From NCBI GenBank assembly GCA_963773875.1, contig CAVZCV010000003.1, positions 69,433 through 133,432 of the forward strand: a DNA stretch of 64,000 nt. Direction: 5' to 3'. Position numbers and translations under genes: made by a program. The number at the start of each line of letters is the position of its first letter. The first letter of the stretch is position 1. The notes below the pieces were generated by a model. That model worked only from the letters and a program-made list of their open reading frames with translations, ran no database searches and was not told the origin of the DNA. This DNA is from Pirellulales bacterium. GTDB lineage: Bacteria > Planctomycetota > Planctomycetia > Pirellulales > JADZDJ01. Below are positions 1 to 64,000 of this stretch, piece after piece.

Positions 1-630
1 TACTTCACACGCCCACCCTCGGCGCAGACATTGTTGAATCGCATTGAAACGGCCGCTAGCGACACCGATTCTGCCGCAATCCTCGGTGCGGAAGACGAAG
101 TGCAAAGCTTTCTCGAGCGCTTTCCGGACGACGAACATGCGGCCGCCGTCAAACAATATCAGGAAGAAATCAACCTGCAACGCTTGGAACGCCGGTTCCG
201 TTTGCGAACCCACGGGCTGTTGCACGACGAGGCACTGTTGCCGGTCGAGCGCGATTATTTAGAGGCCATGAACTATCTACCGCTCGATCCGCAGCGAACG
301 ATCGATCGTCTGCAAGCGCTTGTGAACCTCTATGGTTCCGCGAGCAAACCATCCGAACGAACCGCCGAGTGTGTTGAGCTGGCCAGACGCCAACTCAAAC
401 AGGTCAGTGCACAATTGGCAAAAGTACTTCCGCAGTACATGCAGTTGATCAACGTCAATCTGCGAAAAGCAGATCAACTGCGAACGACCGCGCCGCAACA
501 GGCGAAGGAGATTTGGCAAAGCATCATTACGCTGTATGGCGATAAGCCTTGGGCGGCCCAGCAAGTGGCGCAGGCCAAGGCGGCAATCGCTTTGATCGAT
601 CGAACCGAAACCGCGGACGGAAGCAAATGA
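1..630 (+). CDS. Hypothetical protein, C-terminal fragment; the frame is open from base 1, so the N-terminus lies outside the window
   Basis: Frame +1 is open from position 1 to the stop at 628-630, which overlaps the hemB ATG (ATGA). The product is Q/E/R/L-rich and probably helical. I recognise no domain. Confidence 0.5.
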   Translation, partial: YFTRPPSAQTLLNRIETAASDTDSAAILGAEDEVQSFLERFPDDEHAAAVKQYQEEINLQRLERRFRLRTHGLLHDEALLPVERDYLEAMNYLPLDPQRTIDRLQALVNLYGSASKPSERTAECVELARRQLKQVSAQLAKVLPQYMQLINVNLRKADQLRTTAPQQAKEIWQSIITLYGDKPWAAQQVAQAKAAIALIDRTETADGSK

Positions 631-1622
631 CGCCAGAGTTTCCCACTACTCGGATGCGCCGCTTGCGTTATCACCCGCTCGTGCGCGAGCTGGTTCGCGA
701 GGTGCGATTAGCGCCGCAGAATTTCGTGCTACCACTATTTGTGCGCGCTGGCCGGAACATCAAGCAGGAAATTGGTTCCATGCCGGGGCACTTTCAATGG
801 TCGCCGGACCGCCTGGTAGCGGAGCATTCATCCATCGCCGATCTCGGTTTGGGCGGTGTGCTGTTGTTCGGCATTCCCGAAAAGAAGGATTCCATCGGGA
901 GCGATTCGTACAGCGACGACGGCATTGTGCAACAAGCCGTTCACGCGCTGAAGAAGAGCACGCCGAATTTGCTTGTAATCACCGACGTTTGTTTCTGCGA
1001 ATACACCGATCACGGACACTGCGGTGTGCTCAACGAAAAAACTGGACGGACCGATGTCGATAACGACGCCACGCTCGAGCTGCTCGCCAAACAAGCGCTG
1101 AGCCACGCCAAGGCCGGCGCCGATATTGTCGCGCCCAGCGGCATGATGGATGGCATGATCGGCGCAATCCGTCGCGGCCTCGATCAGGCCGGCTTCACGC
1201 ATCTGCCAATCATGAGTTATGCCGCGAAATACGCCAGCGCGTTTTATGGCCCGTTTCGCGATGCAGCCGAAAGTACACCGCAAAGTGGCAACCGGCGTGG
1301 ATATCAAATGGATCTCTCGGCGTCCGTCGGTCAGGCGCTACGTGAAGTCGAACTCGACTTGGCGGAAGGCGCCGATTTGGTGATGGTCAAGCCGGCGCTC
1401 GCCTATCTCGACGTAATTTCCGCCGTCCGCGACCGGTTCCCCGGCGTCCCACTCGCGGCTTACAATGTGTCGGGCGAGTTCAGCATGGCCAAGGCGGCGG
1501 CGAAAAATGGTTGGCTCGATGAGCGGGCGGTCGCACTCGAAATGCTGACGGCTATTCGCCGCGCCGGTGCGTCGATCATCATCACGTACTGGGCAAAAGA
1601 AGCGGCGGCGTGGATCCGCTAA
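627..1622 (+). CDS. hemB: Porphobilinogen synthase (delta-aminolevulinic acid dehydratase)
   Basis: Has the N-terminal '[17 protein letters not shown]' motif and the metal-site '[13 protein letters not shown]'. Also 'VAPSGMMDG' and the active-site Lys region 'MVKPA'. Length is ~330 aa. The ATG at 627 overlaps the upstream stop. Confidence 0.92.
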
Positions 1623-1702
1623 CAGCAATTGCAAAGTGCAAGGTGCAAAATGACACTTGGCATCTCTCCATCGTTCTAAATTCTGCACTTTGCATTTTCG
1701 GT

Positions 1703-3007
1703 ATGTCCCATCAAAAAAGTCACGCCGCTTTCGAACGAGCAAAACAGCTTATGCCAGGCGGCGTGAACAGTCCCGCGCGGGCTTTCGGCGGCGTGGGCGG
1801 GGAGCCAATTTTCTTTAGCCGCGGTGAAGGGCGCACACCTCTTCGATATCGATGGCAATCGCTACATCGACTACGTCGGCTCTTGGGGGCCGATGATTCT
1901 AGGGCATGCGCATCCGAAAGTGAGCGCGGCGCTATCTGCGGCGATTGAGCGTGGCACAAGTTTCGGCGCGCCGACGGAAGCCGAAAGCGAACTTTGCCAA
2001 TTAATTATCGACGCGGTGCCCAGCGTCGAAAAAGCGCGGCTCGTGAATTCCGGCACCGAAGCAACCATGAGCGCCATTCGCTTGGCGCACGGCTTCACCG
2101 GCCGCGACCTAATCATCAAATTCGCCGGCAATTACCATGGCCATGTCGACAGTTTGCTCGTGGCCGCAGGCAGTTCTGCCGCCACGCTCGGAGTGCCAAA
2201 TTCACCGGGCGTCACGGCGGGAACGGCAAAAAATACGCTCGTGCTGCAGTACAACGACGTCACATCGCTGGAAGCCACGTTCCGCGCGCACGGTTCCAAG
2301 ATTGCGGCCGTCATTTTTGAGCCCGTGGTCGGCAACATGGGCGTTGTCGTGCCGATGCCGGATTCTTGCACGCCTTGCAAGAATTGACTCGGTTAAACGG
2401 CGCCTTGCTAATTGCCGATGAAGTGATGACAGGCTTTCGCGTGGCTTATGGCGGCGCGCAATCGCTCTTTAACTTCAAGCCGGATCTGACAACTCTGGGA
2501 AAAATCGTCGGCGGAGGACTGCCTGTCGGAGCTTATGGCGGCAGGGTCGAGATTATGGACAACGTCTTGCCGGCCGGAAAAGTCTTTCAGGCCGGCACGT
2601 TGAGCGGAAATCCGCTCGCGACCGCAGCGGGCATCGCGACGCTGAAGGTGCTACGCGAAGAGAATCCATATCCGCGGCTGGAGCAACTTTCGGCTCGACT
2701 TGCAAAAGGTCTGGATGATGCCGCAGGTGCCGCCGACGTACCGCACACGATAGCTCGAGTTGGCAGCATGATGACGCTCTTTTTTAGCCGCGATCCCGTA
2801 GTCGATTGGCCCTCCGCCAGCCGCTGCGATACCAAAAAGTTCGCGGCCTATTTTTGGAAGTTGATCGAGCGTGGTGTCTATATGCCGTGCAGCCAGTTCG
2901 AAGCACTGTTTGTGTCGACCACGCACAGCGAAGCGGAGATCGATGCAACGATTACCGCTGCCCGCGAGGCGCTTTCTGTTTACGCCCGGCCGTTCATTTC
3001 ACGATGA
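1703..3007 (+). CDS. hemL: Glutamate-1-semialdehyde 2,1-aminomutase, split over three frames as assembled (indels near 1829 and 2360)
   Basis: Starts '[28 protein letters not shown]...RGEG' in frame 2. Continues '[28 protein letters not shown]...VVGNMGVV' in frame 0. Ends '...[22 protein letters not shown]...' in frame 2. The junctions sit at a GGG run (1826-1831) and at CCGG (2358-2361), where GGG is expected. Confidence 0.85.
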
Positions 3008-3015
3008 ACTCGCAC

Positions 3016-6000
3016 TTACGTCGCCGGTCGTGGCTTCGGCGGCGGAAGTTCATTGGTGCGCTGCACAGGCGGAGACGGCTGCGGTTTGGGCGGCGGTTCA
3101 TCGTTCCGCGGGGCTGCGGTCGGCGGCTGCGCTGGTGTCGGTCGATTCGCAGAATTGCTTGGACGAGTCCCTGAATTGGCTTGCGCAATCGGGGTGTTCG
3201 CCAGGCTGGTCATATCGATGTCGCCGTGGATCGACAAATTCCGGCCCGTCAGCGCCACATCGGCGTCTAGTCGATGCAGCCAATCGAGCGCCGGTGCGCG
3301 ATAATCGTTCGGCGCAGATTCAAACAAACTCTCTACGAGCCGCATCCGCTCGGGCGGCAAGGCCCCTGAGGCCCAAATAGGGAACGTGCCGGGCCGCGAA
3401 TCAATTTGGTACGTTCCGCCCAGCGGGCAAACAAATTTGGCACCGGTTAGCCTCTCTGCTTCTTTCATGCAGTCGTTCAGCGGAACGCGCAATTGAACTT
3501 CGAGTTCATGCAGAAAACCGACATTTCCAATCGCGGCATTTTTTGCTGACCGGTAAAACAGACCGTTGATGGTTGAAGCCAGTTTCGATTTGCCAAGATC
3601 GCCGACATGCAGCCAGGCCTGGGCGGGCCGCGGTGCGTCGACGAATCGCAGTTGAGGAGTCACGATTTCAAGCACACGGCGATCCATTGAGGCCGTCGTG
3701 TAATCGGCGCTACGGCGCTGCCATAATCCGGAAGACGAACGTCCGTAGCCGGAAGGATCAAGCTGCACATCGCCGACTCCCAACCAGGAAAAGATCGCCG
3801 GCGTGGGATACGCTCCAAAGTAAAACGGCGGCAACATCGACATGGGCGATAGCGCACTGCCGCCACCGCCAGCCGCTCCAGCCGCGTTCAACAGCGCACC
3901 GCCGAGCGGACCACTCAGCAGTCCGCCGCGACCCGGCGCTGGCGCCGGCGGCGCGCTCCCTTGGGCTGCGCCTGCGTTGACTGCATCTGGCTCCGCATCT
4001 CGCAGCGCGCCGAACAATCGGTACACGCCCTGCGGTTGGGCAAGCCCTTTGGAGGCCAGTAGATTTCCGCTCATCACTGCCTCACCAGAAACGACGTCGC
4101 CCGGCACGGGCGCCAACCGCTGCTTACTAATGGGACCAAGCGCAGAGGCAATTGTTTCGTAATTCTTCGCAGCCATCGGCGTTAGTTGCACATCCAAAAC
4201 AATCCGCTCCTCGCCGGCTGCCTTACCCGGTTCACGGTGGATCGCTGCCAGAATTGGATCGAGCTGTTGCCATTTCGATTGAAACCAACTTGTGAACTCC
4301 TCATCGCGCTTGGCCTCCGCCAAAGTTACCCGATCGAACGCCACGTCCGGCACCGGCGCGAACGAACCACGGGCGCCGCGTAACGAATCGACGAACTCGC
4401 CGGAGGAATTCAATTCCAATCGGCTACCATCGGCGCGGGTTCCAAATCCTTCCGGCAGATACTGCCGTTTAATCAGCGCATCGAGTGAATCTGCAGACTC
4501 TCCATCAGCGCGGGCCGCCAATTGGGCGACCAGCGCCATTTCAATTTCAGCCGTCGAGAGCGATCGCCGCAGCATTTCAGTTTGATAGCGAGGCGATAGC
4601 AAATTGCGGAGAAACTCACTGGAGAGATATGCGAAGATGGTGTCGTTCCGCTCGACCGGCATCAACGATCGGGCATAGCGAAAATCCGGCAATGCACCTA
4701 ACGAAGTTTTGCCGGCGGCTGTTTCCAGGAACCGCTCAATCAACCGGCGTGAATTGGTGACGAAATGAAGATCGCCGTCGACTACATAAAAAGATCGAAC
4801 CCGATTGTCGGGCGTGGAAAGGAAAGAGACCTGATGTCCGGCGATCTCGAGTTTTTCATCGGTCGCGCCGTTTTCGCGCTGCAACGTTTCGCGCGCTGGC
4901 GAAGGAAATCTGAATTCAGTGCAAAGTTGTTGCGCGCATGAAACAGCATGCCCACGGCTGCGCCTTCGCGGAAGAACGTGTCTTCACCGATCATGGCAAC
5001 ATCTGCCACGACCGCGGGACCCAGCAGCGGCGAGAGCACCGATTGCTTCAAAGAAAGCTGCCGCTCCATCCGCGCCGTAATGCCGAAGTCGAGTCCGCGG
5101 CGATTGAACAGATTCTTCAGATCGCCGGCCCAACGATCCAGCGTGTCGTGAAACCACAAGTAGTTGTTGAAATTGCCAAAGCGCACATAAAAACATTCCG
5201 CCGGCACGCGGTTGGCAAGTGGTTCAATCGTGACATTGCCGATCGCTTCCGGAACATTCGTCGTAAAACTGAGCGCTTGAGGCAGCGGCTGATCGGCCAC
5301 TTCTGTTTCGGTGCGCCGCGTCAATGCTTGAATCTGCAATTCGCTTCGCAGGCTATCGGCGCCCAATAGCATGCCGAGTTGCTGATCGAATTGTGCGTCG
5401 CCGGAGTTCGCGCCCGGCAGCTTTGGAGCCCCGCCGCCTGCCATACTCAAGACGCTATCGGCAAGGGTGCGCACAAACGGCGGTGGAATTTGGCTGGCTG
5501 GTGGCAAATTCAAACGCCGCGAAAGCGTGGTGAGCAGGTAATTGTCGACCATGTCGGGATAATCTGTCGGCCGATCGATGCGATTCGCTTGCCGCGTGTA
5601 CTTCACCCACCAATCGTCCAACAGACGTGCTTGGCCGACAGGATCTTTTCGAGGCGTCACAACCGTGGCCACTGCAGTTGGTGCGTAAAGCTGCAATTCC
5701 AATGGGCCATCGCCGCTGAACAGAAAATACACCGTGGCGGTTTGTGGGCGTCCCAGAAACTCGCGAGCCACGGTGCGCAGCGGCTCCGCTTGAAAGGCTT
5801 GGAACATTGCCCGGCCGTTTTTCTCCGTGAGCGTGAACATGCTGTTGCCCATCAGGGCGGGATTAGCGCCCGGCGGCAACTGCACTGTCCATCGACCCAC
5901 GCCGTAGGGCTGTCCGGCAAACGCTTCGACCTCCGCCTCTTGCGGCCGCAATCGCCCTTTGAAAAGCTGCGCATTCACGGAGCCACCGTGGCACACCGAC

Positions 6001-6059
6001 AGCACTGCGAAACCCACAATTACGCATTTCCAATTGCGACCGTGCATGATGTCCTCCAA
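3016..6059 (-). CDS. Large secreted hypothetical protein (~1000 aa) with a Pro/Ala/Gly-rich low-complexity C-terminus. Present as two overlapping ORFs (4782-6059 N-terminal, 3016-4884 C-terminal), probably one gene with an indel near 4880-4940
   Basis: A signal peptide 'WKCVIVGFAVLSVCHGGSVNA' starts the 4782-6059 ORF. The two ORFs overlap by 100 nt in different frames. The C-terminal tail is 'PTPAQPPTAAPRNDEPPPKPQPSPP'. No known domain. Confidence 0.55.
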
Positions 6060-6227
6060 ACGGAATGCGACAACGCGCCAATCGGGCGGGGTGTATGCGT
6101 GCCGCTGACATCAAGTTTATGCCGATGAGTCGGACCTGTCGCGGGGTCGGAAGTGTGAAAACCCGCCTATTTCCTTGATCGTTTGACGCCGAAACTCGTT
6201 CTGAATTGCACCGGCTCGCGAATTTTT

Positions 6228-7001
6228 TCAACGTTGCCCGTTAAATCGGGCTTCATCGAGATGAAAATCGATCACCAGCGGTAGATGATCGCTGGCGCGC
6301 TGCGCCTGCGCCGAATGAACCACCCGCGCATGGCGCACAAAAATTCCACCGCGGGAGAATGCTTTATCGAGCGAGCCCATTGCCAGGTAGGCGGGAAATG
6401 AACGGAAGCGAGAAATTGGACTCGTGATTTGCGCAAAGCCACTCGCTTGTAAATGCCCATGATGCAACCGATTGCGCCAGTCGTTGTAATCGCCAACGAT
6501 CAAAGTGGCTAACTCTTGCGATGCGCGAAACAAATGGTGGTTGAGCAAATGCTCTACTTGCCAACGCCGCTCCGCTTCGGCCAGGCCCAAATGACAGTTC
6601 ACCAGGTGCAAAGATCCTTCCGGTGTTTCAATGACCACCAGTTGCGCACTGCGCGGCTTCTTCGTGTTGAGCCGCAGCGAAATCTGATGCTTGGCGGCAA
6701 ACGGCCAGCGCGAAAGAATTAAATTTCCGTACATTCCTGTTTTGAGATGCACGTTGGGCTGAAACAGCAGCGCCGAGCATTTGAAGTATTCTGCCAGCAG
6801 TTGCGGCTGATCGTGATAATGCGACCGCTGCGAATGCCGGGCAACTTCTTGCAGGCAGAGAATATCGGGATTCTCCGATTCAATGACCTCGATCACGCGT
6901 TCAATCCGGCAACGCCGATCTCGGCCACCGATGCCTTTGTGGATGTTGTAACTCAGAAGACGCATATCAATTTTATGCCGTCGGTCAATGGACCGGGGCA
7001 A
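6228..7001 (-). CDS. Endonuclease/exonuclease/phosphatase (EEP) family protein
   Basis: Has 'MRLLSYNIHKGIG...DILCLQEV' and the C-terminal 'SDHLPLVIDFHL' catalytic motif typical of the EEP fold. Confidence 0.8.
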   Translation of the reverse strand: MPRSIDRRHKIDMRLLSYNIHKGIGGRDRRCRIERVIEVIESENPDILCLQEVARHSQRSHYHDQPQLLAEYFKCSALLFQPNVHLKTGMYGNLILSRWPFAAKHQISLRLNTKKPRSAQLVVIETPEGSLHLVNCHLGLAEAERRWQVEHLLNHHLFRASQELATLIVGDYNDWRNRLHHGHLQASGFAQITSPISRFRSFPAYLAMGSLDKAFSRGGIFVRHARVVHSAQAQRASDHLPLVIDFHLDEARFNGQR

Positions 7002-7013
7002 ACCACATTGAAC

Positions 7014-7619
7014 TCACCAATCGACTGCTACCTTCACCACAGCCTTTCGCACCTCGCCACTGCCGGCCAGTGGCGCATGCGCATCGCCCGGAAAGAATAC
7101 GACGAAGTGGCCTGGCGGCAAGGCAAACCAAAGCTCAGGCTTATCGTCAAAATAGCCAATGTCTTTTGCCTCATCGAATTTGCCCGGTTGTGCGCATGCC
7201 GCGGTTGGCCGCCAGCCGAATTCTTCATTGGCCGTCGGCTTTCCTGGTATTACATATTGTACATCAATGTATTTGCGATGTGCTTCGAGCCGAGCGGCGT
7301 CATGCCCTTTACCAGCGACGTTCTCGACAATCAGTAGCAGCGCATCACCGATCACTTCATGCCGTCCCGGCTTGATCTCATCAAACGGCGTGCTTCGCAA
7401 AAGATCGAAGGCTGCATCAAAACCGGGATGCAACCGTGAATACTGCTGCGCCTCTTCCAATCGAGCCAAAATCATATGCTCCTCATCGCACTCGCCAAGA
7501 ATGTGTCGCTCCGCCCCTTGGTTTTCGATAGCGAACTTACCACCGGGCGAGCCAATTGCCAATCGGTCCGCATACCGCGAGACGGCCGCGAATGGATGAA
7601 GGGGTAAACTCGAGTCCAA
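7014..7619 (-). CDS. YhcH/YjgK/YiaL (DUF386) family protein
   Basis: 201 aa with 'FDDKPELWFALPPGHFVVFFPGDAHAP' at the C-terminus, matching the family's C-terminal signature. Confidence 0.7.
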   Translation of the reverse strand: MDSSLPLHPFAAVSRYADRLAIGSPGGKFAIENQGAERHILGECDEEHMILARLEEAQQYSRLHPGFDAAFDLLRSTPFDEIKPGRHEVIGDALLLIVENVAGKGHDAARLEAHRKYIDVQYVIPGKPTANEEFGWRPTAACAQPGKFDEAKDIGYFDDKPELWFALPPGHFVVFFPGDAHAPLAGSGEVRKAVVKVAVDW

Positions 7620-8874
7620 ACGCGAAATCCGGGGGGGGTGGACGGGATTATCGAAGTTTAGCCGTGAGGCGGAGTCCTACGAAGCCGAGCGGTAACGCCG
7701 CATTCGGCGGGTCAACCGGGGAGCGGCCGAACCGGTGGCTTGATCGCTTGCGACCACGGACCATGGACAATTGACCACCGACCAAAAAATATTTTTCCAG
7801 TGGCCCCAAAAAAGCCCTTGCCAACGGGGCACGCATTGCGTACTGTACATATAGTCCGTTGTGACGGCTGTCTGCAGTGGGCGGGCGAAAGCCGCGGACG
7901 GTTGGTGGTGGTGCCTGGGGCGGGGTGCAGATCCCGCTTGAAGGCGGCCAATCGTCACGCATTTTTTCGCCGGCAGCAGGCAGTCACGGTGATGGTTGGC
8001 GGCATTCAATACCCGCTTCTGGAGGAAGGGGGTGGAGAAAGCCATTGGCTGTTCACCGGTCGCTACGGAGCTCTGCGATTCCAGTGCTCGAGGAGTGCGG
8101 GAGTTTTCCGGAAACTCGCTCCTGACGACAGGCAGACCGCCGGGAAGGCCCGGCCGTGGTTGTGAGGCGAAGGACACGACGCCCACAACGCCTGGCAGTG
8201 TGTGCCCAGCGGAGTGTGTCCCACGGCGGAGTGGGTAGGCAAGTACCGCCTGCTGCTCTCTGTCGGCCCGACCAGCAGTGCCTATGCCTGGCGAAGCGCC
8301 TCTCGAGAGGACCGTCGCCAAGGAGAACACGAGCGCTGCCGGGTCGTGTCAACCCAAATGTCGATCGGCGGTGGTGCCCTCAATGACTGGGTCAGGCAAT
8401 CCCAGCACCGATCGACGGGAGAAAGATGAACCTTGAGCGGTGGTCCACCGCTGTGACTGACAGTCGCCTTGGAGCCGCCGATGGTTTTCACCAGAAGATC
8501 ATCGCGTGGTGTCGGCACTCGTTCAGCACGCGGCGTGACACGCGGACAGCGAAACCCTCCATCGCTACCAGCCCAGCGCTGGCAGCGATCGGTAAATAGC
8601 TTTCCGCACACACCCTTCCAGGCCGCCTTCTCTCCCCAAATCCACAACCAGCACGACCCTTAAGGGCCGACAACGCCGGAACTTTTTTCCAAGTGCGGTT
8701 CCCTCCGCCGCTTGTGCGCAGAGTGCGCGCAGGCGGCGGATTTTATTGAATTCGGACAGCTTCGATGGCGTACTTCGAGTTAACCAGTTGCGATGTAGCA
8801 TTTCGCCGGCAATCGCGCTCTAGCTGGATAAGGGGTGAGAAGTGGAACTCCCAGCAAACGAAAGAGGCAACATC

Positions 8875-9978
8875 ATGAATCGTCGCAAACTCAATTACGG
8901 TCGAAAGTTAGCGTTTCAGCAACTCGAAACACGGGCTCTGATGACCGGCAACGTTTCCGTCGCGGTCCAGAATCACTCGTTGGTTATTACCGGCGACAAC
9001 AAGGACAACTCGATCGAAGTTTTTCAGGTCGGCAGCGGCCAATACAAAATTATCAATACCGACGGCACGACCACAGTCAATCACCAGTCCACCCCGCAAA
9101 TTTTCACGGGCATCACCGGCGATTTCAAAATCGATTTGAAGGGTGGCAACGACGTTTTGAGCATCGACACGGGCAGCGGAGGATTGCCGACCATTTCGAT
9201 CCCGCGGAATTTGAACATCAACCTGAACAATGGCAACGATGTCGTTTACGTTTCGAAAGCCGTGGTTGGCGGTGGACTGTCGATGACCGGCGGCAACGGC
9301 AACCATGTGCTCTACGTGTTCGATTCGACGATCGGCAATTCGAGCGTGAATGCCGGCGCCAACGATCTGAGCTTCAAACTTGGCAGCGGCAATATCGTGG
9401 CGGACGTGTTCAACACAACGATCCAGCGCGATGTGAACGTGAACATGAGCGGCAACGTAATTGTCGACCTGCAAAATGCGAAGATCGGCCGCGATTTAAA
9501 CGAAAAATTCAGTTCGAATCATTCGAAATACACTTTGCTGGAAGTTTTTGGCGGCACGGTCGCTCGCAATGCAACGCTGACCACCGGCGACAGCGCCGAC
9601 AGTATCAGTTTGAATGGTCTGACGGTCGGAAAGAAGCTGCAAATCAAAACCGGCAACGGTGACGACACGGTCGTGCTCGGCGGCTTCGACACCAACCACA
9701 TCGGCACCAGCTTGCCGCCTTTGGCAGTGCACGCCGATCAGGTGCTCGTCGACTTGGGCAATGGCAATGACACGCTCGGCTTCGGCGGCAATGGTAAAGT
9801 GAACGGCGGCGGTCTGGTTGCCAATACCGCAAGCTTCATTGGCGGCGCGGGCACAGATTCCGTGTTTAATCACAGCAATGCACTACTGCCTGGCAGCTAC
9901 AGTGGTTTCGAGTCGATGCCGATGGTAATCAAACCGCTTGATGCTGGGCTGGTCGATAACGTGTTTGAATCAGTTTGA
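8875..9978 (+). CDS. Secreted beta-roll (RTX/hemolysin-type Ca-binding-like) repeat protein with a planctomycete-type N-terminal signal motif
   Basis: An AAGAGG RBS sits 7 nt before the ATG at 8875. The N-terminus 'MNRRKLNYGRKLAFQQLETRALMTG' carries the Planctomycete 'LExRxL' motif. Repeated 'GGNDVL / NGNDVVYV / GNGDDTVVLGG / GNGNDTLGFGGNG' glycine-Asp nonapeptide-like repeats follow. Confidence 0.75.
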   Translation: MNRRKLNYGRKLAFQQLETRALMTGNVSVAVQNHSLVITGDNKDNSIEVFQVGSGQYKIINTDGTTTVNHQSTPQIFTGITGDFKIDLKGGNDVLSIDTGSGGLPTISIPRNLNINLNNGNDVVYVSKAVVGGGLSMTGGNGNHVLYVFDSTIGNSSVNAGANDLSFKLGSGNIVADVFNTTIQRDVNVNMSGNVIVDLQNAKIGRDLNEKFSSNHSKYTLLEVFGGTVARNATLTTGDSADSISLNGLTVGKKLQIKTGNGDDTVVLGGFDTNHIGTSLPPLAVHADQVLVDLGNGNDTLGFGGNGKVNGGGLVANTASFIGGAGTDSVFNHSNALLPGSYSGFESMPMVIKPLDAGLVDNVFESV

Positions 9979-10105
9979 ATGCATAGTTAGTTGGATTCGG
10001 GAGAGCGAGCGACCGCTTTTGACTCGCGGGATATAATCAGCGACTCATCGAGTGCTTATGTTTCCGCGCGGGAAGCGGCGTGATAATTTGTGCGGCCCAC
10101 TGCAC

Positions 10106-11155
10106 ATGAATGAGTTTGAAACGAAATTTGAAAAAGCGTGGTCGGGGTCCGAGTGGCGCGACCTGACGGTGTTGGTTGCCGTATCCGGCGGCCCCGATAG
10201 TGTTGCGCTGTTGCGCGCAATGGCGGCGCTCAAACGCCGCGCGGGCGGGCCTGGCAAATTGATCGTGGCACACTTCAACCATCGCTTGCGGCCCGACTCC
10301 GATGCGGATGCCGCTTTTGTCGCACAATTGGCCGCGCGATTGGAGTTGCCGATCGAGTTTGGCACAGGTCAGGTTGCTGCGCTGGCGGAACTGCGCGGCG
10401 ATGGAATCGAAGCGGCCGCCCGAGATAGTCGCTATGGATTTTTCCAAAATGTGGCGGAGCGGAACGGCGCGCGGTACGTCGCGACCGGCCACACGGCAGA
10501 CGACCAGGTGGAAACAGTATTGTTCAACGTGCTCCGTGGCACCGGCCTCGCCGGACTCGCAGGAATTCCGCGGGCCAGGCCGCTGGGATTGGCAGCATCG
10601 GTCATTCGTCCGCTGCTGACGGTGAGCCGGGCAGAGGTGATTAAGTATCTGGCGGAGATCGACCAGTCGTACCGCATCGATCCCAGCAATTTGACGCGCG
10701 AGTTTGCCCGCAATCGATTGCGAAACGACGTGTTGCCGCGATTGCGAGAGTCGATCGATCAAGATGTGGATCAATCGATTCTGCGCTTGAGTCGTGTCGC
10801 TGCCGACGCGCAGCAATTGATTGAACGATTGGCGGAAGAGTTGCTTGATCAGGTAGCGCCGGCCCCCGTGGTTGCGCCGGGACCTGGACGTCACATGAGT
10901 ATCGATCTTGGTCGGATTAAATCTGCCGATCGCCATTTGGTTCGCGAGATGTTCATCGCGCTGTGGCGCCGGGCCGGCTGGCCGTTGCAAGAGATGGGCT
11001 TTGACCAATGGGATTGGCTCGCTGAATTGGCGCAACGCGAAGCATGCGCGACGGAATCGACAAAGCGGATGTTGCCTGGCGGAATCGTCATCGAGCGGAT
11101 GTCAAATGGCATCATGCGAATCGGAATTGGCCCTTCGGCCGGAGAAGGTGAATGA
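10106..11155 (+). CDS. tilS: tRNA(Ile)-lysidine synthetase
   Basis: 'VLVAVSGGPDSVALL' PP-loop. Also 'HFNHRLR' and 'ATGHTADDQVETVLFNVLRGTG'. The start could be 10058 instead. A TATAAT sits at 10032-10037. Confidence 0.88.
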   Translation: MNEFETKFEKAWSGSEWRDLTVLVAVSGGPDSVALLRAMAALKRRAGGPGKLIVAHFNHRLRPDSDADAAFVAQLAARLELPIEFGTGQVAALAELRGDGIEAAARDSRYGFFQNVAERNGARYVATGHTADDQVETVLFNVLRGTGLAGLAGIPRARPLGLAASVIRPLLTVSRAEVIKYLAEIDQSYRIDPSNLTREFARNRLRNDVLPRLRESIDQDVDQSILRLSRVAADAQQLIERLAEELLDQVAPAPVVAPGPGRHMSIDLGRIKSADRHLVREMFIALWRRAGWPLQEMGFDQWDWLAELAQREACATESTKRMLPGGIVIERMSNGIMRIGIGPSAGEGE

Positions 11156-11156
11156 C

Positions 11157-11819
11157 GTGCGACGAGCTCCGCGGTTTTCATTACGCGCACTGCTGGCCGT
11201 GTTAGCAACGGTTGCGCTGGCACTTGCCATTTGGGTTTCGTTTCGCGTGGCGCAGGAGAATAAGGAGCTTCGTGTTGAAAATGATCAACTGCGAATCAAA
11301 CTGCGCAACGAGTTCGGCGAGCTGGAAATTACCGACGCCAATCGAAACAAGTTGCAGGCCATTTCCATTCCAACGCTGGAACCGATGACGTGGAAATGGC
11401 GCGTGTATGTGCCACCCGGGCGAACATTCATGCTCTGGTCTGAAATTAACGGTGTGTCCGACTCGAACCTTCCACAGCGCGGCTCAGGTTGTTCAATTGG
11501 ACCTGGCGAGCAAGTGGTTACGATCGCACTTAGAAAGGATGAGAGTAAAGGAACATGGAACTGGGTTGAGAAGACCGGCACGACAATTTGCGGACCGATT
11601 CTGCCGCCTAGTCTTTCTAAATGGATTGATCGACCTTCAAGTATTGTAGAACGGCATGCGGGGGCGACTCAGGTCGAAATGGCAGAGACCGGAATGCCGT
11701 TGGAGTTGCTTCGGTTCAGGTCGTTCCCGTTACCGAAAGATGGTGGCCCCACATCGCTCTCTGGCATTGGGGACGGCATATTAGTTTGGATTGCGGAGGA
11801 GAAGGACGATTCAAAATAA
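11157..11819 (+). CDS. Membrane-anchored coiled-coil protein (paralog A of a tandem pair)
   Basis: GTG start with a GGAGAAGG RBS. Has a TM helix 'LRALLAVLATVALALAIWV' and a coiled coil 'AQENKELRVENDQLRIKLRNEFGELEI'. Also the conserved 'ISIPTLEPMTWKWRVYVPPG'. The 4 nt just before the start are the end of tilS. Confidence 0.65.
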   Translation: MRRAPRFSLRALLAVLATVALALAIWVSFRVAQENKELRVENDQLRIKLRNEFGELEITDANRNKLQAISIPTLEPMTWKWRVYVPPGRTFMLWSEINGVSDSNLPQRGSGCSIGPGEQVVTIALRKDESKGTWNWVEKTGTTICGPILPPSLSKWIDRPSSIVERHAGATQVEMAETGMPLELLRFRSFPLPKDGGPTSLSGIGDGILVWIAEEKDDSK

Positions 11820-11839
11820 TATGCACAATCGCGCTCTCC

Positions 11840-12480
11840 ATGTTTAATCGCCGCATAAATTTTTCGCTGCGTGGCATTTTCACGCTCATCGTGCTGGTCG
11901 CCGTCGGCCTGGCATTGTGGGTGTCGACTCGTGTCGCCGATGAGAACAAAAGATTACGCGCGGAGAATACGCGACTGCGAAATGAATCGGGGCAGCTCAC
12001 GATTGAACCGGGCGAAGAGAACAAAGTTCACGCAATCAAGATTCCAACGTTGGAATCGTACACTTGGCGATGGCGCGTCTATGCGCAGGGGGTCGTCCTA
12101 TTAGCTTGCGCGTCTCCACGGAGAGTACCAATGGCGATGGCAAACCGGCTGGCTCAGGTTCGAGTTCGACGCTCCTCTCGTCGGGTGAGACTCTCGTTAC
12201 ACTGGCCTTGCGCCGCTCGCCAAAAGGCCGCTGGGAATGGGTCATGCAAGAGACCGATGGTGCAGGATCGGGTGAAGGTCGCAGTGGAATTTCGCTGAAT
12301 GCCGAGAACGCGGAACTGCTGATCGATAACAACACATCCAGCGCTTCGGGAGTTTACCAAACCACGACGGCGGCCGAGCTGGGTCACGATATGGAACTGC
12401 TGAATTTAAGCATCACGGCGTCGTCGGCCGGAAAAATCCGAGAGACGATCAGGGCGACTATTCACGATGGTTCTCCTTAA
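11840..12480 (+). CDS. Membrane-anchored coiled-coil protein (paralog B), split by an indel near 12090 as assembled
   Basis: 'MFNRRINFSLRGIFTLIVLVAVGLALWVSTRVADENKRLRAENTRLRNE...IKIPTLESYTWRWRVYA' in frame 2. Then 'GETLVTLALRRSPKGRWEWVMQETDG' in frame 1. Both parts are colinear with paralog A. Confidence 0.6.
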
Positions 12481-12573
12481 GATGCCGGCGGATTTCGACA
12501 CCGTGGTCGATCGATGGCGGGCGTAACGGAGAATGCGCAGCCAATCTGCAGAGCAAAGCTGACAAATGCCGGC

Positions 12574-13683
12574 CTATTCCAGTTCTTCCAGCCACACTCG
12601 AATTTCGTTCTCGTATTCGCTGGCCAGGCCGCCGACGATTAGTTGACGATGGAAACTCGCGGCGCCTTCCTTCACGAGGTCCGCGGCTTCTGCGCTCGGG
12701 AAGCGTTTGTTAGCGTCCGGAGCAATCAGCCGGCTGCAGAAGTTCATCAGCAGATCGTTGCGGCTCACTTCTTCCGGCATCAAATGCGGCAGGCGTTGCG
12801 GCAAGCTGAGTTTGGCTTCCAGCAGTTCGCGATACGTCGTCATGCCGGCGAACGGTGAGCAGCCGGAAAGCATTTCCACTAGCACGTAGCCGAGGCTCGC
12901 TAGATCGGAGCGGGCCGTGCAATCGCGACCTTCCAGAACCTCGGGTGCAGCATAGGTGGGGGTGCAAGTGCGCAAAGGAGGCACGGAATCGAGCCGGAAC
13001 GCCGAGCCGATGTCCACAATTTTCGCGTTGCCGGTGCGCTTAAGCATGATGTTCGACGGCTTAATATCGCCGTGCACAATGCCATCGCGATGCAGCGCGG
13101 CCAGCGCCGCCAGGCATTCACGTACAATATTGATTGCAATGCCTGGCTTGATGCGTGGCTGCTGCGGACCGGCCGTAATAATGACGTTGTTCAAATACGC
13201 CCAGCGTTTTTCGCTCACCCGCTGGCGAACGTTGGCCAACATGTCGAGCGTCATCAGTTGGCTCAGGTCGTAACCATCGATCCACTCCATTTCCATCATG
13301 CGGATGCGGTTGCGATCAACGAAATTGTGCACGTCCAGCAAATTGTCTTGCTGAATTTGCGAAACCCGGGCTGCCACATCCGCAATGCGGCTCATTGCTT
13401 CGTCGTAACTGCGGGCATCTTCGTAGCGCTCAGGTGAGAAGATTTTGAGCGCCACTGGCAGCGTGAAGCCATCTGCCCCGCGCCGCTGACTTAAATACAC
13501 AACACCTTGACCGCCGGAACCCAAAAGGCGCATCAAGCGCAAGTGCTCGGTCCAACTCATGCGCTGATCGTCGACAAGCGACTTGTAGCGATCGAGCAGG
13601 TCATCAGGACAGCGGAGCGATTGGCCGCCTCCCTGCGTAATGGTCAGGCGGTTTTCAAAGAGATAGGTCGTATTCATTAGCAT
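12574..13683 (-). CDS. Serine/threonine protein kinase
   Basis: 'LGSGGQGVVYL' G-loop with 'ALK' and 'HRDIKPSNIML'. Also the 'DIGSA' DFG-equivalent and 'APE'. The start could lie up to 13782. Confidence 0.88.
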   Translation of the reverse strand: MLMNTTYLFENRLTITQGGGQSLRCPDDLLDRYKSLVDDQRMSWTEHLRLMRLLGSGGQGVVYLSQRRGADGFTLPVALKIFSPERYEDARSYDEAMSRIADVAARVSQIQQDNLLDVHNFVDRNRIRMMEMEWIDGYDLSQLMTLDMLANVRQRVSEKRWAYLNNVIITAGPQQPRIKPGIAINIVRECLAALAALHRDGIVHGDIKPSNIMLKRTGNAKIVDIGSAFRLDSVPPLRTCTPTYAAPEVLEGRDCTARSDLASLGYVLVEMLSGCSPFAGMTTYRELLEAKLSLPQRLPHLMPEEVSRNDLLMNFCSRLIAPDANKRFPSAEAADLVKEGAASFHRQLIVGGLASEYENEIRVWLEELE

Positions 13684-13863
13684 CAACGTCCAGGGTGTCG
13701 ACAGAAGGCGGGTGGTATCCGTACCAGCACCCATTCTAGGCTGGACTGCAGGTCTGGGTAAAGGCGGAGATGATAGCTGCAACTGTCCGTTGTCATTTGT
13801 CCTTGGTCAGCTTCGTAAAACTGCTGCAGCAACAGACGACGAACTGCGGAAAACAAACAAAGA

Positions 13864-14832
13864 TCAGGTCGGCGTGCTACGCACCGGAAAGCCTAGTCGT
13901 TTATCCACCAAATTCATGAGCGGCTCGCCGCGCAAGTAGCGGCGTAAATTGCTGCAGAAGAAATCTGTCATGTTGTTGATGCGCCACCGGCTTTGCCCAG
14001 CGACGTGCGGCGTAAGCAGCACGTTTGGCAAATGCCAGAGTTTACTCGTCGGCGCAAGCGGTTCTTCGGCGGCGACATCGGCCACTGCGCCGGACAGATG
14101 GCCCGATTCAACCGCGGCAACCAAGTCTGCTTCGACGACAAGTTTGCCGCGCGCCATGTTCGCGAGAATCGCGCCGCGCTTCAACTTGGCCAACGTTTTT
14201 GTGTCGATCATCCACTTCGTTTGCGGGGTGAGTGGCACGCACAGCACAAGAATATCGACCTCACGCAGCATGTCGTCGAGCCGCTCAGCCGGCCACAATT
14301 CCGCGACATGTGCCGGTTTATCGACGGGAAACAAATCGGTGGCCAATATCCGCGTTTTGAAAGGCGCGAGCAGTTCCGCCACGCGTCGGCCGACGCCGCC
14401 AAACCCGACAATGCCCACTACGGAGTGATGCAAATCGCGCGTTGGCCGCCGAATGTATTCCTGTTTCTTCTGGGCTTCCCAGAACATGGGCAGACTCCGC
14501 AGCAAACTCGTGAGCAGCGCAATCGTGTGTTCTGCCACTTGATCGGAAAGCACGCCCGAGGCACTAGTCACCACAATCTCCGACTGCACCACGCTCGGCA
14601 CCAGCAAATGATCGAGCCCGGCGGCGGACGATTGAATCCACTTCAACCGGCCCTTACGCACGACCGCATCCCAATCAACCGGCACTTTCGGATGGCCACA
14701 AAACACGTCACAGTTGAACAGCTCCTCTGCGACACGTTCCTGCCCTGCATCGCAGATCTCCGCCTGCGGCGCTTCAGCTTGAATTTGCTCGATATGTTGC
14801 GCTTCAACGGGATAACAAAGGACGATACGCAT
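13864..14832 (-). CDS. D-isomer-specific 2-hydroxyacid dehydrogenase family protein (NAD-binding)
   Basis: 'GIVGFGGVGRRVAELL' Rossmann motif plus a catalytic His/Glu/Arg-type C-terminal region. An alternative ATG start is at 14877. Confidence 0.8.
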   Translation of the reverse strand: MRIVLCYPVEAQHIEQIQAEAPQAEICDAGQERVAEELFNCDVFCGHPKVPVDWDAVVRKGRLKWIQSSAAGLDHLLVPSVVQSEIVVTSASGVLSDQVAEHTIALLTSLLRSLPMFWEAQKKQEYIRRPTRDLHHSVVGIVGFGGVGRRVAELLAPFKTRILATDLFPVDKPAHVAELWPAERLDDMLREVDILVLCVPLTPQTKWMIDTKTLAKLKRGAILANMARGKLVVEADLVAAVESGHLSGAVADVAAEEPLAPTSKLWHLPNVLLTPHVAGQSRWRINNMTDFFCSNLRRYLRGEPLMNLVDKRLGFPVRSTPT

Positions 14833-14932
14833 TGCAGAAGTTGGAGAAGGATTTTGGATTTCGGATTTGCACGCCATGGCTACAGCGTACTACCAAGTGA
14901 TACGTTGGGAAATGAGTGATCGGACGCAGCGC

Positions 14933-15478
14933 TCATCGCTCCCATTTCACGTCATCGATGCCGGCCAATTGATTTGCCGCGCGCGCCAGCACGAACAATA
15001 AATCGCTCAGGCGGTTCAAATAAATTACTGCCAGCGGCGAAAGGTTGGCGTTGGGCTCGTCGCCCAAGGTCACCACGCGGCGTTCGGCGCGGCGGCAGAC
15101 GGTGCGGGCCAGATGCAGCCAGGCGGCAGGTTTGGTTCCACCGGGCAGAATGAAGGTTTTCAACGGCGACAGATCGGTGTCGAATTTGTCGATTGCTTTT
15201 TCGAGCGCGTCGATATGCTGCGCGCTCACCAAATTCGTGCCGCGCGATTTCGGATCAGGCGTCGCCAGTTCCGCACCCAAGTCGAAGAGTTCGTTTTGCA
15301 CACGTGCGAGCAATTGATCGATCTCCGTCGGTGGCTTCTCGCAGCGTACCAGGCCCAACACCGAATTCAATTCATCGACCGTGCCGTAGGCCTCGATCCG
15401 CGGATCGTCTTTTTTAACGCGCGGCCCGGCAAACAGCCCGGTTTCACCATCATCGCCGGTTTTTGTGTAGATTTTCAT
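14933..15478 (-). CDS. ATP:cob(I)alamin adenosyltransferase, PduO type
   Basis: 'MKIYTKTGDDGETGLFAG...RIEAYGTVDELNSVLGL' is the classic PduO/MMAB N-terminal signature. Length 181 aa. Confidence 0.88.
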   Translation of the reverse strand: MKIYTKTGDDGETGLFAGPRVKKDDPRIEAYGTVDELNSVLGLVRCEKPPTEIDQLLARVQNELFDLGAELATPDPKSRGTNLVSAQHIDALEKAIDKFDTDLSPLKTFILPGGTKPAAWLHLARTVCRRAERRVVTLGDEPNANLSPLAVIYLNRLSDLLFVLARAANQLAGIDDVKWER

Positions 15479-15616
15479 GTCAGCTGTAGGCGGCAGTCAG
15501 CGGTTGCCAGGCAGCAAATAGTCCGACCGTCCCGGTCGGATGTTTCTTGGGCGGTGAATACGGCACTTGCCGCCCTTATAATAAATGCTCACCGCATAAT
15601 TGGACACCCAAAGCGA

Positions 15617-16702
15617 ATGATGAATATGCCACGTCAATTATTTGTTGCGCTAACTGCGCTATTGTTGGTCGCGAAATCTTCTTTCGGCGACGATGCCCAG
15701 CCAGCGGCGTCGTCGATTGAATCCAAGTACCTCAAAAACATGCGGCAACTGACATTCGATTTTGCCAAAGCCGGCGAAGGATATTTTTCGCCGGATGGCA
15801 AATCGATCATTTTCCAAGCCCAACCAACGGAGTACATGTTCTACCAGATTTACACCCTGCCCCTAGCCAAGCCGCAAGGGGTCGCCAAGCCTCAGCTCGT
15901 TAGCACCGGGCGCGGACGAACAACGTGCAGCTATTTCGCACCGGATGGCAAAAGCATCATCTTTGCGAGCAGCCATCTTGATCCGCATCTGCCAGACACC
16001 GAATCGGCCGCCAAGAAACAACAGGAGGAAGATGCTAAGGCCGGCGTACATCGGCGCTATCAATGGGATTTCGATCCGTGGATGGAGATCTTTTCCGCCG
16101 ATTTGGATGGCAAACATTTGAAGCGACTGACCGACTCGCCCGGCTATGACGCAGAGTGCGCGTACACGCCAGACGGTAGGCATATCGTGTTCTGCAGCGA
16201 TCGCGGCGGTAACCCGAACATCTACGTAATGGATGCCGACGGCAGCAACGTCCGGCAACTGACGCACGCTTCTGGCTACAACGGTGGGCCGTTCACCTCG
16301 CCGGACGGACGCTGGGTAGTTTATCGGAGCGATCGCAAGAAAGAAGGTTGGCTGCAGATTCATGTGATTGGCTTCGATGGCCAGAACGACACGGCACTGA
16401 CAGACAACCAGGGTGTGAATTGGGCTCCGTATTGGCATCCGATCAAGCCATACATCATCTGGACAGGCGCCGACCATTCCGACCCGAAAGCCAGACCGAA
16501 CTACGACCTATGGTTGATGAAGTACGCCGAGCAGGATGGTAAGATTATCCCTGGCAAAGTTTGGCGGATCACCGACAATGCGGCCGCCGATGTGCTGCCC
16601 GTGTTTTCGCCCGACGGAAAACAGCTGATGTGGACGAGCAATCGCACCGACGACCATACGAGCCAACTGTTCATTGCCGACTTTGAATTGCCGGTGGAGT
16701 AA
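15617..16702 (+). CDS. TolB-like / PD40 beta-propeller repeat protein (secreted)
   Basis: Signal peptide 'MMNMPRQLFVALTALLLVAKSSFG'. Repeated 'SPDGK.I.F' blades ('YFSPDGKSIIFQA', 'YFAPDGKSIIFAS', 'YTPDGRHIVFCSDRGGNPNIYVMDADGSN', 'FSPDGKQLMWTSNR'). The ORF track extends 5' to 15113, but that stretch overlaps the opposite-strand gene and is not coding. Confidence 0.8.
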   Translation: MMNMPRQLFVALTALLLVAKSSFGDDAQPAASSIESKYLKNMRQLTFDFAKAGEGYFSPDGKSIIFQAQPTEYMFYQIYTLPLAKPQGVAKPQLVSTGRGRTTCSYFAPDGKSIIFASSHLDPHLPDTESAAKKQQEEDAKAGVHRRYQWDFDPWMEIFSADLDGKHLKRLTDSPGYDAECAYTPDGRHIVFCSDRGGNPNIYVMDADGSNVRQLTHASGYNGGPFTSPDGRWVVYRSDRKKEGWLQIHVIGFDGQNDTALTDNQGVNWAPYWHPIKPYIIWTGADHSDPKARPNYDLWLMKYAEQDGKIIPGKVWRITDNAAADVLPVFSPDGKQLMWTSNRTDDHTSQLFIADFELPVE

Positions 16703-16788
16703 TCAACGATAGGCAGTGAAGAGTGGGGGCAGCTGAAGGTGCCGTTCGACTGACATCACATTCGATTCTCGAACCCGCGAGTTCTACG

Positions 16789-18402
16789 ATGTTTCAGACT
16801 GCCCGCACGACGATGATTCTGGCGCTGGCGCTGTTTATCGCTCCGCTCTTGTTGCGTGCCGCCGACGAGAAGGACAAACCTGCGGCAGCTAGCGCGACAG
16901 AATTCAAGAAAGAGCCCACCGAGGCGAAGAAGGATGACGCCAAAAAAGACGATGCGAAAAAGGATGAATCGAAATCCGATGCGAAAGCGGACAGCAAAGC
17001 CAAGGAAGAGTCCAAAGTCCCGACAACGTACACCGTGAAGAAAGGGCTGTTCAAGGTGGAGTTGTCGCTCGACGGCACGTTCGAATCGAAACGCAACAAG
17101 GAAGTGAGCATTGCACCGGAAGTGTGGAGCGATTTTTCTGTCGAGACGGCCGTCGATCAGGGCACGAAAGTCAAAGCCGGCGATACGCTAGTTGAGTTCG
17201 ATTCCAAGAAGATCGACGACCAAATCAAAGATCTAGAAGCAGGGCGCAAGCTCGCCGATTTGGCGCTCGAACAGTTGGAGACGGAAATCAGGTTGGCGGA
17301 GCAATCGCTGCCGCTCGATCTGAAGGCTGCTGAGCGGACCAACCGCTTGGCAGAAGCCGACTTGGATCGGTTCCTGACACAAGACCGTGAGCTCTCGCAA
17401 AAGCAGGCCGACTTCCTGGTGAAGATGTACGGCAACCAATTGGACTATGCCAAGGAAGAACTCAAGCAATTGGAAAAGATGTACAAGGCCGATGATCTGA
17501 CTGAAGACACGGAAGAAATCATCATGAAGCGCACACGCGATGAAGTGGAGCAGATGACGTTCTACTACGATTTGGCGAAAGTGATGCGCGAGCGGACGGA
17601 AAAAACGGAGCTGCCGCGCCGCGAGGAGATGCTGAAAGATTATGCCAGCCGCGCGGCTTTGGCATTGCAGAAAACACGGACCATGGCGCCCGCAGCGCTG
17701 GATCGGCAACGCTTGGAGCTGGAGCGGCAAAAGTTCGATCGCTCGAAGGCGGCCGATAAGCTCAGCAAGCTACAGCACGATCGGGACCTAATGAAAATCA
17801 CCGCGCCGACCGATGGCGTCGTGTATTACGGCAGCTGGACGCGCGGTCAATGGTCTGGCGGCAGCTCCGTAGCCCAGCGGATGCGTAAGGGTGGCCGCAT
17901 CTCGGCTGATGAAGTGTTCATCACGATTGTCGACCCCGACAGCCTCGTTGTGCGGGCCAGCGTGCCGGAGAAAGATTTATGGCAGATCAAACGTGGCCTG
18001 CTGGGCTCGATCGCTCCGACAGCCGATGGCGATCAGAGGCTGCCGGCGTCGCTCGATGCGTTCAATACAACACCCAACGCAGAAGGCAAATTCAGCGTCA
18101 CGCTGTTGGCCGATACCGCGCAGATGCCGAAGGATTATCCTGCGCCGGCGGCCGGTATGAATTGCAAAGTGAAACTCACGGCATATGAGAAGGACAATGC
18201 TCTGACTCTGTCCCTCAAAGCGCTGCAGACCGACAAGAACGATGAGGATCAGTATTACGTATGGCTGCCTGGCAAGGACGATAAGCCGGTTCGCAAGAAC
18301 GTAAAAGTCGGCCGCAAGAATTCGGACATGGTGGAGATTCTGGAAGGCCTTGCCGCGGGCGACAAAGTTTTGAAGGAAGGCCCCAAGGACGAGACTGATT
18401 GA
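16789..18402 (+). CDS. HlyD-family / membrane-fusion-like periplasmic adaptor protein with a long coiled coil and a Lys/Asp-rich low-complexity linker
   Basis: N-terminal TM/signal 'MILALALFIAPLLL'. Linker '(KKDDA)n'. Barrel/lipoyl-like 'YTVKKGLFKVELSLDGTFES'. A ~250 aa coiled coil, and a C-terminal beta domain 'ITAPTDGVVYYGSW'. An alternative GTG start is at 16723. Confidence 0.6.
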   Translation: MFQTARTTMILALALFIAPLLLRAADEKDKPAAASATEFKKEPTEAKKDDAKKDDAKKDESKSDAKADSKAKEESKVPTTYTVKKGLFKVELSLDGTFESKRNKEVSIAPEVWSDFSVETAVDQGTKVKAGDTLVEFDSKKIDDQIKDLEAGRKLADLALEQLETEIRLAEQSLPLDLKAAERTNRLAEADLDRFLTQDRELSQKQADFLVKMYGNQLDYAKEELKQLEKMYKADDLTEDTEEIIMKRTRDEVEQMTFYYDLAKVMRERTEKTELPRREEMLKDYASRAALALQKTRTMAPAALDRQRLELERQKFDRSKAADKLSKLQHDRDLMKITAPTDGVVYYGSWTRGQWSGGSSVAQRMRKGGRISADEVFITIVDPDSLVVRASVPEKDLWQIKRGLLGSIAPTADGDQRLPASLDAFNTTPNAEGKFSVTLLADTAQMPKDYPAPAAGMNCKVKLTAYEKDNALTLSLKALQTDKNDEDQYYVWLPGKDDKPVRKNVKVGRKNSDMVEILEGLAAGDKVLKEGPKDETD

Positions 18403-18445
18403 GCCACGGAGACACGGAGGCACAGAGAAGGACGAAAGGATTGCG

Positions 18446-19704
18446 ATGAAAACAAGATTGATCTCTCCGTGTCTCCGTGTCTCCGTGGTGATTTCGTTCG
18501 CCATCGTATTCGCGTCGCGGATTGTTGTCGCCGAAGAGCCGCAATCGGATGCGGAATCCACGAAACCGCGGGTCGTTAAACCGCGGGATGCGAAAGAAAT
18601 TAACGCGGCGATTGATCGCGGCGTGCGATTCTTACTTGGCGATCAGAACAAGGATGGCTCGTGGGGATCGGCGGGGAACAGCACGGGCATCGACGTTTAC
18701 GCGCCGATTCCAGGGGCTCATCAAGCGTTTCACGCCGCGGTGACGGCGCTGGCGATTTCCGCGTTGATTGAAGTCGGCGGCGACTCCACCGAGGTGCAAA
18801 ACGCGATTGATCGCGGCGAGAAGTGGCTGTTGGAAAAACTTCCCAAGGTTCGACGGGCAGAGCCAGAAGCGCTGTACAACGTTTGGACGCACAGCTACGG
18901 CATTTCGGCACTGGTCCACATGCTGAAGCGTAAGCCGGACGATGCGGAGCGCGCCGAAAAAATCAAGCAGCTCATTCGCGATCAATTCGGCATGCTCGAG
19001 CGGTACGAATGCGTTGACGGTGGCTGGGATTATTACGACATGCGGGCACACGCGCAGCATCCGGGCGGCGACGCGCTGAGTTTTTGCGCGGCGACGGGCA
19101 TCATTGCGCTCCGCGAAGCAAAGGATGCGGGCATCGATCCACCGCAGAAGATGGTCGATCGTGCGATCGCCTCGATCGAGCGACAGCAGAAGCCCGATTT
19201 TTCGTATTATTACGGCGAGTACTTGCAGTGGTACCCAATGATGCCGATCAATCGTCCCGGCGGAAGTTTGGGCGCTCGCAAGCCTGCAACTTGGCGCTGC
19301 GAATGTGGGGCGATACGAAAATTACCGACGAGCTAATGAACAGCTGGCTCGATCGGCTCTTTAATCGAAATATCTGGCTCGATATCGGACGCAAGCGGCC
19401 CATTCCGCATGAATCGTATTTTCAGGTGGCCGGATACTTTTATTACTACGGCCACTACTATGCGGCTCGGTGTGTGGAAGTACTGCCCGAGGCGAGCGAT
19501 CGGAACCGGCATTACGATCAGCTGGCGGAGCTGATTTTGAAGGTTCAAGAAAAAGACGGTTCCTGGTGGGATTTTCCGTTGTACAACTATCATCAGCAGT
19601 ACGGTACGTCGTTCGCGCTGATGACACTGGGCCGCTGCCGGCCGAAAGCGGTAGACAGTGAATCTAGTAGTCCAACTGTCCTAGCCGGACGCCAGCACCA
19701 GTAA
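18446..19704 (+). CDS. Secreted prenyltransferase/squalene-oxidase-repeat (terpenoid-cyclase-like alpha-alpha toroid) protein, with an indel near 19265 as assembled
   Basis: Signal peptide. Repeated 'QNKDGSWGS', 'CVDGGWDYY' and 'QEKDGSWWDF' (QxxDGSW-type) repeats. Both ORF halves (18446-19336 and 19084-19704) carry the repeats. Confidence 0.65.
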
Positions 19705-19827
19705 ACCGCCATTGTCGATTCTTCGGCGAGCCGCTATTCTCCGCGGCCCATAAATGCCCAACTTTGCTGGCGTGGTTCGCGCTTGAAGCGGATTGCGCTG
19801 GCGTTCTATTCAGGCAGGAGAATCGCC

Positions 19828-22158
19828 ATGCGGCAGGTGTTATCTCTAAGTGCGCTAATTGTTCTTTTTGCGGCGGGTGTTGCTTGGACTGATGAACCCG
19901 CAACAAACGCTCCTTACCAGCCAGAGTGGGCCGCACTGGCGCACCCGTGGCAGGATCTAGAAGTGGTAGCGCCACGGCCAGTTACGTTGGCCACGCCGTA
20001 TTACGATTGCCGCATAACGAACTGCTCGACCACCGCCTGCGACTGCGAAGCAGGCTGCCAGCCGACTCAGGCACCCACGGTACAGATTATCGACATGTGT
20101 CCGCCGGGAACGCCGCGCGGATATTCGCCTTCAGCCGATTTTCGCGCACGAGTTCAGGCCGTGACCGGTTGTGTGGTCGCGAGTGATACTCCGGCCGGGC
20201 CGCCGATGCCCAATCTGGTTCTGCCGCATCCGCTGTCGCCACCGTCACAGCCAATTGTCGCATGTCCAAATGGCGTCAATCAGTTTGGCGAAGAAATAGA
20301 GCATGTCCTTGCATGGCGTCAACCTTCGGTCGCGTACGCCAGCGGATTTGCCGAAGTTCCCCAGTGTGATTGTCCGCCGCCGAACTGTGTGCTGCCGCCT
20401 CCGCCGCCATCTTTTGCAGGGCCAGCAGCCGTATATTCACCGCCAGTTTATACCGCAGCGGTGCCCGCGCCATTCGCGCATCCAATGCCATACGTGGTTG
20501 CGGCATCGCCGAGCATGTATCCGCATCGTGTTTCGTTCCCCGCCCCGCCGGCTTACACGCAGTGCAGCCCGGCGAGTTGTGGAGGTCAAGCTCCATGTGC
20601 CTCGTGCTACGGGCCCGGCTGCGACTGCGCGTCGACCGGCACTTATCATCCGCAAGTAATTTACCCTGCCAGCCAATGCGGCGCCGCGACAGCAGGTAAT
20701 TGTTGCGTAGACTGTGCCGACCGAGTCGAACACATATTGGAAGCCGTGCACCACCTCGACGCTGCCGGCCTAACTGCCGACGCCGACCGCCTGCGTCACC
20801 AGTGCGATGCGGAAATGAGAACCGTGGTGGCGAAGCTTCGCGATGCCGAAGTGGAAATCGCTCGCCTGCGACAAGCACATTCCGATACGCCGACGAGTGC
20901 GAGCTTCAATGCCGACACTTGCGGTCATGGCGCGTGCAATACGGGGGAGGTTAAATCAACCGACACAACGCCCTCCACACCGAAGCAAGTGATGGTGAGT
21001 GTGCAATTGATGGAGCTGGACCGCACGAAATGCCGCGAGCTTGGGTTCGATTTTGCCCGACACGACGGCGCGGGTTTTGTGGGCAGCAGCTTAGCCGGAT
21101 TGTTGGAAAAGACGGTTCCGCCTGCCGGCCCAGGCGATACATGTCGCTTCGGAACCGTGGGTAACGATAGCGCCATTTTCCCGTTGATTGAAACTTTAAC
21201 GAAGCAAGGCGCACTTAAGGTTCTTTCTCGTCCGACTGTCATGACGGCAAGCGGACGGCCGGCCTGCTTCGAGTGCGGCAGTGAGATTCCAGTTACAGTG
21301 CCGAGTGACAAGGGAGCCACGGCAGTTGAGTATCGTCGGCTCGGGACGAAAGTCGATTTGGTGCCCATCGTTCGTGACGACGGCAGAATTCGATTGGAAA
21401 TTCGCGCACGCTGGAGCGAACTCGATCATTCAAGAGATCTTGTTGCCAATGACCACGTCATACCGGGCATCAAGGTGCGGGAATTTGATACGGGTGCCGA
21501 GCTGCGATCCGGCGAAACTCTAGTCTTAAGCGGCCCCATCGACCACCGTGACCGATTGTGCGCCGAGGTGCAAGTCCCAGGATTCATTGAGCGGCTTCCT
21601 AGCTGCATTACGGACCTGCCAATGTGCGATTCATTGGTCGATCGACTTTGCCGGCGAGTCGAGGAAGTTCACGTAGACGAAACCGAGTTTCTGGCCATCG
21701 TGCGGCCCGAAATCATTGCGCCGCAGGATCACGCTGCGGCAGCCGTGACCAGTGTAAAGCCGGTCAGTTTGGAACACTGGCTGTCGACAGCAGCCGAATC
21801 ATGCAAATCGAACTGTGCCCAGCCGGCAAGTTGCGATGAAGGCCCAGCGTGCGAGTGCGCCAACTGCGATTGCTCTGCCGAAAAGAATTGTGGCTGCAGC
21901 GCGAACAAACTTAGTTTAGAGCCAGGCTGCTTTGATCAAGGCACGACCATCTTTGCAGTGCCGGTGCCGGAACAGCCGTTTACCGCGAAGATGATTCACG
22001 TCGATCCGGCCGCGTTTACATCGCCGATCGATTGCCCGCAACCATTTTCGTTTGATTTCGATTCCCAATTGCCGTGCCGGCCAGTGCAGTTTGCGCCAAC
22101 CAATTCGTCGCCACAGCGAATCATTCAGCCGGTGGTCGCATCACCATTATCGCCGTGA
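19828..22158 (+). CDS. Secretin-domain (type II/III secretion, pilus secretin-like) outer-membrane protein with Cys-rich N- and C-terminal extensions
   Basis: AGGAGAA RBS. Signal 'MRQVLSLSALIVLFAAGVAW'. Secretin core 'KQGALKVLSRPTVMTASGRPACFECGSEIPV...VDLVPIVRDDGRIRLEI...ETLVLSGPI'. Cys clusters 'CRITNCSTTACDCEAGC' and 'CECANCDCSAEKNCGCS'. Confidence 0.7.
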   Translation: MRQVLSLSALIVLFAAGVAWTDEPATNAPYQPEWAALAHPWQDLEVVAPRPVTLATPYYDCRITNCSTTACDCEAGCQPTQAPTVQIIDMCPPGTPRGYSPSADFRARVQAVTGCVVASDTPAGPPMPNLVLPHPLSPPSQPIVACPNGVNQFGEEIEHVLAWRQPSVAYASGFAEVPQCDCPPPNCVLPPPPPSFAGPAAVYSPPVYTAAVPAPFAHPMPYVVAASPSMYPHRVSFPAPPAYTQCSPASCGGQAPCASCYGPGCDCASTGTYHPQVIYPASQCGAATAGNCCVDCADRVEHILEAVHHLDAAGLTADADRLRHQCDAEMRTVVAKLRDAEVEIARLRQAHSDTPTSASFNADTCGHGACNTGEVKSTDTTPSTPKQVMVSVQLMELDRTKCRELGFDFARHDGAGFVGSSLAGLLEKTVPPAGPGDTCRFGTVGNDSAIFPLIETLTKQGALKVLSRPTVMTASGRPACFECGSEIPVTVPSDKGATAVEYRRLGTKVDLVPIVRDDGRIRLEIRARWSELDHSRDLVANDHVIPGIKVREFDTGAELRSGETLVLSGPIDHRDRLCAEVQVPGFIERLPSCITDLPMCDSLVDRLCRRVEEVHVDETEFLAIVRPEIIAPQDHAAAAVTSVKPVSLEHWLSTAAESCKSNCAQPASCDEGPACECANCDCSAEKNCGCSANKLSLEPGCFDQGTTIFAVPVPEQPFTAKMIHVDPAAFTSPIDCPQPFSFDFDSQLPCRPVQFAPTNSSPQRIIQPVVASPLSP

Positions 22159-22176
22159 TCGTTAAATTGATCGCAG

Positions 22177-24087
22177 TCACTTTTTCGTAAACCGGGCGAT
22201 AAAGCCGCCGCCCTTGGGCATGTCGATCACGACATTGTCGGTCTTCCCAAGATCCGCGTTTTCAACTTTTACGGCTTCCGGGTTCTCCGGCACGTCGCGA
22301 ATCATCAGTGTTTCGTACTTACCATCGCCGAGGAATTTCACCGGCAAACTCAAGTGTCGAGCATCAATGCCGTTTAGAACGGCTAGGAACCATCTGTCGC
22401 CGCTGCGGCGTGCAAACGCAGCAAGCTCGCCAATTTTGGATTCAGGCAGCACGATGGTTTCATCCCATATCGCTGGAATGCTCTTAAGCATTGGGCCGCA
22501 CGGATTGTCGAGCATTATTTGCGGATTGCAGCCGTACGTTAGTAGGGGCGTGGTGAAAACACATGGCACGGCCGCTTGATGAGCCCAAGTAGTGTCGCCG
22601 CGGCGTTCGCCGAATATCACGGGCGTGTATTCCGCGGGGCCAGCGAGGAACCGTGTAAACGGTAGGGTGGTTTCGTGCACCGCACGGCTGGGCACGTTCT
22701 TTGATTCCATGCCGCGAATGGCCTCGCGCGTCATTTCATTGGGCCACGTGCGCTGCTCTCCGGTCGGTTTGTTTGCGCCGTGGAAGTCGAATAGCAATTG
22801 CTGCTCAGCGCCCTCTTTGAGAAGAGCCTGATACAAATCGATGATTTCTTTGGCTTCGTGATCAAAAAAATCGATCTTGAGGCCGACGATGCCCAAATCG
22901 TGGCAGCGCTGGAGCATGTCGTGTCGCACTTTCGGATCGCGCATGTTCTTGGAATTGACCCAGACCCAAATTCCTACTCCACGATCCTTGCCGTAGGCCA
23001 CGAGGTCTTTCAGCTGCTGATCGGTCCATTGCCGCCAGACGCCCTCGATCACGTTGTATTCAAAACTTAATTCGCCGGCCATTCGTGTGAAGGCTTTTTC
23101 GCCTTCATAGCCGCGCTCACCTTCATCGAGGTATCGCCAAACCGCGCGGCCCGGCTTGCACCAAGCTGTATTGATGCCGTCGGGAAATAGTTTTGGATCG
23201 GGCGGCGGACACAAATTCGGCACGATGTCGGAGTTGACGAGCGTATTCAAATCAGCACCCACCAAGATTACGCGCCAGGGCGATTTGATCTCGCCGAAAA
23301 TTGCCGCCGGCTTTTGCATCCTGGGAATGTCATCTTTGTAACGCAGCTCAAAGGGATGCGAGATTGGATGCTTGTCGCCCAGCACTAGTTGAAAACCGCC
23401 GCGTCCGTTTGCTTCGAGTGCCATGCCGGGGTAATTGACTAACGCGGCTTCAGTGATCGAAGCGTAGCCGGCGTCGTCGGGCAGTTTGAATGTCATCGGC
23501 GGCGCGCACCACTGTTTATCAGACACTTCCGCCAGCTCCTGCTGTTTGTACGTGGCCTCGTAGTGGCCGCTGAGATCGTGGTACCAAACCGTGCTGTAGG
23601 CCGGCAGATTGAACATCGTCTGTTCATCGGGCACACGCGATTTGTATTCATCGCCGGGAATGATGTAGCGGAATGCGACGCCATCGTTGAATACGCGCAC
23701 TTCAATCGTAAATGGTTTACCGTCGTTGGCGTGCCTTAGAGAAAGATTCAGCGTGTTGCAGCGATTCGTGGCTTGCGAATGAACACCACGATAGGAATAC
23801 GTTTCATCGATCTGTGAGCGCTCATCCTTGACCATCTCGACGGCGTCGGTTAACGGATTGCCATCCAGCAGCACCACGATTGGCGATTGCTGAATGATCG
23901 GCTTGTCGTGCGAGTGGACCGAATATTGCAACCCGTGTTCATCGGCGGTGATGACACAGTTCACCGAGGCATCGGGGCCAGCCAATACCGCCGACCACTT
24001 TGTTGGTGACGCCGCCCACAGACGCCCAGCCGCAAGTAAAAGAAGTGCCACCAAACCAGCGCGTAGAGTGATCAGAGCTTTCCGCAT
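22177..24087 (-). CDS. Glycoside hydrolase family 97-like (alpha-glucosidase/alpha-galactosidase family)
   Basis: Signal peptide. 'FRYIIPGDEYK' N-domain. TIM-barrel region 'GVGIWVWVN...GLKIDFFDHEAKE...FHGANKPTGEQRTWPNEMTREAIRGME'. Size ~640 aa. Family assignment is from recalled motifs, at medium confidence. Confidence 0.65.
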   Translation of the reverse strand: MRKALITLRAGLVALLLLAAGRLWAASPTKWSAVLAGPDASVNCVITADEHGLQYSVHSHDKPIIQQSPIVVLLDGNPLTDAVEMVKDERSQIDETYSYRGVHSQATNRCNTLNLSLRHANDGKPFTIEVRVFNDGVAFRYIIPGDEYKSRVPDEQTMFNLPAYSTVWYHDLSGHYEATYKQQELAEVSDKQWCAPPMTFKLPDDAGYASITEAALVNYPGMALEANGRGGFQLVLGDKHPISHPFELRYKDDIPRMQKPAAIFGEIKSPWRVILVGADLNTLVNSDIVPNLCPPPDPKLFPDGINTAWCKPGRAVWRYLDEGERGYEGEKAFTRMAGELSFEYNVIEGVWRQWTDQQLKDLVAYGKDRGVGIWVWVNSKNMRDPKVRHDMLQRCHDLGIVGLKIDFFDHEAKEIIDLYQALLKEGAEQQLLFDFHGANKPTGEQRTWPNEMTREAIRGMESKNVPSRAVHETTLPFTRFLAGPAEYTPVIFGERRGDTTWAHQAAVPCVFTTPLLTYGCNPQIMLDNPCGPMLKSIPAIWDETIVLPESKIGELAAFARRSGDRWFLAVLNGIDARHLSLPVKFLGDGKYETLMIRDVPENPEAVKVENADLGKTDNVVIDMPKGGGFIARFTKK

Positions 24088-24207
24088 AACAAAGTCCCCC
24101 ATTAAACTCAGATATTCCCCATCAGAGGAATGATGCACAAGCCGAGAGCAATTTGCAACACGCACCCCTTCTGCTGCGCGGTGCATTTGCGGAATGCGCC
24201 GAGGGCA

Positions 24208-25924
24208 TCACTCGACTTCGAGAATCTCGATTTTTAATTGCCCGATGACTTGCGCTATGGGCAGAAAACTGCTGTAGGCTTGCGCGCCGGCGAGGTTTGA
24301 ATCGGTGAGTTTCAGATGCGCTGCTCCGATGCCGCCGCGACCCAGCGTGGCATCCATCGGCACCCAACGATCGTCGATCCACAGCTGATTCCACATGTGA
24401 TAGACAAAACCTTGTGAAGCCGGCTGATACACGAGCCCAATTGCCACCCGCGCGGGAATGCCGCGTGCGCGGGCTAGGGCCGCCAGCAACACGGAATGTT
24501 CGGTGCAGTCGCCCTCGCGCTCGCGGGCAACCTCGGCAGCAGTGGAAAACGCTTGCGAGAAATTCTTCAGTTTGATGGTGTGTTTTACTAGCGATTCTAA
24601 TTCGCAAGCAATCTTCCACGGATCTTTTTCGCCTGACGCGACGGAATTGGCGAGGGCTACGACCTGCGGGTCATCGCTCTGAATTAAATTGTTTGGCGTT
24701 CGGTCTTCTTCACTTGGCAATCGCAGCGGCTTCGATTGCTCGGTTGCAGCAGACTGTGCAATCTGCTCACTTTTGGATTGCAGCCAGCGATCGCTGAACA
24801 CCGTGATATCCGCGGTGTGGGGATCGAGCGATACGATCTGCTGTAGCCGACCCGTGGCGAACACTTTGGCTGGATAGTCGCCGGTCAGCTGAACCCGATA
24901 CTTGATGCGCCTGGATGCATGTGGATCTACCACTGGCCGCACCACAGGCACTGTGTTGTCGAGAACCAAATCCAGTTTTCGCGGTCCCGATTCTGCGAGC
25001 GCCAATTCTTGCGGCGCGGAATGTTTCCTGGTGCAATGCCGCTAGCGAGGTTTTTAACATTTGACCTTGTCGATCGCACCACAACTGTTGGCGCAGAACC
25101 GGCGGATGATCGTCTGGCACGCTCATCGGCAACGTAGTCAGACTGTCGATTCGGAGCAGATCTTCACTGTGGTCCAAGAGCTGCGTTGGCTCATAGGTTC
25201 CAGCCACCAGGTCGATAATGACCACTTGGTTTGTCGCTGGCATCAAGGCCTTTAACGTTCTGCGGCTTCCTGGCAATAGCGGCGCCGCAGCCAGCGATTG
25301 TTCGGTGGCACTAAAACCCAGCGTGCCGGGCGTCCACGGGAGCGCCTGTTTGGTTGTCTTGCCTTGGGTTTTGGTTTCGACGATCAGTTTGCCCTCCGTT
25401 ATGCGGCCGTTCATCACGGTGCGGCTTGCGCCGGAGTTCATTTCTGTCGTGAAAGAAATTGGTTCGCCGGTCGGCAGCTCCAAACTTCGTGTCGAGATGG
25501 AAATGGCGGTGCGTTGGCCTTCGCGATCGACAACAAGTTTATTTTCGTTATCGATTTGGATTGCCCGCTGGCCATCAACCGTAACGTCGGTCATTGCCGT
25601 ATGCATCCAGCCAATTCTGGTGCCGTAGGCGTAGACTGCCTCCCACCACTGTTTGGGATGGCCCTTGGCGGTAACCGCCGCCGGATCGGTAGCAACGTCG
25701 GCTTGGGTATGCGCGGATTGCGCCACATTCGCAGAAGCTGCACCCGCTGAATTTTCCGTCGGCGTAATCGCCGCCGAATGTGCATCGGCCGGGGTGGTCG
25801 TACTTTGTGCAGGAATTGCCAGCGAAGGAGTTGAGCGGCTACCACAGCCGTATGCTGCAAAGATCAACACCGATGTTGTCGCGAAGCAACCAACTCGCAT
25901 CAAAATCATGTTGTTCAAAATCAT
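24208..25924 (-). CDS. Transglutaminase-like lipoprotein (N-terminal lipoprotein domain plus C-terminal transglutaminase core). Split as two overlapping ORFs, with an indel near 24950-25005
   Basis: N-terminal 'MILNNMILMRVGCFATTSVLIFAAYGC' lipobox-like signal in ORF 24767-26131. C-terminal 'EGDCTEHSVLLAALARARGIPARVAIG...VYHMWNQLWIDDRWVPMDAT' (Cys-His-Asp core) in ORF 24208-25005. Confidence 0.7.
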
Positions 25925-26373
25925 CGTTAGTTGCCTCAAACGGTAAATTGCGGCATAAAAATGTGCGCTTTTTGGCGCTGTACGAATAACCGAATTGAGC
26001 TCAATGGACAACATGGATCTGGCGGCTAGGCCCGCGGGCCAACATAAACTTTCTCCTGTCGTTACAGCTTTACGAAAGCGTGCAACATTTGCAGCGTGTG
26101 GCGTTCTGGAAACACGTCGGTGACCCAACACGGTGGTAAACTATTTGATGACGCCTCGCGACAGTTGGCTTTTCAAGCCAAGGCAGCTTGTTCCGGTCTT
26201 TCCGCCGCAATTCCGTGTTGATTCGGCGAATGTTGCATCGGCCCCGCCATCGGCCTCGGCATCTGTGATCTAAGCTTGGTTGTCTGGCGCTGGCGGCAGC
26301 ACCGACGACCCACGGTTTGAAGCGACCCAGTGCGGGGGCAAGGGGCCGCAAGTTGAAACGAGAAATATCGCCA

Positions 26374-27066
26374 ATGGGCTTTTTGAAACGGATAATCCGA
26401 AACGTTTTTCGCGACGGCGTACCACCACACGTTGCCAGCAGCTTCGAGCGGCTGAGCGAAGAGCAATTGGAAGAGCACCTCAAGGTTTGCCGCTACGGCA
26501 ACTTCGAACTCACCGATGCGGTGCGCCCGTCGTTCGATTTACAAGTGATTCCCAGCCAGGGTTACCGGCACGATTGTTTTTGTGACGATCAAACTCGCGT
26601 GAAGGTTCCGGTCCTGATGGCGGCTGCCTCGAAGAATGAACTGTTCGAAACATTCTTGGAGTTGTTGGATCCGCTGGGAAGCGAAGTCGATGTGGTACTG
26701 GAAACGAGCCATGACCGCGAAAACAACGGCCACCTTGATTTGTATCGAGAACACATCGATTTGCCGGTTTTAAAGAGCACGCTTTACGATTACGAAGATC
26801 TGCTTCTGCACGATGGTTGCACCGGCATTGCCGTGCTGAATCCGAGCGTGCCGCTGGAAGTGCAATTCGACGAGCACAAGCTACTCATCGTCTACGGGCA
26901 AGACTTAAGTCCATTTGAAGATTTATTTCGTGAGCGCGGCGTGCCTTGCAATGACGAGATGAAATTCATCACGGAAGCGGAGCATGTGCATTCCTCGAGC
27001 GATCAGTATCATCGCCAGTTCGAAGAGCTGAAAACGCGATTGGGGATGGATTCGATGTTTGAGTAG
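26374..27066 (+). CDS. Hypothetical acidic protein (DUF-like), no recognised domain
   Basis: ORF with ATG at 26374 ('MGFLKRIIRNVFRDG...'). It has coding-like composition and is followed by a strong hairpin terminator. Confidence 0.55.
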   Translation: MGFLKRIIRNVFRDGVPPHVASSFERLSEEQLEEHLKVCRYGNFELTDAVRPSFDLQVIPSQGYRHDCFCDDQTRVKVPVLMAAASKNELFETFLELLDPLGSEVDVVLETSHDRENNGHLDLYREHIDLPVLKSTLYDYEDLLLHDGCTGIAVLNPSVPLEVQFDEHKLLIVYGQDLSPFEDLFRERGVPCNDEMKFITEAEHVHSSSDQYHRQFEELKTRLGMDSMFE

Positions 27067-27100
27067 CGAGCTGCGGTTCAACACCGCTATATGAGAAAGC

Positions 27101-27127
27101 AAGCCCAGGAGTTCCAGCCCTGGGCTT
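27101..27127. terminator. Bidirectional hairpin terminator between convergent genes
   Basis: AAGCCCAGG-AGTTCCAGC-CCTGGGCTT forms a perfect 9-bp GC-rich stem, flanked by T-containing runs on both strands. Confidence 0.55.
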
Positions 27128-27161
27128 GGTTCATTTGGCGGTGCGTGTCAGGACGTGAGCG

Positions 27162-29372
27162 TCACTCGACATCGTAAATCTGGCCGCCTAGCTCGATCGT
27201 TACCGGTTCATCTTGCGCGAGGTATTTTGCGGCTTCACGGCCATATTTGTCAATCAGCTGAAAGTATTCATCGCTGAAGCGTATGACTTTCACTGCAGCT
27301 TTCTCTTGCTGCTTCTTGTCGGAAACGACGGAATCGACCCAACGCTGGCCCTGTCGATAGAACGCTTTGTCGCCAACTTGCCGCACATTATTGACGACGT
27401 TCACGGCATCGTCTTTGGCGGCTGGCACGCTTCGGTAAGCACCGCTAAGTTGCGGCATAGGTCCACTTTCATCTGCTGCCCGACCCCCAAATCCGAATCC
27501 GCCTCCGCCAGCACCCCGCATGGTGCCGCCATTGGTTGCGATTCCCATGGGCGTGGCTGCGGCCGGCTGTGTGGCGCCTTGATAATCGTGTTTTGCGATC
27601 CGCTGCTCCACGCCTGCTTCCCCTTCCGCTTTTCGATCAAATTCCGCCAGTCGCTCCCGTGCTGTTTCGAGACTCAACGTCACATCGCCGCGTTTCGCAT
27701 TCTCATCCGCCAAGAACGAAGTGTAAGGAGTCATAATTCCGTGCCGGAGCGATAGCGATACGAGCTCTTTTACCAGTTCGTCGTTCTTACCTTTGAGATC
27801 GATTTCATCCAAAATTTCGCCGACGCGCCGTACGGCCCAAAGTTTTTCCACGAAGGCCTGCGATTGATCATCGCTTTTCTCGACGAGCTTCGCGGGAAAA
27901 TCGAACCTCTGTTCCTTGTCGCCAATCTTGCCAGTGATCACGACTTTCGCATCGCCCGGTTTTTTGTAGCGGCCGACAATAACCAGTTGCTCGCCAGCAA
28001 AAAGATCGACAACATCCTTCGGATACACCCGATTGACGGCGGCGCCTTCTTCAGTCTTCGCGCTTTCCACATCGACGGAGAGCTTCACCCCGCTCATCAC
28101 CGGCGCGCCAATGCGGTTGTAAAGCGCCGACACCGCTCTCTCGATATTTTCATTTGGCCGAACGTATTCTGTTAGCCCGAAATTTTCGCGCGCCAGTTTA
28201 TCTAAGAGCCGGCTATTGACGTCATAGCCCACGCCGAAATCGAAAACGCGGGCATGCACTTTATTGTTCATTTTTGCGGCGGCAACGATTTTCGCCTCAT
28301 TCGTTTCGCCGACGGTGGGAATACCGTCGGTTAAGAAAATGACAAAGTTCGGCCGGCTTGCGTCCTGAAGCTGGCCGAGCGCCTTTGACAGTGCGCCGTT
28401 GATATTCGTGCTGCCGCCGGCATAAATGCCCTCGATGAAGCCAAGCGCGGCCTTTCGCGTATCATCACTGAATTTCTGTAACTCCGGTTTCCAACTTTCG
28501 ACTTCACTATCGTAGGCGATGAGATTGAACAGATCACCTTCTTGCAAATGGTTTACCACGAATTTCGCGGCGCCCTTGGCTTGCTCGATCTTGTCGCCGC
28601 TCATGCTGCCGGAACGATCGAGGACTGCCAGCACCGTTTTCTTCGGCCGCTCATCGCCCGCTTCAATCTTCGGACTGGTGAGCAGCATGAAATATCCGTC
28701 TTCATCCGACTTTGGTCGGTAGCTCAACACTTTAGCGCCAACAATGCCTTTGCCAACGTCGTAGAACAGCCGAAAATCTTCCGTGGGCACGGTGTCTTTT
28801 ACCGTATATGAAATGGTTGCGTGCTTATCGTCCGGACGTTTGATTTCTACCGAATGGCTCGGGCTGTAGACATTCTTGATGTCGGTCTCGCTTTCGATCG
28901 ATGCATTGACTTTGATTTCTTCCACCGGGTGCGACGTGTATTTCGCCGTCGACAGCGGGAAAATGAAATCGGTTAGCCCATCCCAATTGCGGCATAACTG
29001 AGAATAGCGCAGCGTCACTTTGCGTTCCGCTCCCGGAGGGACGGGAAACACGCTGGTTTTGAACAGGCCCGTGCCCATCCATTCAAGGAGGGCGGGATCT
29101 TTGTTCTTGCGGACGATCTCTTCGTACATGCGCCTTGCTTCTTTGGCATCGAGCATTTTCGCCGGAAATTCTTTGCCGTCGATCAATAGAGTGAGCTGGT
29201 CGATCGCCCCTTCGTACGGAAGTGGGAACACAAACGAAACTTCCATCGGTCGGCTGCCCGTGTTCACGAACGATTGGCTAACCTGCACCCGCGCAACTTG
29301 GTCGGCGAGCTTCGCGTTGACTTCCAGCGATTTGATTTTGTAGCTGCTTGGTGCCGGCTCCGGATGCGGCAT
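27162..29372 (-). CDS. VIT (vault/inter-alpha-trypsin) domain plus von Willebrand factor A domain protein
   Basis: N-terminal VIT-like 'SLEVNAKLADQVARVQVSQSFVNTGSRPMEVSFVFPLP...LLIDGKEF'. vWA MIDAS 'VLAVLDRSGSMSGDKIEQAKGA...LIAYDSEV...VIFLTDGIPT'. Confidence 0.82.
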   Translation of the reverse strand: MPHPEPAPSSYKIKSLEVNAKLADQVARVQVSQSFVNTGSRPMEVSFVFPLPYEGAIDQLTLLIDGKEFPAKMLDAKEARRMYEEIVRKNKDPALLEWMGTGLFKTSVFPVPPGAERKVTLRYSQLCRNWDGLTDFIFPLSTAKYTSHPVEEIKVNASIESETDIKNVYSPSHSVEIKRPDDKHATISYTVKDTVPTEDFRLFYDVGKGIVGAKVLSYRPKSDEDGYFMLLTSPKIEAGDERPKKTVLAVLDRSGSMSGDKIEQAKGAAKFVVNHLQEGDLFNLIAYDSEVESWKPELQKFSDDTRKAALGFIEGIYAGGSTNINGALSKALGQLQDASRPNFVIFLTDGIPTVGETNEAKIVAAAKMNNKVHARVFDFGVGYDVNSRLLDKLARENFGLTEYVRPNENIERAVSALYNRIGAPVMSGVKLSVDVESAKTEEGAAVNRVYPKDVVDLFAGEQLVIVGRYKKPGDAKVVITGKIGDKEQRFDFPAKLVEKSDDQSQAFVEKLWAVRRVGEILDEIDLKGKNDELVKELVSLSLRHGIMTPYTSFLADENAKRGDVTLSLETARERLAEFDRKAEGEAGVEQRIAKHDYQGATQPAAATPMGIATNGGTMRGAGGGGFGFGGRAADESGPMPQLSGAYRSVPAAKDDAVNVVNNVRQVGDKAFYRQGQRWVDSVVSDKKQQEKAAVKVIRFSDEYFQLIDKYGREAAKYLAQDEPVTIELGGQIYDVE

Positions 29373-29862
29373 CGGGTGCGGGCGTGGCCCGGGATACGGG
29401 AGGCCAAATGATGATTGGCGGCCGGGGCAGAATGACTTGTTCCGTCTCGTTGACGTTGATTAGTACACCTTGGGCCTGCACCCTGGAGGGGAAAGGCAAA
29501 GAAGTTACGAATGGCGAGAATCTTAAGCGCGATGGCCATGCAGCACCTCTGGGGTCACCCATTATGACGCTTCGGGCAGTCGGTTTCTTGGTAACAAGCT
29601 GGCAACTCCGATAGGTAATTGCCGGAAAGCCAAAGTTCTTGCCTTTATGAATTAGATCGCATCACAGCCTTAGAAGTTCCGCACTAGCATTGGCAGGGAT
29701 AATTTGGGCTGACAGCGACGATGGGGAAGCACCGGTTCGCGGCAACTTCTCTTGCAGTCGGCCGGCAATTTCGGGACACTTCCAGGCCATTTCGCCGATC
29801 TTTTCGGTAGCAGGCCATTCGGCCAAACGTTCGTTTATCAAACTCAATCGCGATTCATTTTC

Positions 29863-30615
29863 ATGCCGCGACGGCTTCAATTCGTCGGCATCGTGCTGCT
29901 TTCCGCGCTCACGGGCTGCGGAATGTTCAACCAGTACGGACCAGCTCGCCAGCCTGTGGAACCGCCGCCGACAGCCGTGGTCTTGCCGCCTACAGGCACA
30001 GGACCGATGGTCATTACCGGCCCGCCAGGCAGCGGAATTCCAAGCGTTGGTGGTCCACCCGTGGTCGGACCAACGGGAATCGTAGTGCCCGGATCCGGTT
30101 CAATTGTCGTTCCACAAAGTTCGATCTTCGTGCCGGCAGTAGATCGCGATTACATGTGGGATCAATTGGTTGATGTCGTGGACGATTATTTTCAAATCGA
30201 ACACGAAGATCGCGTCAAGCTCATTGGCAATGAATTGACGCCGGGCCGCATAGATACATTTCCGCTCACCGGCGCCACCCTGCTTGAGCCGTGGCACCGC
30301 GATACCGTGAACTTTTACGAACGGCTGGAAAGTACACTGCAATCGATTCGCCGCTTTGCGAATGTGAACGTGACGCCGGTCGGACAGGGTTATGTCATCG
30401 AGTTAGCGGTGAGCAAGGAACTGGAAGACGTGGCGATGCCGATCAAGGCCTCCGCCGGCGCGGCAACCTTCCGCTACGACACTTCGCTGCAGCGCGACAC
30501 GGAGTTCACGACCGATCCGAACCGAATTCCTGGTGATCCAGCGCGGCCCAATAGCCCCGCGCCCCAACCGCCGGTTGGATTCCACTGCCTCGCGACACGG
30601 CGCTGGAAATGGTGA
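29863..30615 (+). CDS. Lipoprotein with a Pro/Gly/Thr-rich linker, unknown function. An indel near 30560-30600 may extend the true C-terminus to 30737
   Basis: 'MPRRLQFVGIVLLSALTGC' lipobox followed by a 'PPTAVVLPPTGTGPMVITGPPGSG' linker. Frame 0 continues '...TITPPTPAVAVGPTITAPTTPVPQPLPAP*', ending at 30737. Confidence 0.6.
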   Translation: MPRRLQFVGIVLLSALTGCGMFNQYGPARQPVEPPPTAVVLPPTGTGPMVITGPPGSGIPSVGGPPVVGPTGIVVPGSGSIVVPQSSIFVPAVDRDYMWDQLVDVVDDYFQIEHEDRVKLIGNELTPGRIDTFPLTGATLLEPWHRDTVNFYERLESTLQSIRRFANVNVTPVGQGYVIELAVSKELEDVAMPIKASAGAATFRYDTSLQRDTEFTTDPNRIPGDPARPNSPAPQPPVGFHCLATRRWKW

Positions 30616-30865
30616 TGTTGGCAAAAATTCAATCGCGCCTCGGTGGCACTATTACCCCGCCAACTCCCGCCGTAGCTGTCGGTCCAACTATTACTGCCCC
30701 CACGACCCCAGTTCCGCAGCCGCTGCCCGCGCCATAAAAAGCAGAGCCATTTTCGGAAGTGCATAAAGTATCGCGCTGGCCGACAGTTGCCGACCAGCGC
30801 GATGAACTGTCGCAAACAACGTTACCGCACCCGCTTCTTTTTGAGCGGTTCGAATTGCAGTCAAA

Positions 30866-33136
30866 TCACTTCTGTTCGCTGGAGCTGTTCTCGACGGAAG
30901 TACTGTCGACCGAGCTCAGAATTTTCTTCGTCACTCGATCGGCGAACGCTTCCACATCGGCCAGCGCCGGCGACTGTTTCTCCGGCGAAAAGCCCGACTT
31001 TTCCGCGACCAGCAAACTGATCAGCATTCCGAACAAGCCTGCCGTCGGATCGGCGTGCGAGCCGTTGCCATCGCCATTGCTGCTTGGAGCACCGGCGACG
31101 AATACGCGCTGCGGCACGAGCGGCTGTTTGCTCTTGGACAATTGCTCGGCCAAGAGCGACACGGCATACAGCTTCGGATCGCCGTACGACATGATTCGCC
31201 TGAGCAATACCGCCGCTTCCGACAAACCGACTTCCGCAATCCGTTGCGCCTCGCCGCGACCTTGCAATTCGCGCTCTTGCGAGTTGGCTTCCGCCAGCAC
31301 CACGGTCTGTTCCGCCTGACGGCGCGATTTGGCCAGGTCGGCCTCCGCCATCACCACGGTCTGTTCCGCTTGCTTGCGGGCACGCGCCAAATCGGCCTCG
31401 CCGTGGCTTTCGGCAATTTGCACCTGCACACGCGAGTTGGTGAGCTCGGTTTGCATGTTGGCTTGTGCCTGAGCCTCATTGAGGATCTGCAGCTTTTCCG
31501 CTGCAGCCCGTTGGCGTTCGTACGTTTCGATCTGTTCGACCGAAAGTTGCCGCTCGCGCAATTGCTCCAGCAAGGTTTCGATTTTCGTATCGCCTTGTGG
31601 CGGATCGGGCTTGCCGATCAGCACATCGACGCATTCGATATCGAACTCGCGGAACCGCTTACGCAGCGTTTCACGAGCTTCGGTTTGGATTTGATCGCGT
31701 TCATGCAGTAACTCCAACATGGTTTTCCGATGCGCTACGTCGCGGAAAAACGCCGAGAGCATCGGGTCAAGCGTTTGCGTGATCAATTTTTTCACGTCGC
31801 CAAAACGCTGGATAACGCTGGGCGCCCGTTGGTAGTCGATATGCACGACGACCGAGAGCGGCAACAGCGGCTCGTAAGCGTCTTTAGTAACGAGGTCAAT
31901 CGATCGCAAACTTTCATCGTAACGGTGCGACTCGCTTTTGCCGGTTATCCAGTGCAGCACAAAGTTTGTGGTAGGCACCAAAATAATGGCGCCGGCAAAC
32001 GTGTTGAACGGATACTTGCCCGGCCCCAGCGGCCGCTCCCATACGCCGCGCTCACCTTCGGCGACACGCTCGCCGTGGCGAAACGCAGTACCGGAAACAT
32101 CTTCTCCAACTCGTCCATAATAGCTGACCACCACGCCAACGTACCCAATGGGCACGACGGTTTTTGGAATCATCTCGATCGAAGCAAACCAACGGTTGAT
32201 GAAATATGTGCCATCCGTTAGCGGCACATACTGGCGACCACGGCGGCCGCCTGCCCGCAGGAACGCTTCTGCATCTTGATAATTGTTGTGGTAGTTTTCT
32301 CCCGCCGGATCGGTGCCCACGGCCGGAGCGATAATCTCGCCCGGCGCCAGCGACGGCCCATCGTGAATGGTCACGATGCCAATGCCATCGACCTCACGTG
32401 GGTTCTCGCCATCGAGCGGATCGCTGGTTGCCATCGGGCGTCCGACAACGATTGGATCGAAACCGCCGCAGGCCAGTAGCTCTTCATGCCACTGGGCGAT
32501 GGCTTCCGCCTCCTGGCGATCTAACAGATGTCGCAGCGAATGAACCTTGCTTTCCGTAATCACAATAAACATCGCCAGGTTCACGGCATACACACCTTCG
32601 CGTAAGATCGCCCGTTGCCGACCACGTTGTCCACGAACGGCATTTGGCGAACCATCGCCATTCAGGAACTGACGAGCATCCTGAAAGTGATTGCACGACA
32701 CAATGCGGCCCAGGGTTTGACCGGCCGTAAGCGGCTCGCCATCGCGAGCATACACGTAGCCGATTTTTCCTTGGGCGATCGTGACCATGCGCATCTTGTG
32801 AACGCGGTATTGGCCGCGCCACAAACGGAAGTGCACGCCACCACGCAACAGCTCGGCCTGATAACCAGCCTCGCCATTGAGCGCGATGATGCGCCCTTCC
32901 GGCACGGAGCCGGCGGCAGACCAGAGCTTTTCCACAACGGCAGCCCGATCGTTCGGCACGTAGCGGAGCGTCATCCACGTGGCAAAGGCCAATACAAACA
33001 GCACGACCATCGCCACGAACAGCGCTCCCGTCACCGCGACAAGCCACTGTTCGATGCTTGCGCCCATTCCGGCGCCGACAATCTTCCAACCCGACGGACC
33101 CAGCAGTAACGAACCATACACAAGATTGGCAAACAT
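30866..33136 (-). CDS. Flotillin-like SPFH/Band-7 domain protein (YqiK/FloT family), 756 aa
   Basis: N-terminal TM helix. SPFH region 'VPIGYVGVVVSYYGRVGEDVSG'. Long C-terminal coiled coil with the duplicated repeat 'DLARARKQAEQTVVMAEADLAKSRRQAEQTVVLAEA'. Confidence 0.8.
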   Translation of the reverse strand: MFANLVYGSLLLGPSGWKIVGAGMGASIEQWLVAVTGALFVAMVVLFVLAFATWMTLRYVPNDRAAVVEKLWSAAGSVPEGRIIALNGEAGYQAELLRGGVHFRLWRGQYRVHKMRMVTIAQGKIGYVYARDGEPLTAGQTLGRIVSCNHFQDARQFLNGDGSPNAVRGQRGRQRAILREGVYAVNLAMFIVITESKVHSLRHLLDRQEAEAIAQWHEELLACGGFDPIVVGRPMATSDPLDGENPREVDGIGIVTIHDGPSLAPGEIIAPAVGTDPAGENYHNNYQDAEAFLRAGGRRGRQYVPLTDGTYFINRWFASIEMIPKTVVPIGYVGVVVSYYGRVGEDVSGTAFRHGERVAEGERGVWERPLGPGKYPFNTFAGAIILVPTTNFVLHWITGKSESHRYDESLRSIDLVTKDAYEPLLPLSVVVHIDYQRAPSVIQRFGDVKKLITQTLDPMLSAFFRDVAHRKTMLELLHERDQIQTEARETLRKRFREFDIECVDVLIGKPDPPQGDTKIETLLEQLRERQLSVEQIETYERQRAAAEKLQILNEAQAQANMQTELTNSRVQVQIAESHGEADLARARKQAEQTVVMAEADLAKSRRQAEQTVVLAEANSQERELQGRGEAQRIAEVGLSEAAVLLRRIMSYGDPKLYAVSLLAEQLSKSKQPLVPQRVFVAGAPSSNGDGNGSHADPTAGLFGMLISLLVAEKSGFSPEKQSPALADVEAFADRVTKKILSSVDSTSVENSSSEQK

Positions 33137-33651
33137 TTTCCTTCCTCCCGAGCGCGTCGAGGCTGTGCAACCGCTTCACCAGAAACGTTTGCATCCGAAA
33201 GCGCGCAACCAAATTGGATACACGCCAGAACGCAGGGTTCGCTCTGCGGTCGAAAAACATCGGGCCGATGCGCCCGCTTCGACACAAGAGAGTGCCCTTT
33301 CAACACTTGGCCGAAAACACGCGTTTCAGCCGGGCCGGCGAGGTTAGCTGTCGGGCTAGGGCTTGAAAGTGCCCCGGTTCGCACGAGCCGAACCTGCGCC
33401 CCAAGATGCGATTTTTTCGCGGCGTTTCCGCTCGCTAAACCACATCGAATTGGGTTCCCCGCTGCAGCGTCTGGCGACGCCGCATTAGGCTACACATCTC
33501 TTAATTATATCGTGTTTTTCAAACCTCCCGAAATACACTTTTGCGATTGCATCGCAATGGCAATCGCCGATTGCGGATGCGACAAACCGATTTCTAGTGG
33601 CACATATTTTGCATCAATCGCCGGTCAACGCCGGCCGCTCAACATCGAAAT

Positions 33652-34635
33652 TCATTGTCCGGCTTTCACCAACCCATCAATCGTTTCCTGCGGTGCGCGA
33701 AACACGGTGCCGTGCTTCATGCCGGCAGGCACAACAAGCTGGTCCGAAATATCGTCCCACTTTTTCAAATCGTCCGAAAAGACCACGCCGTACTTTCGAT
33801 CGCGATATTTGTCGAAGTAAATAAACCACCGCCCGCCGATCTTGATCGGCGTCGGCCCTTCTGCCCAATACGCCCCCGTAATTGGCGGCGTGGGCTCGCC
33901 GTATGGTCCTTCGGCATGTTCGGCAAACGCCAGGCGGATATTTTTTTGCGGCGTTAAGGGTTTGTTCGTTTCATCTTTCATCACCATCACGTAACGAGCG
34001 CCGTCTTTAAAAATCGCTGCGTCGATCACGTTGAAGCCGTGCTCGTACAAGAGCGCCGCCTTGCTGAAGGTTTCAAAATCCTTGGTCGTCACGTAGTAAA
34101 TGCGGTGATTCAGCGATTCGCCTTTCTGGCCCTTGTCGCTTTGCCCATCGGTTTGCGGGAAGCGGCCGGGAATGGTTGTGGCCCAAAAGATCAGGTACTG
34201 CTGTTTCTCGTCGTCGTAAAAAAGTTCCGGCGCCCAGCAGTTCACCGTGCCTGGTTCGTGCGCCATGACGGGCAGATATTTTTGCTCAGACCAGTGAATC
34301 AAATCTTTCGACGAGGCATAGCCAATGCCCGGCTCGTGCCAGCTGACCGTCCACACCATGCGATACACGCCATCTGGCCCGCGCACAATCGACGGATCGC
34401 GCATCAACTTGTCGCGTCCCGCCGTCGGCTTGAGCAACGATTTATCGCCATTGAGCGCCGTCCAACGCAATCCGTCCTCGCTGTGCGCCAGATGCAGTCC
34501 ATCTTCGCCGTTGTTTTTGAAGTAGGCGAACAGCAAATGATCGCGCGCCGGCCCATCGATCGGCGGTTGCGCAGCCGCCAGCGATGTGCAGGCCAAGACG
34601 ATCAAGATCGCGAGAAAGATTTTGTTGTGTTTCAT
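33652..34635 (-). CDS. Secreted glycoside hydrolase family 43-like five-bladed beta-propeller protein
   Basis: Signal 'MKHNKIFLAILIVLACTSLAAA'. Also 'LMRDPSIVRGPDGVYRMVWT', 'WAPELFYDD' and 'YYVTTKDFETF'. The alternative start at 34683 adds 16 aa. Confidence 0.65.
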   Translation of the reverse strand: MKHNKIFLAILIVLACTSLAAAQPPIDGPARDHLLFAYFKNNGEDGLHLAHSEDGLRWTALNGDKSLLKPTAGRDKLMRDPSIVRGPDGVYRMVWTVSWHEPGIGYASSKDLIHWSEQKYLPVMAHEPGTVNCWAPELFYDDEKQQYLIFWATTIPGRFPQTDGQSDKGQKGESLNHRIYYVTTKDFETFSKAALLYEHGFNVIDAAIFKDGARYVMVMKDETNKPLTPQKNIRLAFAEHAEGPYGEPTPPITGAYWAEGPTPIKIGGRWFIYFDKYRDRKYGVVFSDDLKKWDDISDQLVVPAGMKHGTVFRAPQETIDGLVKAGQ

Positions 34636-35024
34636 TTTTCGCCCGTTCATGCGTGGTGAGGAACGCTGTGTCATCGAGAACATGTGTTGTGGAAAACAGG
34701 GTTTTGTGAATTGTTCAATGCATCATTCATTTGCTTACTCGATCGCCGCTACGCTGTCCATTCCGAGGCCGCGAGACAAAACATCGCCGCCACTCCTGCG
34801 TCGCCTTTGCTGGATTCCGGATCCAAAAGTGTCCGAACGGGCATTCGCGTTGTGCTCCACGCTTGGCTGTGGTTTTTTCCATGCTGTATTTTCCCAAATG
34901 GCTGAATCCGCGAGGAAAACGTGTGTCGCGAAAATGTTGCCGAAACGTTGAGCACCCGCGCCGCTCGTTTCGTTCGAGAAAAACGCGCGTGCCGGCTGCC
35001 ACTCCGCCCCAAATCGCGTTTCAG

Positions 35025-35097
35025 AGTGAAATAACTGCGGCGCTTTGTACGGGAAATCTCGAGCAATCGGGCCGAGTTTTTTCACAGTTATTTCACT
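35025..35097. repeat. 13-bp perfect inverted repeat (AGTGAAATAACTG ... CAGTTATTTCACT) flanking a 47-bp spacer, in a 0.9 kb intergenic region
   Basis: 35025-35037 is the exact reverse complement of 35085-35097. It is AT-rich in a GC-rich background. 'GTTTTTTCAC' recurs at 35075 and 35150. Confidence 0.6.
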
Positions 35098-35547
35098 GCC
35101 TCGAATTGAGGCACGAAAACGATCGGGAAATCCCGCCCGAATCGCCCCCGGTTTTTTCACCCGGCTCGCGAACGGCGTTAAAGCCGCGTTCGTGATTGTC
35201 TGTCCGTTCCAATCCATGATCTCACGCCCCTCGAAACGTTTGCCTTCCTTAATTTGCCTACCTGTAGTGATCCCGGACCTTGACGGAAGACCGGGATCCT
35301 ATGGGTCCAGGAATATATTAGTGAACATGCGATAATATGTCAAGGGCCATTTTTGGCCACCGGAAAACTTTCTTTGTCGCGTCATGGTGGCCAGGCCACC
35401 GGCTCCGGTAACGGCAGTAGTGCAATGATTGCCCGCTCATCTATTTACGCTTGGATAGCGGCGATTCGGCCGAAATAGTCGCGCCTGATGGATGGACTGC
35501 ACTTTCGGATGTTCAAGCTCACGGGTGCCGGAATACAGCGCAGCGTT

Positions 35548-35553
35548 TATAAT
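35548..35553 (+). promoter_or_regulatory. Candidate sigma70-type -10 box (TATAAT) upstream of the first gene of the tandem array
   Basis: Perfect TATAAT lies ~47 nt upstream of the ATG at 35600. TTGACC is at 35553-35558 and the GGAGG RBS at 35585-35589. There is no strong -35 at canonical spacing. Confidence 0.35.
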
Positions 35554-35599
35554 TGACCAAGCGCAAATGGTCCCATTTTAATTTGGAGGTAACATTCCG

Positions 35600-36157
35600 A
35601 TGTTCATTCCAAACATGCTCCTTCTCATTGGGGTTGCCCTTCGCTGCGGCATTTCAGGACTTAGTCAAGCGCCGGCAGAAATTTGGGAAGATACCGCCGT
35701 GATCTATGCCGAGGTTCTTGGAGTTCAAAGTGGCGCTGGCCACGGGTTTATCATTGAGCTGAAGCCATTGGCCACACTATCGGGTCGGGTCGATGCAGCG
35801 TTTGAAGGGAAACTGTTTGCTACGGTCGTCATTGGTGACTCTCAAATACGCGAGATTAGTGCCCCTCCCAAAAAAGGCGCAAAAGTAATCGCAGTTGTCA
35901 TTCAAAACAATTCGAAATGGCACAACGCGGGAATTCCCAATGGGAGTGCGTCGTTCTTGCCTTTAACCGGACTTAATACGGCCCCTTGTCTCTTTGAAGT
36001 CACCGGGTTCGACGATCCAAAGGTGACCGAGACGATCGAAAAGCTCCAGAAGCTGCGAGGCAAGCAGCGCGAGGAAGCCGAAAAAGCCGCCGCCGAAAAA
36101 GCGCAGTCCGGCAAGAACCCCATCACCCCACCCACCACCGCCGCCGCCGGCAAATAG
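35600..36157 (+). CDS. Small secreted protein, tandem-array paralog 1 (conserved 'CLFEVTGFDDPKVTETIE-L-KLRG-QREEAEKAAAEKAQSGKNP' tail)
   Basis: GGAGG RBS. Signal peptide 'MFIPNMLLLIGVALRCGISGLSQA'. Family motifs 'WEDTAVIYAEVLG', 'LKPLATLSGRVDAA' and 'AKVIAVVIQ'. Conserved C-terminal 55 aa. Confidence 0.75.
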   Translation: MFIPNMLLLIGVALRCGISGLSQAPAEIWEDTAVIYAEVLGVQSGAGHGFIIELKPLATLSGRVDAAFEGKLFATVVIGDSQIREISAPPKKGAKVIAVVIQNNSKWHNAGIPNGSASFLPLTGLNTAPCLFEVTGFDDPKVTETIEKLQKLRGKQREEAEKAAAEKAQSGKNPITPPTTAAAGK

Positions 36158-36222
36158 CTCGCCGGTCGGAACAATCCCCAGTACCAACAAAGGTTCCTGA
36201 TCCTGACACCTTTTACTCTCCC
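35984..36222 (+). repeat. Direct repeat unit 1 (~240 bp; 3' end of paralog 1 plus ~65 nt 3' flank), ~85-90% identical to units at 36717-36954 and 37477-37695
   Basis: Nucleotide-level near-identity runs through '...ttcgaagtcaccgg.ttcga.ga.cc.aaggtgac.gagac.at.gaaaa.ct.c..a.ctccgc...gccgccgccgaaaaagcgcagtccggcaagaacc...tagctcgccggtcggaac.atccccagtaccaa.aaaggttcctga...tgacaccttttactctccc'. Confidence 0.8.
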
Positions 36223-36288
36223 AATATCGAGAATCCCCAGTTCCAGTAGTTGTGTTGTAGGTCAAGTCTCATTTTGAAAGGAGAGATA

Positions 36289-36887
36289 ATGATAGGCTCC
36301 ATACTCGCAATACTGATCAATCTGGCAAGCACATGCGGCACGATTGGAGCCGACGTCGAGGACCGTTCGTTCTGGTCCTTCTCCTCGGTTATTTATGCCG
36401 AAGTGCTCGGTACGACAAAATCGACGGCTGATCATCCCGGCGACAAGATTACGTTGCGGCCGATTTCCACGCTTACCGGATCCTTCGATTGCGCATATGT
36501 CGGGCAATTTACAGCGGGAACGCAGGTTGGCGCTGACTCAGCGCAATCGATGAATTGCCCCCGAATGGCGCGAAGGTAATCGCACTTGTCTTACACGGGA
36601 AGCCGGGAGATTGGCAAATTAAGGACACGCAATTCCTCATCCCCAATAACGGCTGTGCCTATTTTCCCGCGGCGGAGCGTCCAAAAGGTTACGTCCAAGA
36701 TTATCACAAAAAATATCCGTGCCTCTTCGAAGTCACCGGCTTCGACGATCCAAAGGTGACGGAGACGATCGAAAACCTGCGCAAGCTCCGCGGCCAACAG
36801 CGCGAGGAAGCCGAAAAAGCCGCCGCCGAAAAAGCGCAGTCCGGCAAGAACCCCACCACCCCACCCGCGCCCGACGCCGGCAAGTAG
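36289..36887 (+). CDS. Small secreted protein, tandem-array paralog 2 (indel near 36540-36580 as assembled)
   Basis: AAGGAGAG RBS. Signal 'MIGSILAILINLASTCGTIGA'. 'FWSFSSVIYAEVLG' and 'LRPISTLTGSFDCA' in frame 1. Then 'AKVIALVLHG...CLFEVTGFDDPKVTETIENLRKLRGQQREEAEKAAAEKAQSGKNPTTPP' in frame 0. Confidence 0.72.
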
Positions 36888-36954
36888 CTCGCCGGTCGGA
36901 ACGATCCCCAGTACCAAAAAAGGTTCCTGACCTCCTGACACCTTTTACTCTCCC
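36717..36954 (+). repeat. Direct repeat unit 2 (see 35984-36222)
   Basis: Same conserved 3'-coding plus 3'-flank segment as units 1 and 3. Confidence 0.8.
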
Positions 36955-37033
36955 GACAAAATTTCAGAAACCGAACGTGGTAATGAAGTGTTTCAATAAA
37001 GGGCGATTAACTATGCGTTCGGAGGACATGTAG

Positions 37034-37708
37034 ATGCTCAACGTACTACTTGGGATCTCATTTTTAGTTAGTATATGCCGAGTGATCGTTGAGGACGGTT
37101 CGCCTCCCGAGCTTTGGCAGAATGCGGCGGTTTTATACGCTGAAGTCCAATCTACTAAATTAAATAATGAAGAGATTCCCAATAAATCTGATAAACACCC
37201 AGGCGGCGCGCTCCAGAATGCAGATTATTCGATACGCATCAAACCAATCGCCACATTGACAGGGAATTTCGATTCAGCGCGGGAACAAGATATTGAAATT
37301 CAAACGCAGGTTTTTGGCACGGCAGTGATGGATCAAGGTGCAATACACCAGGTTCCAGCCAACCACGCCAAGATAATCGTCATGATTAAATGGAACGATT
37401 CGGCATCCGACCGTAAAAACCGAGTGCCCACTTGGGATGTACGTTTTTTTCCCCAGGATACGAACAAAAATCGGCCCGCCCTGTTCGAAGTCACCGGTTT
37501 CGATGACCCGAAGGTGACCGAGACAATTGAAAACCTGCGAAAACTCCGCGCCGACCAAAATTCCACTAGTATTTTACGGCCCTTTTTTGAGAAGTCGCCC
37601 GAACGCGCCGAAAACGCCGCCGCCGAAAAAAAGCGCAGTCCGGCAAGAACCCTACCACCCCACCCGCGCCCGCCGGCAAATAGCTCGCCGGTCGGTGATC
37701 GCTCGTGA
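37034..37708 (+). CDS. Small secreted protein, tandem-array paralog 3. The C-terminus is frameshifted by an A7 run at 37626-37632 (A5 in paralogs 1 and 2). The corrected stop would be 37683
   Basis: GGAGGA RBS. Signal 'MLNVLLGISFLVSICRVIV'. Motifs 'WQNAAVLYAEV', 'IKPIATLTGNFDSA', 'AKIIVMIKW' and 'ALFEVTGFDDPKVTETIENLRKLR'. A ~45-nt divergent insert precedes the 'AENAAAEKK' tail. Confidence 0.72.
   Translation: MLNVLLGISFLVSICRVIVEDGSPPELWQNAAVLYAEVQSTKLNNEEIPNKSDKHPGGALQNADYSIRIKPIATLTGNFDSAREQDIEIQTQVFGTAVMDQGAIHQVPANHAKIIVMIKWNDSASDRKNRVPTWDVRFFPQDTNKNRPALFEVTGFDDPKVTETIENLRKLRADQNSTSILRPFFEKSPERAENAAAEKKRSPARTLPPHPRPPANSSPVGDRS
37477..37695 (+). repeat. Direct repeat unit 3 (see 35984-36222), carrying an internal ~45-nt divergent insertion
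   Basis: Conserved 'ttcgaagtcaccggtttcgatgacccgaaggtgaccgagac' ... 'gccgccgccgaaaaaaagcgcagtccggcaagaacc' ... 'tagctcgccggtcgg'. Confidence 0.75.
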
Positions 37709-37748
37709 ACGACTACGGCAGCACTCATCAACGGCCGATGCGATTGAC

Positions 37749-39322
37749 TCAATGCGTCCAGCCGCAAATCGTGGCCAGGCCGCGAATGGCGCCGCTGCCG
37801 CCGCCGAAGCACTGGCAAAGAATGACGCTGCCCACGCCCATCAGCCCCACGGTCGGCGGTTCCGGCACGGGCACAATGATGCCCACCACGGATGTATTGA
37901 AATTGTTATAGGCCGAATACGTGCCGCGCATCCAAATCAGTGCGAATTGCGATTGATCGATCACGCTCACCTGCGGTCGCACATTATCGGTCGTCGAGTT
38001 CGAAGTGATCGCCGACCAGTTCCACGTCGTTCCGCCGTCGCTGGTGACGCCTTTGAAAATCTCCCAATGCGCAAGCGGCGAGTCGGTATCGGGCGTGTAG
38101 TTGGTCGAGACGAAAACCGTGTTCGGGTCGTTCGGCACCAGCGTCGCCAGGCCGGCATAGTCGTTCTCGCCGTTGTAGAGCGGGCTGCCGGCGAAGCCCA
38201 TGCGGTGCGTTTGCCACGCGGCGCCATCCCAGCGCGAATAGTAATAATCCATGCTGTTGGCGATGTACGAACTATTGGGGTTGTTCTTCCGCACGCTGAA
38301 GATCAAAAACGGATTGCCACTGGCGTCGAGCTCCACATCGTTCGCCCACGAGGCAACGCTGTTGGCGTTGCCAGCGTAAATTTGCGTGAACGCGGTTGGG
38401 GAATAGCTGTATCCAGTGCCGCTGGCAATTGCCGCTGCATTGTTGTTCGCCGGCGCCGGAAAAGGAGTTTGAGCGGTGCTGATCTGCCCGTTACTGCCGG
38501 CAACCGTCGACCCATCAGCCTTATGCACGGTGCCAACGCCATTGGCATCGAACTGCAAATAGCCGGCGAACAGGCTGTTCGCGAAATCGCGCGGATGATC
38601 GTTCGTGGTGATGAACCAAATCTTGTCGGAACCGTTCGAGGCATATTTGACGTACGGCCTTCCCGGGCCGCTGTTGTTCGGATTCACCCAATACAGAAAG
38701 TGGCCGCCGTAGGCAAAGCTCAACGACGAATCGTTGGTCGGATTCAAGCCCGTGAACGTCGAATAATTTGGATCGTAGCCGATGCTGCGCGAGAAATTGT
38801 AAATCTTGTTCGGCACGCTCAAATAAAACGGATTGGCGTATGTGTTACCATTGCCATCGCTGGGCGGGTTGGCACTGCCTGTTTGCTCCGCACCCCAACT
38901 CGCCGTGCTGCCGGGATCGGTGCTAATGCGCCACGCACGAGATTATCGGTGCCGTGGCGTTGAAATACCGCCAGGTAGCGGCCATCGGGCAGCACGACGA
39001 AAGCCGGCACATCGTGGTCGTCCTGCTGTAGCGCGCTGTGCAACGTGAACGTCGACGGCGTTTGCGTTGCCAAACTATAGCTCGTGACGCGAATATCACC
39101 GGCCGTCGCGCCATTGGCGGTCGTGCCTGCAACGGAACCAATAATGAGCTGATGGTTATCGACAATCACGCGCGGATCTTGAAACCACGACCAGCCGCCG
39201 TTTTGCGTAAAGGTAATGAGCGAACCGGCAACGTCATTTGCGGCAAACGACCGGTTGCAAATTGCAAGTATCACAAGAAGCTGTAGCCCAACAGCCGTGC
39301 CATGAATCCGAAAATGTCGCAT
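37749..39322 (-). CDS. BNR/Asp-box repeat (sialidase-fold-like) cell-surface protein with a C-terminal PEP-CTERM-like anchor. Split as two ORFs, with an indel near 38820-38960
   Basis: Signal 'MRHFRIHGTAVGLQLLVILAICNRSFAA' in ORF 38819-39427. Asp-box 'VTSDGGTTWNW'. C-terminal 'IVPVPEPPTVGLMGVGSVIL' (VPEP plus hydrophobic helix) in ORF 37749-38822. Confidence 0.65.
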
Positions 39323-39463
39323 CCTCGAAGCTCCTCTCATCCGGGCAACGCTGTCCCCAGACTTTGCGAATCGAACAAGATTCGCACCAGCGAACAAAAT
39401 CGCCGCAGATGCGGCGTCGGGCCACACCTGCGGCGGTGTGCATCAATCGACATATCCGCCAAA

Positions 39464-40459
39464 TTATTTCCACCGCAGCATTGCCATTCCCAAGCCGCCC
39501 AGGACGAACAAAACGACCGATGTTGGTTCCGGCACTACGGCTAGGCTGCCCGTCGCTTGATTGAACTGATACGTCGCACCATTGGCCGATTTCTCCCAGA
39601 GGCCACTGCCCAAATTGTTGAAGCCATTGACCGTGAACGTGCCCGTGAAAGTCTGGCCACCGGCGGCAGCTGCGACCGCCCACGTGTCGCCGATGTTCGT
39701 GCTCGCCCCGGCCAAGTTGAAGTTAAATGCACCATCGTAAATCGCAGTGCCAGGGCCAAACACTCGGTTATTCACGCCACTTGCGCCAATCACAAAGTTC
39801 AATGCACCGGTGCTATCCAATTCAAATTTGCTGAAGTTCGGAGAGCCGGCATTCAGATTTAAACTGCCCGTCCACGTATTGCCGCCGTTGGTGAAATGCA
39901 GCGTTCGGGCTGCATCCGTATTTCCAGGCGTATCCAGGAACGTATCGCCCGAGCCGCTGATCAGCGAATTGATAAACGTCGGCCCCTGAACATTAAACCC
40001 GCCACCGTTGATGGTCAAATTTCCCGCCAGCGCAAAGAAATCGGCGCTTCCGTTTCCCTGGCGAATGTAGCCGCTGTTGAAAATCATGTTGTTGACGGTA
40101 ATCACATTCGGCGTTGCGGCACTACCACCGGTGCCTTTGAAAATGAGCGATTGATTCAAATCTGTGGCATTGTTGCTGGCGATCGTGAGTGAATCGCCGG
40201 CAAAGGTAAAGTTGGCGTTTGCGGCCGGAGTGCGGAGTAAGTGACCGAGGCCACCCGCGTCGGCATTGGTATAAGCGTTTCCAGCCGACGGCGCCGCAGC
40301 GTTGCTCCAATTACCGGCCGAATTGAACGAGCTGGTGCCGATCGAATCGTTCGCCGTTAGATTCACCGTTGCAGCCTGCGCGACGCCCGCCAGGCTGAAC
40401 ATCGCGATCGCAAAGTTGCAGCCGCGTAACCAACCACGAGTCAAACTTGTCCGAGTCAT
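39464..40459 (-). CDS. PEP-CTERM-anchored secreted repeat protein (beta-helix/autotransporter-like Gly/Asn/Thr-rich repeats)
   Basis: Signal 'MTRTSLTRGWLRGCNFAIAMFSLAGVAQAATVNL'. Repetitive 'TFAGDSLTIASNNATD...NLTINGGGFNVQG'. C-terminal 'SLAVVPEPTSVVLFVLGGLGMAMLRWK' is the canonical PEP-CTERM sorting signal. Confidence 0.78.
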   Translation of the reverse strand: MTRTSLTRGWLRGCNFAIAMFSLAGVAQAATVNLTANDSIGTSSFNSAGNWSNAAAPSAGNAYTNADAGGLGHLLRTPAANANFTFAGDSLTIASNNATDLNQSLIFKGTGGSAATPNVITVNNMIFNSGYIRQGNGSADFFALAGNLTINGGGFNVQGPTFINSLISGSGDTFLDTPGNTDAARTLHFTNGGNTWTGSLNLNAGSPNFSKFELDSTGALNFVIGASGVNNRVFGPGTAIYDGAFNFNLAGASTNIGDTWAVAAAAGGQTFTGTFTVNGFNNLGSGLWEKSANGATYQFNQATGSLAVVPEPTSVVLFVLGGLGMAMLRWK

Positions 40460-41073
40460 GTCACCACTCTCCCATGTCAATAGATGCAAATTCCGGATGT
40501 TAAATCGAGATTGCCTTTCTGCATTATTCCAGTGACCATGATACGTTCGACGAAGGGCCGACAACAAGGATTTTTTTGCGGTTTTTGGCCTCAATTTCCG
40601 TCCCGCACCATTACCGGGATGCGCCGTTTCGTTACACGAATTCTCGGCCAAAACCTGAACTTTTCCCGGCCGGTACACAAGCGTTTGAACAGGCTCTGGC
40701 ACCGAGTGAAGACTCGAACCTCATCGACCGCCTGATCCCAATTCGGCCAACCCAGTCGTTGTCGGTCGACGGGGGTGATTAGCCCGTGATGTTACCTGGT
40801 GTATTAAGATCCCTGAAATGGCCGGCATGGTCGGCACGTGGTTGTCGCTGCGGGGTGTCCTCGGGATCATCAATTTGGACCCGTTTAGAACGTGGCTAGC
40901 GAGCCAATCTTCGGGATTTGCCTTTGAAAGCGCCGCCGGCGAGCTGGAACAGGATTTGCTTGCAAATCTTGATTCCGCTTTAGTCTCGCGTGGTAGTATG
41001 TCGGCTCGCGAAAATCTGATTTCAGCTGCGCAAAAAACTGCCACAGTTCCGGTTCTTGCTGCTGGGAGGAAAC

Positions 41074-42042
41074 GTGTTACTTCATCGAACCAAACCTGGC
41101 CGCTTGAAGGCTCGCAGGTCGCACAAGGATCCTTTCCAAGTCGATGTGATCGCTGGACTGTCTGCGCAACCCAAACATTTGCCTTGCAAGTATTTTTACG
41201 ATCAACGTGGCTCGGCGCTGTTCGATGCCATTTGCAATTTGGACGAGTACTATCTGACGCGCTCCGAACTGGAAATTATGGAACGCTTTGCGCCCGAAAT
41301 GGCCCGCGCCGTTGGACCGGCTGCGACGATCGTCGAGTTTGGCAGCGGAAGCAGCGTCAAAACGCAGCTGCTCTTGGATCAGCTTGGTGCGTGCGTTTAC
41401 ATTCCGGTCGATATTTCTCGCGAACATTTGCAGGCGACGGCGCACGCCCTGACACGGCTGTATCCGCATGTTGCGGTGCGCCCCGTAAGTGCAGATTTCA
41501 CGACCGACTTTGAATTGCCCGCGGTGGAAGGCAGGCGCACGAGTCGCACGGTCTATTTTCCTGGTTCCACGATTGGCAATTTCGAGCGCGAGGAAGCGAC
41601 CTCGCTCTTGAATCGTATCGCCGCTTTGTGCGGTCCCACGGGCGGCCTCTTGATAGGAATCGATTTGCAGAAAGATGTTCAGACGATCGAAGCGGCCTAC
41701 AATGACGCACAAGGGGTAACAGCCCAGTTCAATTTGAATTTGCTCGCGCGGATCAACCGCGAACTTGGCGGCCAATTCGAGTTAACGCAGTTCGAGCATT
41801 CGGCGGTTTACGATCATGATTATCATCGAGTCGATATCCGACTCGTTAGCCGGTGTAATCAAAGCGTGGAGATTGGCGCTGACGTATTCAATTTCCGCTG
41901 CGGCGAATCGATTCAGACCGAATATTCGCATAAATATTCCTTGGACGGTTTCGCAGGGATGGCCGGTGAGGTCGGTCTGCGACTGCAAAAATGCTGGACC
42001 GATCGGCGAGGTTATTTCGCTGTTTTATACATGACTTGGTGA
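41074..42042 (+). CDS. egtD: L-histidine N-alpha-methyltransferase (ergothioneine biosynthesis)
   Basis: GGAGG RBS with a GTG start. 'DVIAGLSAQPKHLPCKYFYDQRGSALFDAICNLDEYYLTRSELEIM' and 'VEFGSGSSVKT' SAM motif. Also 'YFPGSTIGNF' and 'QFNLNLLARINRELG'. Confidence 0.88.
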   Translation: MLLHRTKPGRLKARRSHKDPFQVDVIAGLSAQPKHLPCKYFYDQRGSALFDAICNLDEYYLTRSELEIMERFAPEMARAVGPAATIVEFGSGSSVKTQLLLDQLGACVYIPVDISREHLQATAHALTRLYPHVAVRPVSADFTTDFELPAVEGRRTSRTVYFPGSTIGNFEREEATSLLNRIAALCGPTGGLLIGIDLQKDVQTIEAAYNDAQGVTAQFNLNLLARINRELGGQFELTQFEHSAVYDHDYHRVDIRLVSRCNQSVEIGADVFNFRCGESIQTEYSHKYSLDGFAGMAGEVGLRLQKCWTDRRGYFAVLYMTW

Positions 42043-42047
42043 TCGCG

Positions 42048-43330
42048 ATGAGCGCCACAATTCGACCCGTCCGCCCGAGTGAGCAAACGTCATTGGCAGC
42101 GCGCTACGCCGAAGTGCGCCGATTCACAGAAGAGTTGTGCGCGACGCTGGAGCCCGACGATTGCTGCATTCAATCGATGGCGGATGTCAGCCCCACGCGC
42201 TGGCACCTCGCGCACACCACCTGGTTTTTTGAGACGTTTATTCTTGCGGACCAACCGGGTTACCAGGTGTGCCGGTCCGAATACAGTTTCCTATTCAATT
42301 CGTATTACAACGCCATCGGCGAGCAGTTTCCCGCGCACGGCGTGGATTGCTTTCGCGGCCGACGGTTGCCCAGGTGTTCGAATATCGCCGCGAGATCGAT
42401 GATCGCATGCTGCGGCTGCTATCGGAGGCAGATGACAGTTTGCAGCAGCGTTTGCGCGAGCGACTGGAATTGGGTTTGAATCACGAGCAGCAACATCAGG
42501 AGTTAATGCTGACCGACATCAAACATGTGCTCGCTTGCAATCCGATGAATCCGATTTATCGAGCGGGGCATTTTTCCACTGACGAGCCACCGGCGCCGGA
42601 GTGGGTTGAGTTCGACGAAGGACTGTGCTGGATCGGCCACGACGGAGATGGCTTCGCTTACGACAACGAGCAGCCGCGGCATCGCACCTTTTTGGAAGAC
42701 TTTCAGATCGCTAACCGCCTGGTGACGTGCGGCGAGTACTTGGATTTCATTCACGATGAGGGCTACAAGCGGCCCGAACTGTGGCTTTCGCAGGGTTGGA
42801 ATTTGGTGAACGAGCAAGGTTGGCATGCGCCGTTGTATTGGCGGCAGCGCGAACACGAGTGGCATGAGTTCACCCTGGCCGGCATGCGGCCACTGGTGCA
42901 CGACGCCCCGGTCTGCCATTTAAGCTATTTCGAAGTAGATGCTTATGCGCGCTGGGCCGGCGCACGATTGCCGACGGAAGCCGAATGGGAAATCGCCTCT
43001 GCGAAGGTTCCCGTTGAAGGGAATTGGGCCGATACGCTGATTGCGGCCGATGCGGCTGTTCATCCTGCCGCTGGCGCCGATGGCAATTCACGCCCGGCTC
43101 AAATGTTTGGCAATGTCTGGCAGTGGACGGCCAGCCCCTACGTTGGTTACCCGGGCTACCGCACTGCCGCGGGCGCGCTCGGAGAATACAACGGCAAATT
43201 CATGTGCAACCAATTTGTACTGCGTGGCGGTTCGTGCGCTACGCCGTCGAAGCACATCCGCCGAACGTACCGCAACTTCTTCCCGCCCGAAGCCCGTTGG
43301 CAATTCTCCGGCGTGCGTTTGGCAAAGTAG
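42048..43330 (+). CDS. egtB: Hercynine oxygenase / sulfoxide synthase EgtB (DinB_2 plus FGE-sulfatase domains), with an indel near 42340-42370 as assembled
   Basis: N-terminal 'SPTRWHLAHTTWFFETFIL' DinB-like region in ORF 41991-42479. 'EYRREIDDRML...NHEQQHQELMLTDIKHVL...GWHAPLYW...GNVWQWTASPYVGYPGY...YRNFFPPEARWQFSGVRL' in ORF 42269-43330. Confidence 0.85.
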
Positions 43331-43433
43331 GCGCTGCTATCGCGGCACGCCGCTGCAAAAACTCCGCTGTGCAAAGTCTATTGTCGTGCGGTCGCGGATT
43401 GACTTTGACACGGTCCTTCAGCGGGGTGATAGA

Positions 43434-45013
43434 ATGGATCCCATGACACACAAAAGCCATTCCCTGCGGCGGCCGGAGTTTCCGCGTCGCAGGTACAGCA
43501 GGCTCACCGTCCAGCTCCTGATCGTCGGTTGGCCGATGGTTTGGTTTGCCGCCACTTCCAAGGCGGAAGAAACGGCCAAGCCAGCTGCTGGTGAATCGAA
43601 GCCAGATTCACCGCCGGAGGCGCTCGAGTTCCGATTCAAAGTCGTATCGGCCGGTGGTCAACCTGTTGCGGGAGCTGACGTCCGACCTTGGGCCGTGGGT
43701 GTGCAGAACGGAAGTTTTGGATTGCCGGACAAGGATTACCCGGCCGTAAAGACCGATGAGCAAGGAATGGCGACCATCACCTTTTTGCAATCGGGCGAGG
43801 AGCATACGGCCAGCAAGTTCAAGAATTTGAAGAAGAAAGACATCTCGCGCGTCGCATTCGAAGTGCGGCATCCGGAGCATCCAACCTGGTCGAAGTACAT
43901 TCCCAGCGACGGTAAAGCGCCCATCGTGCTGATTGAGCCGACCACGGTGGAAATTCAAGCGCATCGCCGCAGCGAACTCGCGCCGGCTGATCGACTGTAT
44001 CCGATGCTGGCGGCTGTGGCCGATTACAGCGATTGGTCGGTAGAGAAAGATAAGCTTGTTCTGCGGCGCATTGATTTAGCCAGCGATCAACCGTGGCGAT
44101 GGCTGCGGTTGGTGCACGTTCCGGAAAAAGGGCCGGCCTGGTTTAGCGAGCTCATTGATTTGAAACAGCGCGACGACAATCCGATTTCGATCGATGTACC
44201 GCTTAAGCTCGGCGTTCGCGTGGTCGGCCGTTTGGCCGATACCGTGCCACGACCGGTGAAAAACGGCCACGTCGTGGCGGAAATTGTTCACGGCACCGAT
44301 TGGTGGAACAATTGGTATTGGGCAGCCACCGCCGAAATTGCCGAAGACGGCACGTTCGCGCTGAATTCGCTGCCGACCGATGAGAACCTGCAAATCATTG
44401 CGCTGTGCGACGGTTGGGTTTCCAGTTCGGCATCGGCGGAGTCGGTCAAAGAGTACACCGAGAAATACCATTGGCAGGGCGTGCACTATCAGGGTCCTGA
44501 TACGACATTCGTTTATCCGCAACTTGTGCGTCTGGAGGGGCCGACGGCCGATGTGGAAATGCCGATGGATCCAACGGCGACTTGCGAAATTATGGTGGTC
44601 GATGAGAACAAGCAGCCGATTGCCGATGCAGAAATTCATTTCTGGCCGAATCAGCTATTCTTCAATTCCGGCTCAAACATCGTCGGCGAGGGCAACGATA
44701 CACTGACGGTGATTAGCGAAATGTTGAAATCCGGGAATCATAAGATTCCGCCGTTTGAGAGAGATTTGAAGCGCTACTCGGCAACCACCAACAGCGAAGG
44801 CAAAGCCACGATCGCCAACTTGCCCGCAGGCAAATGGACGGAAGATGCGCCGCGCGCGAGGAGTGGTTTACCGTCTCGCACAAAGGCTATATCGCAGTCG
44901 CAAATTTTCCGAATCCGAAATTTGGACTTGCATCGAAAGAACCCGAGTTGGTGGCGAATCTTACGCCAGGCAAAACCGAACGGGTCGCCATCCAGATGAA
45001 GAAGTTGCCGTAA
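43434..45013 (+). CDS. Hypothetical secreted protein. The C-terminus shifts frame near 44840, and the as-assembled ORF ends at 44999
   Basis: Start 'MDPMTHKSHSLRRPEFPRRRYSRLTVQLLIVGWPMVWFAATSKA' (signal anchor). A long beta-rich body. Frame 3 continues '...EEWFTVSHKGYIAVANFPNPKFGLASKEPELVANLTPGKTERVAIQMKKLP*'. Confidence 0.55.
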
Positions 45014-45054
45014 TTCGGGTCGTGGCAGCGCCAATGACGCCGGCTGTTTCCGGA

Positions 45055-46704
45055 TTATTTTTCCGCCAAGACGGCGTGCACGAATTGGACCACCATCGAG
45101 CCTTCGCCCACCGCCGAGGCAACGCGCTTGACCGATCCGGATCGCACGTCGCCTGCGGCAAACACGCCGGGGCATGAAGTTTCCAATAGAAACGGCTGTC
45201 GATCCGTAACCCATTGCGAAGAGCGCGGCAAGCCCGGGCCGGTGCGGACAAACCCGCGTTCGTCTTTTTCGACTTCCGGAGGGAGCCACTCGGTTCGCGG
45301 CACCGCGCCGATAAAGCTGAACACGGCGGGCGATTTGAGCCGCCGAGTTTCACCCGTCTTGTTATTGAACAGCTCGACTTCATCGAGGTGACCTGCGCCG
45401 AACATTCGTCGGACTTCGGTATTCAAAAGAATCTCGATGTTCGGCGATTGTGCAACTCGATCCGCCAGATAGCTCGACATATCTTTGTATAAGTTATTGC
45501 CACGAATCACGAGATAGACTTTGCGAACCTCGCTCGCGAGAAACACTGCCGCTTGACCGGCGGAATTTCCGCCGCCGACCACGACCACTTCCGAGCCGCG
45601 GCACATTTGCGCTTCGAGCGGTGTGGCGGCATAGTAGACGCCGCAGCCTTCGAACTGTGCACATCCTTCGGCGCTAAGCAGGCGATAGTCGGCGCCGGTG
45701 GCAATGAGCAGGCATTTTGTGCTAACGCTTTCATCGCCGTCGATGTCGAGCAGCATGTGACCATTGTTGAATTTCAAGCTTGTCACTTGAGTGGCGACCG
45801 GCAAACAGGCGCCGAACCGATTGGCCTGCACGACCGCTCGCTCCGCCAACTCGCTGCCGCTAATTCCGGCGGGAAACCCCAAGTAGTTTTCGATCCGCAT
45901 GCTGCGACCCGCCTGACCGCCGGGCGCAGTTCGCTCCAGCACCGCCACGCGTAAACCTTCCGATGCTCCGTACACCGCCGCGGCCAATCCGGCCGGCCCC
46001 CCACCGACGACAATCAAATCGTACACGGTCTTGGCCAGCGGCCGCCGCAGCCCCAGAACTTGCGCCAGTTGCAGGTTCGAAGGATTTCGCAGCAACAGTT
46101 CCTGGCCCCAAGCCACGATGGGCGTGTCTTTTTCGCTGACTTGGAATTGCGCCAGGAGCTGTTTTACCGCTGGATCGGAATCGAGATCGACCCAGGTGAA
46201 GGGAATTCGATTCTTTGCCAAAAAATTGCGCACGCGAAATGTGTCTTGCGAATCGCGCGAGCCAATGACTCGCAGCCCAACGAATTCTCCCGACTCGCGC
46301 AACAACTGGCGCCGGGCAATAAAAGCTTGCAGAATGACATCGGCCAGATCCAGATGCCGATTCAGAAGCTGATGCAACGCCTCGGGCGAGATTTCCAGAA
46401 CGTCGCATTCGCCACGAGCCACGCCGCTCACCAGCGCGGGGCTGCCGGTTAATTGCGCGACTTCGCCCGTGAATTGGCCGGGCCCGTGGACAACAACGGT
46501 TTTGGGCGAGTCGCCGCTAAGATCGATAATTTCAACCTGGCCCGATTTAATAATGAAGAAGCTGTAATCGCGCTGGCCGGATTGAAAAAGAAATTCTCCA
46601 TCGTGCAAATGCCGCAGCTTGGTGTGTGGACACTTGGCAAGTTCGGTGAGTTGCGCCTCTTGTAGCTTGGGAAACGCCGCAGCGTGCAAATTGTGCTCGG
46701 CCAT
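45055..46704 (-). CDS. Cyclic-nucleotide-binding domain(s) fused to a thioredoxin-reductase-like FAD/NAD(P)-dependent disulfide oxidoreductase
   Basis: AAGGAA RBS. Two cNMP-like segments ('DGEFLFQSGQRDYSFFIIKSGQVEI', 'GEFVGLRVIGS'). TrxR core 'YDLIVVGGGPAGLAAAVYGASEGL', redox 'CLPVATQV'-region, 'VVVVGGGNSAGQAA' and 'GVFAAGDVR'. Confidence 0.75.
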   Translation of the reverse strand: MAEHNLHAAAFPKLQEAQLTELAKCPHTKLRHLHDGEFLFQSGQRDYSFFIIKSGQVEIIDLSGDSPKTVVVHGPGQFTGEVAQLTGSPALVSGVARGECDVLEISPEALHQLLNRHLDLADVILQAFIARRQLLRESGEFVGLRVIGSRDSQDTFRVRNFLAKNRIPFTWVDLDSDPAVKQLLAQFQVSEKDTPIVAWGQELLLRNPSNLQLAQVLGLRRPLAKTVYDLIVVGGGPAGLAAAVYGASEGLRVAVLERTAPGGQAGRSMRIENYLGFPAGISGSELAERAVVQANRFGACLPVATQVTSLKFNNGHMLLDIDGDESVSTKCLLIATGADYRLLSAEGCAQFEGCGVYYAATPLEAQMCRGSEVVVVGGGNSAGQAAVFLASEVRKVYLVIRGNNLYKDMSSYLADRVAQSPNIEILLNTEVRRMFGAGHLDEVELFNNKTGETRRLKSPAVFSFIGAVPRTEWLPPEVEKDERGFVRTGPGLPRSSQWVTDRQPFLLETSCPGVFAAGDVRSGSVKRVASAVGEGSMVVQFVHAVLAEK

Positions 46705-46738
46705 ATTTCAGGTTCCTTGGCGGGCGTAGCCATTTGAA

Positions 46739-47026
46739 TTAGTCACGCAAGTATGGCGTGGCCGCTTTGGGCACTGCCAACTCCACTTCATCGACGTAGC
46801 ACCAGGCCCAGCGTTCGCCTGGTTCGAACGACGCCATCACCGGATGGCCGACTTGATGGAAGTGCTTCGTCGCATGACGGCCCGGCGAACTATCGCAGCA
46901 ACCGACATGGCCACATGTCAAACAAAGACGCAGGTGAACCCAGCGCGTGCCGGTCTTCAAGCACTCTTCACAGCCAGTGGATCGCGGCGGAACGGGTTTC
47001 AGACCGATCAAATGTTCGCAGGCCAT
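46739..47026 (-). CDS. UBP-type zinc-finger (Znf-UBP) domain protein
   Basis: GAGGAGG RBS. 'MACEHL...CEECLKTGTRWVHLRLCLTCGHVGCCDSSPGRHATKHF' with Cys/His spacing typical of Znf-UBP. Confidence 0.6.
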   Translation of the reverse strand: MACEHLIGLKPVPPRSTGCEECLKTGTRWVHLRLCLTCGHVGCCDSSPGRHATKHFHQVGHPVMASFEPGERWAWCYVDEVELAVPKAATPYLRD

Positions 47027-47054
47027 ATTTTTCCTCCTCACAGAGCCGCGATTT

Positions 47055-47357
47055 TCAAAATATCAGCACGTGACGGGAAAGGTAATCAGAAAGCGTCAGG
47101 CCCATCAGAATTGCAATCCAAAACAGGCCGGCGCCGACGGCCAGCCACACCAGACGTCCGCTGTGCAGCATATGCATGAAAAACAGGCCGACAAGTGTGG
47201 CCTTTACGCCAGCAATTGCCAGGCCGACGATCAAATGCCATTCGTGAAGTTCTACAAACGCCATTCCAACAGTCAGCAGCGTAAGCGCGATAAGTGCAAC
47301 ATAAACCGCCAGATAGCTGCCGAGGGCCAAGCGGCCGGGTTGGGATTCATCCAACAT
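47055..47357 (-). CDS. coxD: Cytochrome c oxidase subunit IV (prokaryotic CoxD/CtaF family)
   Basis: 100 aa with three TM helices, 'HEWHLIVGLAIAGVKATLVGLFFMHM', immediately downstream of coxC. Confidence 0.75.
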   Translation of the reverse strand: MLDESQPGRLALGSYLAVYVALIALTLLTVGMAFVELHEWHLIVGLAIAGVKATLVGLFFMHMLHSGRLVWLAVGAGLFWIAILMGLTLSDYLSRHVLIF

Positions 47358-47360
47358 AAA

Positions 47361-48032
47361 TCACATCAGCGAGGTTCGAGTGGCTACCAGATACAACAGC
47401 GGCAATAGAAAAATCCACACGACATCGACAAAATGCCAATATAGTCCCCACATTTCGACCGGTGCGTAATACTGTGAAGAAAATCGTCCGCGGCGTGCCA
47501 TCAGCGCGAGCACGGCGATAATGGCGATGCCAATGGTCAAGTGCACCGCATGCAGGCCAGTCATGATGTAATACAACAGCAAGAACAACTGCACGTGTTG
47601 CGGACGCACTTCGCCTCCGCTCCACTGGGCCGGATCGAACGCCAAACCTGGGACGAGCTGCTCGCGGTAGTCGAGATAGTATTCAAGCGCTTTGAGGGCG
47701 AGAAAGGCGGCGCCCAAGAGCGCGGTGAGCGCAAGGTTAACGACCAGCATTTGGCGGCGGTTTGCTTTTACCGCGGCGACGGCCAGCGCCATCGTCAAAC
47801 TACTCGTCAACAAAACGATGGTGTTGATGCCGCCGATCAAGAGATTCAGTCTGTCGCTGGCAGCCGCAAACGATTCTGGATACATGCAGCGATAAACTGT
47901 GTAGACCGTGAACAGTGCGCCGAACACCAAGAGCTCGGTCGCCAGAAAGACCCACATGCCCAGCGTCGTGGTGTCTTCCTGATGTTCAAGCGAATCGAAA
48001 TGGTGCCAGTACACGGCGGCCGAGTTAGACAT
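47361..48032 (-). CDS. coxC: Cytochrome c oxidase subunit III
   Basis: '[18 protein letters not shown]', 'ALKALEYY' and '[14 protein letters not shown]' signatures. It overlaps the coxA end by 8 nt. Confidence 0.9.
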
Positions 48033-49710
48033 CGTACTCGCACTCCTTTTGCAACGCGTATTCGTAGGGAGCGCAAGTCACTACCGGCTGCACTTCGAAA
48101 TTGTGAGGCGGCGGCGGAGAGGAGGTTTGCCATTCCAACCCGGTGGCGCGCCAGGGATTCGCGCCAGCGCGTTTGCCGTACCCCAGCGACCAGAGCAGAT
48201 ATCCCAGCGGTAGCGCATAGCCGACAGCGAGAATCGATGCGCCGGCGGTCGACATGACATTGAGCACTTGAAAGCGAGGATCGTAATGATGAATCCGCCG
48301 CACCATCCCCTGATAGCCGAGCACGAACTGCGGCGAGAACGTGAGAATGAAACCGATGAAAATAATGAGGGCGGCGGTGCGACCCAGCCCGTCGTGATAC
48401 ATGCGGCCCGTCATCTTAGGCCACCAGTAGTGGAGCCCGGCCATGTAGGCCATGACCATGCCGCCGACCATGATGAAATGAAAATGCGCGATGATGAAAT
48501 ACGTATCGTGCACGTGCATATCGACACCCAGCGCCGCGAGAAACAGGCCGGTCAGCCCGCCGATTGTGAAGAGGCCAATGAAGCCGAGCGCGAACAGCAT
48601 CGGCGTGTTGAGCGTGATCGATCCCTTGTAAAGCGTTGCGGTCCAGTTGAAAACCTTGATGGCCGAAGGAATTGCCACAAGATAGCTCAACAGCGAGAAC
48701 ACGAGCGAAGCATAAACCGATTGCCCGGCGACAAACATGTGGTGCCCCCACACCAAAAAACCAATCACGGCAATTGCAATGCTGGAGAATGCAATGAAGC
48801 GATAGCCGAAAATGTTCTTGCGCGAAAAGCAGGGGATGATTTCGCTCACGATGCCCATGCCGGGCAGAATCATGATGTAAACCGCCGGATGCGAATAAAA
48901 CCAGAACAAATGCTGGAACAGCACCGGATCGCCGCCGAGCGCCGGATTGAACACGCCGTATCCAGCGACGCGCTCGACCATGACCAGAATCATCAACATC
49001 GCGAGCACCGGCGTGCCGAGTAGCATGATGATGCTCGTGGCATAAATCGACCACACAAACAGCGGCAAACGGAACCAGGTCAAACCGGGCGCCCGCAATC
49101 GGTGAATCGTGACCACAAAATTCAGCCCGGTGAAGATCGACGAGAAGCCGGCAATCACCACGGCAATGAGCGTCGGCACCACATCGGTATGCGAAGCCTG
49201 GCTGCTGTAGGGTGTGTAAAACGTCCAGCCGGTGTCGACGCCCCCGCTGAAAATGACCCACAGCATCAGAGCAGCGCCGGAAATGTAAACGTACCAGCTG
49301 GCCAGGTTCAATCGCGGAAACGCCAGATCGCGGGCGCCAATCATCAGCGGCAGCGCGAAGTTGCCCAGCACGGACGGCGCGACCGGCACCAGAAAGAAGA
49401 ACACCATGATGATGCCGTGGGCAGTGAACAGCTTGTTGTACGAATCGGCCGTCATAATTGCGCCTTGCGGCGTGAGCAAATTGACACGGATGAGCGTCGC
49501 GGCAATGCCACCGATCACGAACATCAGCGTGATCGAAATCAGATACAAAATTGCTACGCGCTTGTGATCGGTCGTCAACAGCCATGATCGCATTCCGTAG
49601 GCCACGTTCAAATAATTCACGCGCGGCTCTGGCGCCGGCGGCAACGTCGCTTGCGGCTGATACGGCGTGGGGTTTTGCGGCGTTGGTTCGTAGGGGGCAG
49701 CAATGCTCAT
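48025..49710 (-). CDS. coxA: Cytochrome c oxidase subunit I (heme-copper oxidase catalytic subunit)
   Basis: 'FFGHPEVY'-type '[25 protein letters not shown]' and 'WGHHMFVAG'. Also 'HFHFIMVGG' and '[12 protein letters not shown]'. Length 561 aa. Confidence 0.95.
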
Positions 49711-50716
49711 CGTCCGCCTCCTTTCTCGCCGAAGGGCGGCGGCGGGAGGACCGGCGGTGGAGAGGCGTCTTCGGTTCGGACGGGAGTTTCGCCGGGGCCC
49801 AGCGATTTTATGTAGGCAATCAACTTAATCAGATCTTCCTCATCAACCTGGCCGCGAAACGTAGGCATGATCGGCTCCCAGCCGAGCACGACTTTCGCTT
49901 CCGGATTGACAATCGATTCGCGCAAATACGTGTCGTCTGCCGTGACAATTTGCCCGTTCTTCAGTGGCACTGCCTGACCGTAAAGATTCTCCAGCACGGG
50001 AGCGCGAGCCTTAGCGTTGCCGCTATGGCACGTGACGCATTGCAGCTTGAGAAACAACTTGCGACCTTCGAGCGCAAGCGATCCTTCGGCCTCGCTGTTG
50101 AGCCACTGCTGGTAATCCGGCGGACTCAGGACCGTCACAAAACCCGTCATGCCGCCATGATTGGTGCCGCAATATTGCGAGCAATAGAGCGGAAACCGGC
50201 CAATTTTTGTCGCCTGAAACCAGGTATAAACGTAGCGGCCTGGCAGCACATCGATTTTCGCGCGAAAATCGGGCACAAAAAAATCGTGGATGACATCTTC
50301 GGACGTGAGCGTCAACTTGACCGGTCGATTCACCGGCACATGGAGTTCGTTGATCTCGCGTTGACCCTCAGGATGTTGCAGCTTCCACATCCACTGTTTG
50401 CCAACCACATACACGTTCAGCGCCTCGCTGGGGGGCTGAGCTTGATTGAGGTACAAATTCGCGCCCAGGCAAACATGGCGCAAAAGAAAAACAGCGGCAC
50501 AATGCTCCAAGCTAATTCCAAGCGCAGGGAACCCGTAATCCGCGGCGTGATGCGTTCTTCACGGCGGCGGCGATAGCGAATGGTGAAAACAATAATCAAT
50601 ACACAAACCACGAGCGCCACCGTTCCTGTGACGGCGATCAAAAAGAAGAACAGCGCATCGACCCGGCGTGCGGCAATCGAGGCTTGCTCAGGAAACAATT
50701 GCAATTGGGCAATCAT
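49707..50716 (-). CDS. coxB: Cytochrome c oxidase subunit II with a C-terminal cytochrome c domain (caa3-type), with an indel near 50440-50500 as assembled
   Basis: TM region '[31 protein letters not shown]...' in ORF 50417-50884. CuA domain '[49 protein letters not shown]' and heme-c 'CVTCHSGN' in ORF 49707-50510. Confidence 0.88.
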
Positions 50717-51564
50717 GATTTCATTTTTGTCGACTGCGCGAGATCCTGTTTCATCCGGCGATCGCGCAGCCAAGTGCGACCTAGAAACACACCTAACACC
50801 AACAACGTCAAAGCACCTGCGAGCCGGACAAACAACATTACAGCGGGCGTATATTTTCCCGTCGTCTCGTCGAAGTGGTAGCACAGCAGAAGCAGTTGAT
50901 CGGTGATCGATCCAACCTTGCCCGCCGACGCTTCCACAAGGGCCAGTCGCACATCGCCCACCGGATACTGAATGCCAAAAAAATATCGGGCAATGTTTCC
51001 GTTCGGCGTCAGCACCACAATGCCGCTGGCGTGTGCAAACTGCTTTAACTGCGGATCGTAAACGTAGCGAAAGCCGACCGCGCTGGCTAAGCGTTCGATC
51101 GATGCTTGACTCCCGGTCAAAAAATGCCAGCCGGCCTCCGCTCCCGGTTTGCCGAAATCGCTGGTGTACGCGGCCTTTTTCGCGGCGGCCAACTCGGGGC
51201 CTTCCTCGGGATCGATACTCACCGTGACGACACGAAACTGCTTGTTGATTTCAAACGGCAGCGCCTCCGCTACTTCGCGAACGCCGTTGAGAACTTCAGT
51301 GCACAACATCGGGCAGCGGTAGTACGCCATGACCAGAATCACCGGCGGACCGCCGAAGTAATCGCCCAGGTGTACCTCGCGGCCCGATTCATCGCGAAAT
51401 GCCACATCGAGCGGCACTTGTACGCCAAGATGCTGATCGAAGCCGACGCGCTGGATGATCGATTCGCCTTGCGTAGCGTCCGCAGCAGCCACGCCGGCGA
51501 AGAGGCAATGGCCAGCAATCGTGACCAACACAATCGTCAATTGCTTGGCGGAGCAGGTTTTCAT
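50713..51564 (-). CDS. sco1: SCO1/SenC copper chaperone (thioredoxin fold) with a C-terminal membrane anchor
   Basis: 'VILVMAYYRCPMLCTEVL' (CxxxC) and 'HASGIVVLTPNGNIARYFFG'. Located between the act and cox genes. Confidence 0.82.
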   Translation of the reverse strand: MKTCSAKQLTIVLVTIAGHCLFAGVAAADATQGESIIQRVGFDQHLGVQVPLDVAFRDESGREVHLGDYFGGPPVILVMAYYRCPMLCTEVLNGVREVAEALPFEINKQFRVVTVSIDPEEGPELAAAKKAAYTSDFGKPGAEAGWHFLTGSQASIERLASAVGFRYVYDPQLKQFAHASGIVVLTPNGNIARYFFGIQYPVGDVRLALVEASAGKVGSITDQLLLLCYHFDETTGKYTPAVMLFVRLAGALTLLVLGVFLGRTWLRDRRMKQDLAQSTKMKS

Positions 51565-52055
51565 CGCGGCCCTCCTCGATCCTCAGACAACGGCGAATTT
51601 TTCCGCTCACTTTTCTGCTGTGGATCTTTCTGCGGATCAACTTTTTGGTCTGTAATGGCGCGCTGCATGGCTTTGCGAATTGGAATGCGGACAATGCCCG
51701 CTTTTTGATCCACCCAGCCGTACGTTTGCAGCTCCTGTTCGCGGATTGCCACAGGTTCGTACGGAGAATCGGCAATGCCATGCGCCTGTTCCACATAGGT
51801 CACGCCTTCCAACCGCGGCTGCGGAGGCAGCGAATCGCCGCCGCTGCGCATTTCCAAATTGGGCGACAGGGCATCGCGCTCCGCCGAATGCTGCCGCGAA
51901 ACTTGGAGCATCCACGCTGTAATGGCTTGCACAATCACGATAATTAACAGCAGCGCCGCTCCCGTGGCGACAATGCCGCCAAAGTAAACATCGCGCGCTT
52001 CATGGCGCGGCGCACCGCCGGCTCCTTCGTGAAAGGCGCTTTGATGCTCAGTCAT
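51561..52055 (-). CDS. Small membrane-anchored hypothetical protein in the ACIII-cox operon (possibly an ActG-like accessory subunit)
   Basis: A single TM helix 'VYFGGIVATGAALLLIIVIVQAITAWML'. Start and stop codons overlap the neighbouring genes. Its operon position supports a role in the complex. Confidence 0.45.
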   Translation of the reverse strand: MTEHQSAFHEGAGGAPRHEARDVYFGGIVATGAALLLIIVIVQAITAWMLQVSRQHSAERDALSPNLEMRSGGDSLPPQPRLEGVTYVEQAHGIADSPYEPVAIREQELQTYGWVDQKAGIVRIPIRKAMQRAITDQKVDPQKDPQQKSERKNSPLSEDRGGPR

Positions 52056-53238
52056 GATTCGCCTCCAGCGGCAAATACTCGTCGAAGTACGGATCGTCGG
52101 TCGGCAGTAGCGATCGGGCTTTGAGTTTCCGTACGAACCACCACATCCACAGTCCGCCTAATCCGATCCACGCGCCCAAATCGACAATCCAGTACCAGCC
52201 CACGCCGTCGGGAAATGCCGCTTCGACCGACCAATACAAATTCACGAATTGCAGCACTAAGACCAACCCTGCGATCGCGGCCAATCGCCGCGGATTTTCT
52301 TTCACATCGCGCGAGAGCAAAAACAAAAACGGAATGGCAAATTGCAACACTACCAGCGTCATGGCAATCCACTGCCAGCCGCCGCGAGTGCGCAGCAAAT
52401 ACCAGGGAATTTCCTCCGGCAGGTTTTCGACCCAAATCAACAGGAATTGCGAGAACGATAAATAGGCCCAGCACATGACAAACGCCAGCAGCAAATTACC
52501 AAGATCGCGCCAATGATTCGGGCGCGCGACACTGCCAATTGGCTCCGCGCCGGCCAGCATCGAAAGCATCACCGTGGCGAACGCCATCCCGCTGAGGATT
52601 TGAGCCACGGCAAATAGCGGCGGATAAATGGTCGAATACCAGTTGGGCTCGAGCGACATAATCCAATCGATCGAAGCGAATGTGATGCTCAGGCCGTACG
52701 CCACTAGTCCCCAAGCGCTCACGAGCCGAATGGCCCGCGACGGGCCTTGGCTGCGCCCTTGCTCTTGCCGAATCGACCAGATGCGCAAAATGCCACTGAA
52801 TACATTCCACAGCAGGAAGTAAACTCCCGCCCGCACCAAAAAAAATGGCACGTTGAGATAATCGCTTTTGTCCAAAACCTCGGCTGTTTTGCTGCTGACA
52901 GCAGAGTGAGCCCAGGGGTAGATTCGCTCGACACCAAACGCCAGTGGAACAAATAGCAACAGCACGAGCGGTAGCGTCGCCACTGCGGCTTCCAGAATTC
53001 GCCGCAGCAAAATTCCCCACGCGCCCCCGGTGAGGTATTGCACCATCAATAGCACCATGCAGCCAAGCGTGATGCCGAGCCAGAATAAGCAACCGACCAG
53101 GTATCCGCGGAAGAAATGTTCCGGGCTAGTGAGTGCACCCCAGGCAATTGGCACGGCACTAACGATCATCGCCAGCACGGCGCCGCGTTGAATTCGCGGC
53201 CACAGATCGGAATGTGACGCGTGCTCTGGGTTATTCAT
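52048..53238 (-). CDS. actF: Alternative complex III subunit ActF (NrfD/PsrC-like integral membrane quinol-binding subunit 2)
   Basis: A ~10-TM protein paralogous to the ActC region, in the canonical position after actE. Confidence 0.75.
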   Translation of the reverse strand: MNNPEHASHSDLWPRIQRGAVLAMIVSAVPIAWGALTSPEHFFRGYLVGCLFWLGITLGCMVLLMVQYLTGGAWGILLRRILEAAVATLPLVLLLFVPLAFGVERIYPWAHSAVSSKTAEVLDKSDYLNVPFFLVRAGVYFLLWNVFSGILRIWSIRQEQGRSQGPSRAIRLVSAWGLVAYGLSITFASIDWIMSLEPNWYSTIYPPLFAVAQILSGMAFATVMLSMLAGAEPIGSVARPNHWRDLGNLLLAFVMCWAYLSFSQFLLIWVENLPEEIPWYLLRTRGGWQWIAMTLVVLQFAIPFLFLLSRDVKENPRRLAAIAGLVLVLQFVNLYWSVEAAFPDGVGWYWIVDLGAWIGLGGLWMWWFVRKLKARSLLPTDDPYFDEYLPLEANHD

Positions 53239-53942
53239 GGCCGCGCCTCCAGCGCTTGTTGCGCAGCGTGCTGCTCTTCGACGGGCAGCTGGTCGAGCGA
53301 TGAATACTGGCTGATTTGCAGTGCTCGAATATATGCGGCAATGGCCCAGCGATCGCGCGGCGGCACTTGGGTCGAGTAATCGGCCATCGCGCCCATGCCG
53401 TGGGTGATTACTTCAAAGAAATAGCCGATTGGCACGTCGCGCAAACGGATCTTCAGCCCCTCACGCGCCAGGCCCCGCGAATCATCGGCAATATACGACG
53501 GTGGCCGCGTGTATCCGCGGCGGACAATCGTGCCGTCGCCTTCGCCGGTGACACCGTGACACACGACGCAAAACACCTTGTAACGCTGCTGCCCTCGCTC
53601 CAGGACCTCCATGGTTAACGGGAAGGGTGGCTCCGACTTGAAATCGTCTGCCGACGTCGGCCGCGTCGGCAATGCCCGGCGCGTGCGTCCGGTCAGCAAA
53701 GCCTTGTCTTCCGCTCTTTCGCTCCACTCAAACGTGCCTTCCACCGCCGGGCGCGCTGCACGGCCATCTTCAAAAAACGCGCTATATTCCAAAGGCCGGT
53801 AACTCGGCTGGTTTGCCATTTTCTGCTGACAACCGCCGACCACGGCACAGAGAAACATGCATCCTGTAAGAATCGTCCGGCGGCGAGCGCATGCCATTGG
53901 GCGAATTCCCCGGTGCCTAATTATTCCAAAATGCCTACTCAT
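53235..53942 (-). CDS. actE: Alternative complex III monoheme cytochrome c subunit ActE (lipoprotein)
   Basis: '[38 protein letters not shown]' signal/lipobox. A single 'CVVCHG' heme motif. Overlaps the actD stop by 4 nt. Confidence 0.75.
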   Translation of the reverse strand: MSRHFGIIRHRGIRPMACARRRTILTGCMFLCAVVGGCQQKMANQPSYRPLEYSAFFEDGRAARPAVEGTFEWSERAEDKALLTGRTRRALPTRPTSADDFKSEPPFPLTMEVLERGQQRYKVFCVVCHGVTGEGDGTIVRRGYTRPPSYIADDSRGLAREGLKIRLRDVPIGYFFEVITHGMGAMADYSTQVPPRDRWAIAAYIRALQISQYSSLDQLPVEEQHAAQQALEARP

Positions 53943-54514
53943 GGCGGCACCTCCACGACTTCGTGTGCGCCGAGGGTGCCGAGAAATCTGGCCGTTTCGT
54001 CCCGCTTGAACTGCGGATCGATCGCTTGAATGCACAAAAAAAATCGGTCGCGGCTCGCCAGGGCAAAGCGCGGAACATTGAACACCGGATGATACGGCAT
54101 CGGCAAGCGATTCAACACGAACATGCCCATCACTGCCGAAATCGCGGCACACAGCACGGTCAATTCAAATGTGACCGGAATAAATGACGGCCAACTGTTG
54201 AGCGGCCGCCCTCCGACATTCAGCGGATAATTCACCGCCATGCACCAATACTGCAAATAAAACCCGCCGGCACAGCCGATGAGTCCACCGATCAACGTAA
54301 TGAGCGGCACGCGCGTGCGGCGCATTCCCAATTCTTCGGCCAATCCTTCCACGGGAAACGGTGTATACGCATCCATCCGCCGATAGCCCGCCGCGCGCGC
54401 CGCCTTCACTGCTGTTAGCAGTTGGGCAGGATCGCGGAAATCGGCGATCAATCCGTAAATATCAAACGGATGGTCCACTGGCAGTTTCCGTTTCGGTTTG
54501 CGATACGAGCGCAC
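53939..54514 (-). CDS. actD: Alternative complex III subunit ActD (DUF3341 membrane protein)
   Basis: '[31 protein letters not shown]' followed by 2 TM helices, matching the ActD family. Confidence 0.75.
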
Positions 54515-55858
54515 GCATTTCGGCGATCGAAATCATCGGAAGCAATCGCAGGAAAATGAACAGCAAGCTGAAGAACAGGCCGAGCGAACCCAAAAACGTG
54601 GCCCAGTCCCAAATCGTTGGCGAGTACATGCCCCACGACGACGGCAGAAAATCGCGCTGTAGACTGGTGACGACAATCACAAAACGTTCGAGCCACATGC
54701 CGACGAGCACAATGGCCGCGACAATGAAGAGAGCGATGGGACTTGAACGAACATGCCTCGACCAGAGCACTTGCGGGGCCACTACGTTGCAAGCAATTAG
54801 CGCCCAGAAAGCCGTTCGATACGGCCCGGTAGCGCGGTTCACTTGCACGTACCATTCGTATTTGTTCCCGCCGTACCACGACATGAAGGCTTCAATAAAG
54901 TATCCGTACGCGACAATCAGCCCCGTGGCGAGCATCACTTTGGCCATGTTCTGCAAGTGCCGCTCTGTGATGAAATCTTCCAGGCCATAAAAACTGCGCA
55001 GCGGGATGGCGAGCAGCAGCACCATGGCGAAACCAGAATAAATGGCTCCGGCGACGAAGTACGGCGGAAAAATGGTCGAATGCCAGCCCGGCAAATCGGC
55101 GACAGCGAAATCGAAGCTCACGACGGTATGCACCGAGACCACGAGCGGCGTCGCCAATCCGGCCAAGAGCAAATACGCGGTCTCATACCGCTTCCAGTGA
55201 TAAGCGGAGCCACGCCAACCCATTGCCAGTACGCCGTAGGCAATCCGGCCAAAGCGATGTTGCGAACGGTCGCGCAGCGTGGCCAGGTCGGGCACTAGCC
55301 CGACATACCAGAACAATAGCGAGACGGTGAAATAAGTCGAAACCGCAAACACATCCCAAACTAGCGGGCTGCGAAACTGCGGCCAGATCTTCATCGTGTT
55401 GGGGTACGGCAGTAGCCAATAAAAAAACCATGGTCGGCCCATGTGCAATAGCGGAAACAGTCCGGCGCTGGCGACTGCGAACAACGTCATCGCTTCAGCA
55501 AACCGATTGATCGATGTTCGCCATTCCTGGTGCAAGAGCAGCAAGATTGCGGAGATCAACGTCCCGGCATGCCCGATGCCAATCCACCACACGAAATTCA
55601 CGATCGCAAAGCCCCAGGCCACCGGCACGTTGATGCCCCAAATGCCCACCCCGACGAACAGCAAATAGCTGATCGCGTACAAGAGCAGCATCAACAGCGA
55701 GAACGAAATCAAAGCGCCAATCCACCAGCCGCGCGGCGCGCGCCGAATTTGCACAATCGAACTGATCTTGTCGGTAACCGAAGAAAACGTGTGCCCGGGC
55801 TCCAGAACGGGTGGTTCATCGATTTCGGCATCCCCTTTGTAAGGCAGCGCGGCATCGC

Positions 55859-55862
<4 letters not shown>
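54462..55862 (-). CDS. actC: Alternative complex III subunit ActC (NrfD/polysulfide-reductase-like quinol-oxidising membrane subunit)
   Basis: 466 aa with ~10 TM helices and '[27 protein letters not shown]' typical of NrfD-family. ATGA overlap with actB. Confidence 0.82.
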
Positions 55863-58960
<3,098 letters not shown>

Positions 58961-58973
<13 letters not shown>

Positions 58974-59620
58974 GTCGAGCAGCTCGTCAGTTCGCCGGTG
59001 CTGCGGATGTGGTAATCGTTCAAAAGTTTCTTGCCAAAGTCGGGATCATCGCCCGGCGGCTCCCACGCCATGTTGAAAATTTCATCGCGCGGACGCAGGT
59101 GCGCCGCCGGACTACGATGGCAATCGAGGCACCATCCCATGAGCAACGATTGCGCCTGATACGTGAACGGCATTTGATCCACGCGGCCATGGCATTCCAC
59201 GCAGCCCACGCCTTTATTCACGTGAATGCTGTGGTCGAAGTACACGAATTGCGGCAAATTGTGGATTCGCTCCCAAGCGATTGCCGCGCCGTTGCGGTAG
59301 CTCGCTCGCACCGGTTCCAAGGCAGCGCTGCCAAACCAGATTTCCTGGTGGCAGTTCATGCACGTTTTTGTCGGCGGCATGCCGGCGAACGACGAGTTTT
59401 CCACTGACGCGTGGCAGTAACGGCAATCGATGCCCAATTGACCCACGTGATGTGCATGGCTGAAGTCGACGGGCTGCACGCGCGCAATTTGCGCCTGGGT
59501 GACATACGGCGACCAACCCAGCACGTACAGCGTCCAAAGAAAATAGGCAGCCAGAGCCACAAGGCCGATGATGCTGGCCTTCGAGAGCGTGTTGAAGCTG
59601 CGATGAAAAATCTGCGGCAC
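58961..59620 (-). CDS. actA: Alternative complex III pentaheme cytochrome c subunit ActA
   Basis: N-terminal TM anchor and five CxxCH motifs (CRYCH, CMNCH, CVECH, CLDCH, CSTCH). Confidence 0.85.
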
Positions 59621-59867
59621 GAGCGCGATTTCCTATGCGTTAACGGCGAGGAAAGAACGCGGACGATCGACCCATGAACGGGGGCCGATCGCCGGTGCAA
59701 CTGATGTACCGCCACCGACACCGTAGCGGCGTGGCTTGCGGCAATCAAGGGGGACGAAAAGAGAGCGGCAACGCAGTTTAAATTCCGCCGTCCGCGCGTT
59801 TTGCTCTCAGGCTGCGCACGAACTGCTCACCTGTTGGCCAGCGGGCAAACTTTAAAATTCCCACACG

Positions 59868-60848
59868 TTACACCTTGCGATATCCGTTTGGATGCTTCTG
59901 ATGCCAATTCCAAGCAGATTCGATAATCTGTTCGATATCGGGGAATTTGGGGCTCCAGCCCAATTCGCGGCGGATTTTTTCGCTACCGGCGATCAAAGTT
60001 GGCGGGTCACCCGGCCGCCGGGGCCCCATTTTTGCTGGAATTGGATGACCGGTAATCTTGCGCACCGCGTCGATCACCTGCTTCACGCTGAATCCTTTGC
60101 CATTGCCAAGGTTGTATGTGCGGCTTTTTTCGGCGAGCGCCTTCATCGCCAAGATGTGGGCTTGCGCCAAATCGGCCACATGAATGTAGTCGCGCACGCA
60201 GGTGCCATCCACCGTGGCGTAATCATTGCCGAACACCGTCACCGACTCGCGCTTGCCTTGGGCAACTTTGAGCACAATCGGAATGATGTGCAATTCCGGG
60301 CTATGATCTTCACCGCGCTCGGCCGTCGCTCCGGCGGCGTTGAAATATCGCAAGGACGCATAGCGGAACCCATAAATTCGATCGAGCCAAAATAGCATCC
60401 GCTCCAAAATGAATTTCGATTCGCCATACGGGCTGCCGGGCACGATGCGTTCCTGTTCATCGATCGGCATGCGCTCTGGATCGTCGAACAAATTGGCCGT
60501 CGACGACAGAATGAACCGCTTGATGCCATGCTTGAGCATGCTTTCCAGCAAATTGATTCCATTGGTGACATTGGAGCCCAGATATTTGAACGGCGCTTGC
60601 ATCGATTCGCCGACGAGCGAATGCGCCGCGAAATGCATGACGGTTTCCGGCTTGTGCTCTGCCAGCGTGCGCTCGATGACTGCGCGATCGGCCAGATCGC
60701 CCTCCACGAATTTCGCGCGCGGATGCACCGCCTCGCGATGGCCCTGATACAGATTGTCGAAAACGACAACCTCTTCGCCCATTTCCACCAATTGTTCCAC
60801 GGCCACACTACCGATGTAGCCCGCGCCGCCGGTGACGAGAATTTTCAT
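59868..60848 (-). CDS. galE: UDP-glucose 4-epimerase
   Basis: '[14 protein letters not shown]' and a 'YxxxK' catalytic region. Length 326 aa. Confidence 0.9.
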
Positions 60849-60851
60849 GGA

Positions 60852-61886
<1,035 letters not shown>

Positions 61887-61890
<4 letters not shown>

Positions 61891-63101
61891 GATGTCGAAA
61901 GAACGTGCGCTCCCTGACCTGGCCGACTCGTGAACAGCGTCGCTGCGATGCCGGTCTGTTTTTGATATTGCTCGGCAAGCTGTTGCATCGCCGTGGCTGC
62001 CTGTTCGGTTTTCACCAGGCTAACCGTGCAGCCCCCGAATCCGCCGCCGGTCATTCGCGCGCCGATGACACCACCGGAATCGCCGATCTCGCGAGCAATT
62101 TCGACGAGTAAATCTAATTCCTGGCAGCTCACTTCATAATCGTCGCGCAGCGAATCGTGGCTCGCATACATTAGCCGGCCAACCTCGCTCCACTCACCGC
62201 GGCGAATCGCCTCGGCGGCCCGAACGGTGCGATCGATTTCGCCAATCACATGGCGGGCGCGGCGGTAGTTAACATCGCCGAGCTGCGGTCGCGCCGATTC
62301 CAATTGCGAGAGCGTCGCATCGCGCAGCAATTCCACTCCCAAAACTTTGGCGGCCGCTTCGCATTGGGCGCGCCGCTGCGCGTATTCGCCGCCGGTCAAT
62401 TCGTGCTTCACGTTGCTATTCGCGATGAGTACCGTAATGTCCGGATTCGCAAACGACACAAGCTCGAACTTTTGCGAGCGACAATCGAGCAGCATCAAAT
62501 GATCGGCCGTGCACATGGCACTGCTGAACTGATCCATGATGCCGCACGGCACGCCCGCGTATTTGTGCTCTGCCTCTTGGCACAAGAGCGCTTTTTGTAC
62601 GGGTGTGAGTGGCTTCCCTGTTAGTGCTTCCAAAAGCGTCGCCGTTGCCACCTCGAGGGCCGCGCTGCTCGACAATCCACCTCCCAGCGGAACCGTGGAA
62701 CGAACGGCTGCATCGAACGCAGGCGGCGCCTGGCCACGTGCCGCAAAGCCAGACACAACGCCTTCCACATAGCTGGACCATTTGGGCGAAGAAAGCGAAT
62801 CATCGCCGCGCAGCGAAATTGACGCTGTTTCCTCTTTGCTGGCGCTATAAATGCGCACTGCGTTCTGATTGGCCTGGTTCCCGGCTAGATCGGCCGCAAT
62901 AACTACATACCGCTCAATCGCCATCGGCAGCACATAGCCGCCGTTGTAGTCGGTATGCTCGCCTATCAGATTGACTCGACCCGGCGCAGCAACCATGTAT
63001 TTAGGTGGGCGCAAAAACAGTCGGCGGAAGTCTTCGGCCGTTTGGGCCGCGAGCTCCGACAGATTTGCCGCCGCCGGTTCGGCTGCCTGCCGACTTGTCA
63101 T
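61887..63101 (-). CDS. galK: Galactokinase
   Basis: '[17 protein letters not shown]' and the GHMP ATP motif '[15 protein letters not shown]'. Start ATG at 63101; the stop overlaps the galT start. Confidence 0.9.
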
Positions 63102-63325
63102 ACTTGATCCCTCGAACTTTCTAAACCGCAATTGCGATCGTCCGCACGCGAATGGGGCCTGTTGGAAACCTGCCAAAGTCATTTCCCGAGACAAGCGCGC
63201 GGCGGGAAACGCTGATTGTCTGCTGGCGAAGTCGGTTGATCAAGGGTGCGCTTGTAATCACGACCCGACCGCGCAATGAACCTCGCAAGCGTCACACCTC
63301 ACTGCGGCGAAATTCAAGTCGAAAA

Positions 63326-64000
63326 CTACTTCACCGGCTTGAGCAACACCTCGAACAAACTGACTTCCGTGGGTTGCTCTGGCTGGAAACGCAGTTGGTA
63401 TTGCCCAGCTGATATTTGAAAGGGCGTAAATCTGACGAGTTGCTCTTTAGTGCTGTCGGCATCGACCGTCGCACCAATTACTTCAGCGTTCAAACCTCGC
63501 CGGAACACAAGTTTCAACTGAGTTCCTTTAGGGGCGATAACGCGCGCGGAAATTTCGAACGTCGCCCGCTGGTTTAGCCGGATCGGCCAGGACAGTGCAT
63601 CCCCTTCTTTCGTAAAGCCTGCCGCATAATAACGTCCGGCTTTGCCGTCGCCATAAGTGAATTTTCCTTGCGTCTGAGCGTCGAACGCCAATAACTGATT
63701 AACTTCGATATTGGTGGCCAACAGCCGCCCTTTGGTGCCCTTCACCGGCCCGTCCATTTCTAGCACAACGACGCTGTCGGTTTCATCGGGCGGCGTCTTT
63801 GGCAGTGCAACGGTGATATCGCTCTCGCCCAACTGCCACGCATCGATGGGTTTCTGCGGATCTGCCAGCAGATAGGCGCGCTTCACATTTCCCTGCAGGT
63901 TGCCAACAATCAGACTACCGTCGCTCGGCCACTGGAACACGTGCAGATACAGCTTGTTGCCTTTCACCGTAGAATCGCCCCAAGCCTGGCGATCGAGCGG
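63326..64000 (-). CDS. C-terminal beta-sandwich domain of a larger protein (possibly a glycoside hydrolase such as an alpha-L-fucosidase-type C-terminal domain). The N-terminus lies beyond the window end
   Basis: The minus-strand frame is open to position 64000. 'KLYLHVFQWPSDGSLIVGNL...VVLEMDGPV' resembles a GH C-terminal domain. The assignment is tentative. Confidence 0.4.
   Translation of the reverse strand, partial: PLDRQAWGDSTVKGNKLYLHVFQWPSDGSLIVGNLQGNVKRAYLLADPQKPIDAWQLGESDITVALPKTPPDETDSVVVLEMDGPVKGTKGRLLATNIEVNQLLAFDAQTQGKFTYGDGKAGRYYAAGFTKEGDALSWPIRLNQRATFEISARVIAPKGTQLKLVFRRGLNAEVIGATVDADSTKEQLVRFTPFQISAGQYQLRFQPEQPTEVSLFEVLLKPVK

What the first reader, a model, noticed from the sequence alone, without database searches (positions are those of the whole stretch)
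1..64000. At least 14 genes are split across reading frames: a systematic homopolymer-indel signature rather than mass pseudogenisation
Conserved genes whose homology continues uninterrupted in a different frame include hemL (twice), the tandem coiled-coil paralog B, the prenyltransferase-repeat protein, the transglutaminase lipoprotein and array paralogs 2 and 3. The BNR/PEP-CTERM protein, egtB, the 43434-45013 gene, coxB, actB (twice), galT and probably the 3016-6059 gene and the 29863 lipoprotein are also split. Where I could resolve the junction it sits in a homopolymer. In hemL the expected 'GEG-AHL' is broken by GGG at 1826-1831. In hemL the expected CCGGG reads CCGG at 2358-2361. In paralog 3 an A7 run at 37626-37632 replaces A5. 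Essential single-copy genes (hemL, coxB, actB, galT) are affected, so true pseudogenisation is unlikely. The assembly is most likely an uncorrected long-read or homopolymer-error-prone consensus. The listed gene coordinates span the split ORFs for that reason.
Basis: partly seen in the sequence, partly recalled or inferred. Interest (0 to 1): 0.6.

Follow-up and report, generated by a model that had tools for sequence, protein, structure and literature searches.

The report
Assembly frameshifts clustered at GCGC sites
Fourteen genes in this soil planctomycete contig are broken by 16 tiny insertions or deletions that are almost certainly long-read sequencing errors, and they sit next to the four-letter word GCGC, not in single-letter runs as first thought.

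Summary
All 14 genes (16 junctions) are split across reading frames. Each was checked against an intact ortholog, a solved-structure homolog or an in-window paralog. Sixteen minimal edits restore 14 uninterrupted ORFs with no internal stop: 13 one-base additions, one one-base removal and two two-base additions.

The artefact reading is supported. Essential genes are hit (hemL, coxB, actB). Conservation is equal on both sides of each break. Relatives have these genes intact but carry different breaks of their own. Related Illumina contigs (1.74 Mb) yielded 13 candidates, essentially all reading as gene boundaries.

The stated signature is wrong. Homopolymers of 4 or more touch 4 of 16 junctions against 2.7 expected (P=0.27). 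All 36 coding runs of 6 or more stay in frame. An unbiased 4-mer scan puts GCGC first: 15 of 16 junctions against 3.0 expected (P=2e-11). CGCG alone and other dinucleotide repeats are not enriched. Six of seven frameshifts in related nanopore-only Planctomycetota MAG loci also sit at GCGC.

The best explanation is deletion-biased, context-specific nanopore consensus errors, probably caused by DNA modification at GCGC. The platform and the modification are inferred, not shown. This is not a biological feature.

The parts
1825..1832 (+). hemL (1703-3007) junction 1: one extra base, context GAAGGGCGCAC
   Evidence: tblastn frames 2 to 3 against L001 and 8 other loci. Repair scan: removing 1 nt scores 409.8, adding 2 nt scores 399.
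2351..2363 (+). hemL junction 2: one missing base, context GCCGATGCCGGATTC. This is the only junction with no GCGC nearby.
   Evidence: Frames 3 to 2 against 13 or more loci. Repair scan: del1 469.7. Pfam profile positions are contiguous across the break.
4890..4892 (-). 3016-6059 gene (about 1014 aa): one missing base. L001 reads GCGCGCGGAAACG where the window reads GCGCGCGAAACG.
   Evidence: The DNA alignment places the gap.
12083..12091 (+). Coiled-coil paralog B (11840-12480): one missing base in TATGCGCAGGGGGT, either at the GCGC or in the G5 run
   Evidence: Paralog A used as reference.
19270..19273 (+). Prenyltransferase/SQHop-repeat protein (18446-19704): one missing base in TTTGGGCGCTCG
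   Evidence: P0009 residues 3-244 in frame 2 and 242-377 in frame 1. Repair scan optimum at 19273.
25005..25016 (-). Transglutaminase lipoprotein (24208-25924): +1 frame change, best read as 2 missing bases in TTCCG[CG]CGCCG
   Evidence: Seven orthologs. del2 460.4 against ins1 450.1. A 2-nt gap appears in the DNA alignment with L162.
30553..30558 (+). Lipoprotein (29863-30737): one missing base in AGCCCCGCGCCCC
   Evidence: L162 ORF residues 30-296 in frame 1 and 296-360 in frame 3. Repair scan. DNA alignment.
36535..36561 (+). Array paralog 2 (36289-36887): one missing base, most likely at the GCGC at 36541-36544 (CTCAGCGCAATC)
   Evidence: Paralog 1 matches frame 1 and then frame 3. Scan with paralogs 1 and 3. 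Paralog 3 supports the reading ..AIDELPPNGAKV.
37624..37635 (+). Array paralog 3 (37034-37683): -1 frame change at AAAAAAAGCGCAG (A7 against A5 in paralogs 1 and 2)
   Evidence: DNA alignment A1. Adding one base restores the conserved C-terminus and stop.
38933..38933 (-). BNR_4 protein (37749-39340): one missing base. Relative L163 reads GTGCGCTGGCGC where the window reads GTGCGTGGCGC, so the lost C completes a GCGC.
   Evidence: Six orthologs. DNA alignment.
42332..42332 (+). egtB (42048-43330): one missing base in TTTCCCGCGCACGG
   Evidence: Pfam DinB_2 and FGE-sulfatase domains lie in different frames. The repaired protein aligns without a gap to PDB 8qf6. Repair scan.
44855..44858 (+). 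43434-45013 gene (CarboxypepD_reg-like C-terminus): one missing base in GCGCCGCGCGCGAGG
   Evidence: P0163 residues 2-402 in frame 3 and 399-447 in frame 2. Repair scan. Homologs extend 45-60 aa beyond the truncated call P0160.
50460..50464 (-). coxB (49707-50884): one missing base in CTGGGCGCGAATT
   Evidence: Pfam COX2_TM and COX2 lie in different frames. Four to five JGI references.
57196..57267 (-). actB (55859-58973) junction 2: -1 frame change, poorly resolved. The best position is about 57253-57262, at GAGCCGCGCGTAAC.
   Evidence: About 40 references, frames -2 to -1. Repair scan.
57732..57750 (-). actB junction 1: one missing base; the interval includes GTTTGCGCGTCC
   Evidence: About 40 references, frames -3 to -2. 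Repair scan.
61286..61291 (-). galT (60852-61890): +1 frame change, best read as 2 missing bases in TTGGCG[CG]CGAAG
   Evidence: Pfam GalP_UDP_transf and GalP_UDP_tr_C lie in different frames. E. coli GalT (1hxq) has one more residue at the junction. del2 478 against ins1 468.

Best explanation
The 16 frame breaks are errors in the consensus sequence of a long-read assembly, most probably nanopore-only. They are not mutations in the organism.

The errors are small and biased toward missing bases: 13 one-base deletions, 2 probable two-base CG deletions and 1 one-base insertion. They occur at or within about 2 nt of the palindrome GCGC. About 2.5% of the 576 coding GCGC sites are affected.

The most likely mechanism is that a base modification at GCGC, from an HhaI-type or other cytosine methyltransferase, shifts the pore current of the k-mers that overlap it. 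The basecaller then drops or adds a base in a sizeable share of reads. At modest metagenomic coverage, one round of a polisher that does not model modification leaves some sites wrong.

Shown: the breaks, their type, their positions, the GCGC association, and its recurrence in related nanopore MAG loci.

Inferred: the sequencing platform of this contig, and the modification.
For: 1. All 14 genes are continuous in orthologs or paralogs.
2. Sixteen 1-2 nt edits give 14 uninterrupted ORFs of ortholog-like length with no internal stop. After repair, a codon-usage Viterbi finds frame switches only at gene boundaries or as short intergenic segments.
3. In an unbiased scan of 136 canonical 4-mers, GCGC ranks first: 15 of 16 junctions against 2.98 expected, P=1.9e-11. 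All 9 junctions resolved to 8 nt or less lie within 2 nt of a GCGC, against 8% for a random coding position.
4. Among narrowly resolved junctions, isolated GCGC sites (316) carry 5, isolated CGCG sites (267) carry at most 1, and the other ten dinucleotide repeats carry 0-1. A generic CG-repeat or heteropolymer effect does not explain this.
5. DNA alignments to relatives place the missing bases inside GCGC-containing strings, for example GTGCG[C]TGGCGC and GCGCGCG[G]AAACG.
6. Frameshifts found in related nanopore-type Planctomycetota loci are at GCGC in 6 of 7 cases and hit different genes: L001, L007, L050 (two) and L162 (two). L001, L007 and L050 are Microflora Danica MAGs. L162 comes from ENA assembly ERZ25039533 and is counted as nanopore only from its Flye-style contig name.
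7. The Microflora Danica MAGs were made from nanopore reads only, with metaFlye and one round of Medaka 1.8.0 using model r1041_e82_400bps_sup_g615 (PMC12313526).
8. Motif-specific, modification-mediated nanopore errors that survive polishing and affect only some occurrences of a motif are documented (PMC10687267; PMC12392509).
Against: - The record of this contig could not be retrieved, so the platform is inferred from its relatives and from the error pattern.
- No reads or signal data were available, so the modification is untested.
- No DNA methyltransferase is encoded in the window (Pfam).
- GCGC is not avoided in the window (O/E 0.97).
- Published modification-mediated errors are mostly mismatches and not indels.
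- 5mC in a CpG context is something basecallers are trained on (my own knowledge).
- One junction (hemL 2351-2363) and one frameshift in another MAG (L081 rpoA) are not at GCGC.
- GCGC-linked breaks appear in at least four different Planctomycetota MAGs. That could equally mean an error intrinsic to the sequence context, independent of modification.
Confidence: 0.8

Rival explanations
1. Classic homopolymer-length errors: the consensus miscounts runs of one base, as in nanopore R9, 454 or Ion Torrent data.
For: The events are biased toward deletions. Three junction intervals touch a run of 5 or more: G5 in paralog B, C5 in paralog 2 and A7 in paralog 3. Several lost bases could belong to short G or C runs flanking a GCGC, such as GGG, CCC or CCCC.
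Against: Homopolymers of 4 or more touch 4 of 16 junctions against 2.68 expected (P=0.27). Those of 5 or more touch 3 against 0.93 (P=0.06). All 36 coding runs of 6 or more and 9 of 7 or more are in frame. Eight junctions touch runs of 3 and four touch runs of 2 or less, and one of those four (g43) sits in a pure (CG)n tract.
Confidence: 0.05
2. An artefact that is independent of modification: an intrinsic weakness of the basecaller or polisher for GCGC or short G/C-only strings.
For: The GCGC-linked breaks occur in at least four different Planctomycetota MAGs. All 16 junctions lie in or beside a G/C-only run of 5 or more. Two events look like the loss of one CG unit from a (CG)n tract. Heteropolymer and local high-GC error classes are described for nanopore assemblies (PMC12392509).
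Against: G/C-only runs of 5 or more that lack GCGC are not enriched: 9 against 7.2 expected, P=0.25. Isolated CGCG, which is equally GC-rich and equally a dinucleotide repeat, is not hit. CCGG and GGCC are not enriched.
Confidence: 0.25
3. The mutations are real: recent mass pseudogenisation, or mixed-strain indel variants that the consensus captured.
For: MAG consensus sequences can blend strains, and no reads were available to exclude this directly.
Against: There are no nonsense substitutions, no indels longer than 2 nt and no loss of conservation downstream of the breaks. Haem synthesis, cytochrome oxidase and alternative complex III genes are all hit at once. None of the lesions is shared with the closest relatives, which carry other breaks. 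No known mutational process makes 1-nt deletions specifically at GCGC (my own knowledge).
Confidence: 0.03
4. Programmed recoding: ribosomal frameshifting or transcriptional slippage restores the reading frames in vivo.
For: None beyond the fact that the genes are readable across the shift.
Against: Fourteen unrelated genes are involved. Shifts go in both directions, with two in opposite directions inside hemL. There is no slippery heptamer or A/T run at 15 of the 16 sites. Orthologs are in a single frame.
Confidence: 0.01

Closest known systems
Modification-mediated systematic errors in nanopore assemblies (Chiou et al. 2023, PMC10687267; Lohde et al. 2024, cited in PMC12392509)
   Same: The errors recur at one short motif, survive read-based polishing, affect only some occurrences of the motif and fall within a few bases of it.
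   Different: The published cases are mainly mismatches at motifs such as GCAGC, GCTGG, GATC and CCWGG. Here the errors are 1-2 nt indels at GCGC, and the modification has not been shown.
Homopolymer indel errors of nanopore R9, 454 or Ion Torrent consensus sequences
   Same: Deletion-biased single-base indels split genes into adjacent ORFs and lower the ratio of predicted protein length to ortholog length.
   Different: There is no enrichment at homopolymers, and long runs are called correctly.
Heteropolymer (dinucleotide-repeat) and local high-GC error classes of nanopore assemblies (PMC12392509)
   Same: GCGC is formally (GC)2, and two events look like the loss of one CG unit.
   Different: Only GCGC is enriched. 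CGCG alone and the other ten (XY)2 repeats are not.
Genuine pseudogene-rich genomes, such as reductive symbionts and Mycobacterium leprae (my own knowledge)
   Same: Many genes are interrupted by frameshifts.
   Different: Here there are no stop-codon substitutions, no larger deletions and no relaxed conservation. Core respiratory and haem genes are affected, and the lesions are not shared with relatives.

Membership tests
Modification-mediated nanopore consensus error | Errors concentrate at one short sequence motif well beyond chance | tested here: met
   GCGC at 15 of 16 junctions against 2.98 expected, P=1.9e-11, the top of 136 4-mers. All 9 narrow junctions lie within 2 nt.
Modification-mediated nanopore consensus error | The motif is modified in the organism's DNA | not testable with these tools
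   No reads or signal data. No methyltransferase is encoded in the 64-kb window (Pfam). GCGC O/E is 0.97, which is uninformative.
Modification-mediated nanopore consensus error | The sequence was produced from native DNA on a nanopore platform without short-read polishing | tested here: inconclusive
   The contig's own record could not be retrieved. The nearest relatives are nanopore-only Microflora Danica MAGs (PMC12313526), and their loci show the same GCGC-linked breaks.
Modification-mediated nanopore consensus error | The errors disappear with amplified DNA, a modification-aware model or accurate reads | not testable with these tools
   This needs the raw data.
Homopolymer indel error | The indel lies inside a run of one base, typically 4-5 or longer | tested here: not met
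   Runs of 4 or more: 4 of 16 against 2.68 expected, P=0.27. None of the 36 coding runs of 6 or more is affected.
Homopolymer indel error | Bias toward deletions | tested here: met
   13 one-base deletions and 2 probable two-base deletions against 1 insertion. This feature is not specific to homopolymer errors.
Genuine pseudogenes | Lesions of mixed kinds (nonsense, larger indels) and relaxed constraint after the break | tested here: not met
   Only 1-2 nt indels are present. The repaired ORFs have no internal stops. Identity to orthologs is similar on both sides of each break.
Genuine pseudogenes | Lesions inherited by close relatives | tested here: not met
   L001, L162 and L163 have the affected genes intact. 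L162 is instead broken in GH97 and in the ortholog of 26317-27066, both of which are intact in the window.
Programmed frameshifting or transcriptional slippage | A conserved slippery sequence, with the shift conserved in orthologs | tested here: not met
   The contexts are GC-rich and differ from site to site. Orthologs are in a single frame.

The most novel reading that the evidence does not exclude
Several soil Pirellulales and Planctomycetota lineages share a cytosine modification at GCGC that the basecalling and polishing models used for these MAGs (ONT models of about 2022-2023) did not handle. It could be 4mC or a non-canonical modification, and not ordinary 5mCpG. In that case the map of GCGC-linked frameshifts is an indirect readout of a lineage-wide epigenetic mark, and a motif-aware repair would fix most broken genes in these MAGs.
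Probability: 0.3. Interest if true: 0.35.

Novelty: not a real feature. Interest (0 to 1): 0.15.

Why it matters
As biology this finding is ordinary. The organism almost certainly has intact hemL, coxB, actB, galT and egtB genes.

As data quality it matters in three ways.

1. The truncated products of this contig are already in public protein collections. Examples are P0010 (385 aa against about 565 in orthologs), P0046 (357 aa against about 525) and P0160. They will distort completeness estimates, pathway calls and protein-family statistics.

2. The error context is specific. Checking GCGC sites would locate about 94% of the breaks in this window. A motif-aware or modification-aware re-polish is therefore the right fix, and homopolymer polishing is not.

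3. The same context recurs in related nanopore MAG loci. The problem, and possibly a GCGC modification, may be widespread in soil Planctomycetota genomes.

Tried and rejected
- Retrieving the contig's own record. Exact look-ups show its proteins are in the collection on a 143,928-bp contig from NCBI and ENA. The look-up of encoding contigs returned nothing for them.
- A concatenated four-gene query for the search for homologous proteins. It diluted the word filter and returned a single hit, P0009, so one search was largely wasted.
- L081, fetched through a protein in the same 90% cluster as the window's GH43. It shares only that gene with the window, at 84% nucleotide identity, and gives no synteny.
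- Synteny with L001. It stops at window position about 7500, so L001 covered only three junctions.
- Two apparent junctions at 47936-48031 and 54472-54478. These are gene boundaries (coxA/coxC and ActC/ActD) that appear fused in stop-to-stop reference ORFs. I rejected them as frameshifts.
- Paralog 2 scanned with paralog 1 alone. This placed the junction in a C5 run. Adding paralog 3 and reading the alignment moves the best position to the GCGC at 36541-36544, but the interval stays wide.
- GCGC avoidance as a hint of a restriction-modification system. O/E is 0.97, which is uninformative.
- Literature search for GCGC-specific nanopore indels. Nothing directly relevant was found, and Nanomotif does not mention GCGC.
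- A frameshift survey of non-Planctomycetota nanopore loci. The reference coverage was too thin to detect events, so lineage-specific and general causes could not be separated.
Full report
**What the window is.** The 64-kb window has 57% G+C. It encodes hemB-hemL, an alternative complex III (actABCDEF) plus cytochrome oxidase cluster, egtD-egtB, galE-galT-galK, and many planctomycete-type secreted proteins (Pfam). HemB is 83% identical to that of a Pirellulales MAG, OY970289.1 (isolate MFD05442.bin.c.2), fetched as L001. Several proteins of the window are in the public collection on one contig of 143,928 bp with sources NCBI and ENA. The record itself could not be retrieved.

**Checking the observation.** I compared the window with ORFs from 163 fetched loci, with proteins from the database searches, with two solved structures and with its own paralogs.
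- L001 is syntenic with window positions 1-7500. Its single hemL ORF matches the window in frames 2, 3, 2, and its 1042-codon ORF matches in frames -3 and -2.
- JGI metagenome loci anchored on ActC show coxB split once and actB split twice, the latter with about 40 references.
- P0009 shows the split in the prenyltransferase-repeat protein.
- Orthologs of the transglutaminase lipoprotein are about 565 aa with the catalytic core. This contig's own gene call, P0010, is 385 aa without it.
- BNR_4 orthologs are about 525 aa against the own call P0046 of 357 aa.
- An L162 ORF shows that the 29863 lipoprotein changes frame at 30553-30558.
- Repaired EgtB aligns without a gap to PDB 8qf6.
- The GalT N- and C-terminal domains are in different frames, and the repaired protein matches E. 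coli GalT at E=2e-145.
- P0163 shows that the last 50 residues of the 43434-45013 gene are in another frame.
- Paralog comparisons show the splits in coiled-coil paralog B and in array paralogs 2 and 3.

All 14 genes and 16 junctions are confirmed.

**Type and position of each lesion.** For each junction I repaired the DNA at every position by removing 1 or 2 bases or by adding 1 or 2 N. I then scored each repaired translation against the references.
- Thirteen junctions are best explained by one missing base.
- hemL junction 1 is best explained by one extra base.
- The transglutaminase and galT junctions are best explained by two missing bases, which is a lost CG unit.

DNA alignments with relatives show the gaps directly: GCGCGCG[G]AAACG in the 3016-6059 gene, GTGCG[C]TGGCGC in the BNR gene, TTCCG[2 nt]CGCCG in the transglutaminase gene and GCCC[1 nt]CGCGCCCC in the lipoprotein gene. 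Applying the 16 edits gives 14 uninterrupted ORFs of ortholog-like length with no internal stop. I found no further intragenic breaks.

**The context is GCGC, not homopolymers.** The junction sequences kept showing GCGC, so I ran an unbiased test. For each of the 136 canonical 4-mers I counted the junction intervals (plus or minus 2 nt) that contain it. I compared that count with intervals of the same length slid over all coding positions of the window.
- GCGC ranks first: 15 of 16 against 2.98 expected, P=1.9e-11.
- CGCG and CGCA follow because they overlap GCGC.
- Homopolymers of 4 or more touch 4 of 16 against 2.68 expected (P=0.27).
- G/C-only runs of 5 or more that lack GCGC are not enriched (9 against 7.2).
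- All nine junctions resolved to 8 nt or less lie within 2 nt of a GCGC. Only 8% of random coding positions do.
- All 36 homopolymers of 6 or more inside coding segments are in frame.
- Among narrowly resolved junctions, isolated GCGC sites (316) carry 5, isolated CGCG sites (267) carry at most 1, and the other ten dinucleotide repeats carry 0-1.
- About 14 of the 576 coding GCGC sites (2.5%) are affected.

The exception is hemL junction 2 (GCCGATGCCGGATTC). Paralog 3's A7 lies directly against a GCGC. One missing base (A8 read as A7, or a base lost next to the motif) fits the pattern of the other events better than A5 read as A7.

**Artefact or biology.**
- The lesions are only 1-2 nt indels.
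- Conservation is the same on both sides of each break: hemL 81/78/81% to L001, and the BNR gene 68/85% to P0047.
- Genes for haem synthesis, cytochrome oxidase and alternative complex III are all hit.
- The closest relatives have every affected gene intact where it could be checked.
- The relatives carry different breaks. L162 is broken in GH97 and in the ortholog of 26317-27066, both intact in the window and both at GCGC. L001, L007 and L050 have one to two each, at GCGC.
- One break in another MAG from the same ENA assembly (L081, rpoA) is an extra G in CTTGGGCGAT with no GCGC nearby.
- The same detection on 1.74 Mb of Illumina-derived loci returned 13 candidates. Nearly all show a stop/start overlap with a ribosome-binding-site-like motif, so I read them as gene boundaries; I did not inspect each one, and L155 3583 is unclear.

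**Link to the sequencing method.** The Microflora Danica MAGs, to which L001, L007 and L050 belong, were produced from nanopore reads only. The pipeline was metaFlye plus one round of Medaka 1.8.0 with model r1041_e82_400bps_sup_g615 (PMC12313526). L162, L163 and L081 come from ENA assembly ERZ25039533 and are treated as nanopore assemblies only from their Flye-style contig names. Motif-specific errors caused by DNA modification are documented for nanopore assemblies. They survive polishing and affect only some occurrences of a motif (PMC10687267; PMC12392509).

**Mechanism, and what remains inferred.**
- Shown: deletion-biased 1-2 nt errors tied to GCGC, recurring in related nanopore-type loci.
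- Inferred: that this contig is itself a nanopore-only assembly, and that the cause is a cytosine modification at GCGC and not an intrinsic weakness of the basecaller for this context.
- For modification: the specificity for GCGC over CGCG, CCGG, GGCC and other G/C-only strings.
- Against modification, or neutral: no methyltransferase in the window, GCGC not avoided (O/E 0.97), published cases being mostly mismatches, and the same motif appearing in several lineages.
- I put the artefact reading at about 0.95. Given an artefact, I put modification at roughly 0.55-0.6 and intrinsic context at about 0.25-0.3.

**Comparison with known kinds and verdict.** This is not a member of the homopolymer-error class, because its defining feature was tested and not met. 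It is not gene decay and it is not programmed recoding. It behaves like the known modification-mediated nanopore error class, except that the errors are indels and the motif is GCGC, for which I found no report. It is not a biological feature of the genome. The stated signature should be changed from homopolymer to GCGC-context. Interest for biology is low. There is some practical value for polishing these MAGs and for anyone using their protein sets.

Noticed in passing
window 35560-37760 (+): Three tandem paralogs are only about 35-55% identical in protein over their first two-thirds. The last ~200 nt are about 95% identical at the DNA level. In paralogs 1 and 2 this includes the stop codon and about 90 nt of downstream non-coding DNA. 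Paralog 3 also has a 39-nt in-frame insertion. This suggests gene conversion or a shared 3' module.
   Followed up: partly
L162 8989-8995 and 13169-13174; L001 5865-5871; L007 8130-8132; L050 4220-4229 and 9275-9279: Related nanopore-type Planctomycetota loci carry their own frameshifts in other genes, such as GH97 in L162. All of these are at GCGC.
   Followed up: yes
L081 about 735 (- strand): The rpoA C-terminal domain is split by an extra G in CTTGGGCGAT, with no GCGC nearby. This is a break in another MAG of the same ENA assembly that does not fit the motif. GmrSD_N and GmrSD_C are also called as two genes at 12879-14668.
   Followed up: partly
window 24767-25924, 37749-38822, 43434-44999: The truncated gene calls from this contig are present in the public protein collection as cluster representatives: P0010, P0046 and P0160.
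   Followed up: yes
window 7660-8838: This 1.2-kb stretch has no coding signal in any frame in a codon-usage Viterbi and no Pfam hit for its ORFs (7677-8330 and 8282-8647 on the - strand). It could be a fast-evolving gene, a further broken gene or non-coding DNA.
   Followed up: no
window 47055-59620 (- strand): One long same-strand cluster holds actA-B-C-D-E-F, a small ORF, a SCO1/SenC gene, coxB, coxA, coxC and a COX4_pro gene. Alternative complex III and the aa3-type oxidase are encoded together.
   Followed up: no
window 10037-11155: A 355-codon antisense ORF shadows the tilS-like gene with an almost identical GC1/GC2/GC3 pattern. Long antisense ORFs are common in this window and should not be called as genes.
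   Followed up: no

Follow-up and report, generated by a model that had tools for sequence, protein, structure and literature searches.

Three tandem paralogs of an unnamed family of small, predicted exported OB-fold proteins with a conserved 3' module in a Pirellulales contig

Three small genes lying in tandem in the 64,000-nt stretch of DNA that was analysed (the window) raised the question of why adjacent copies should have similar 3' ends and strongly diverged bodies, and of what such proteins may do. The array consisted of three consecutive + strand paralogs (Table 1), each with a Shine-Dalgarno-like GGAGG or AGGAG located 6-9 nt 5' of its ATG and with a signal-like N-terminus that carried a hydrophobic segment (11-residue Kyte-Doolittle mean of 2.3-2.7). 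The motif skeleton listed in the original prediction was common to all three proteins, and in these respects the array was as first described. Direct repeats of 105-163 nt with 71-89% identity ran across the array with a period of 733/758 nt, far above chance. The 916-nt spacer upstream of the array, first described as a long repeat-bearing region, was not notably repetitive and showed one 11-nt sequence present twice and one 21-nt pair at 81% identity.

Comparison of the gene bodies showed a protein identity of 32-37% among the array members, while the body DNA was approximately 50% identical and not meaningfully alignable. The low body identity that had been predicted stood for genes 1 and 2 (33-36% in protein, approximately 50% in DNA). 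The bodies differed by numerous indels, and the substitutions affected all four bases; on this pattern, DGR-type hypermutation was rejected. Codon identity at identical residues in the bodies was 0.33-0.38, so that body synonymous sites were saturated; the paralogs are therefore old and a dN/dS comparison of body against tail is not meaningful, which contradicted the proposal of a recent duplication with diversifying selection. At the 3' end, genes 1 and 2 were identical at 148 of 165 ungapped tail columns (90%), at 63 of 65 positions of the 65-nt 3' flank (97%) and at a proportion of 0.90 over 130 nt downstream. The near-identical tails and flanks that had been claimed for the whole array were thus found for this pair, but not for gene 3 with its 39-nt insertion and only 12 nt of shared flank.

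Table 1. Positions of the array genes and of their features in the window
Feature	Position	Strand	Description
Gene 1	35600..36157	+	Intact, 185 aa; identical to public protein P0001 (100% match); family HMM 220 bits
Gene 1, parts			Signal-like N-terminus, OB barrel, C-terminal helix and Lys-terminated tail; AF2 pLDDT 87, pTM 0.77
Gene 2	36289..36887	+	Family member broken by a -1 frameshift; one added C gives a 199-aa protein (...SMNCPPNGAKVIALV...)
Gene 3 as written	37034..37708	+	224 aa; identical to public protein P0051; body and module intact, distal tail out of frame
83-nt module, gene 1	35999..36081	+	Encodes VTGFDDPKVTETIEKLQKLRGKQREEAE; 9 mismatches to the family DNA consensus
83-nt module, gene 2	36732..36814	+	5 mismatches to the family DNA consensus
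Module, first 68 nt, gene 3	37490..37557	+	Remainder displaced by the insertion
In-frame insertion specific to gene 3, 39 nt	37558..37596	+	Interrupts the conserved module just after KLR (gene 2/gene 3 tail alignment)
Distal tail and 65-nt 3' flank, gene 1	36062..36222	+	Near-identical to the gene 2 tract; repeat families D2, D6 and D9
Distal tail and 67-nt 3' flank, gene 2	36795..36954	+	Partner of the gene 1 tract
Shared 3' flank remnant, gene 3	37684..37695	+	Only 12 nt (CTCGCCGGTCGG), after the canonical stop; repeat family D5
C5 homopolymer	36558..36562	+	Site of the -1 frameshift of gene 2; probably a 1-nt assembly deletion
A7 run of gene 3	37626..37632	+	A5 in genes 1 and 2; throws the gene 3 tail out of frame

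Database searches showed 54 close homologues, all of which were unnamed, and a wider family of 460 clusters (50% identity) at E ≤ 1e-3, some of them 2- or 3-domain fusions. Arrays of two to five copies were present in most related loci. The genome scan produced one locus and the metagenome scan three loci, and the sole match among species-representative genomes was a Pirellulales MAG; the family appears restricted to Pirellulales-like Planctomycetota, in agreement with the lineage-specific distribution that had been proposed. Searches of the array proteins against Pfam, NCBIfam, PADLOC, PHROGs and PDB sequence profiles produced nothing meaningful, and the Pfam NTR, TIMP and NtA models at E ≤ 1 did not match the three array proteins or 10 distant members. 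A Foldseek search of BFVD for a viral link produced no match at E ≤ 0.001, and a tail-only protein search returned six short fragments only and was uninformative.

The AF2 model (pLDDT 87) showed an OB-fold barrel with packed terminal helices, NTR/TIMP-like at the level of the fold, and the top four Foldseek matches were all NTR, NtA or C345C (E 2.5e-4 to 1e-3). The claim that no known domain was present was correct for sequence, as no described sequence family covers the array proteins and the family is new in this sense, but not for structure, as the modelled fold is a known one, NTR/TIMP-like OB. The closest folds were NTR/TIMP-like modules, namely agrin NtA (1JB3), PCOLCE NTR (1UAP), complement C3 C345C and N-TIMP-3. 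The NTR/TIMP superfamily has a conserved Cys/disulfide framework, with Cys1 at the mature N-terminus in TIMPs, whereas the array family had no invariant or near-invariant Cys in 51 sequences and the Cys positions differed among genes 1-3. The first part of the tail was a confidently modelled helix belonging to the domain, which did not agree with a tail that is merely a flexible tether; the distal low-complexity tail was modelled less confidently. The proteins may accordingly be divided into four parts: a signal-like N-terminus, a variable NTR/TIMP-type OB barrel, a loop and helix with almost no variation (VTGFDDPKVTETIENLRKLRGKQREE), and a tail rich in Ala, Lys, Glu and Pro that usually ends in Lys. 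If this reading is right, they belong to a new, fairly large unannotated family (460 clusters) of bacterial TIMP/NTR-like proteins.

Gene context in the relatives gave the main indication of function. In 7 of 13 related loci, an OB gene lay directly 3' of a conserved C-terminal domain of RTX-like proteins (L006, L008 four times, L009, L010, L011, L012 and L013, from at least four independent samples or projects). This domain was approximately 130 residues long and terminated giant RTX/cadherin-like predicted secreted proteins, with the OB gene 20-130 nt downstream, and in L008 it also occurred as short C-terminal-domain-only ORFs in repeated cassettes. Planctomycete genomes commonly encode giant surface proteins, and part of the adjacency could be due to chance; against this stand the close spacing of the genes and the C-terminal-domain-only ORFs. 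The partner domain had no Pfam match and four database relatives only, it carried no evident catalytic motif among its few invariant residues (D, A, W, W and P), and the AF2 prediction was unusable (pLDDT 43). The upstream partners matched only HemolysinCabind, Big_9 or Cadherin_5 and no peptidase domain. Identity of the partner domains and of the OB bodies was correlated (Spearman 0.51) over 28 non-independent pairs, a figure that co-duplication of neighbours could yield as well. The partner domain was not found in the window (best HMM match E = 0.91) or at L001, L002, L004 and L005, so that the link rests on the relatives; the partner-less arrays comprised three copies in the window, two in L001, three in L002 and two in L005.

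The layout of C-terminal domain and OB gene in the relatives, together with the lack of a partner in the window, leads to the reading preferred here, if tentatively: the array may be an orphan one whose products bind cognate partners in the periplasm as inhibitors or immunity-type proteins. The three genes are old paralogs from a previously undescribed family of small proteins with predicted export, and the layout in the relatives would represent an effector end followed by its cognate binder. The variable barrels may recognise different partner domains; the constant helix and tail would have a function common to all members, for example docking, oligomerisation or tethering. On this reading the array gains and loses copies (birth-and-death), with unequal crossover at the module and local conversion in the distal tail and flank as further sources of change. 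If it is right, it would also give a first handle on how soil Planctomycetota match their giant secreted RTX-like proteins to small partners in the periplasm. In a wider and rather improbable version, the family would supply the binders, or immunity proteins, of an unrecognised planctomycete system, in which giant RTX/cadherin-like proteins with a polymorphic C-terminal domain are neutralised by TIMP-like OB-fold periplasmic proteins, the 83-nt module is the homology anchor for gain, loss or swap of partner and binder cassettes, and the helix and terminal Lys tether the binders in the envelope. If true, cassettes would be exchanged here much as in integrons or CDI-orphan systems, but driven by homology.

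Three known systems were compared with this arrangement. Serralysin inhibitors fold into an eight-stranded barrel and their N-terminus binds zinc. Serralysin RTX protease genes adjoin genes for small periplasmic inhibitors with signal peptides (PMC4070987), and the systems AprA/AprI, Inh and SmaPI resemble the loci of the relatives in that a small signal-peptide beta-barrel protein, thought to protect the producer, is encoded beside a secreted RTX-repeat protein (PMC4070987). The array family differs from these inhibitors by its fold, the lack of sequence similarity, its multi-copy arrays and a partner without a recognisable protease domain, and a Pfam scan of the OB proteins showed no match to the AprI/Inh family. 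Arrays of orphan immunity genes are also known (bioRxiv 10.1101/471110; PMC12247911); acquired interbacterial defence clusters and T6SS orphans share with the window array the tandem, divergent, fast-evolving small genes, the absence of an adjacent toxin and a variable copy number (bioRxiv 10.1101/471110; PMC12247911). Tandem divergent copies with partner-less orphans were likewise found here, but no toxin or enzyme was recognisable in the upstream C-terminal domain. The array differs further in that it consists of a single homologous family with no T6SS link seen and no consistently adjacent recombinase (a tyrosine recombinase was near only L002 and L010 among the related loci), and toxicity of the partner domain is only hypothesised. 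CDI and Rhs systems carry orphan toxin-CT and immunity cassettes. L008 resembles them in the repeated short C-terminal-domain ORF and small gene behind a large secreted protein and in a conserved segment that supports homologous recombination. In the OB cassettes, by contrast, the conserved segment prone to recombination lies at the 3' end of the small gene and is not a pre-toxin motif, an RTX/cadherin-like protein takes the place of the delivery protein, and any toxicity is putative. Integron cassettes with attC sites were rejected, as the flank folds no better than shuffled sequence, no significant inverted repeats were found at the flanks and the members are mutually homologous.

The tail was conserved throughout the family. 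LFEVTGFDDPKVTETIENLRKLRGKQREE was nearly invariant across the subfamily, and alignment columns 134-161 were near-invariant in 51 sequences from many samples. In DNA, an 83-nt stretch was approximately 90% identical between genomes whose gene bodies were saturated at synonymous sites, and its mismatches numbered 9.5 between genomes and 8.2 within genomes. Compared with L002, L003 showed a 647-nt deletion with its junction inside this module, the product of an unequal crossover there. Within some arrays the distal tail and flank were near-identical; in the window, local homogenisation was apparent in genes 1 and 2 alone, over the distal tail and 65-nt flank, and probably marks a gene-conversion or duplication tract. 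The suggestion that recombination homogenises the 3' end was thus borne out by the L002/L003 crossover and by the near-identical distal tail and flank, but not for the tail as a whole, which was conserved family-wide (approximately 50 members).

These data also bear on the possible, though unlikely, alternative that the module, alone or together with the flank, acts mainly at the nucleotide level, either as a hot spot of homologous recombination or cassette exchange or as an embedded regulatory DNA or RNA signal. Such an element is compatible with the binder explanation and would account for conservation beyond the protein requirement. Codon identity at identical residues between genomes was 0.63 in the tail against 0.33 in the body, and the orthologous pair L002_c/L011_b showed 23/30 in the tail against 15/74 in the body, which ruled out species-level relatedness as the cause of the synonymous conservation. 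Codon choice in the module was position-specific (GAC then GAT; GAA against GAG), and codon bias was rejected as its cause, since usage in the window was near even for Glu, Asp, Lys, Ile, Asn and Gln. The position of the crossover junction and the two modules that flank each body in the cassette arrays also speak for a nucleotide-level role, as does the GC3 of the tail (0.68-0.87, against 0.40-0.60 in the body), raised as GC-biased conversion predicts; several of the fixed codons end in A/T, however, which such conversion does not explain, and the comparison comprises only about 20 module DNA copies that are not independent. A structured RNA was not supported: RNAalifold showed -7.7 kcal/mol and no covariation for tail or flank, single-sequence folds of the flank were no better than shuffled (z -1.6 to +1.1), and Rfam covariance models had no match in the tail or flank. 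A GTCACC...GGTGAC inverted repeat in the module was rejected as an RNA stem; it arises from repeated Val-Thr codons and its variants break pairing with no compensation. An antisense gene over the module was rejected as well, as two antisense frames were open almost everywhere with inconsistent extents (51-204 aa), a compositional effect. No terminator-like sequence was found at the array gene ends, and the promoter search of the flank produced one weak sigma-70-like match (9/12 at 36935-36962, in the gene 2 tract), with counts equal to those of shuffled sequence. Overall, the module is a natural example of coding DNA that is conserved beyond protein need and demonstrably mediates copy-number change, and it bears on how polymorphic arrays are built and shuffled.

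It is improbable that the proteins are a lineage-specific family of secreted or surface effectors or adhesins, in which recently duplicated bodies diversify by positive selection and the tail is a flexible tether. The signal-like N-termini, the variable bodies and the low-complexity distal tail of lower model confidence would suit such proteins, as would surface-protein neighbours: giant Big/Calx/RTX proteins were found near the related loci, and of the two downstream genes predicted to encode PEP-CTERM proteins, the one at 39464-40702 passed the PEP-CTERM model while the other was a frameshift-split BNR_4 gene. However, the saturated bodies indicate an old duplication for which dN/dS is not estimable, the proteins are single small OB domains without adhesin repeats, and the conserved segment was modelled with confidence as a helix. 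The cassettes with partner-domain ORFs also fit a binder or immunity role better. Among the roles first listed (effector, adhesin or immunity-like), the immunity-like one fits the gene context of the relatives best and the effector fits the cassette layout less well.

Export of the array proteins is predicted from sequence. A hydrophobic core at the N-terminus was present in 120 of 132 family members and distant members showed classic signal peptides, while the three window copies had no Lys or Arg ahead of the core. A terminal Lys was found in 47 of 58 subfamily members (81%) and in 86 of 155 members of the wider family, and Lys made up 16% of the preceding 20 residues. In Braun's lipoprotein (Lpp), the C-terminal Lys is linked to peptidoglycan in an L,D-transpeptidase-dependent manner. 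The array proteins could by analogy be structural or tethering proteins of the envelope, cross-linked through this Lys with the helix as spacer and the variable barrel incidental, but this is quite improbable. Like Lpp, they would be envelope proteins with a helical C-terminal part that ends in Lys, here a long helix followed by an Ala/Lys/Glu-rich segment. In contrast to Lpp, they are much larger, contain a globular OB domain and have no lipobox (a semi-conserved Cys follows Q, R, T or M and is missing in many members), and the cross-link is only hypothesised; divergent tandem paralogs and the pairing with a partner domain would also be left unexplained.

Finally, the reading of the array as three genes required correction, since gene 2 was not one ORF and the annotated tail of gene 3 was out of frame. 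The family HMM matched gene 2 in two pieces in different frames, 36289-36555 (profile 1-88) and 36540-36851 (profile 84-174), and its ORFs as written were 36289-36579 and 36555-36887. For gene 3, the annotated tail (...RSPARTLPPHPRPPANSSPVGDRS) was out of frame, and the canonical tail AQSGKNPTTPPAPAGK was in the -1 frame with its stop at 37681-37683; the repaired tail ends in GK and matches the rest of the family. The A7 run also forms an in-frame A_AAA_AAG heptamer, from which the -1 frame yields ...EKKAQSGKNPTTPPAPAGK and a stop ending at 37683. Housekeeping genes in the window (class-III aminotransferase, EgtB) were split as well, so that the frame breaks in genes 2 and 3 most likely reflect assembly errors, each a 1-nt deletion; the related contigs come from Nanopore-only soil assemblies (PMC12313526; also the title of L001). 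Real frameshifts, whether in a decaying array with one intact gene, one pseudogene and one altered tail or as slippage-dependent expression of genes 2 and 3 at C5 and A7 (phase variation, or -1 frameshifting at A_AAA_AAG), would agree with the presence of three shifts in 2.4 kb (one each in genes 2 and 3 and one in the BNR_4 gene beside them), with split copies of the family in L002, L008 and L009 and with a heptamer in the correct frame whose -1 product is the canonical tail, but they are highly doubtful given the split housekeeping genes, the Nanopore-only assemblies behind the related contigs, shifts that all behave as 1-nt deletions, tracts of 5-7 nt that are short for phase variation, and two shifts in relatives that fall outside homopolymers. 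Annotation of such arrays in long-read MAGs needs frame-aware handling, the frameshifts of the window being probably artefacts. In addition, a c-di-AMP riboswitch was located outside the array at 33318-33501, as the sole Rfam match in 33000-41000.

The ORF listing showed three related coding units (genes 1, 2 and 3) on the forward strand at 35600-37708, each with GGAGG or AGGAG 6-9 nt upstream of its ATG. Direct repeats 105-163 nt long, recurring at a period of 733/758 nt, linked the 3' ends of the three genes. The tail DNA of genes 1 and 2 was identical at 148 of 165 positions from LFEV to the stop codon and at 63 of the 65 nt of 3' flank that follow, while the bodies did not truly align at the DNA level (approximately 50% identity) and had a protein identity of 33-36%. 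In gene 3, the module (the conserved 83-nt segment near the 3' end of each gene) was 87% identical to that of gene 2 over ungapped columns, a 39-nt insertion was present at 37558-37596, an A7 run (37626-37632) stood where genes 1 and 2 have A5, and just 12 nt of the common 3' flank were retained. The original prediction of a tandem paralogous array was largely right but overlooked frame problems and overstated the likeness of gene 3 to genes 1 and 2.

Coordinates of the array, the neighbouring features and the cassettes of a related locus (L008)
Feature	Coordinates	Strand	Description
Gene 1	35600-36157	+	Intact ORF, 185 codons
Gene 2	ATG 36289	+	Two overlapping ORFs in differing frames, 36250/36289-36579 and 36555-36887
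Gene 3	37034-37708	+	ORF, 224 codons
Class-III aminotransferase	1824-2387 and 2366-3007	+	Split; Pfam profile 17-211 in one ORF, 214-393 in its neighbour
EgtD-like gene	41056-42042	+	Methyltransf_33, intact; ergothioneine-type pair with EgtB-like gene (41056-43330)
EgtB-like gene	41991-42479 and 42269-43330	+	Split; Pfam domains DinB_2 and FGE-sulfatase
BNR_4-family gene	37749-39427	-	Split, adjoining the array; frameshift near 38945
c-di-AMP riboswitch RF00379	33318-33501	-	Full-length match, 57.2 bits; gathering score 38
Band_7/SPFH-domain ORF	30866-33136	-	756 aa, directly downstream of the riboswitch
Cytochrome c subunit	53235-54152	-	Alternative complex III
ActD	53939-54514	-	Alternative complex III
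NrfD-like subunit	54462-55862	-	Alternative complex III
L008 cassettes	5459-12065		Full span, partner-domain ORF/OB gene
L008 cassette	5459-5932/6001-6606		Partner-domain ORF/OB gene
L008 cassette	6814-7182/7200-7749		Partner-domain ORF/OB gene
L008 cassette	7825-8190/8335-8793		Partner-domain ORF/OB gene
L008 cassette	9401-11461/11506-12065		Partner-domain ORF/OB gene

The reading frame of gene 2 switched at a C5 run (36558-36562), and the addition of one C produced ...SMNCPPNGAKVIALV..., in agreement with the family motif P.KGAKVI. The annotated tail of gene 3 was out of frame because of the A7 run; the canonical tail ...EKKAQSGKNPTTPPAPAGK* was found in the -1 frame with its stop at 37681-37683, and the repaired tail terminated in Gly-Lys as in the rest of the family. 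Other genes of the window were also split, namely the EgtB-like gene, the BNR_4-family gene and the aminotransferase, whose division suggests indel errors in the assembly, with a frameshift near 2366-2387; the remaining window genes that were checked for splits were intact. Every frameshift acted like a single-base deletion. The closest relatives came from 'MFD' and ERZ2503xxxx assemblies of the Microflora Danica survey, which are Nanopore-only (PMC12313526). Based on these splits, the Nanopore-only relatives, the single-base deletions and the Gly-Lys end of the repaired tail, the frameshifts in genes 2 and 3 are probable assembly errors. A minor alternative for gene 3 is slippage, as the A7 run gives an A_AAA_AAG heptamer in frame, and a -1 shift there yields exactly the canonical tail. 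This heptamer is a classic bacterial -1 slippery sequence; however, an A8-to-A7 assembly error is probably the cause instead. Two loci of relatives on other contigs, L008 (11970-12050) and L009 (7290-7350), carried independent 1-nt deletions. Both fell within the CTGCGCAAG part of the module and outside any homopolymer; basecalling may have erred systematically at a modified motif, or the genes may truly be decaying.

The proteins of genes 1-3 had no match in Pfam, NCBIfam, PADLOC, PHROGs or any PDB sequence, which bore out the prediction of an undescribed family. A word-indexed search recovered 54 relatives of 150-200 residues, all unnamed and with several pairs sharing a contig. When 1.84 billion representatives were searched exhaustively with a profile, 460 clusters matched at E≤1e-3, of which 293 reached E≤1e-10; some of the proteins carried the domain two or three times, and one was fused to an FGE-sulfatase domain. 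The sole match among species-representative genomes was a Pirellulales MAG. Export of the family proteins is likely because distant members showed textbook signal peptides and 120 of 132 members had an N-terminal hydrophobic core; the core was also present in the window copies, with no Lys or Arg ahead of it.

The AlphaFold2 model of gene 1 (49 sequences; mean pLDDT 87, pTM 0.77) showed a beta barrel with strands at 32-44, 49-61, 72-77, 95-103, 106-112 and 131-134, followed by a single long helix at 140-170. The top four Foldseek matches were NTR, NtA and C345C structures (PCOLCE NTR 1UAP, agrin NtA 1JB3 and complement C3 C345C), and generic OB folds, RPA32 and Stn1 among them, scored 8.0-8.4 in structure comparison with the model. 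Because of these top matches, the family is assigned an NTR/TIMP-like OB fold at the structure level only. The three window proteins and 10 distant members matched no NTR or TIMP profile and, unlike NTR and TIMP modules, the family has no defining conserved cysteines in the 51-sequence alignment.

In the same alignment, gene 1 positions 134-161 (VTGFDDPKVTETIE.L.KLRG.QREEAE) were invariant or at least 90% conserved, and bodies were 35-50% identical to gene 1. The conserved tail is thus a family-wide constraint and not a feature of the array, contrary to the prediction of array-specific homogenisation. A further hallmark of the family was a C-terminal Lys, present in 47 of 58 members of the subfamily and in 86 of 155 of the wider family; the 20 residues before it contained 16% Lys. 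The invariant helix and terminal Lys may point to a common second function, e.g. docking, oligomerisation or tethering.

Conservation of the module extended to the nucleotide level. Of 19 copies at other loci, 17 differed in their module DNA from the consensus by only 2-12 mismatches. Between genomes, identical residues used the same codon at a rate of 0.63 in the tail and 0.33 in the body (about 0.38 expected from family codon usage); the body value did not support the recent duplication with diversification that had been predicted. The clearest case was the orthologous pair L002_c/L011_b, with the same codon at 15 of 74 identical residues in the body (75% identical in protein) and at 23 of 30 in the tail. 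Codon choice in the module was position-specific (Asp180 GAC and Asp181 GAT; Glu175, Glu189 and Glu214 GAA and Glu200 GAG), and window codon usage was near even for the amino acids concerned. The module may be a recombination hot spot subject to GC-biased conversion (GC3 was 0.68-0.87 in tails compared to 0.40-0.60 in bodies), or its conservation may reflect accuracy-driven codon selection or an unrecognised signal; no RNA structure or Rfam family was found in the module or flank, nor a consistent antisense ORF over the module. Concerted evolution alone is insufficient because the module was no more alike within genomes (8.2 mismatches) than between them (9.5).

The distal tail and flank, 3' of the module, differed between genomes and were near-identical within some arrays (identity 0.90 in the window, 0.84 in L005 and 0.74 in L001), a pattern expected from local gene conversion or from a shared duplication tract. 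Among readable loci, two to five copies were the rule. L002 and L003 represented one locus in two samples (98.5-99.2% identical) with three and two copies, respectively. The first copy of L003 matched L002 copy a in its body and L002 copy b in its tail and flank, with the switch point in an 11-nt window within the module. Comparison of L002 4725-6525 with L003 67-1220 showed a 647-nt deletion and loss of one array copy, so this copy-number polymorphism corresponds to a 647-nt unequal crossover in the module. Recombination at the 3' end, also predicted, was therefore confirmed by this junction.

All-against-all ORF comparison identified one recurrent neighbour of the arrays, a conserved C-terminal domain of approximately 130 residues (partner domain) with the motif FQLDVSA.T.DPTVGGEQVYTR.A.ADW.F.G.G...W.IV.DGSRSPLP. 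It had few database relatives and no Pfam match. The domain ended 20-130 nt upstream of a gene of the family (OB gene) in L006, L008 (four times), L009, L010, L011, L012 and L013. It formed the end of large HemolysinCabind (RTX) proteins in L010 and L013 and of a Big_9/Cadherin_5 protein in L008, where short ORFs with the domain alone also alternated with OB genes. A DDE transposase gene was located approximately 4 kb upstream of the L008 cassettes. Identity of partner domains correlated with that of adjacent OB bodies (Spearman 0.51, non-independent pairs). An HMM search found no partner domain in the window, L001, L002, L004 or L005.

The layout is the C-terminal domain of a large secreted protein with a small, probably exported beta-barrel protein encoded right behind it; such pairs recur as cassettes, and OB genes also form arrays of their own elsewhere. 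The same gene layout is known from effector ends with cognate binder or immunity proteins and orphan immunity arrays (bioRxiv 10.1101/471110, PMC12247911), and from RTX serralysins with periplasmic inhibitors (PMC4070987). The modelled TIMP/NTR-like fold is consistent with a role as binder or inhibitor. Because of the cassette layout of the relatives and this fold, the favoured, though tentative, reading of the window array is an orphan array of periplasmic cognate-binder proteins, by analogy with those relatives. Such a role would make the array a variant, built on an NTR-like OB fold, of known paralogous arrays whose proteins are binders or of immunity type. A toxic or enzymatic nature of the putative partner domain is conjectural, and its pairing with the OB genes, as an RTX-like C-terminal domain, is a testable lead.

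The window neighbours of the array were a GH43-like gene, the Band_7 gene with its c-di-AMP riboswitch, the split BNR_4 gene and one PEP-CTERM protein, and none of these recurred near the arrays of relatives. Two PEP-CTERM proteins had been predicted downstream; one passed, but the C-terminal piece of the BNR_4 gene failed the PEP-CTERM model despite its VPEP motif, and the N-terminal piece bears a signal peptide. The 916 nt upstream of gene 1 (34684-35599) held no supported gene, and two overlapping opposite-strand ORFs at 34731-35217 had no Pfam match. This region, described earlier as repeat-bearing, contained trivial repeats only and no Rfam match. Finally, the Alternative complex III genes of the window (53235-55862, reverse strand) were apparently intact.
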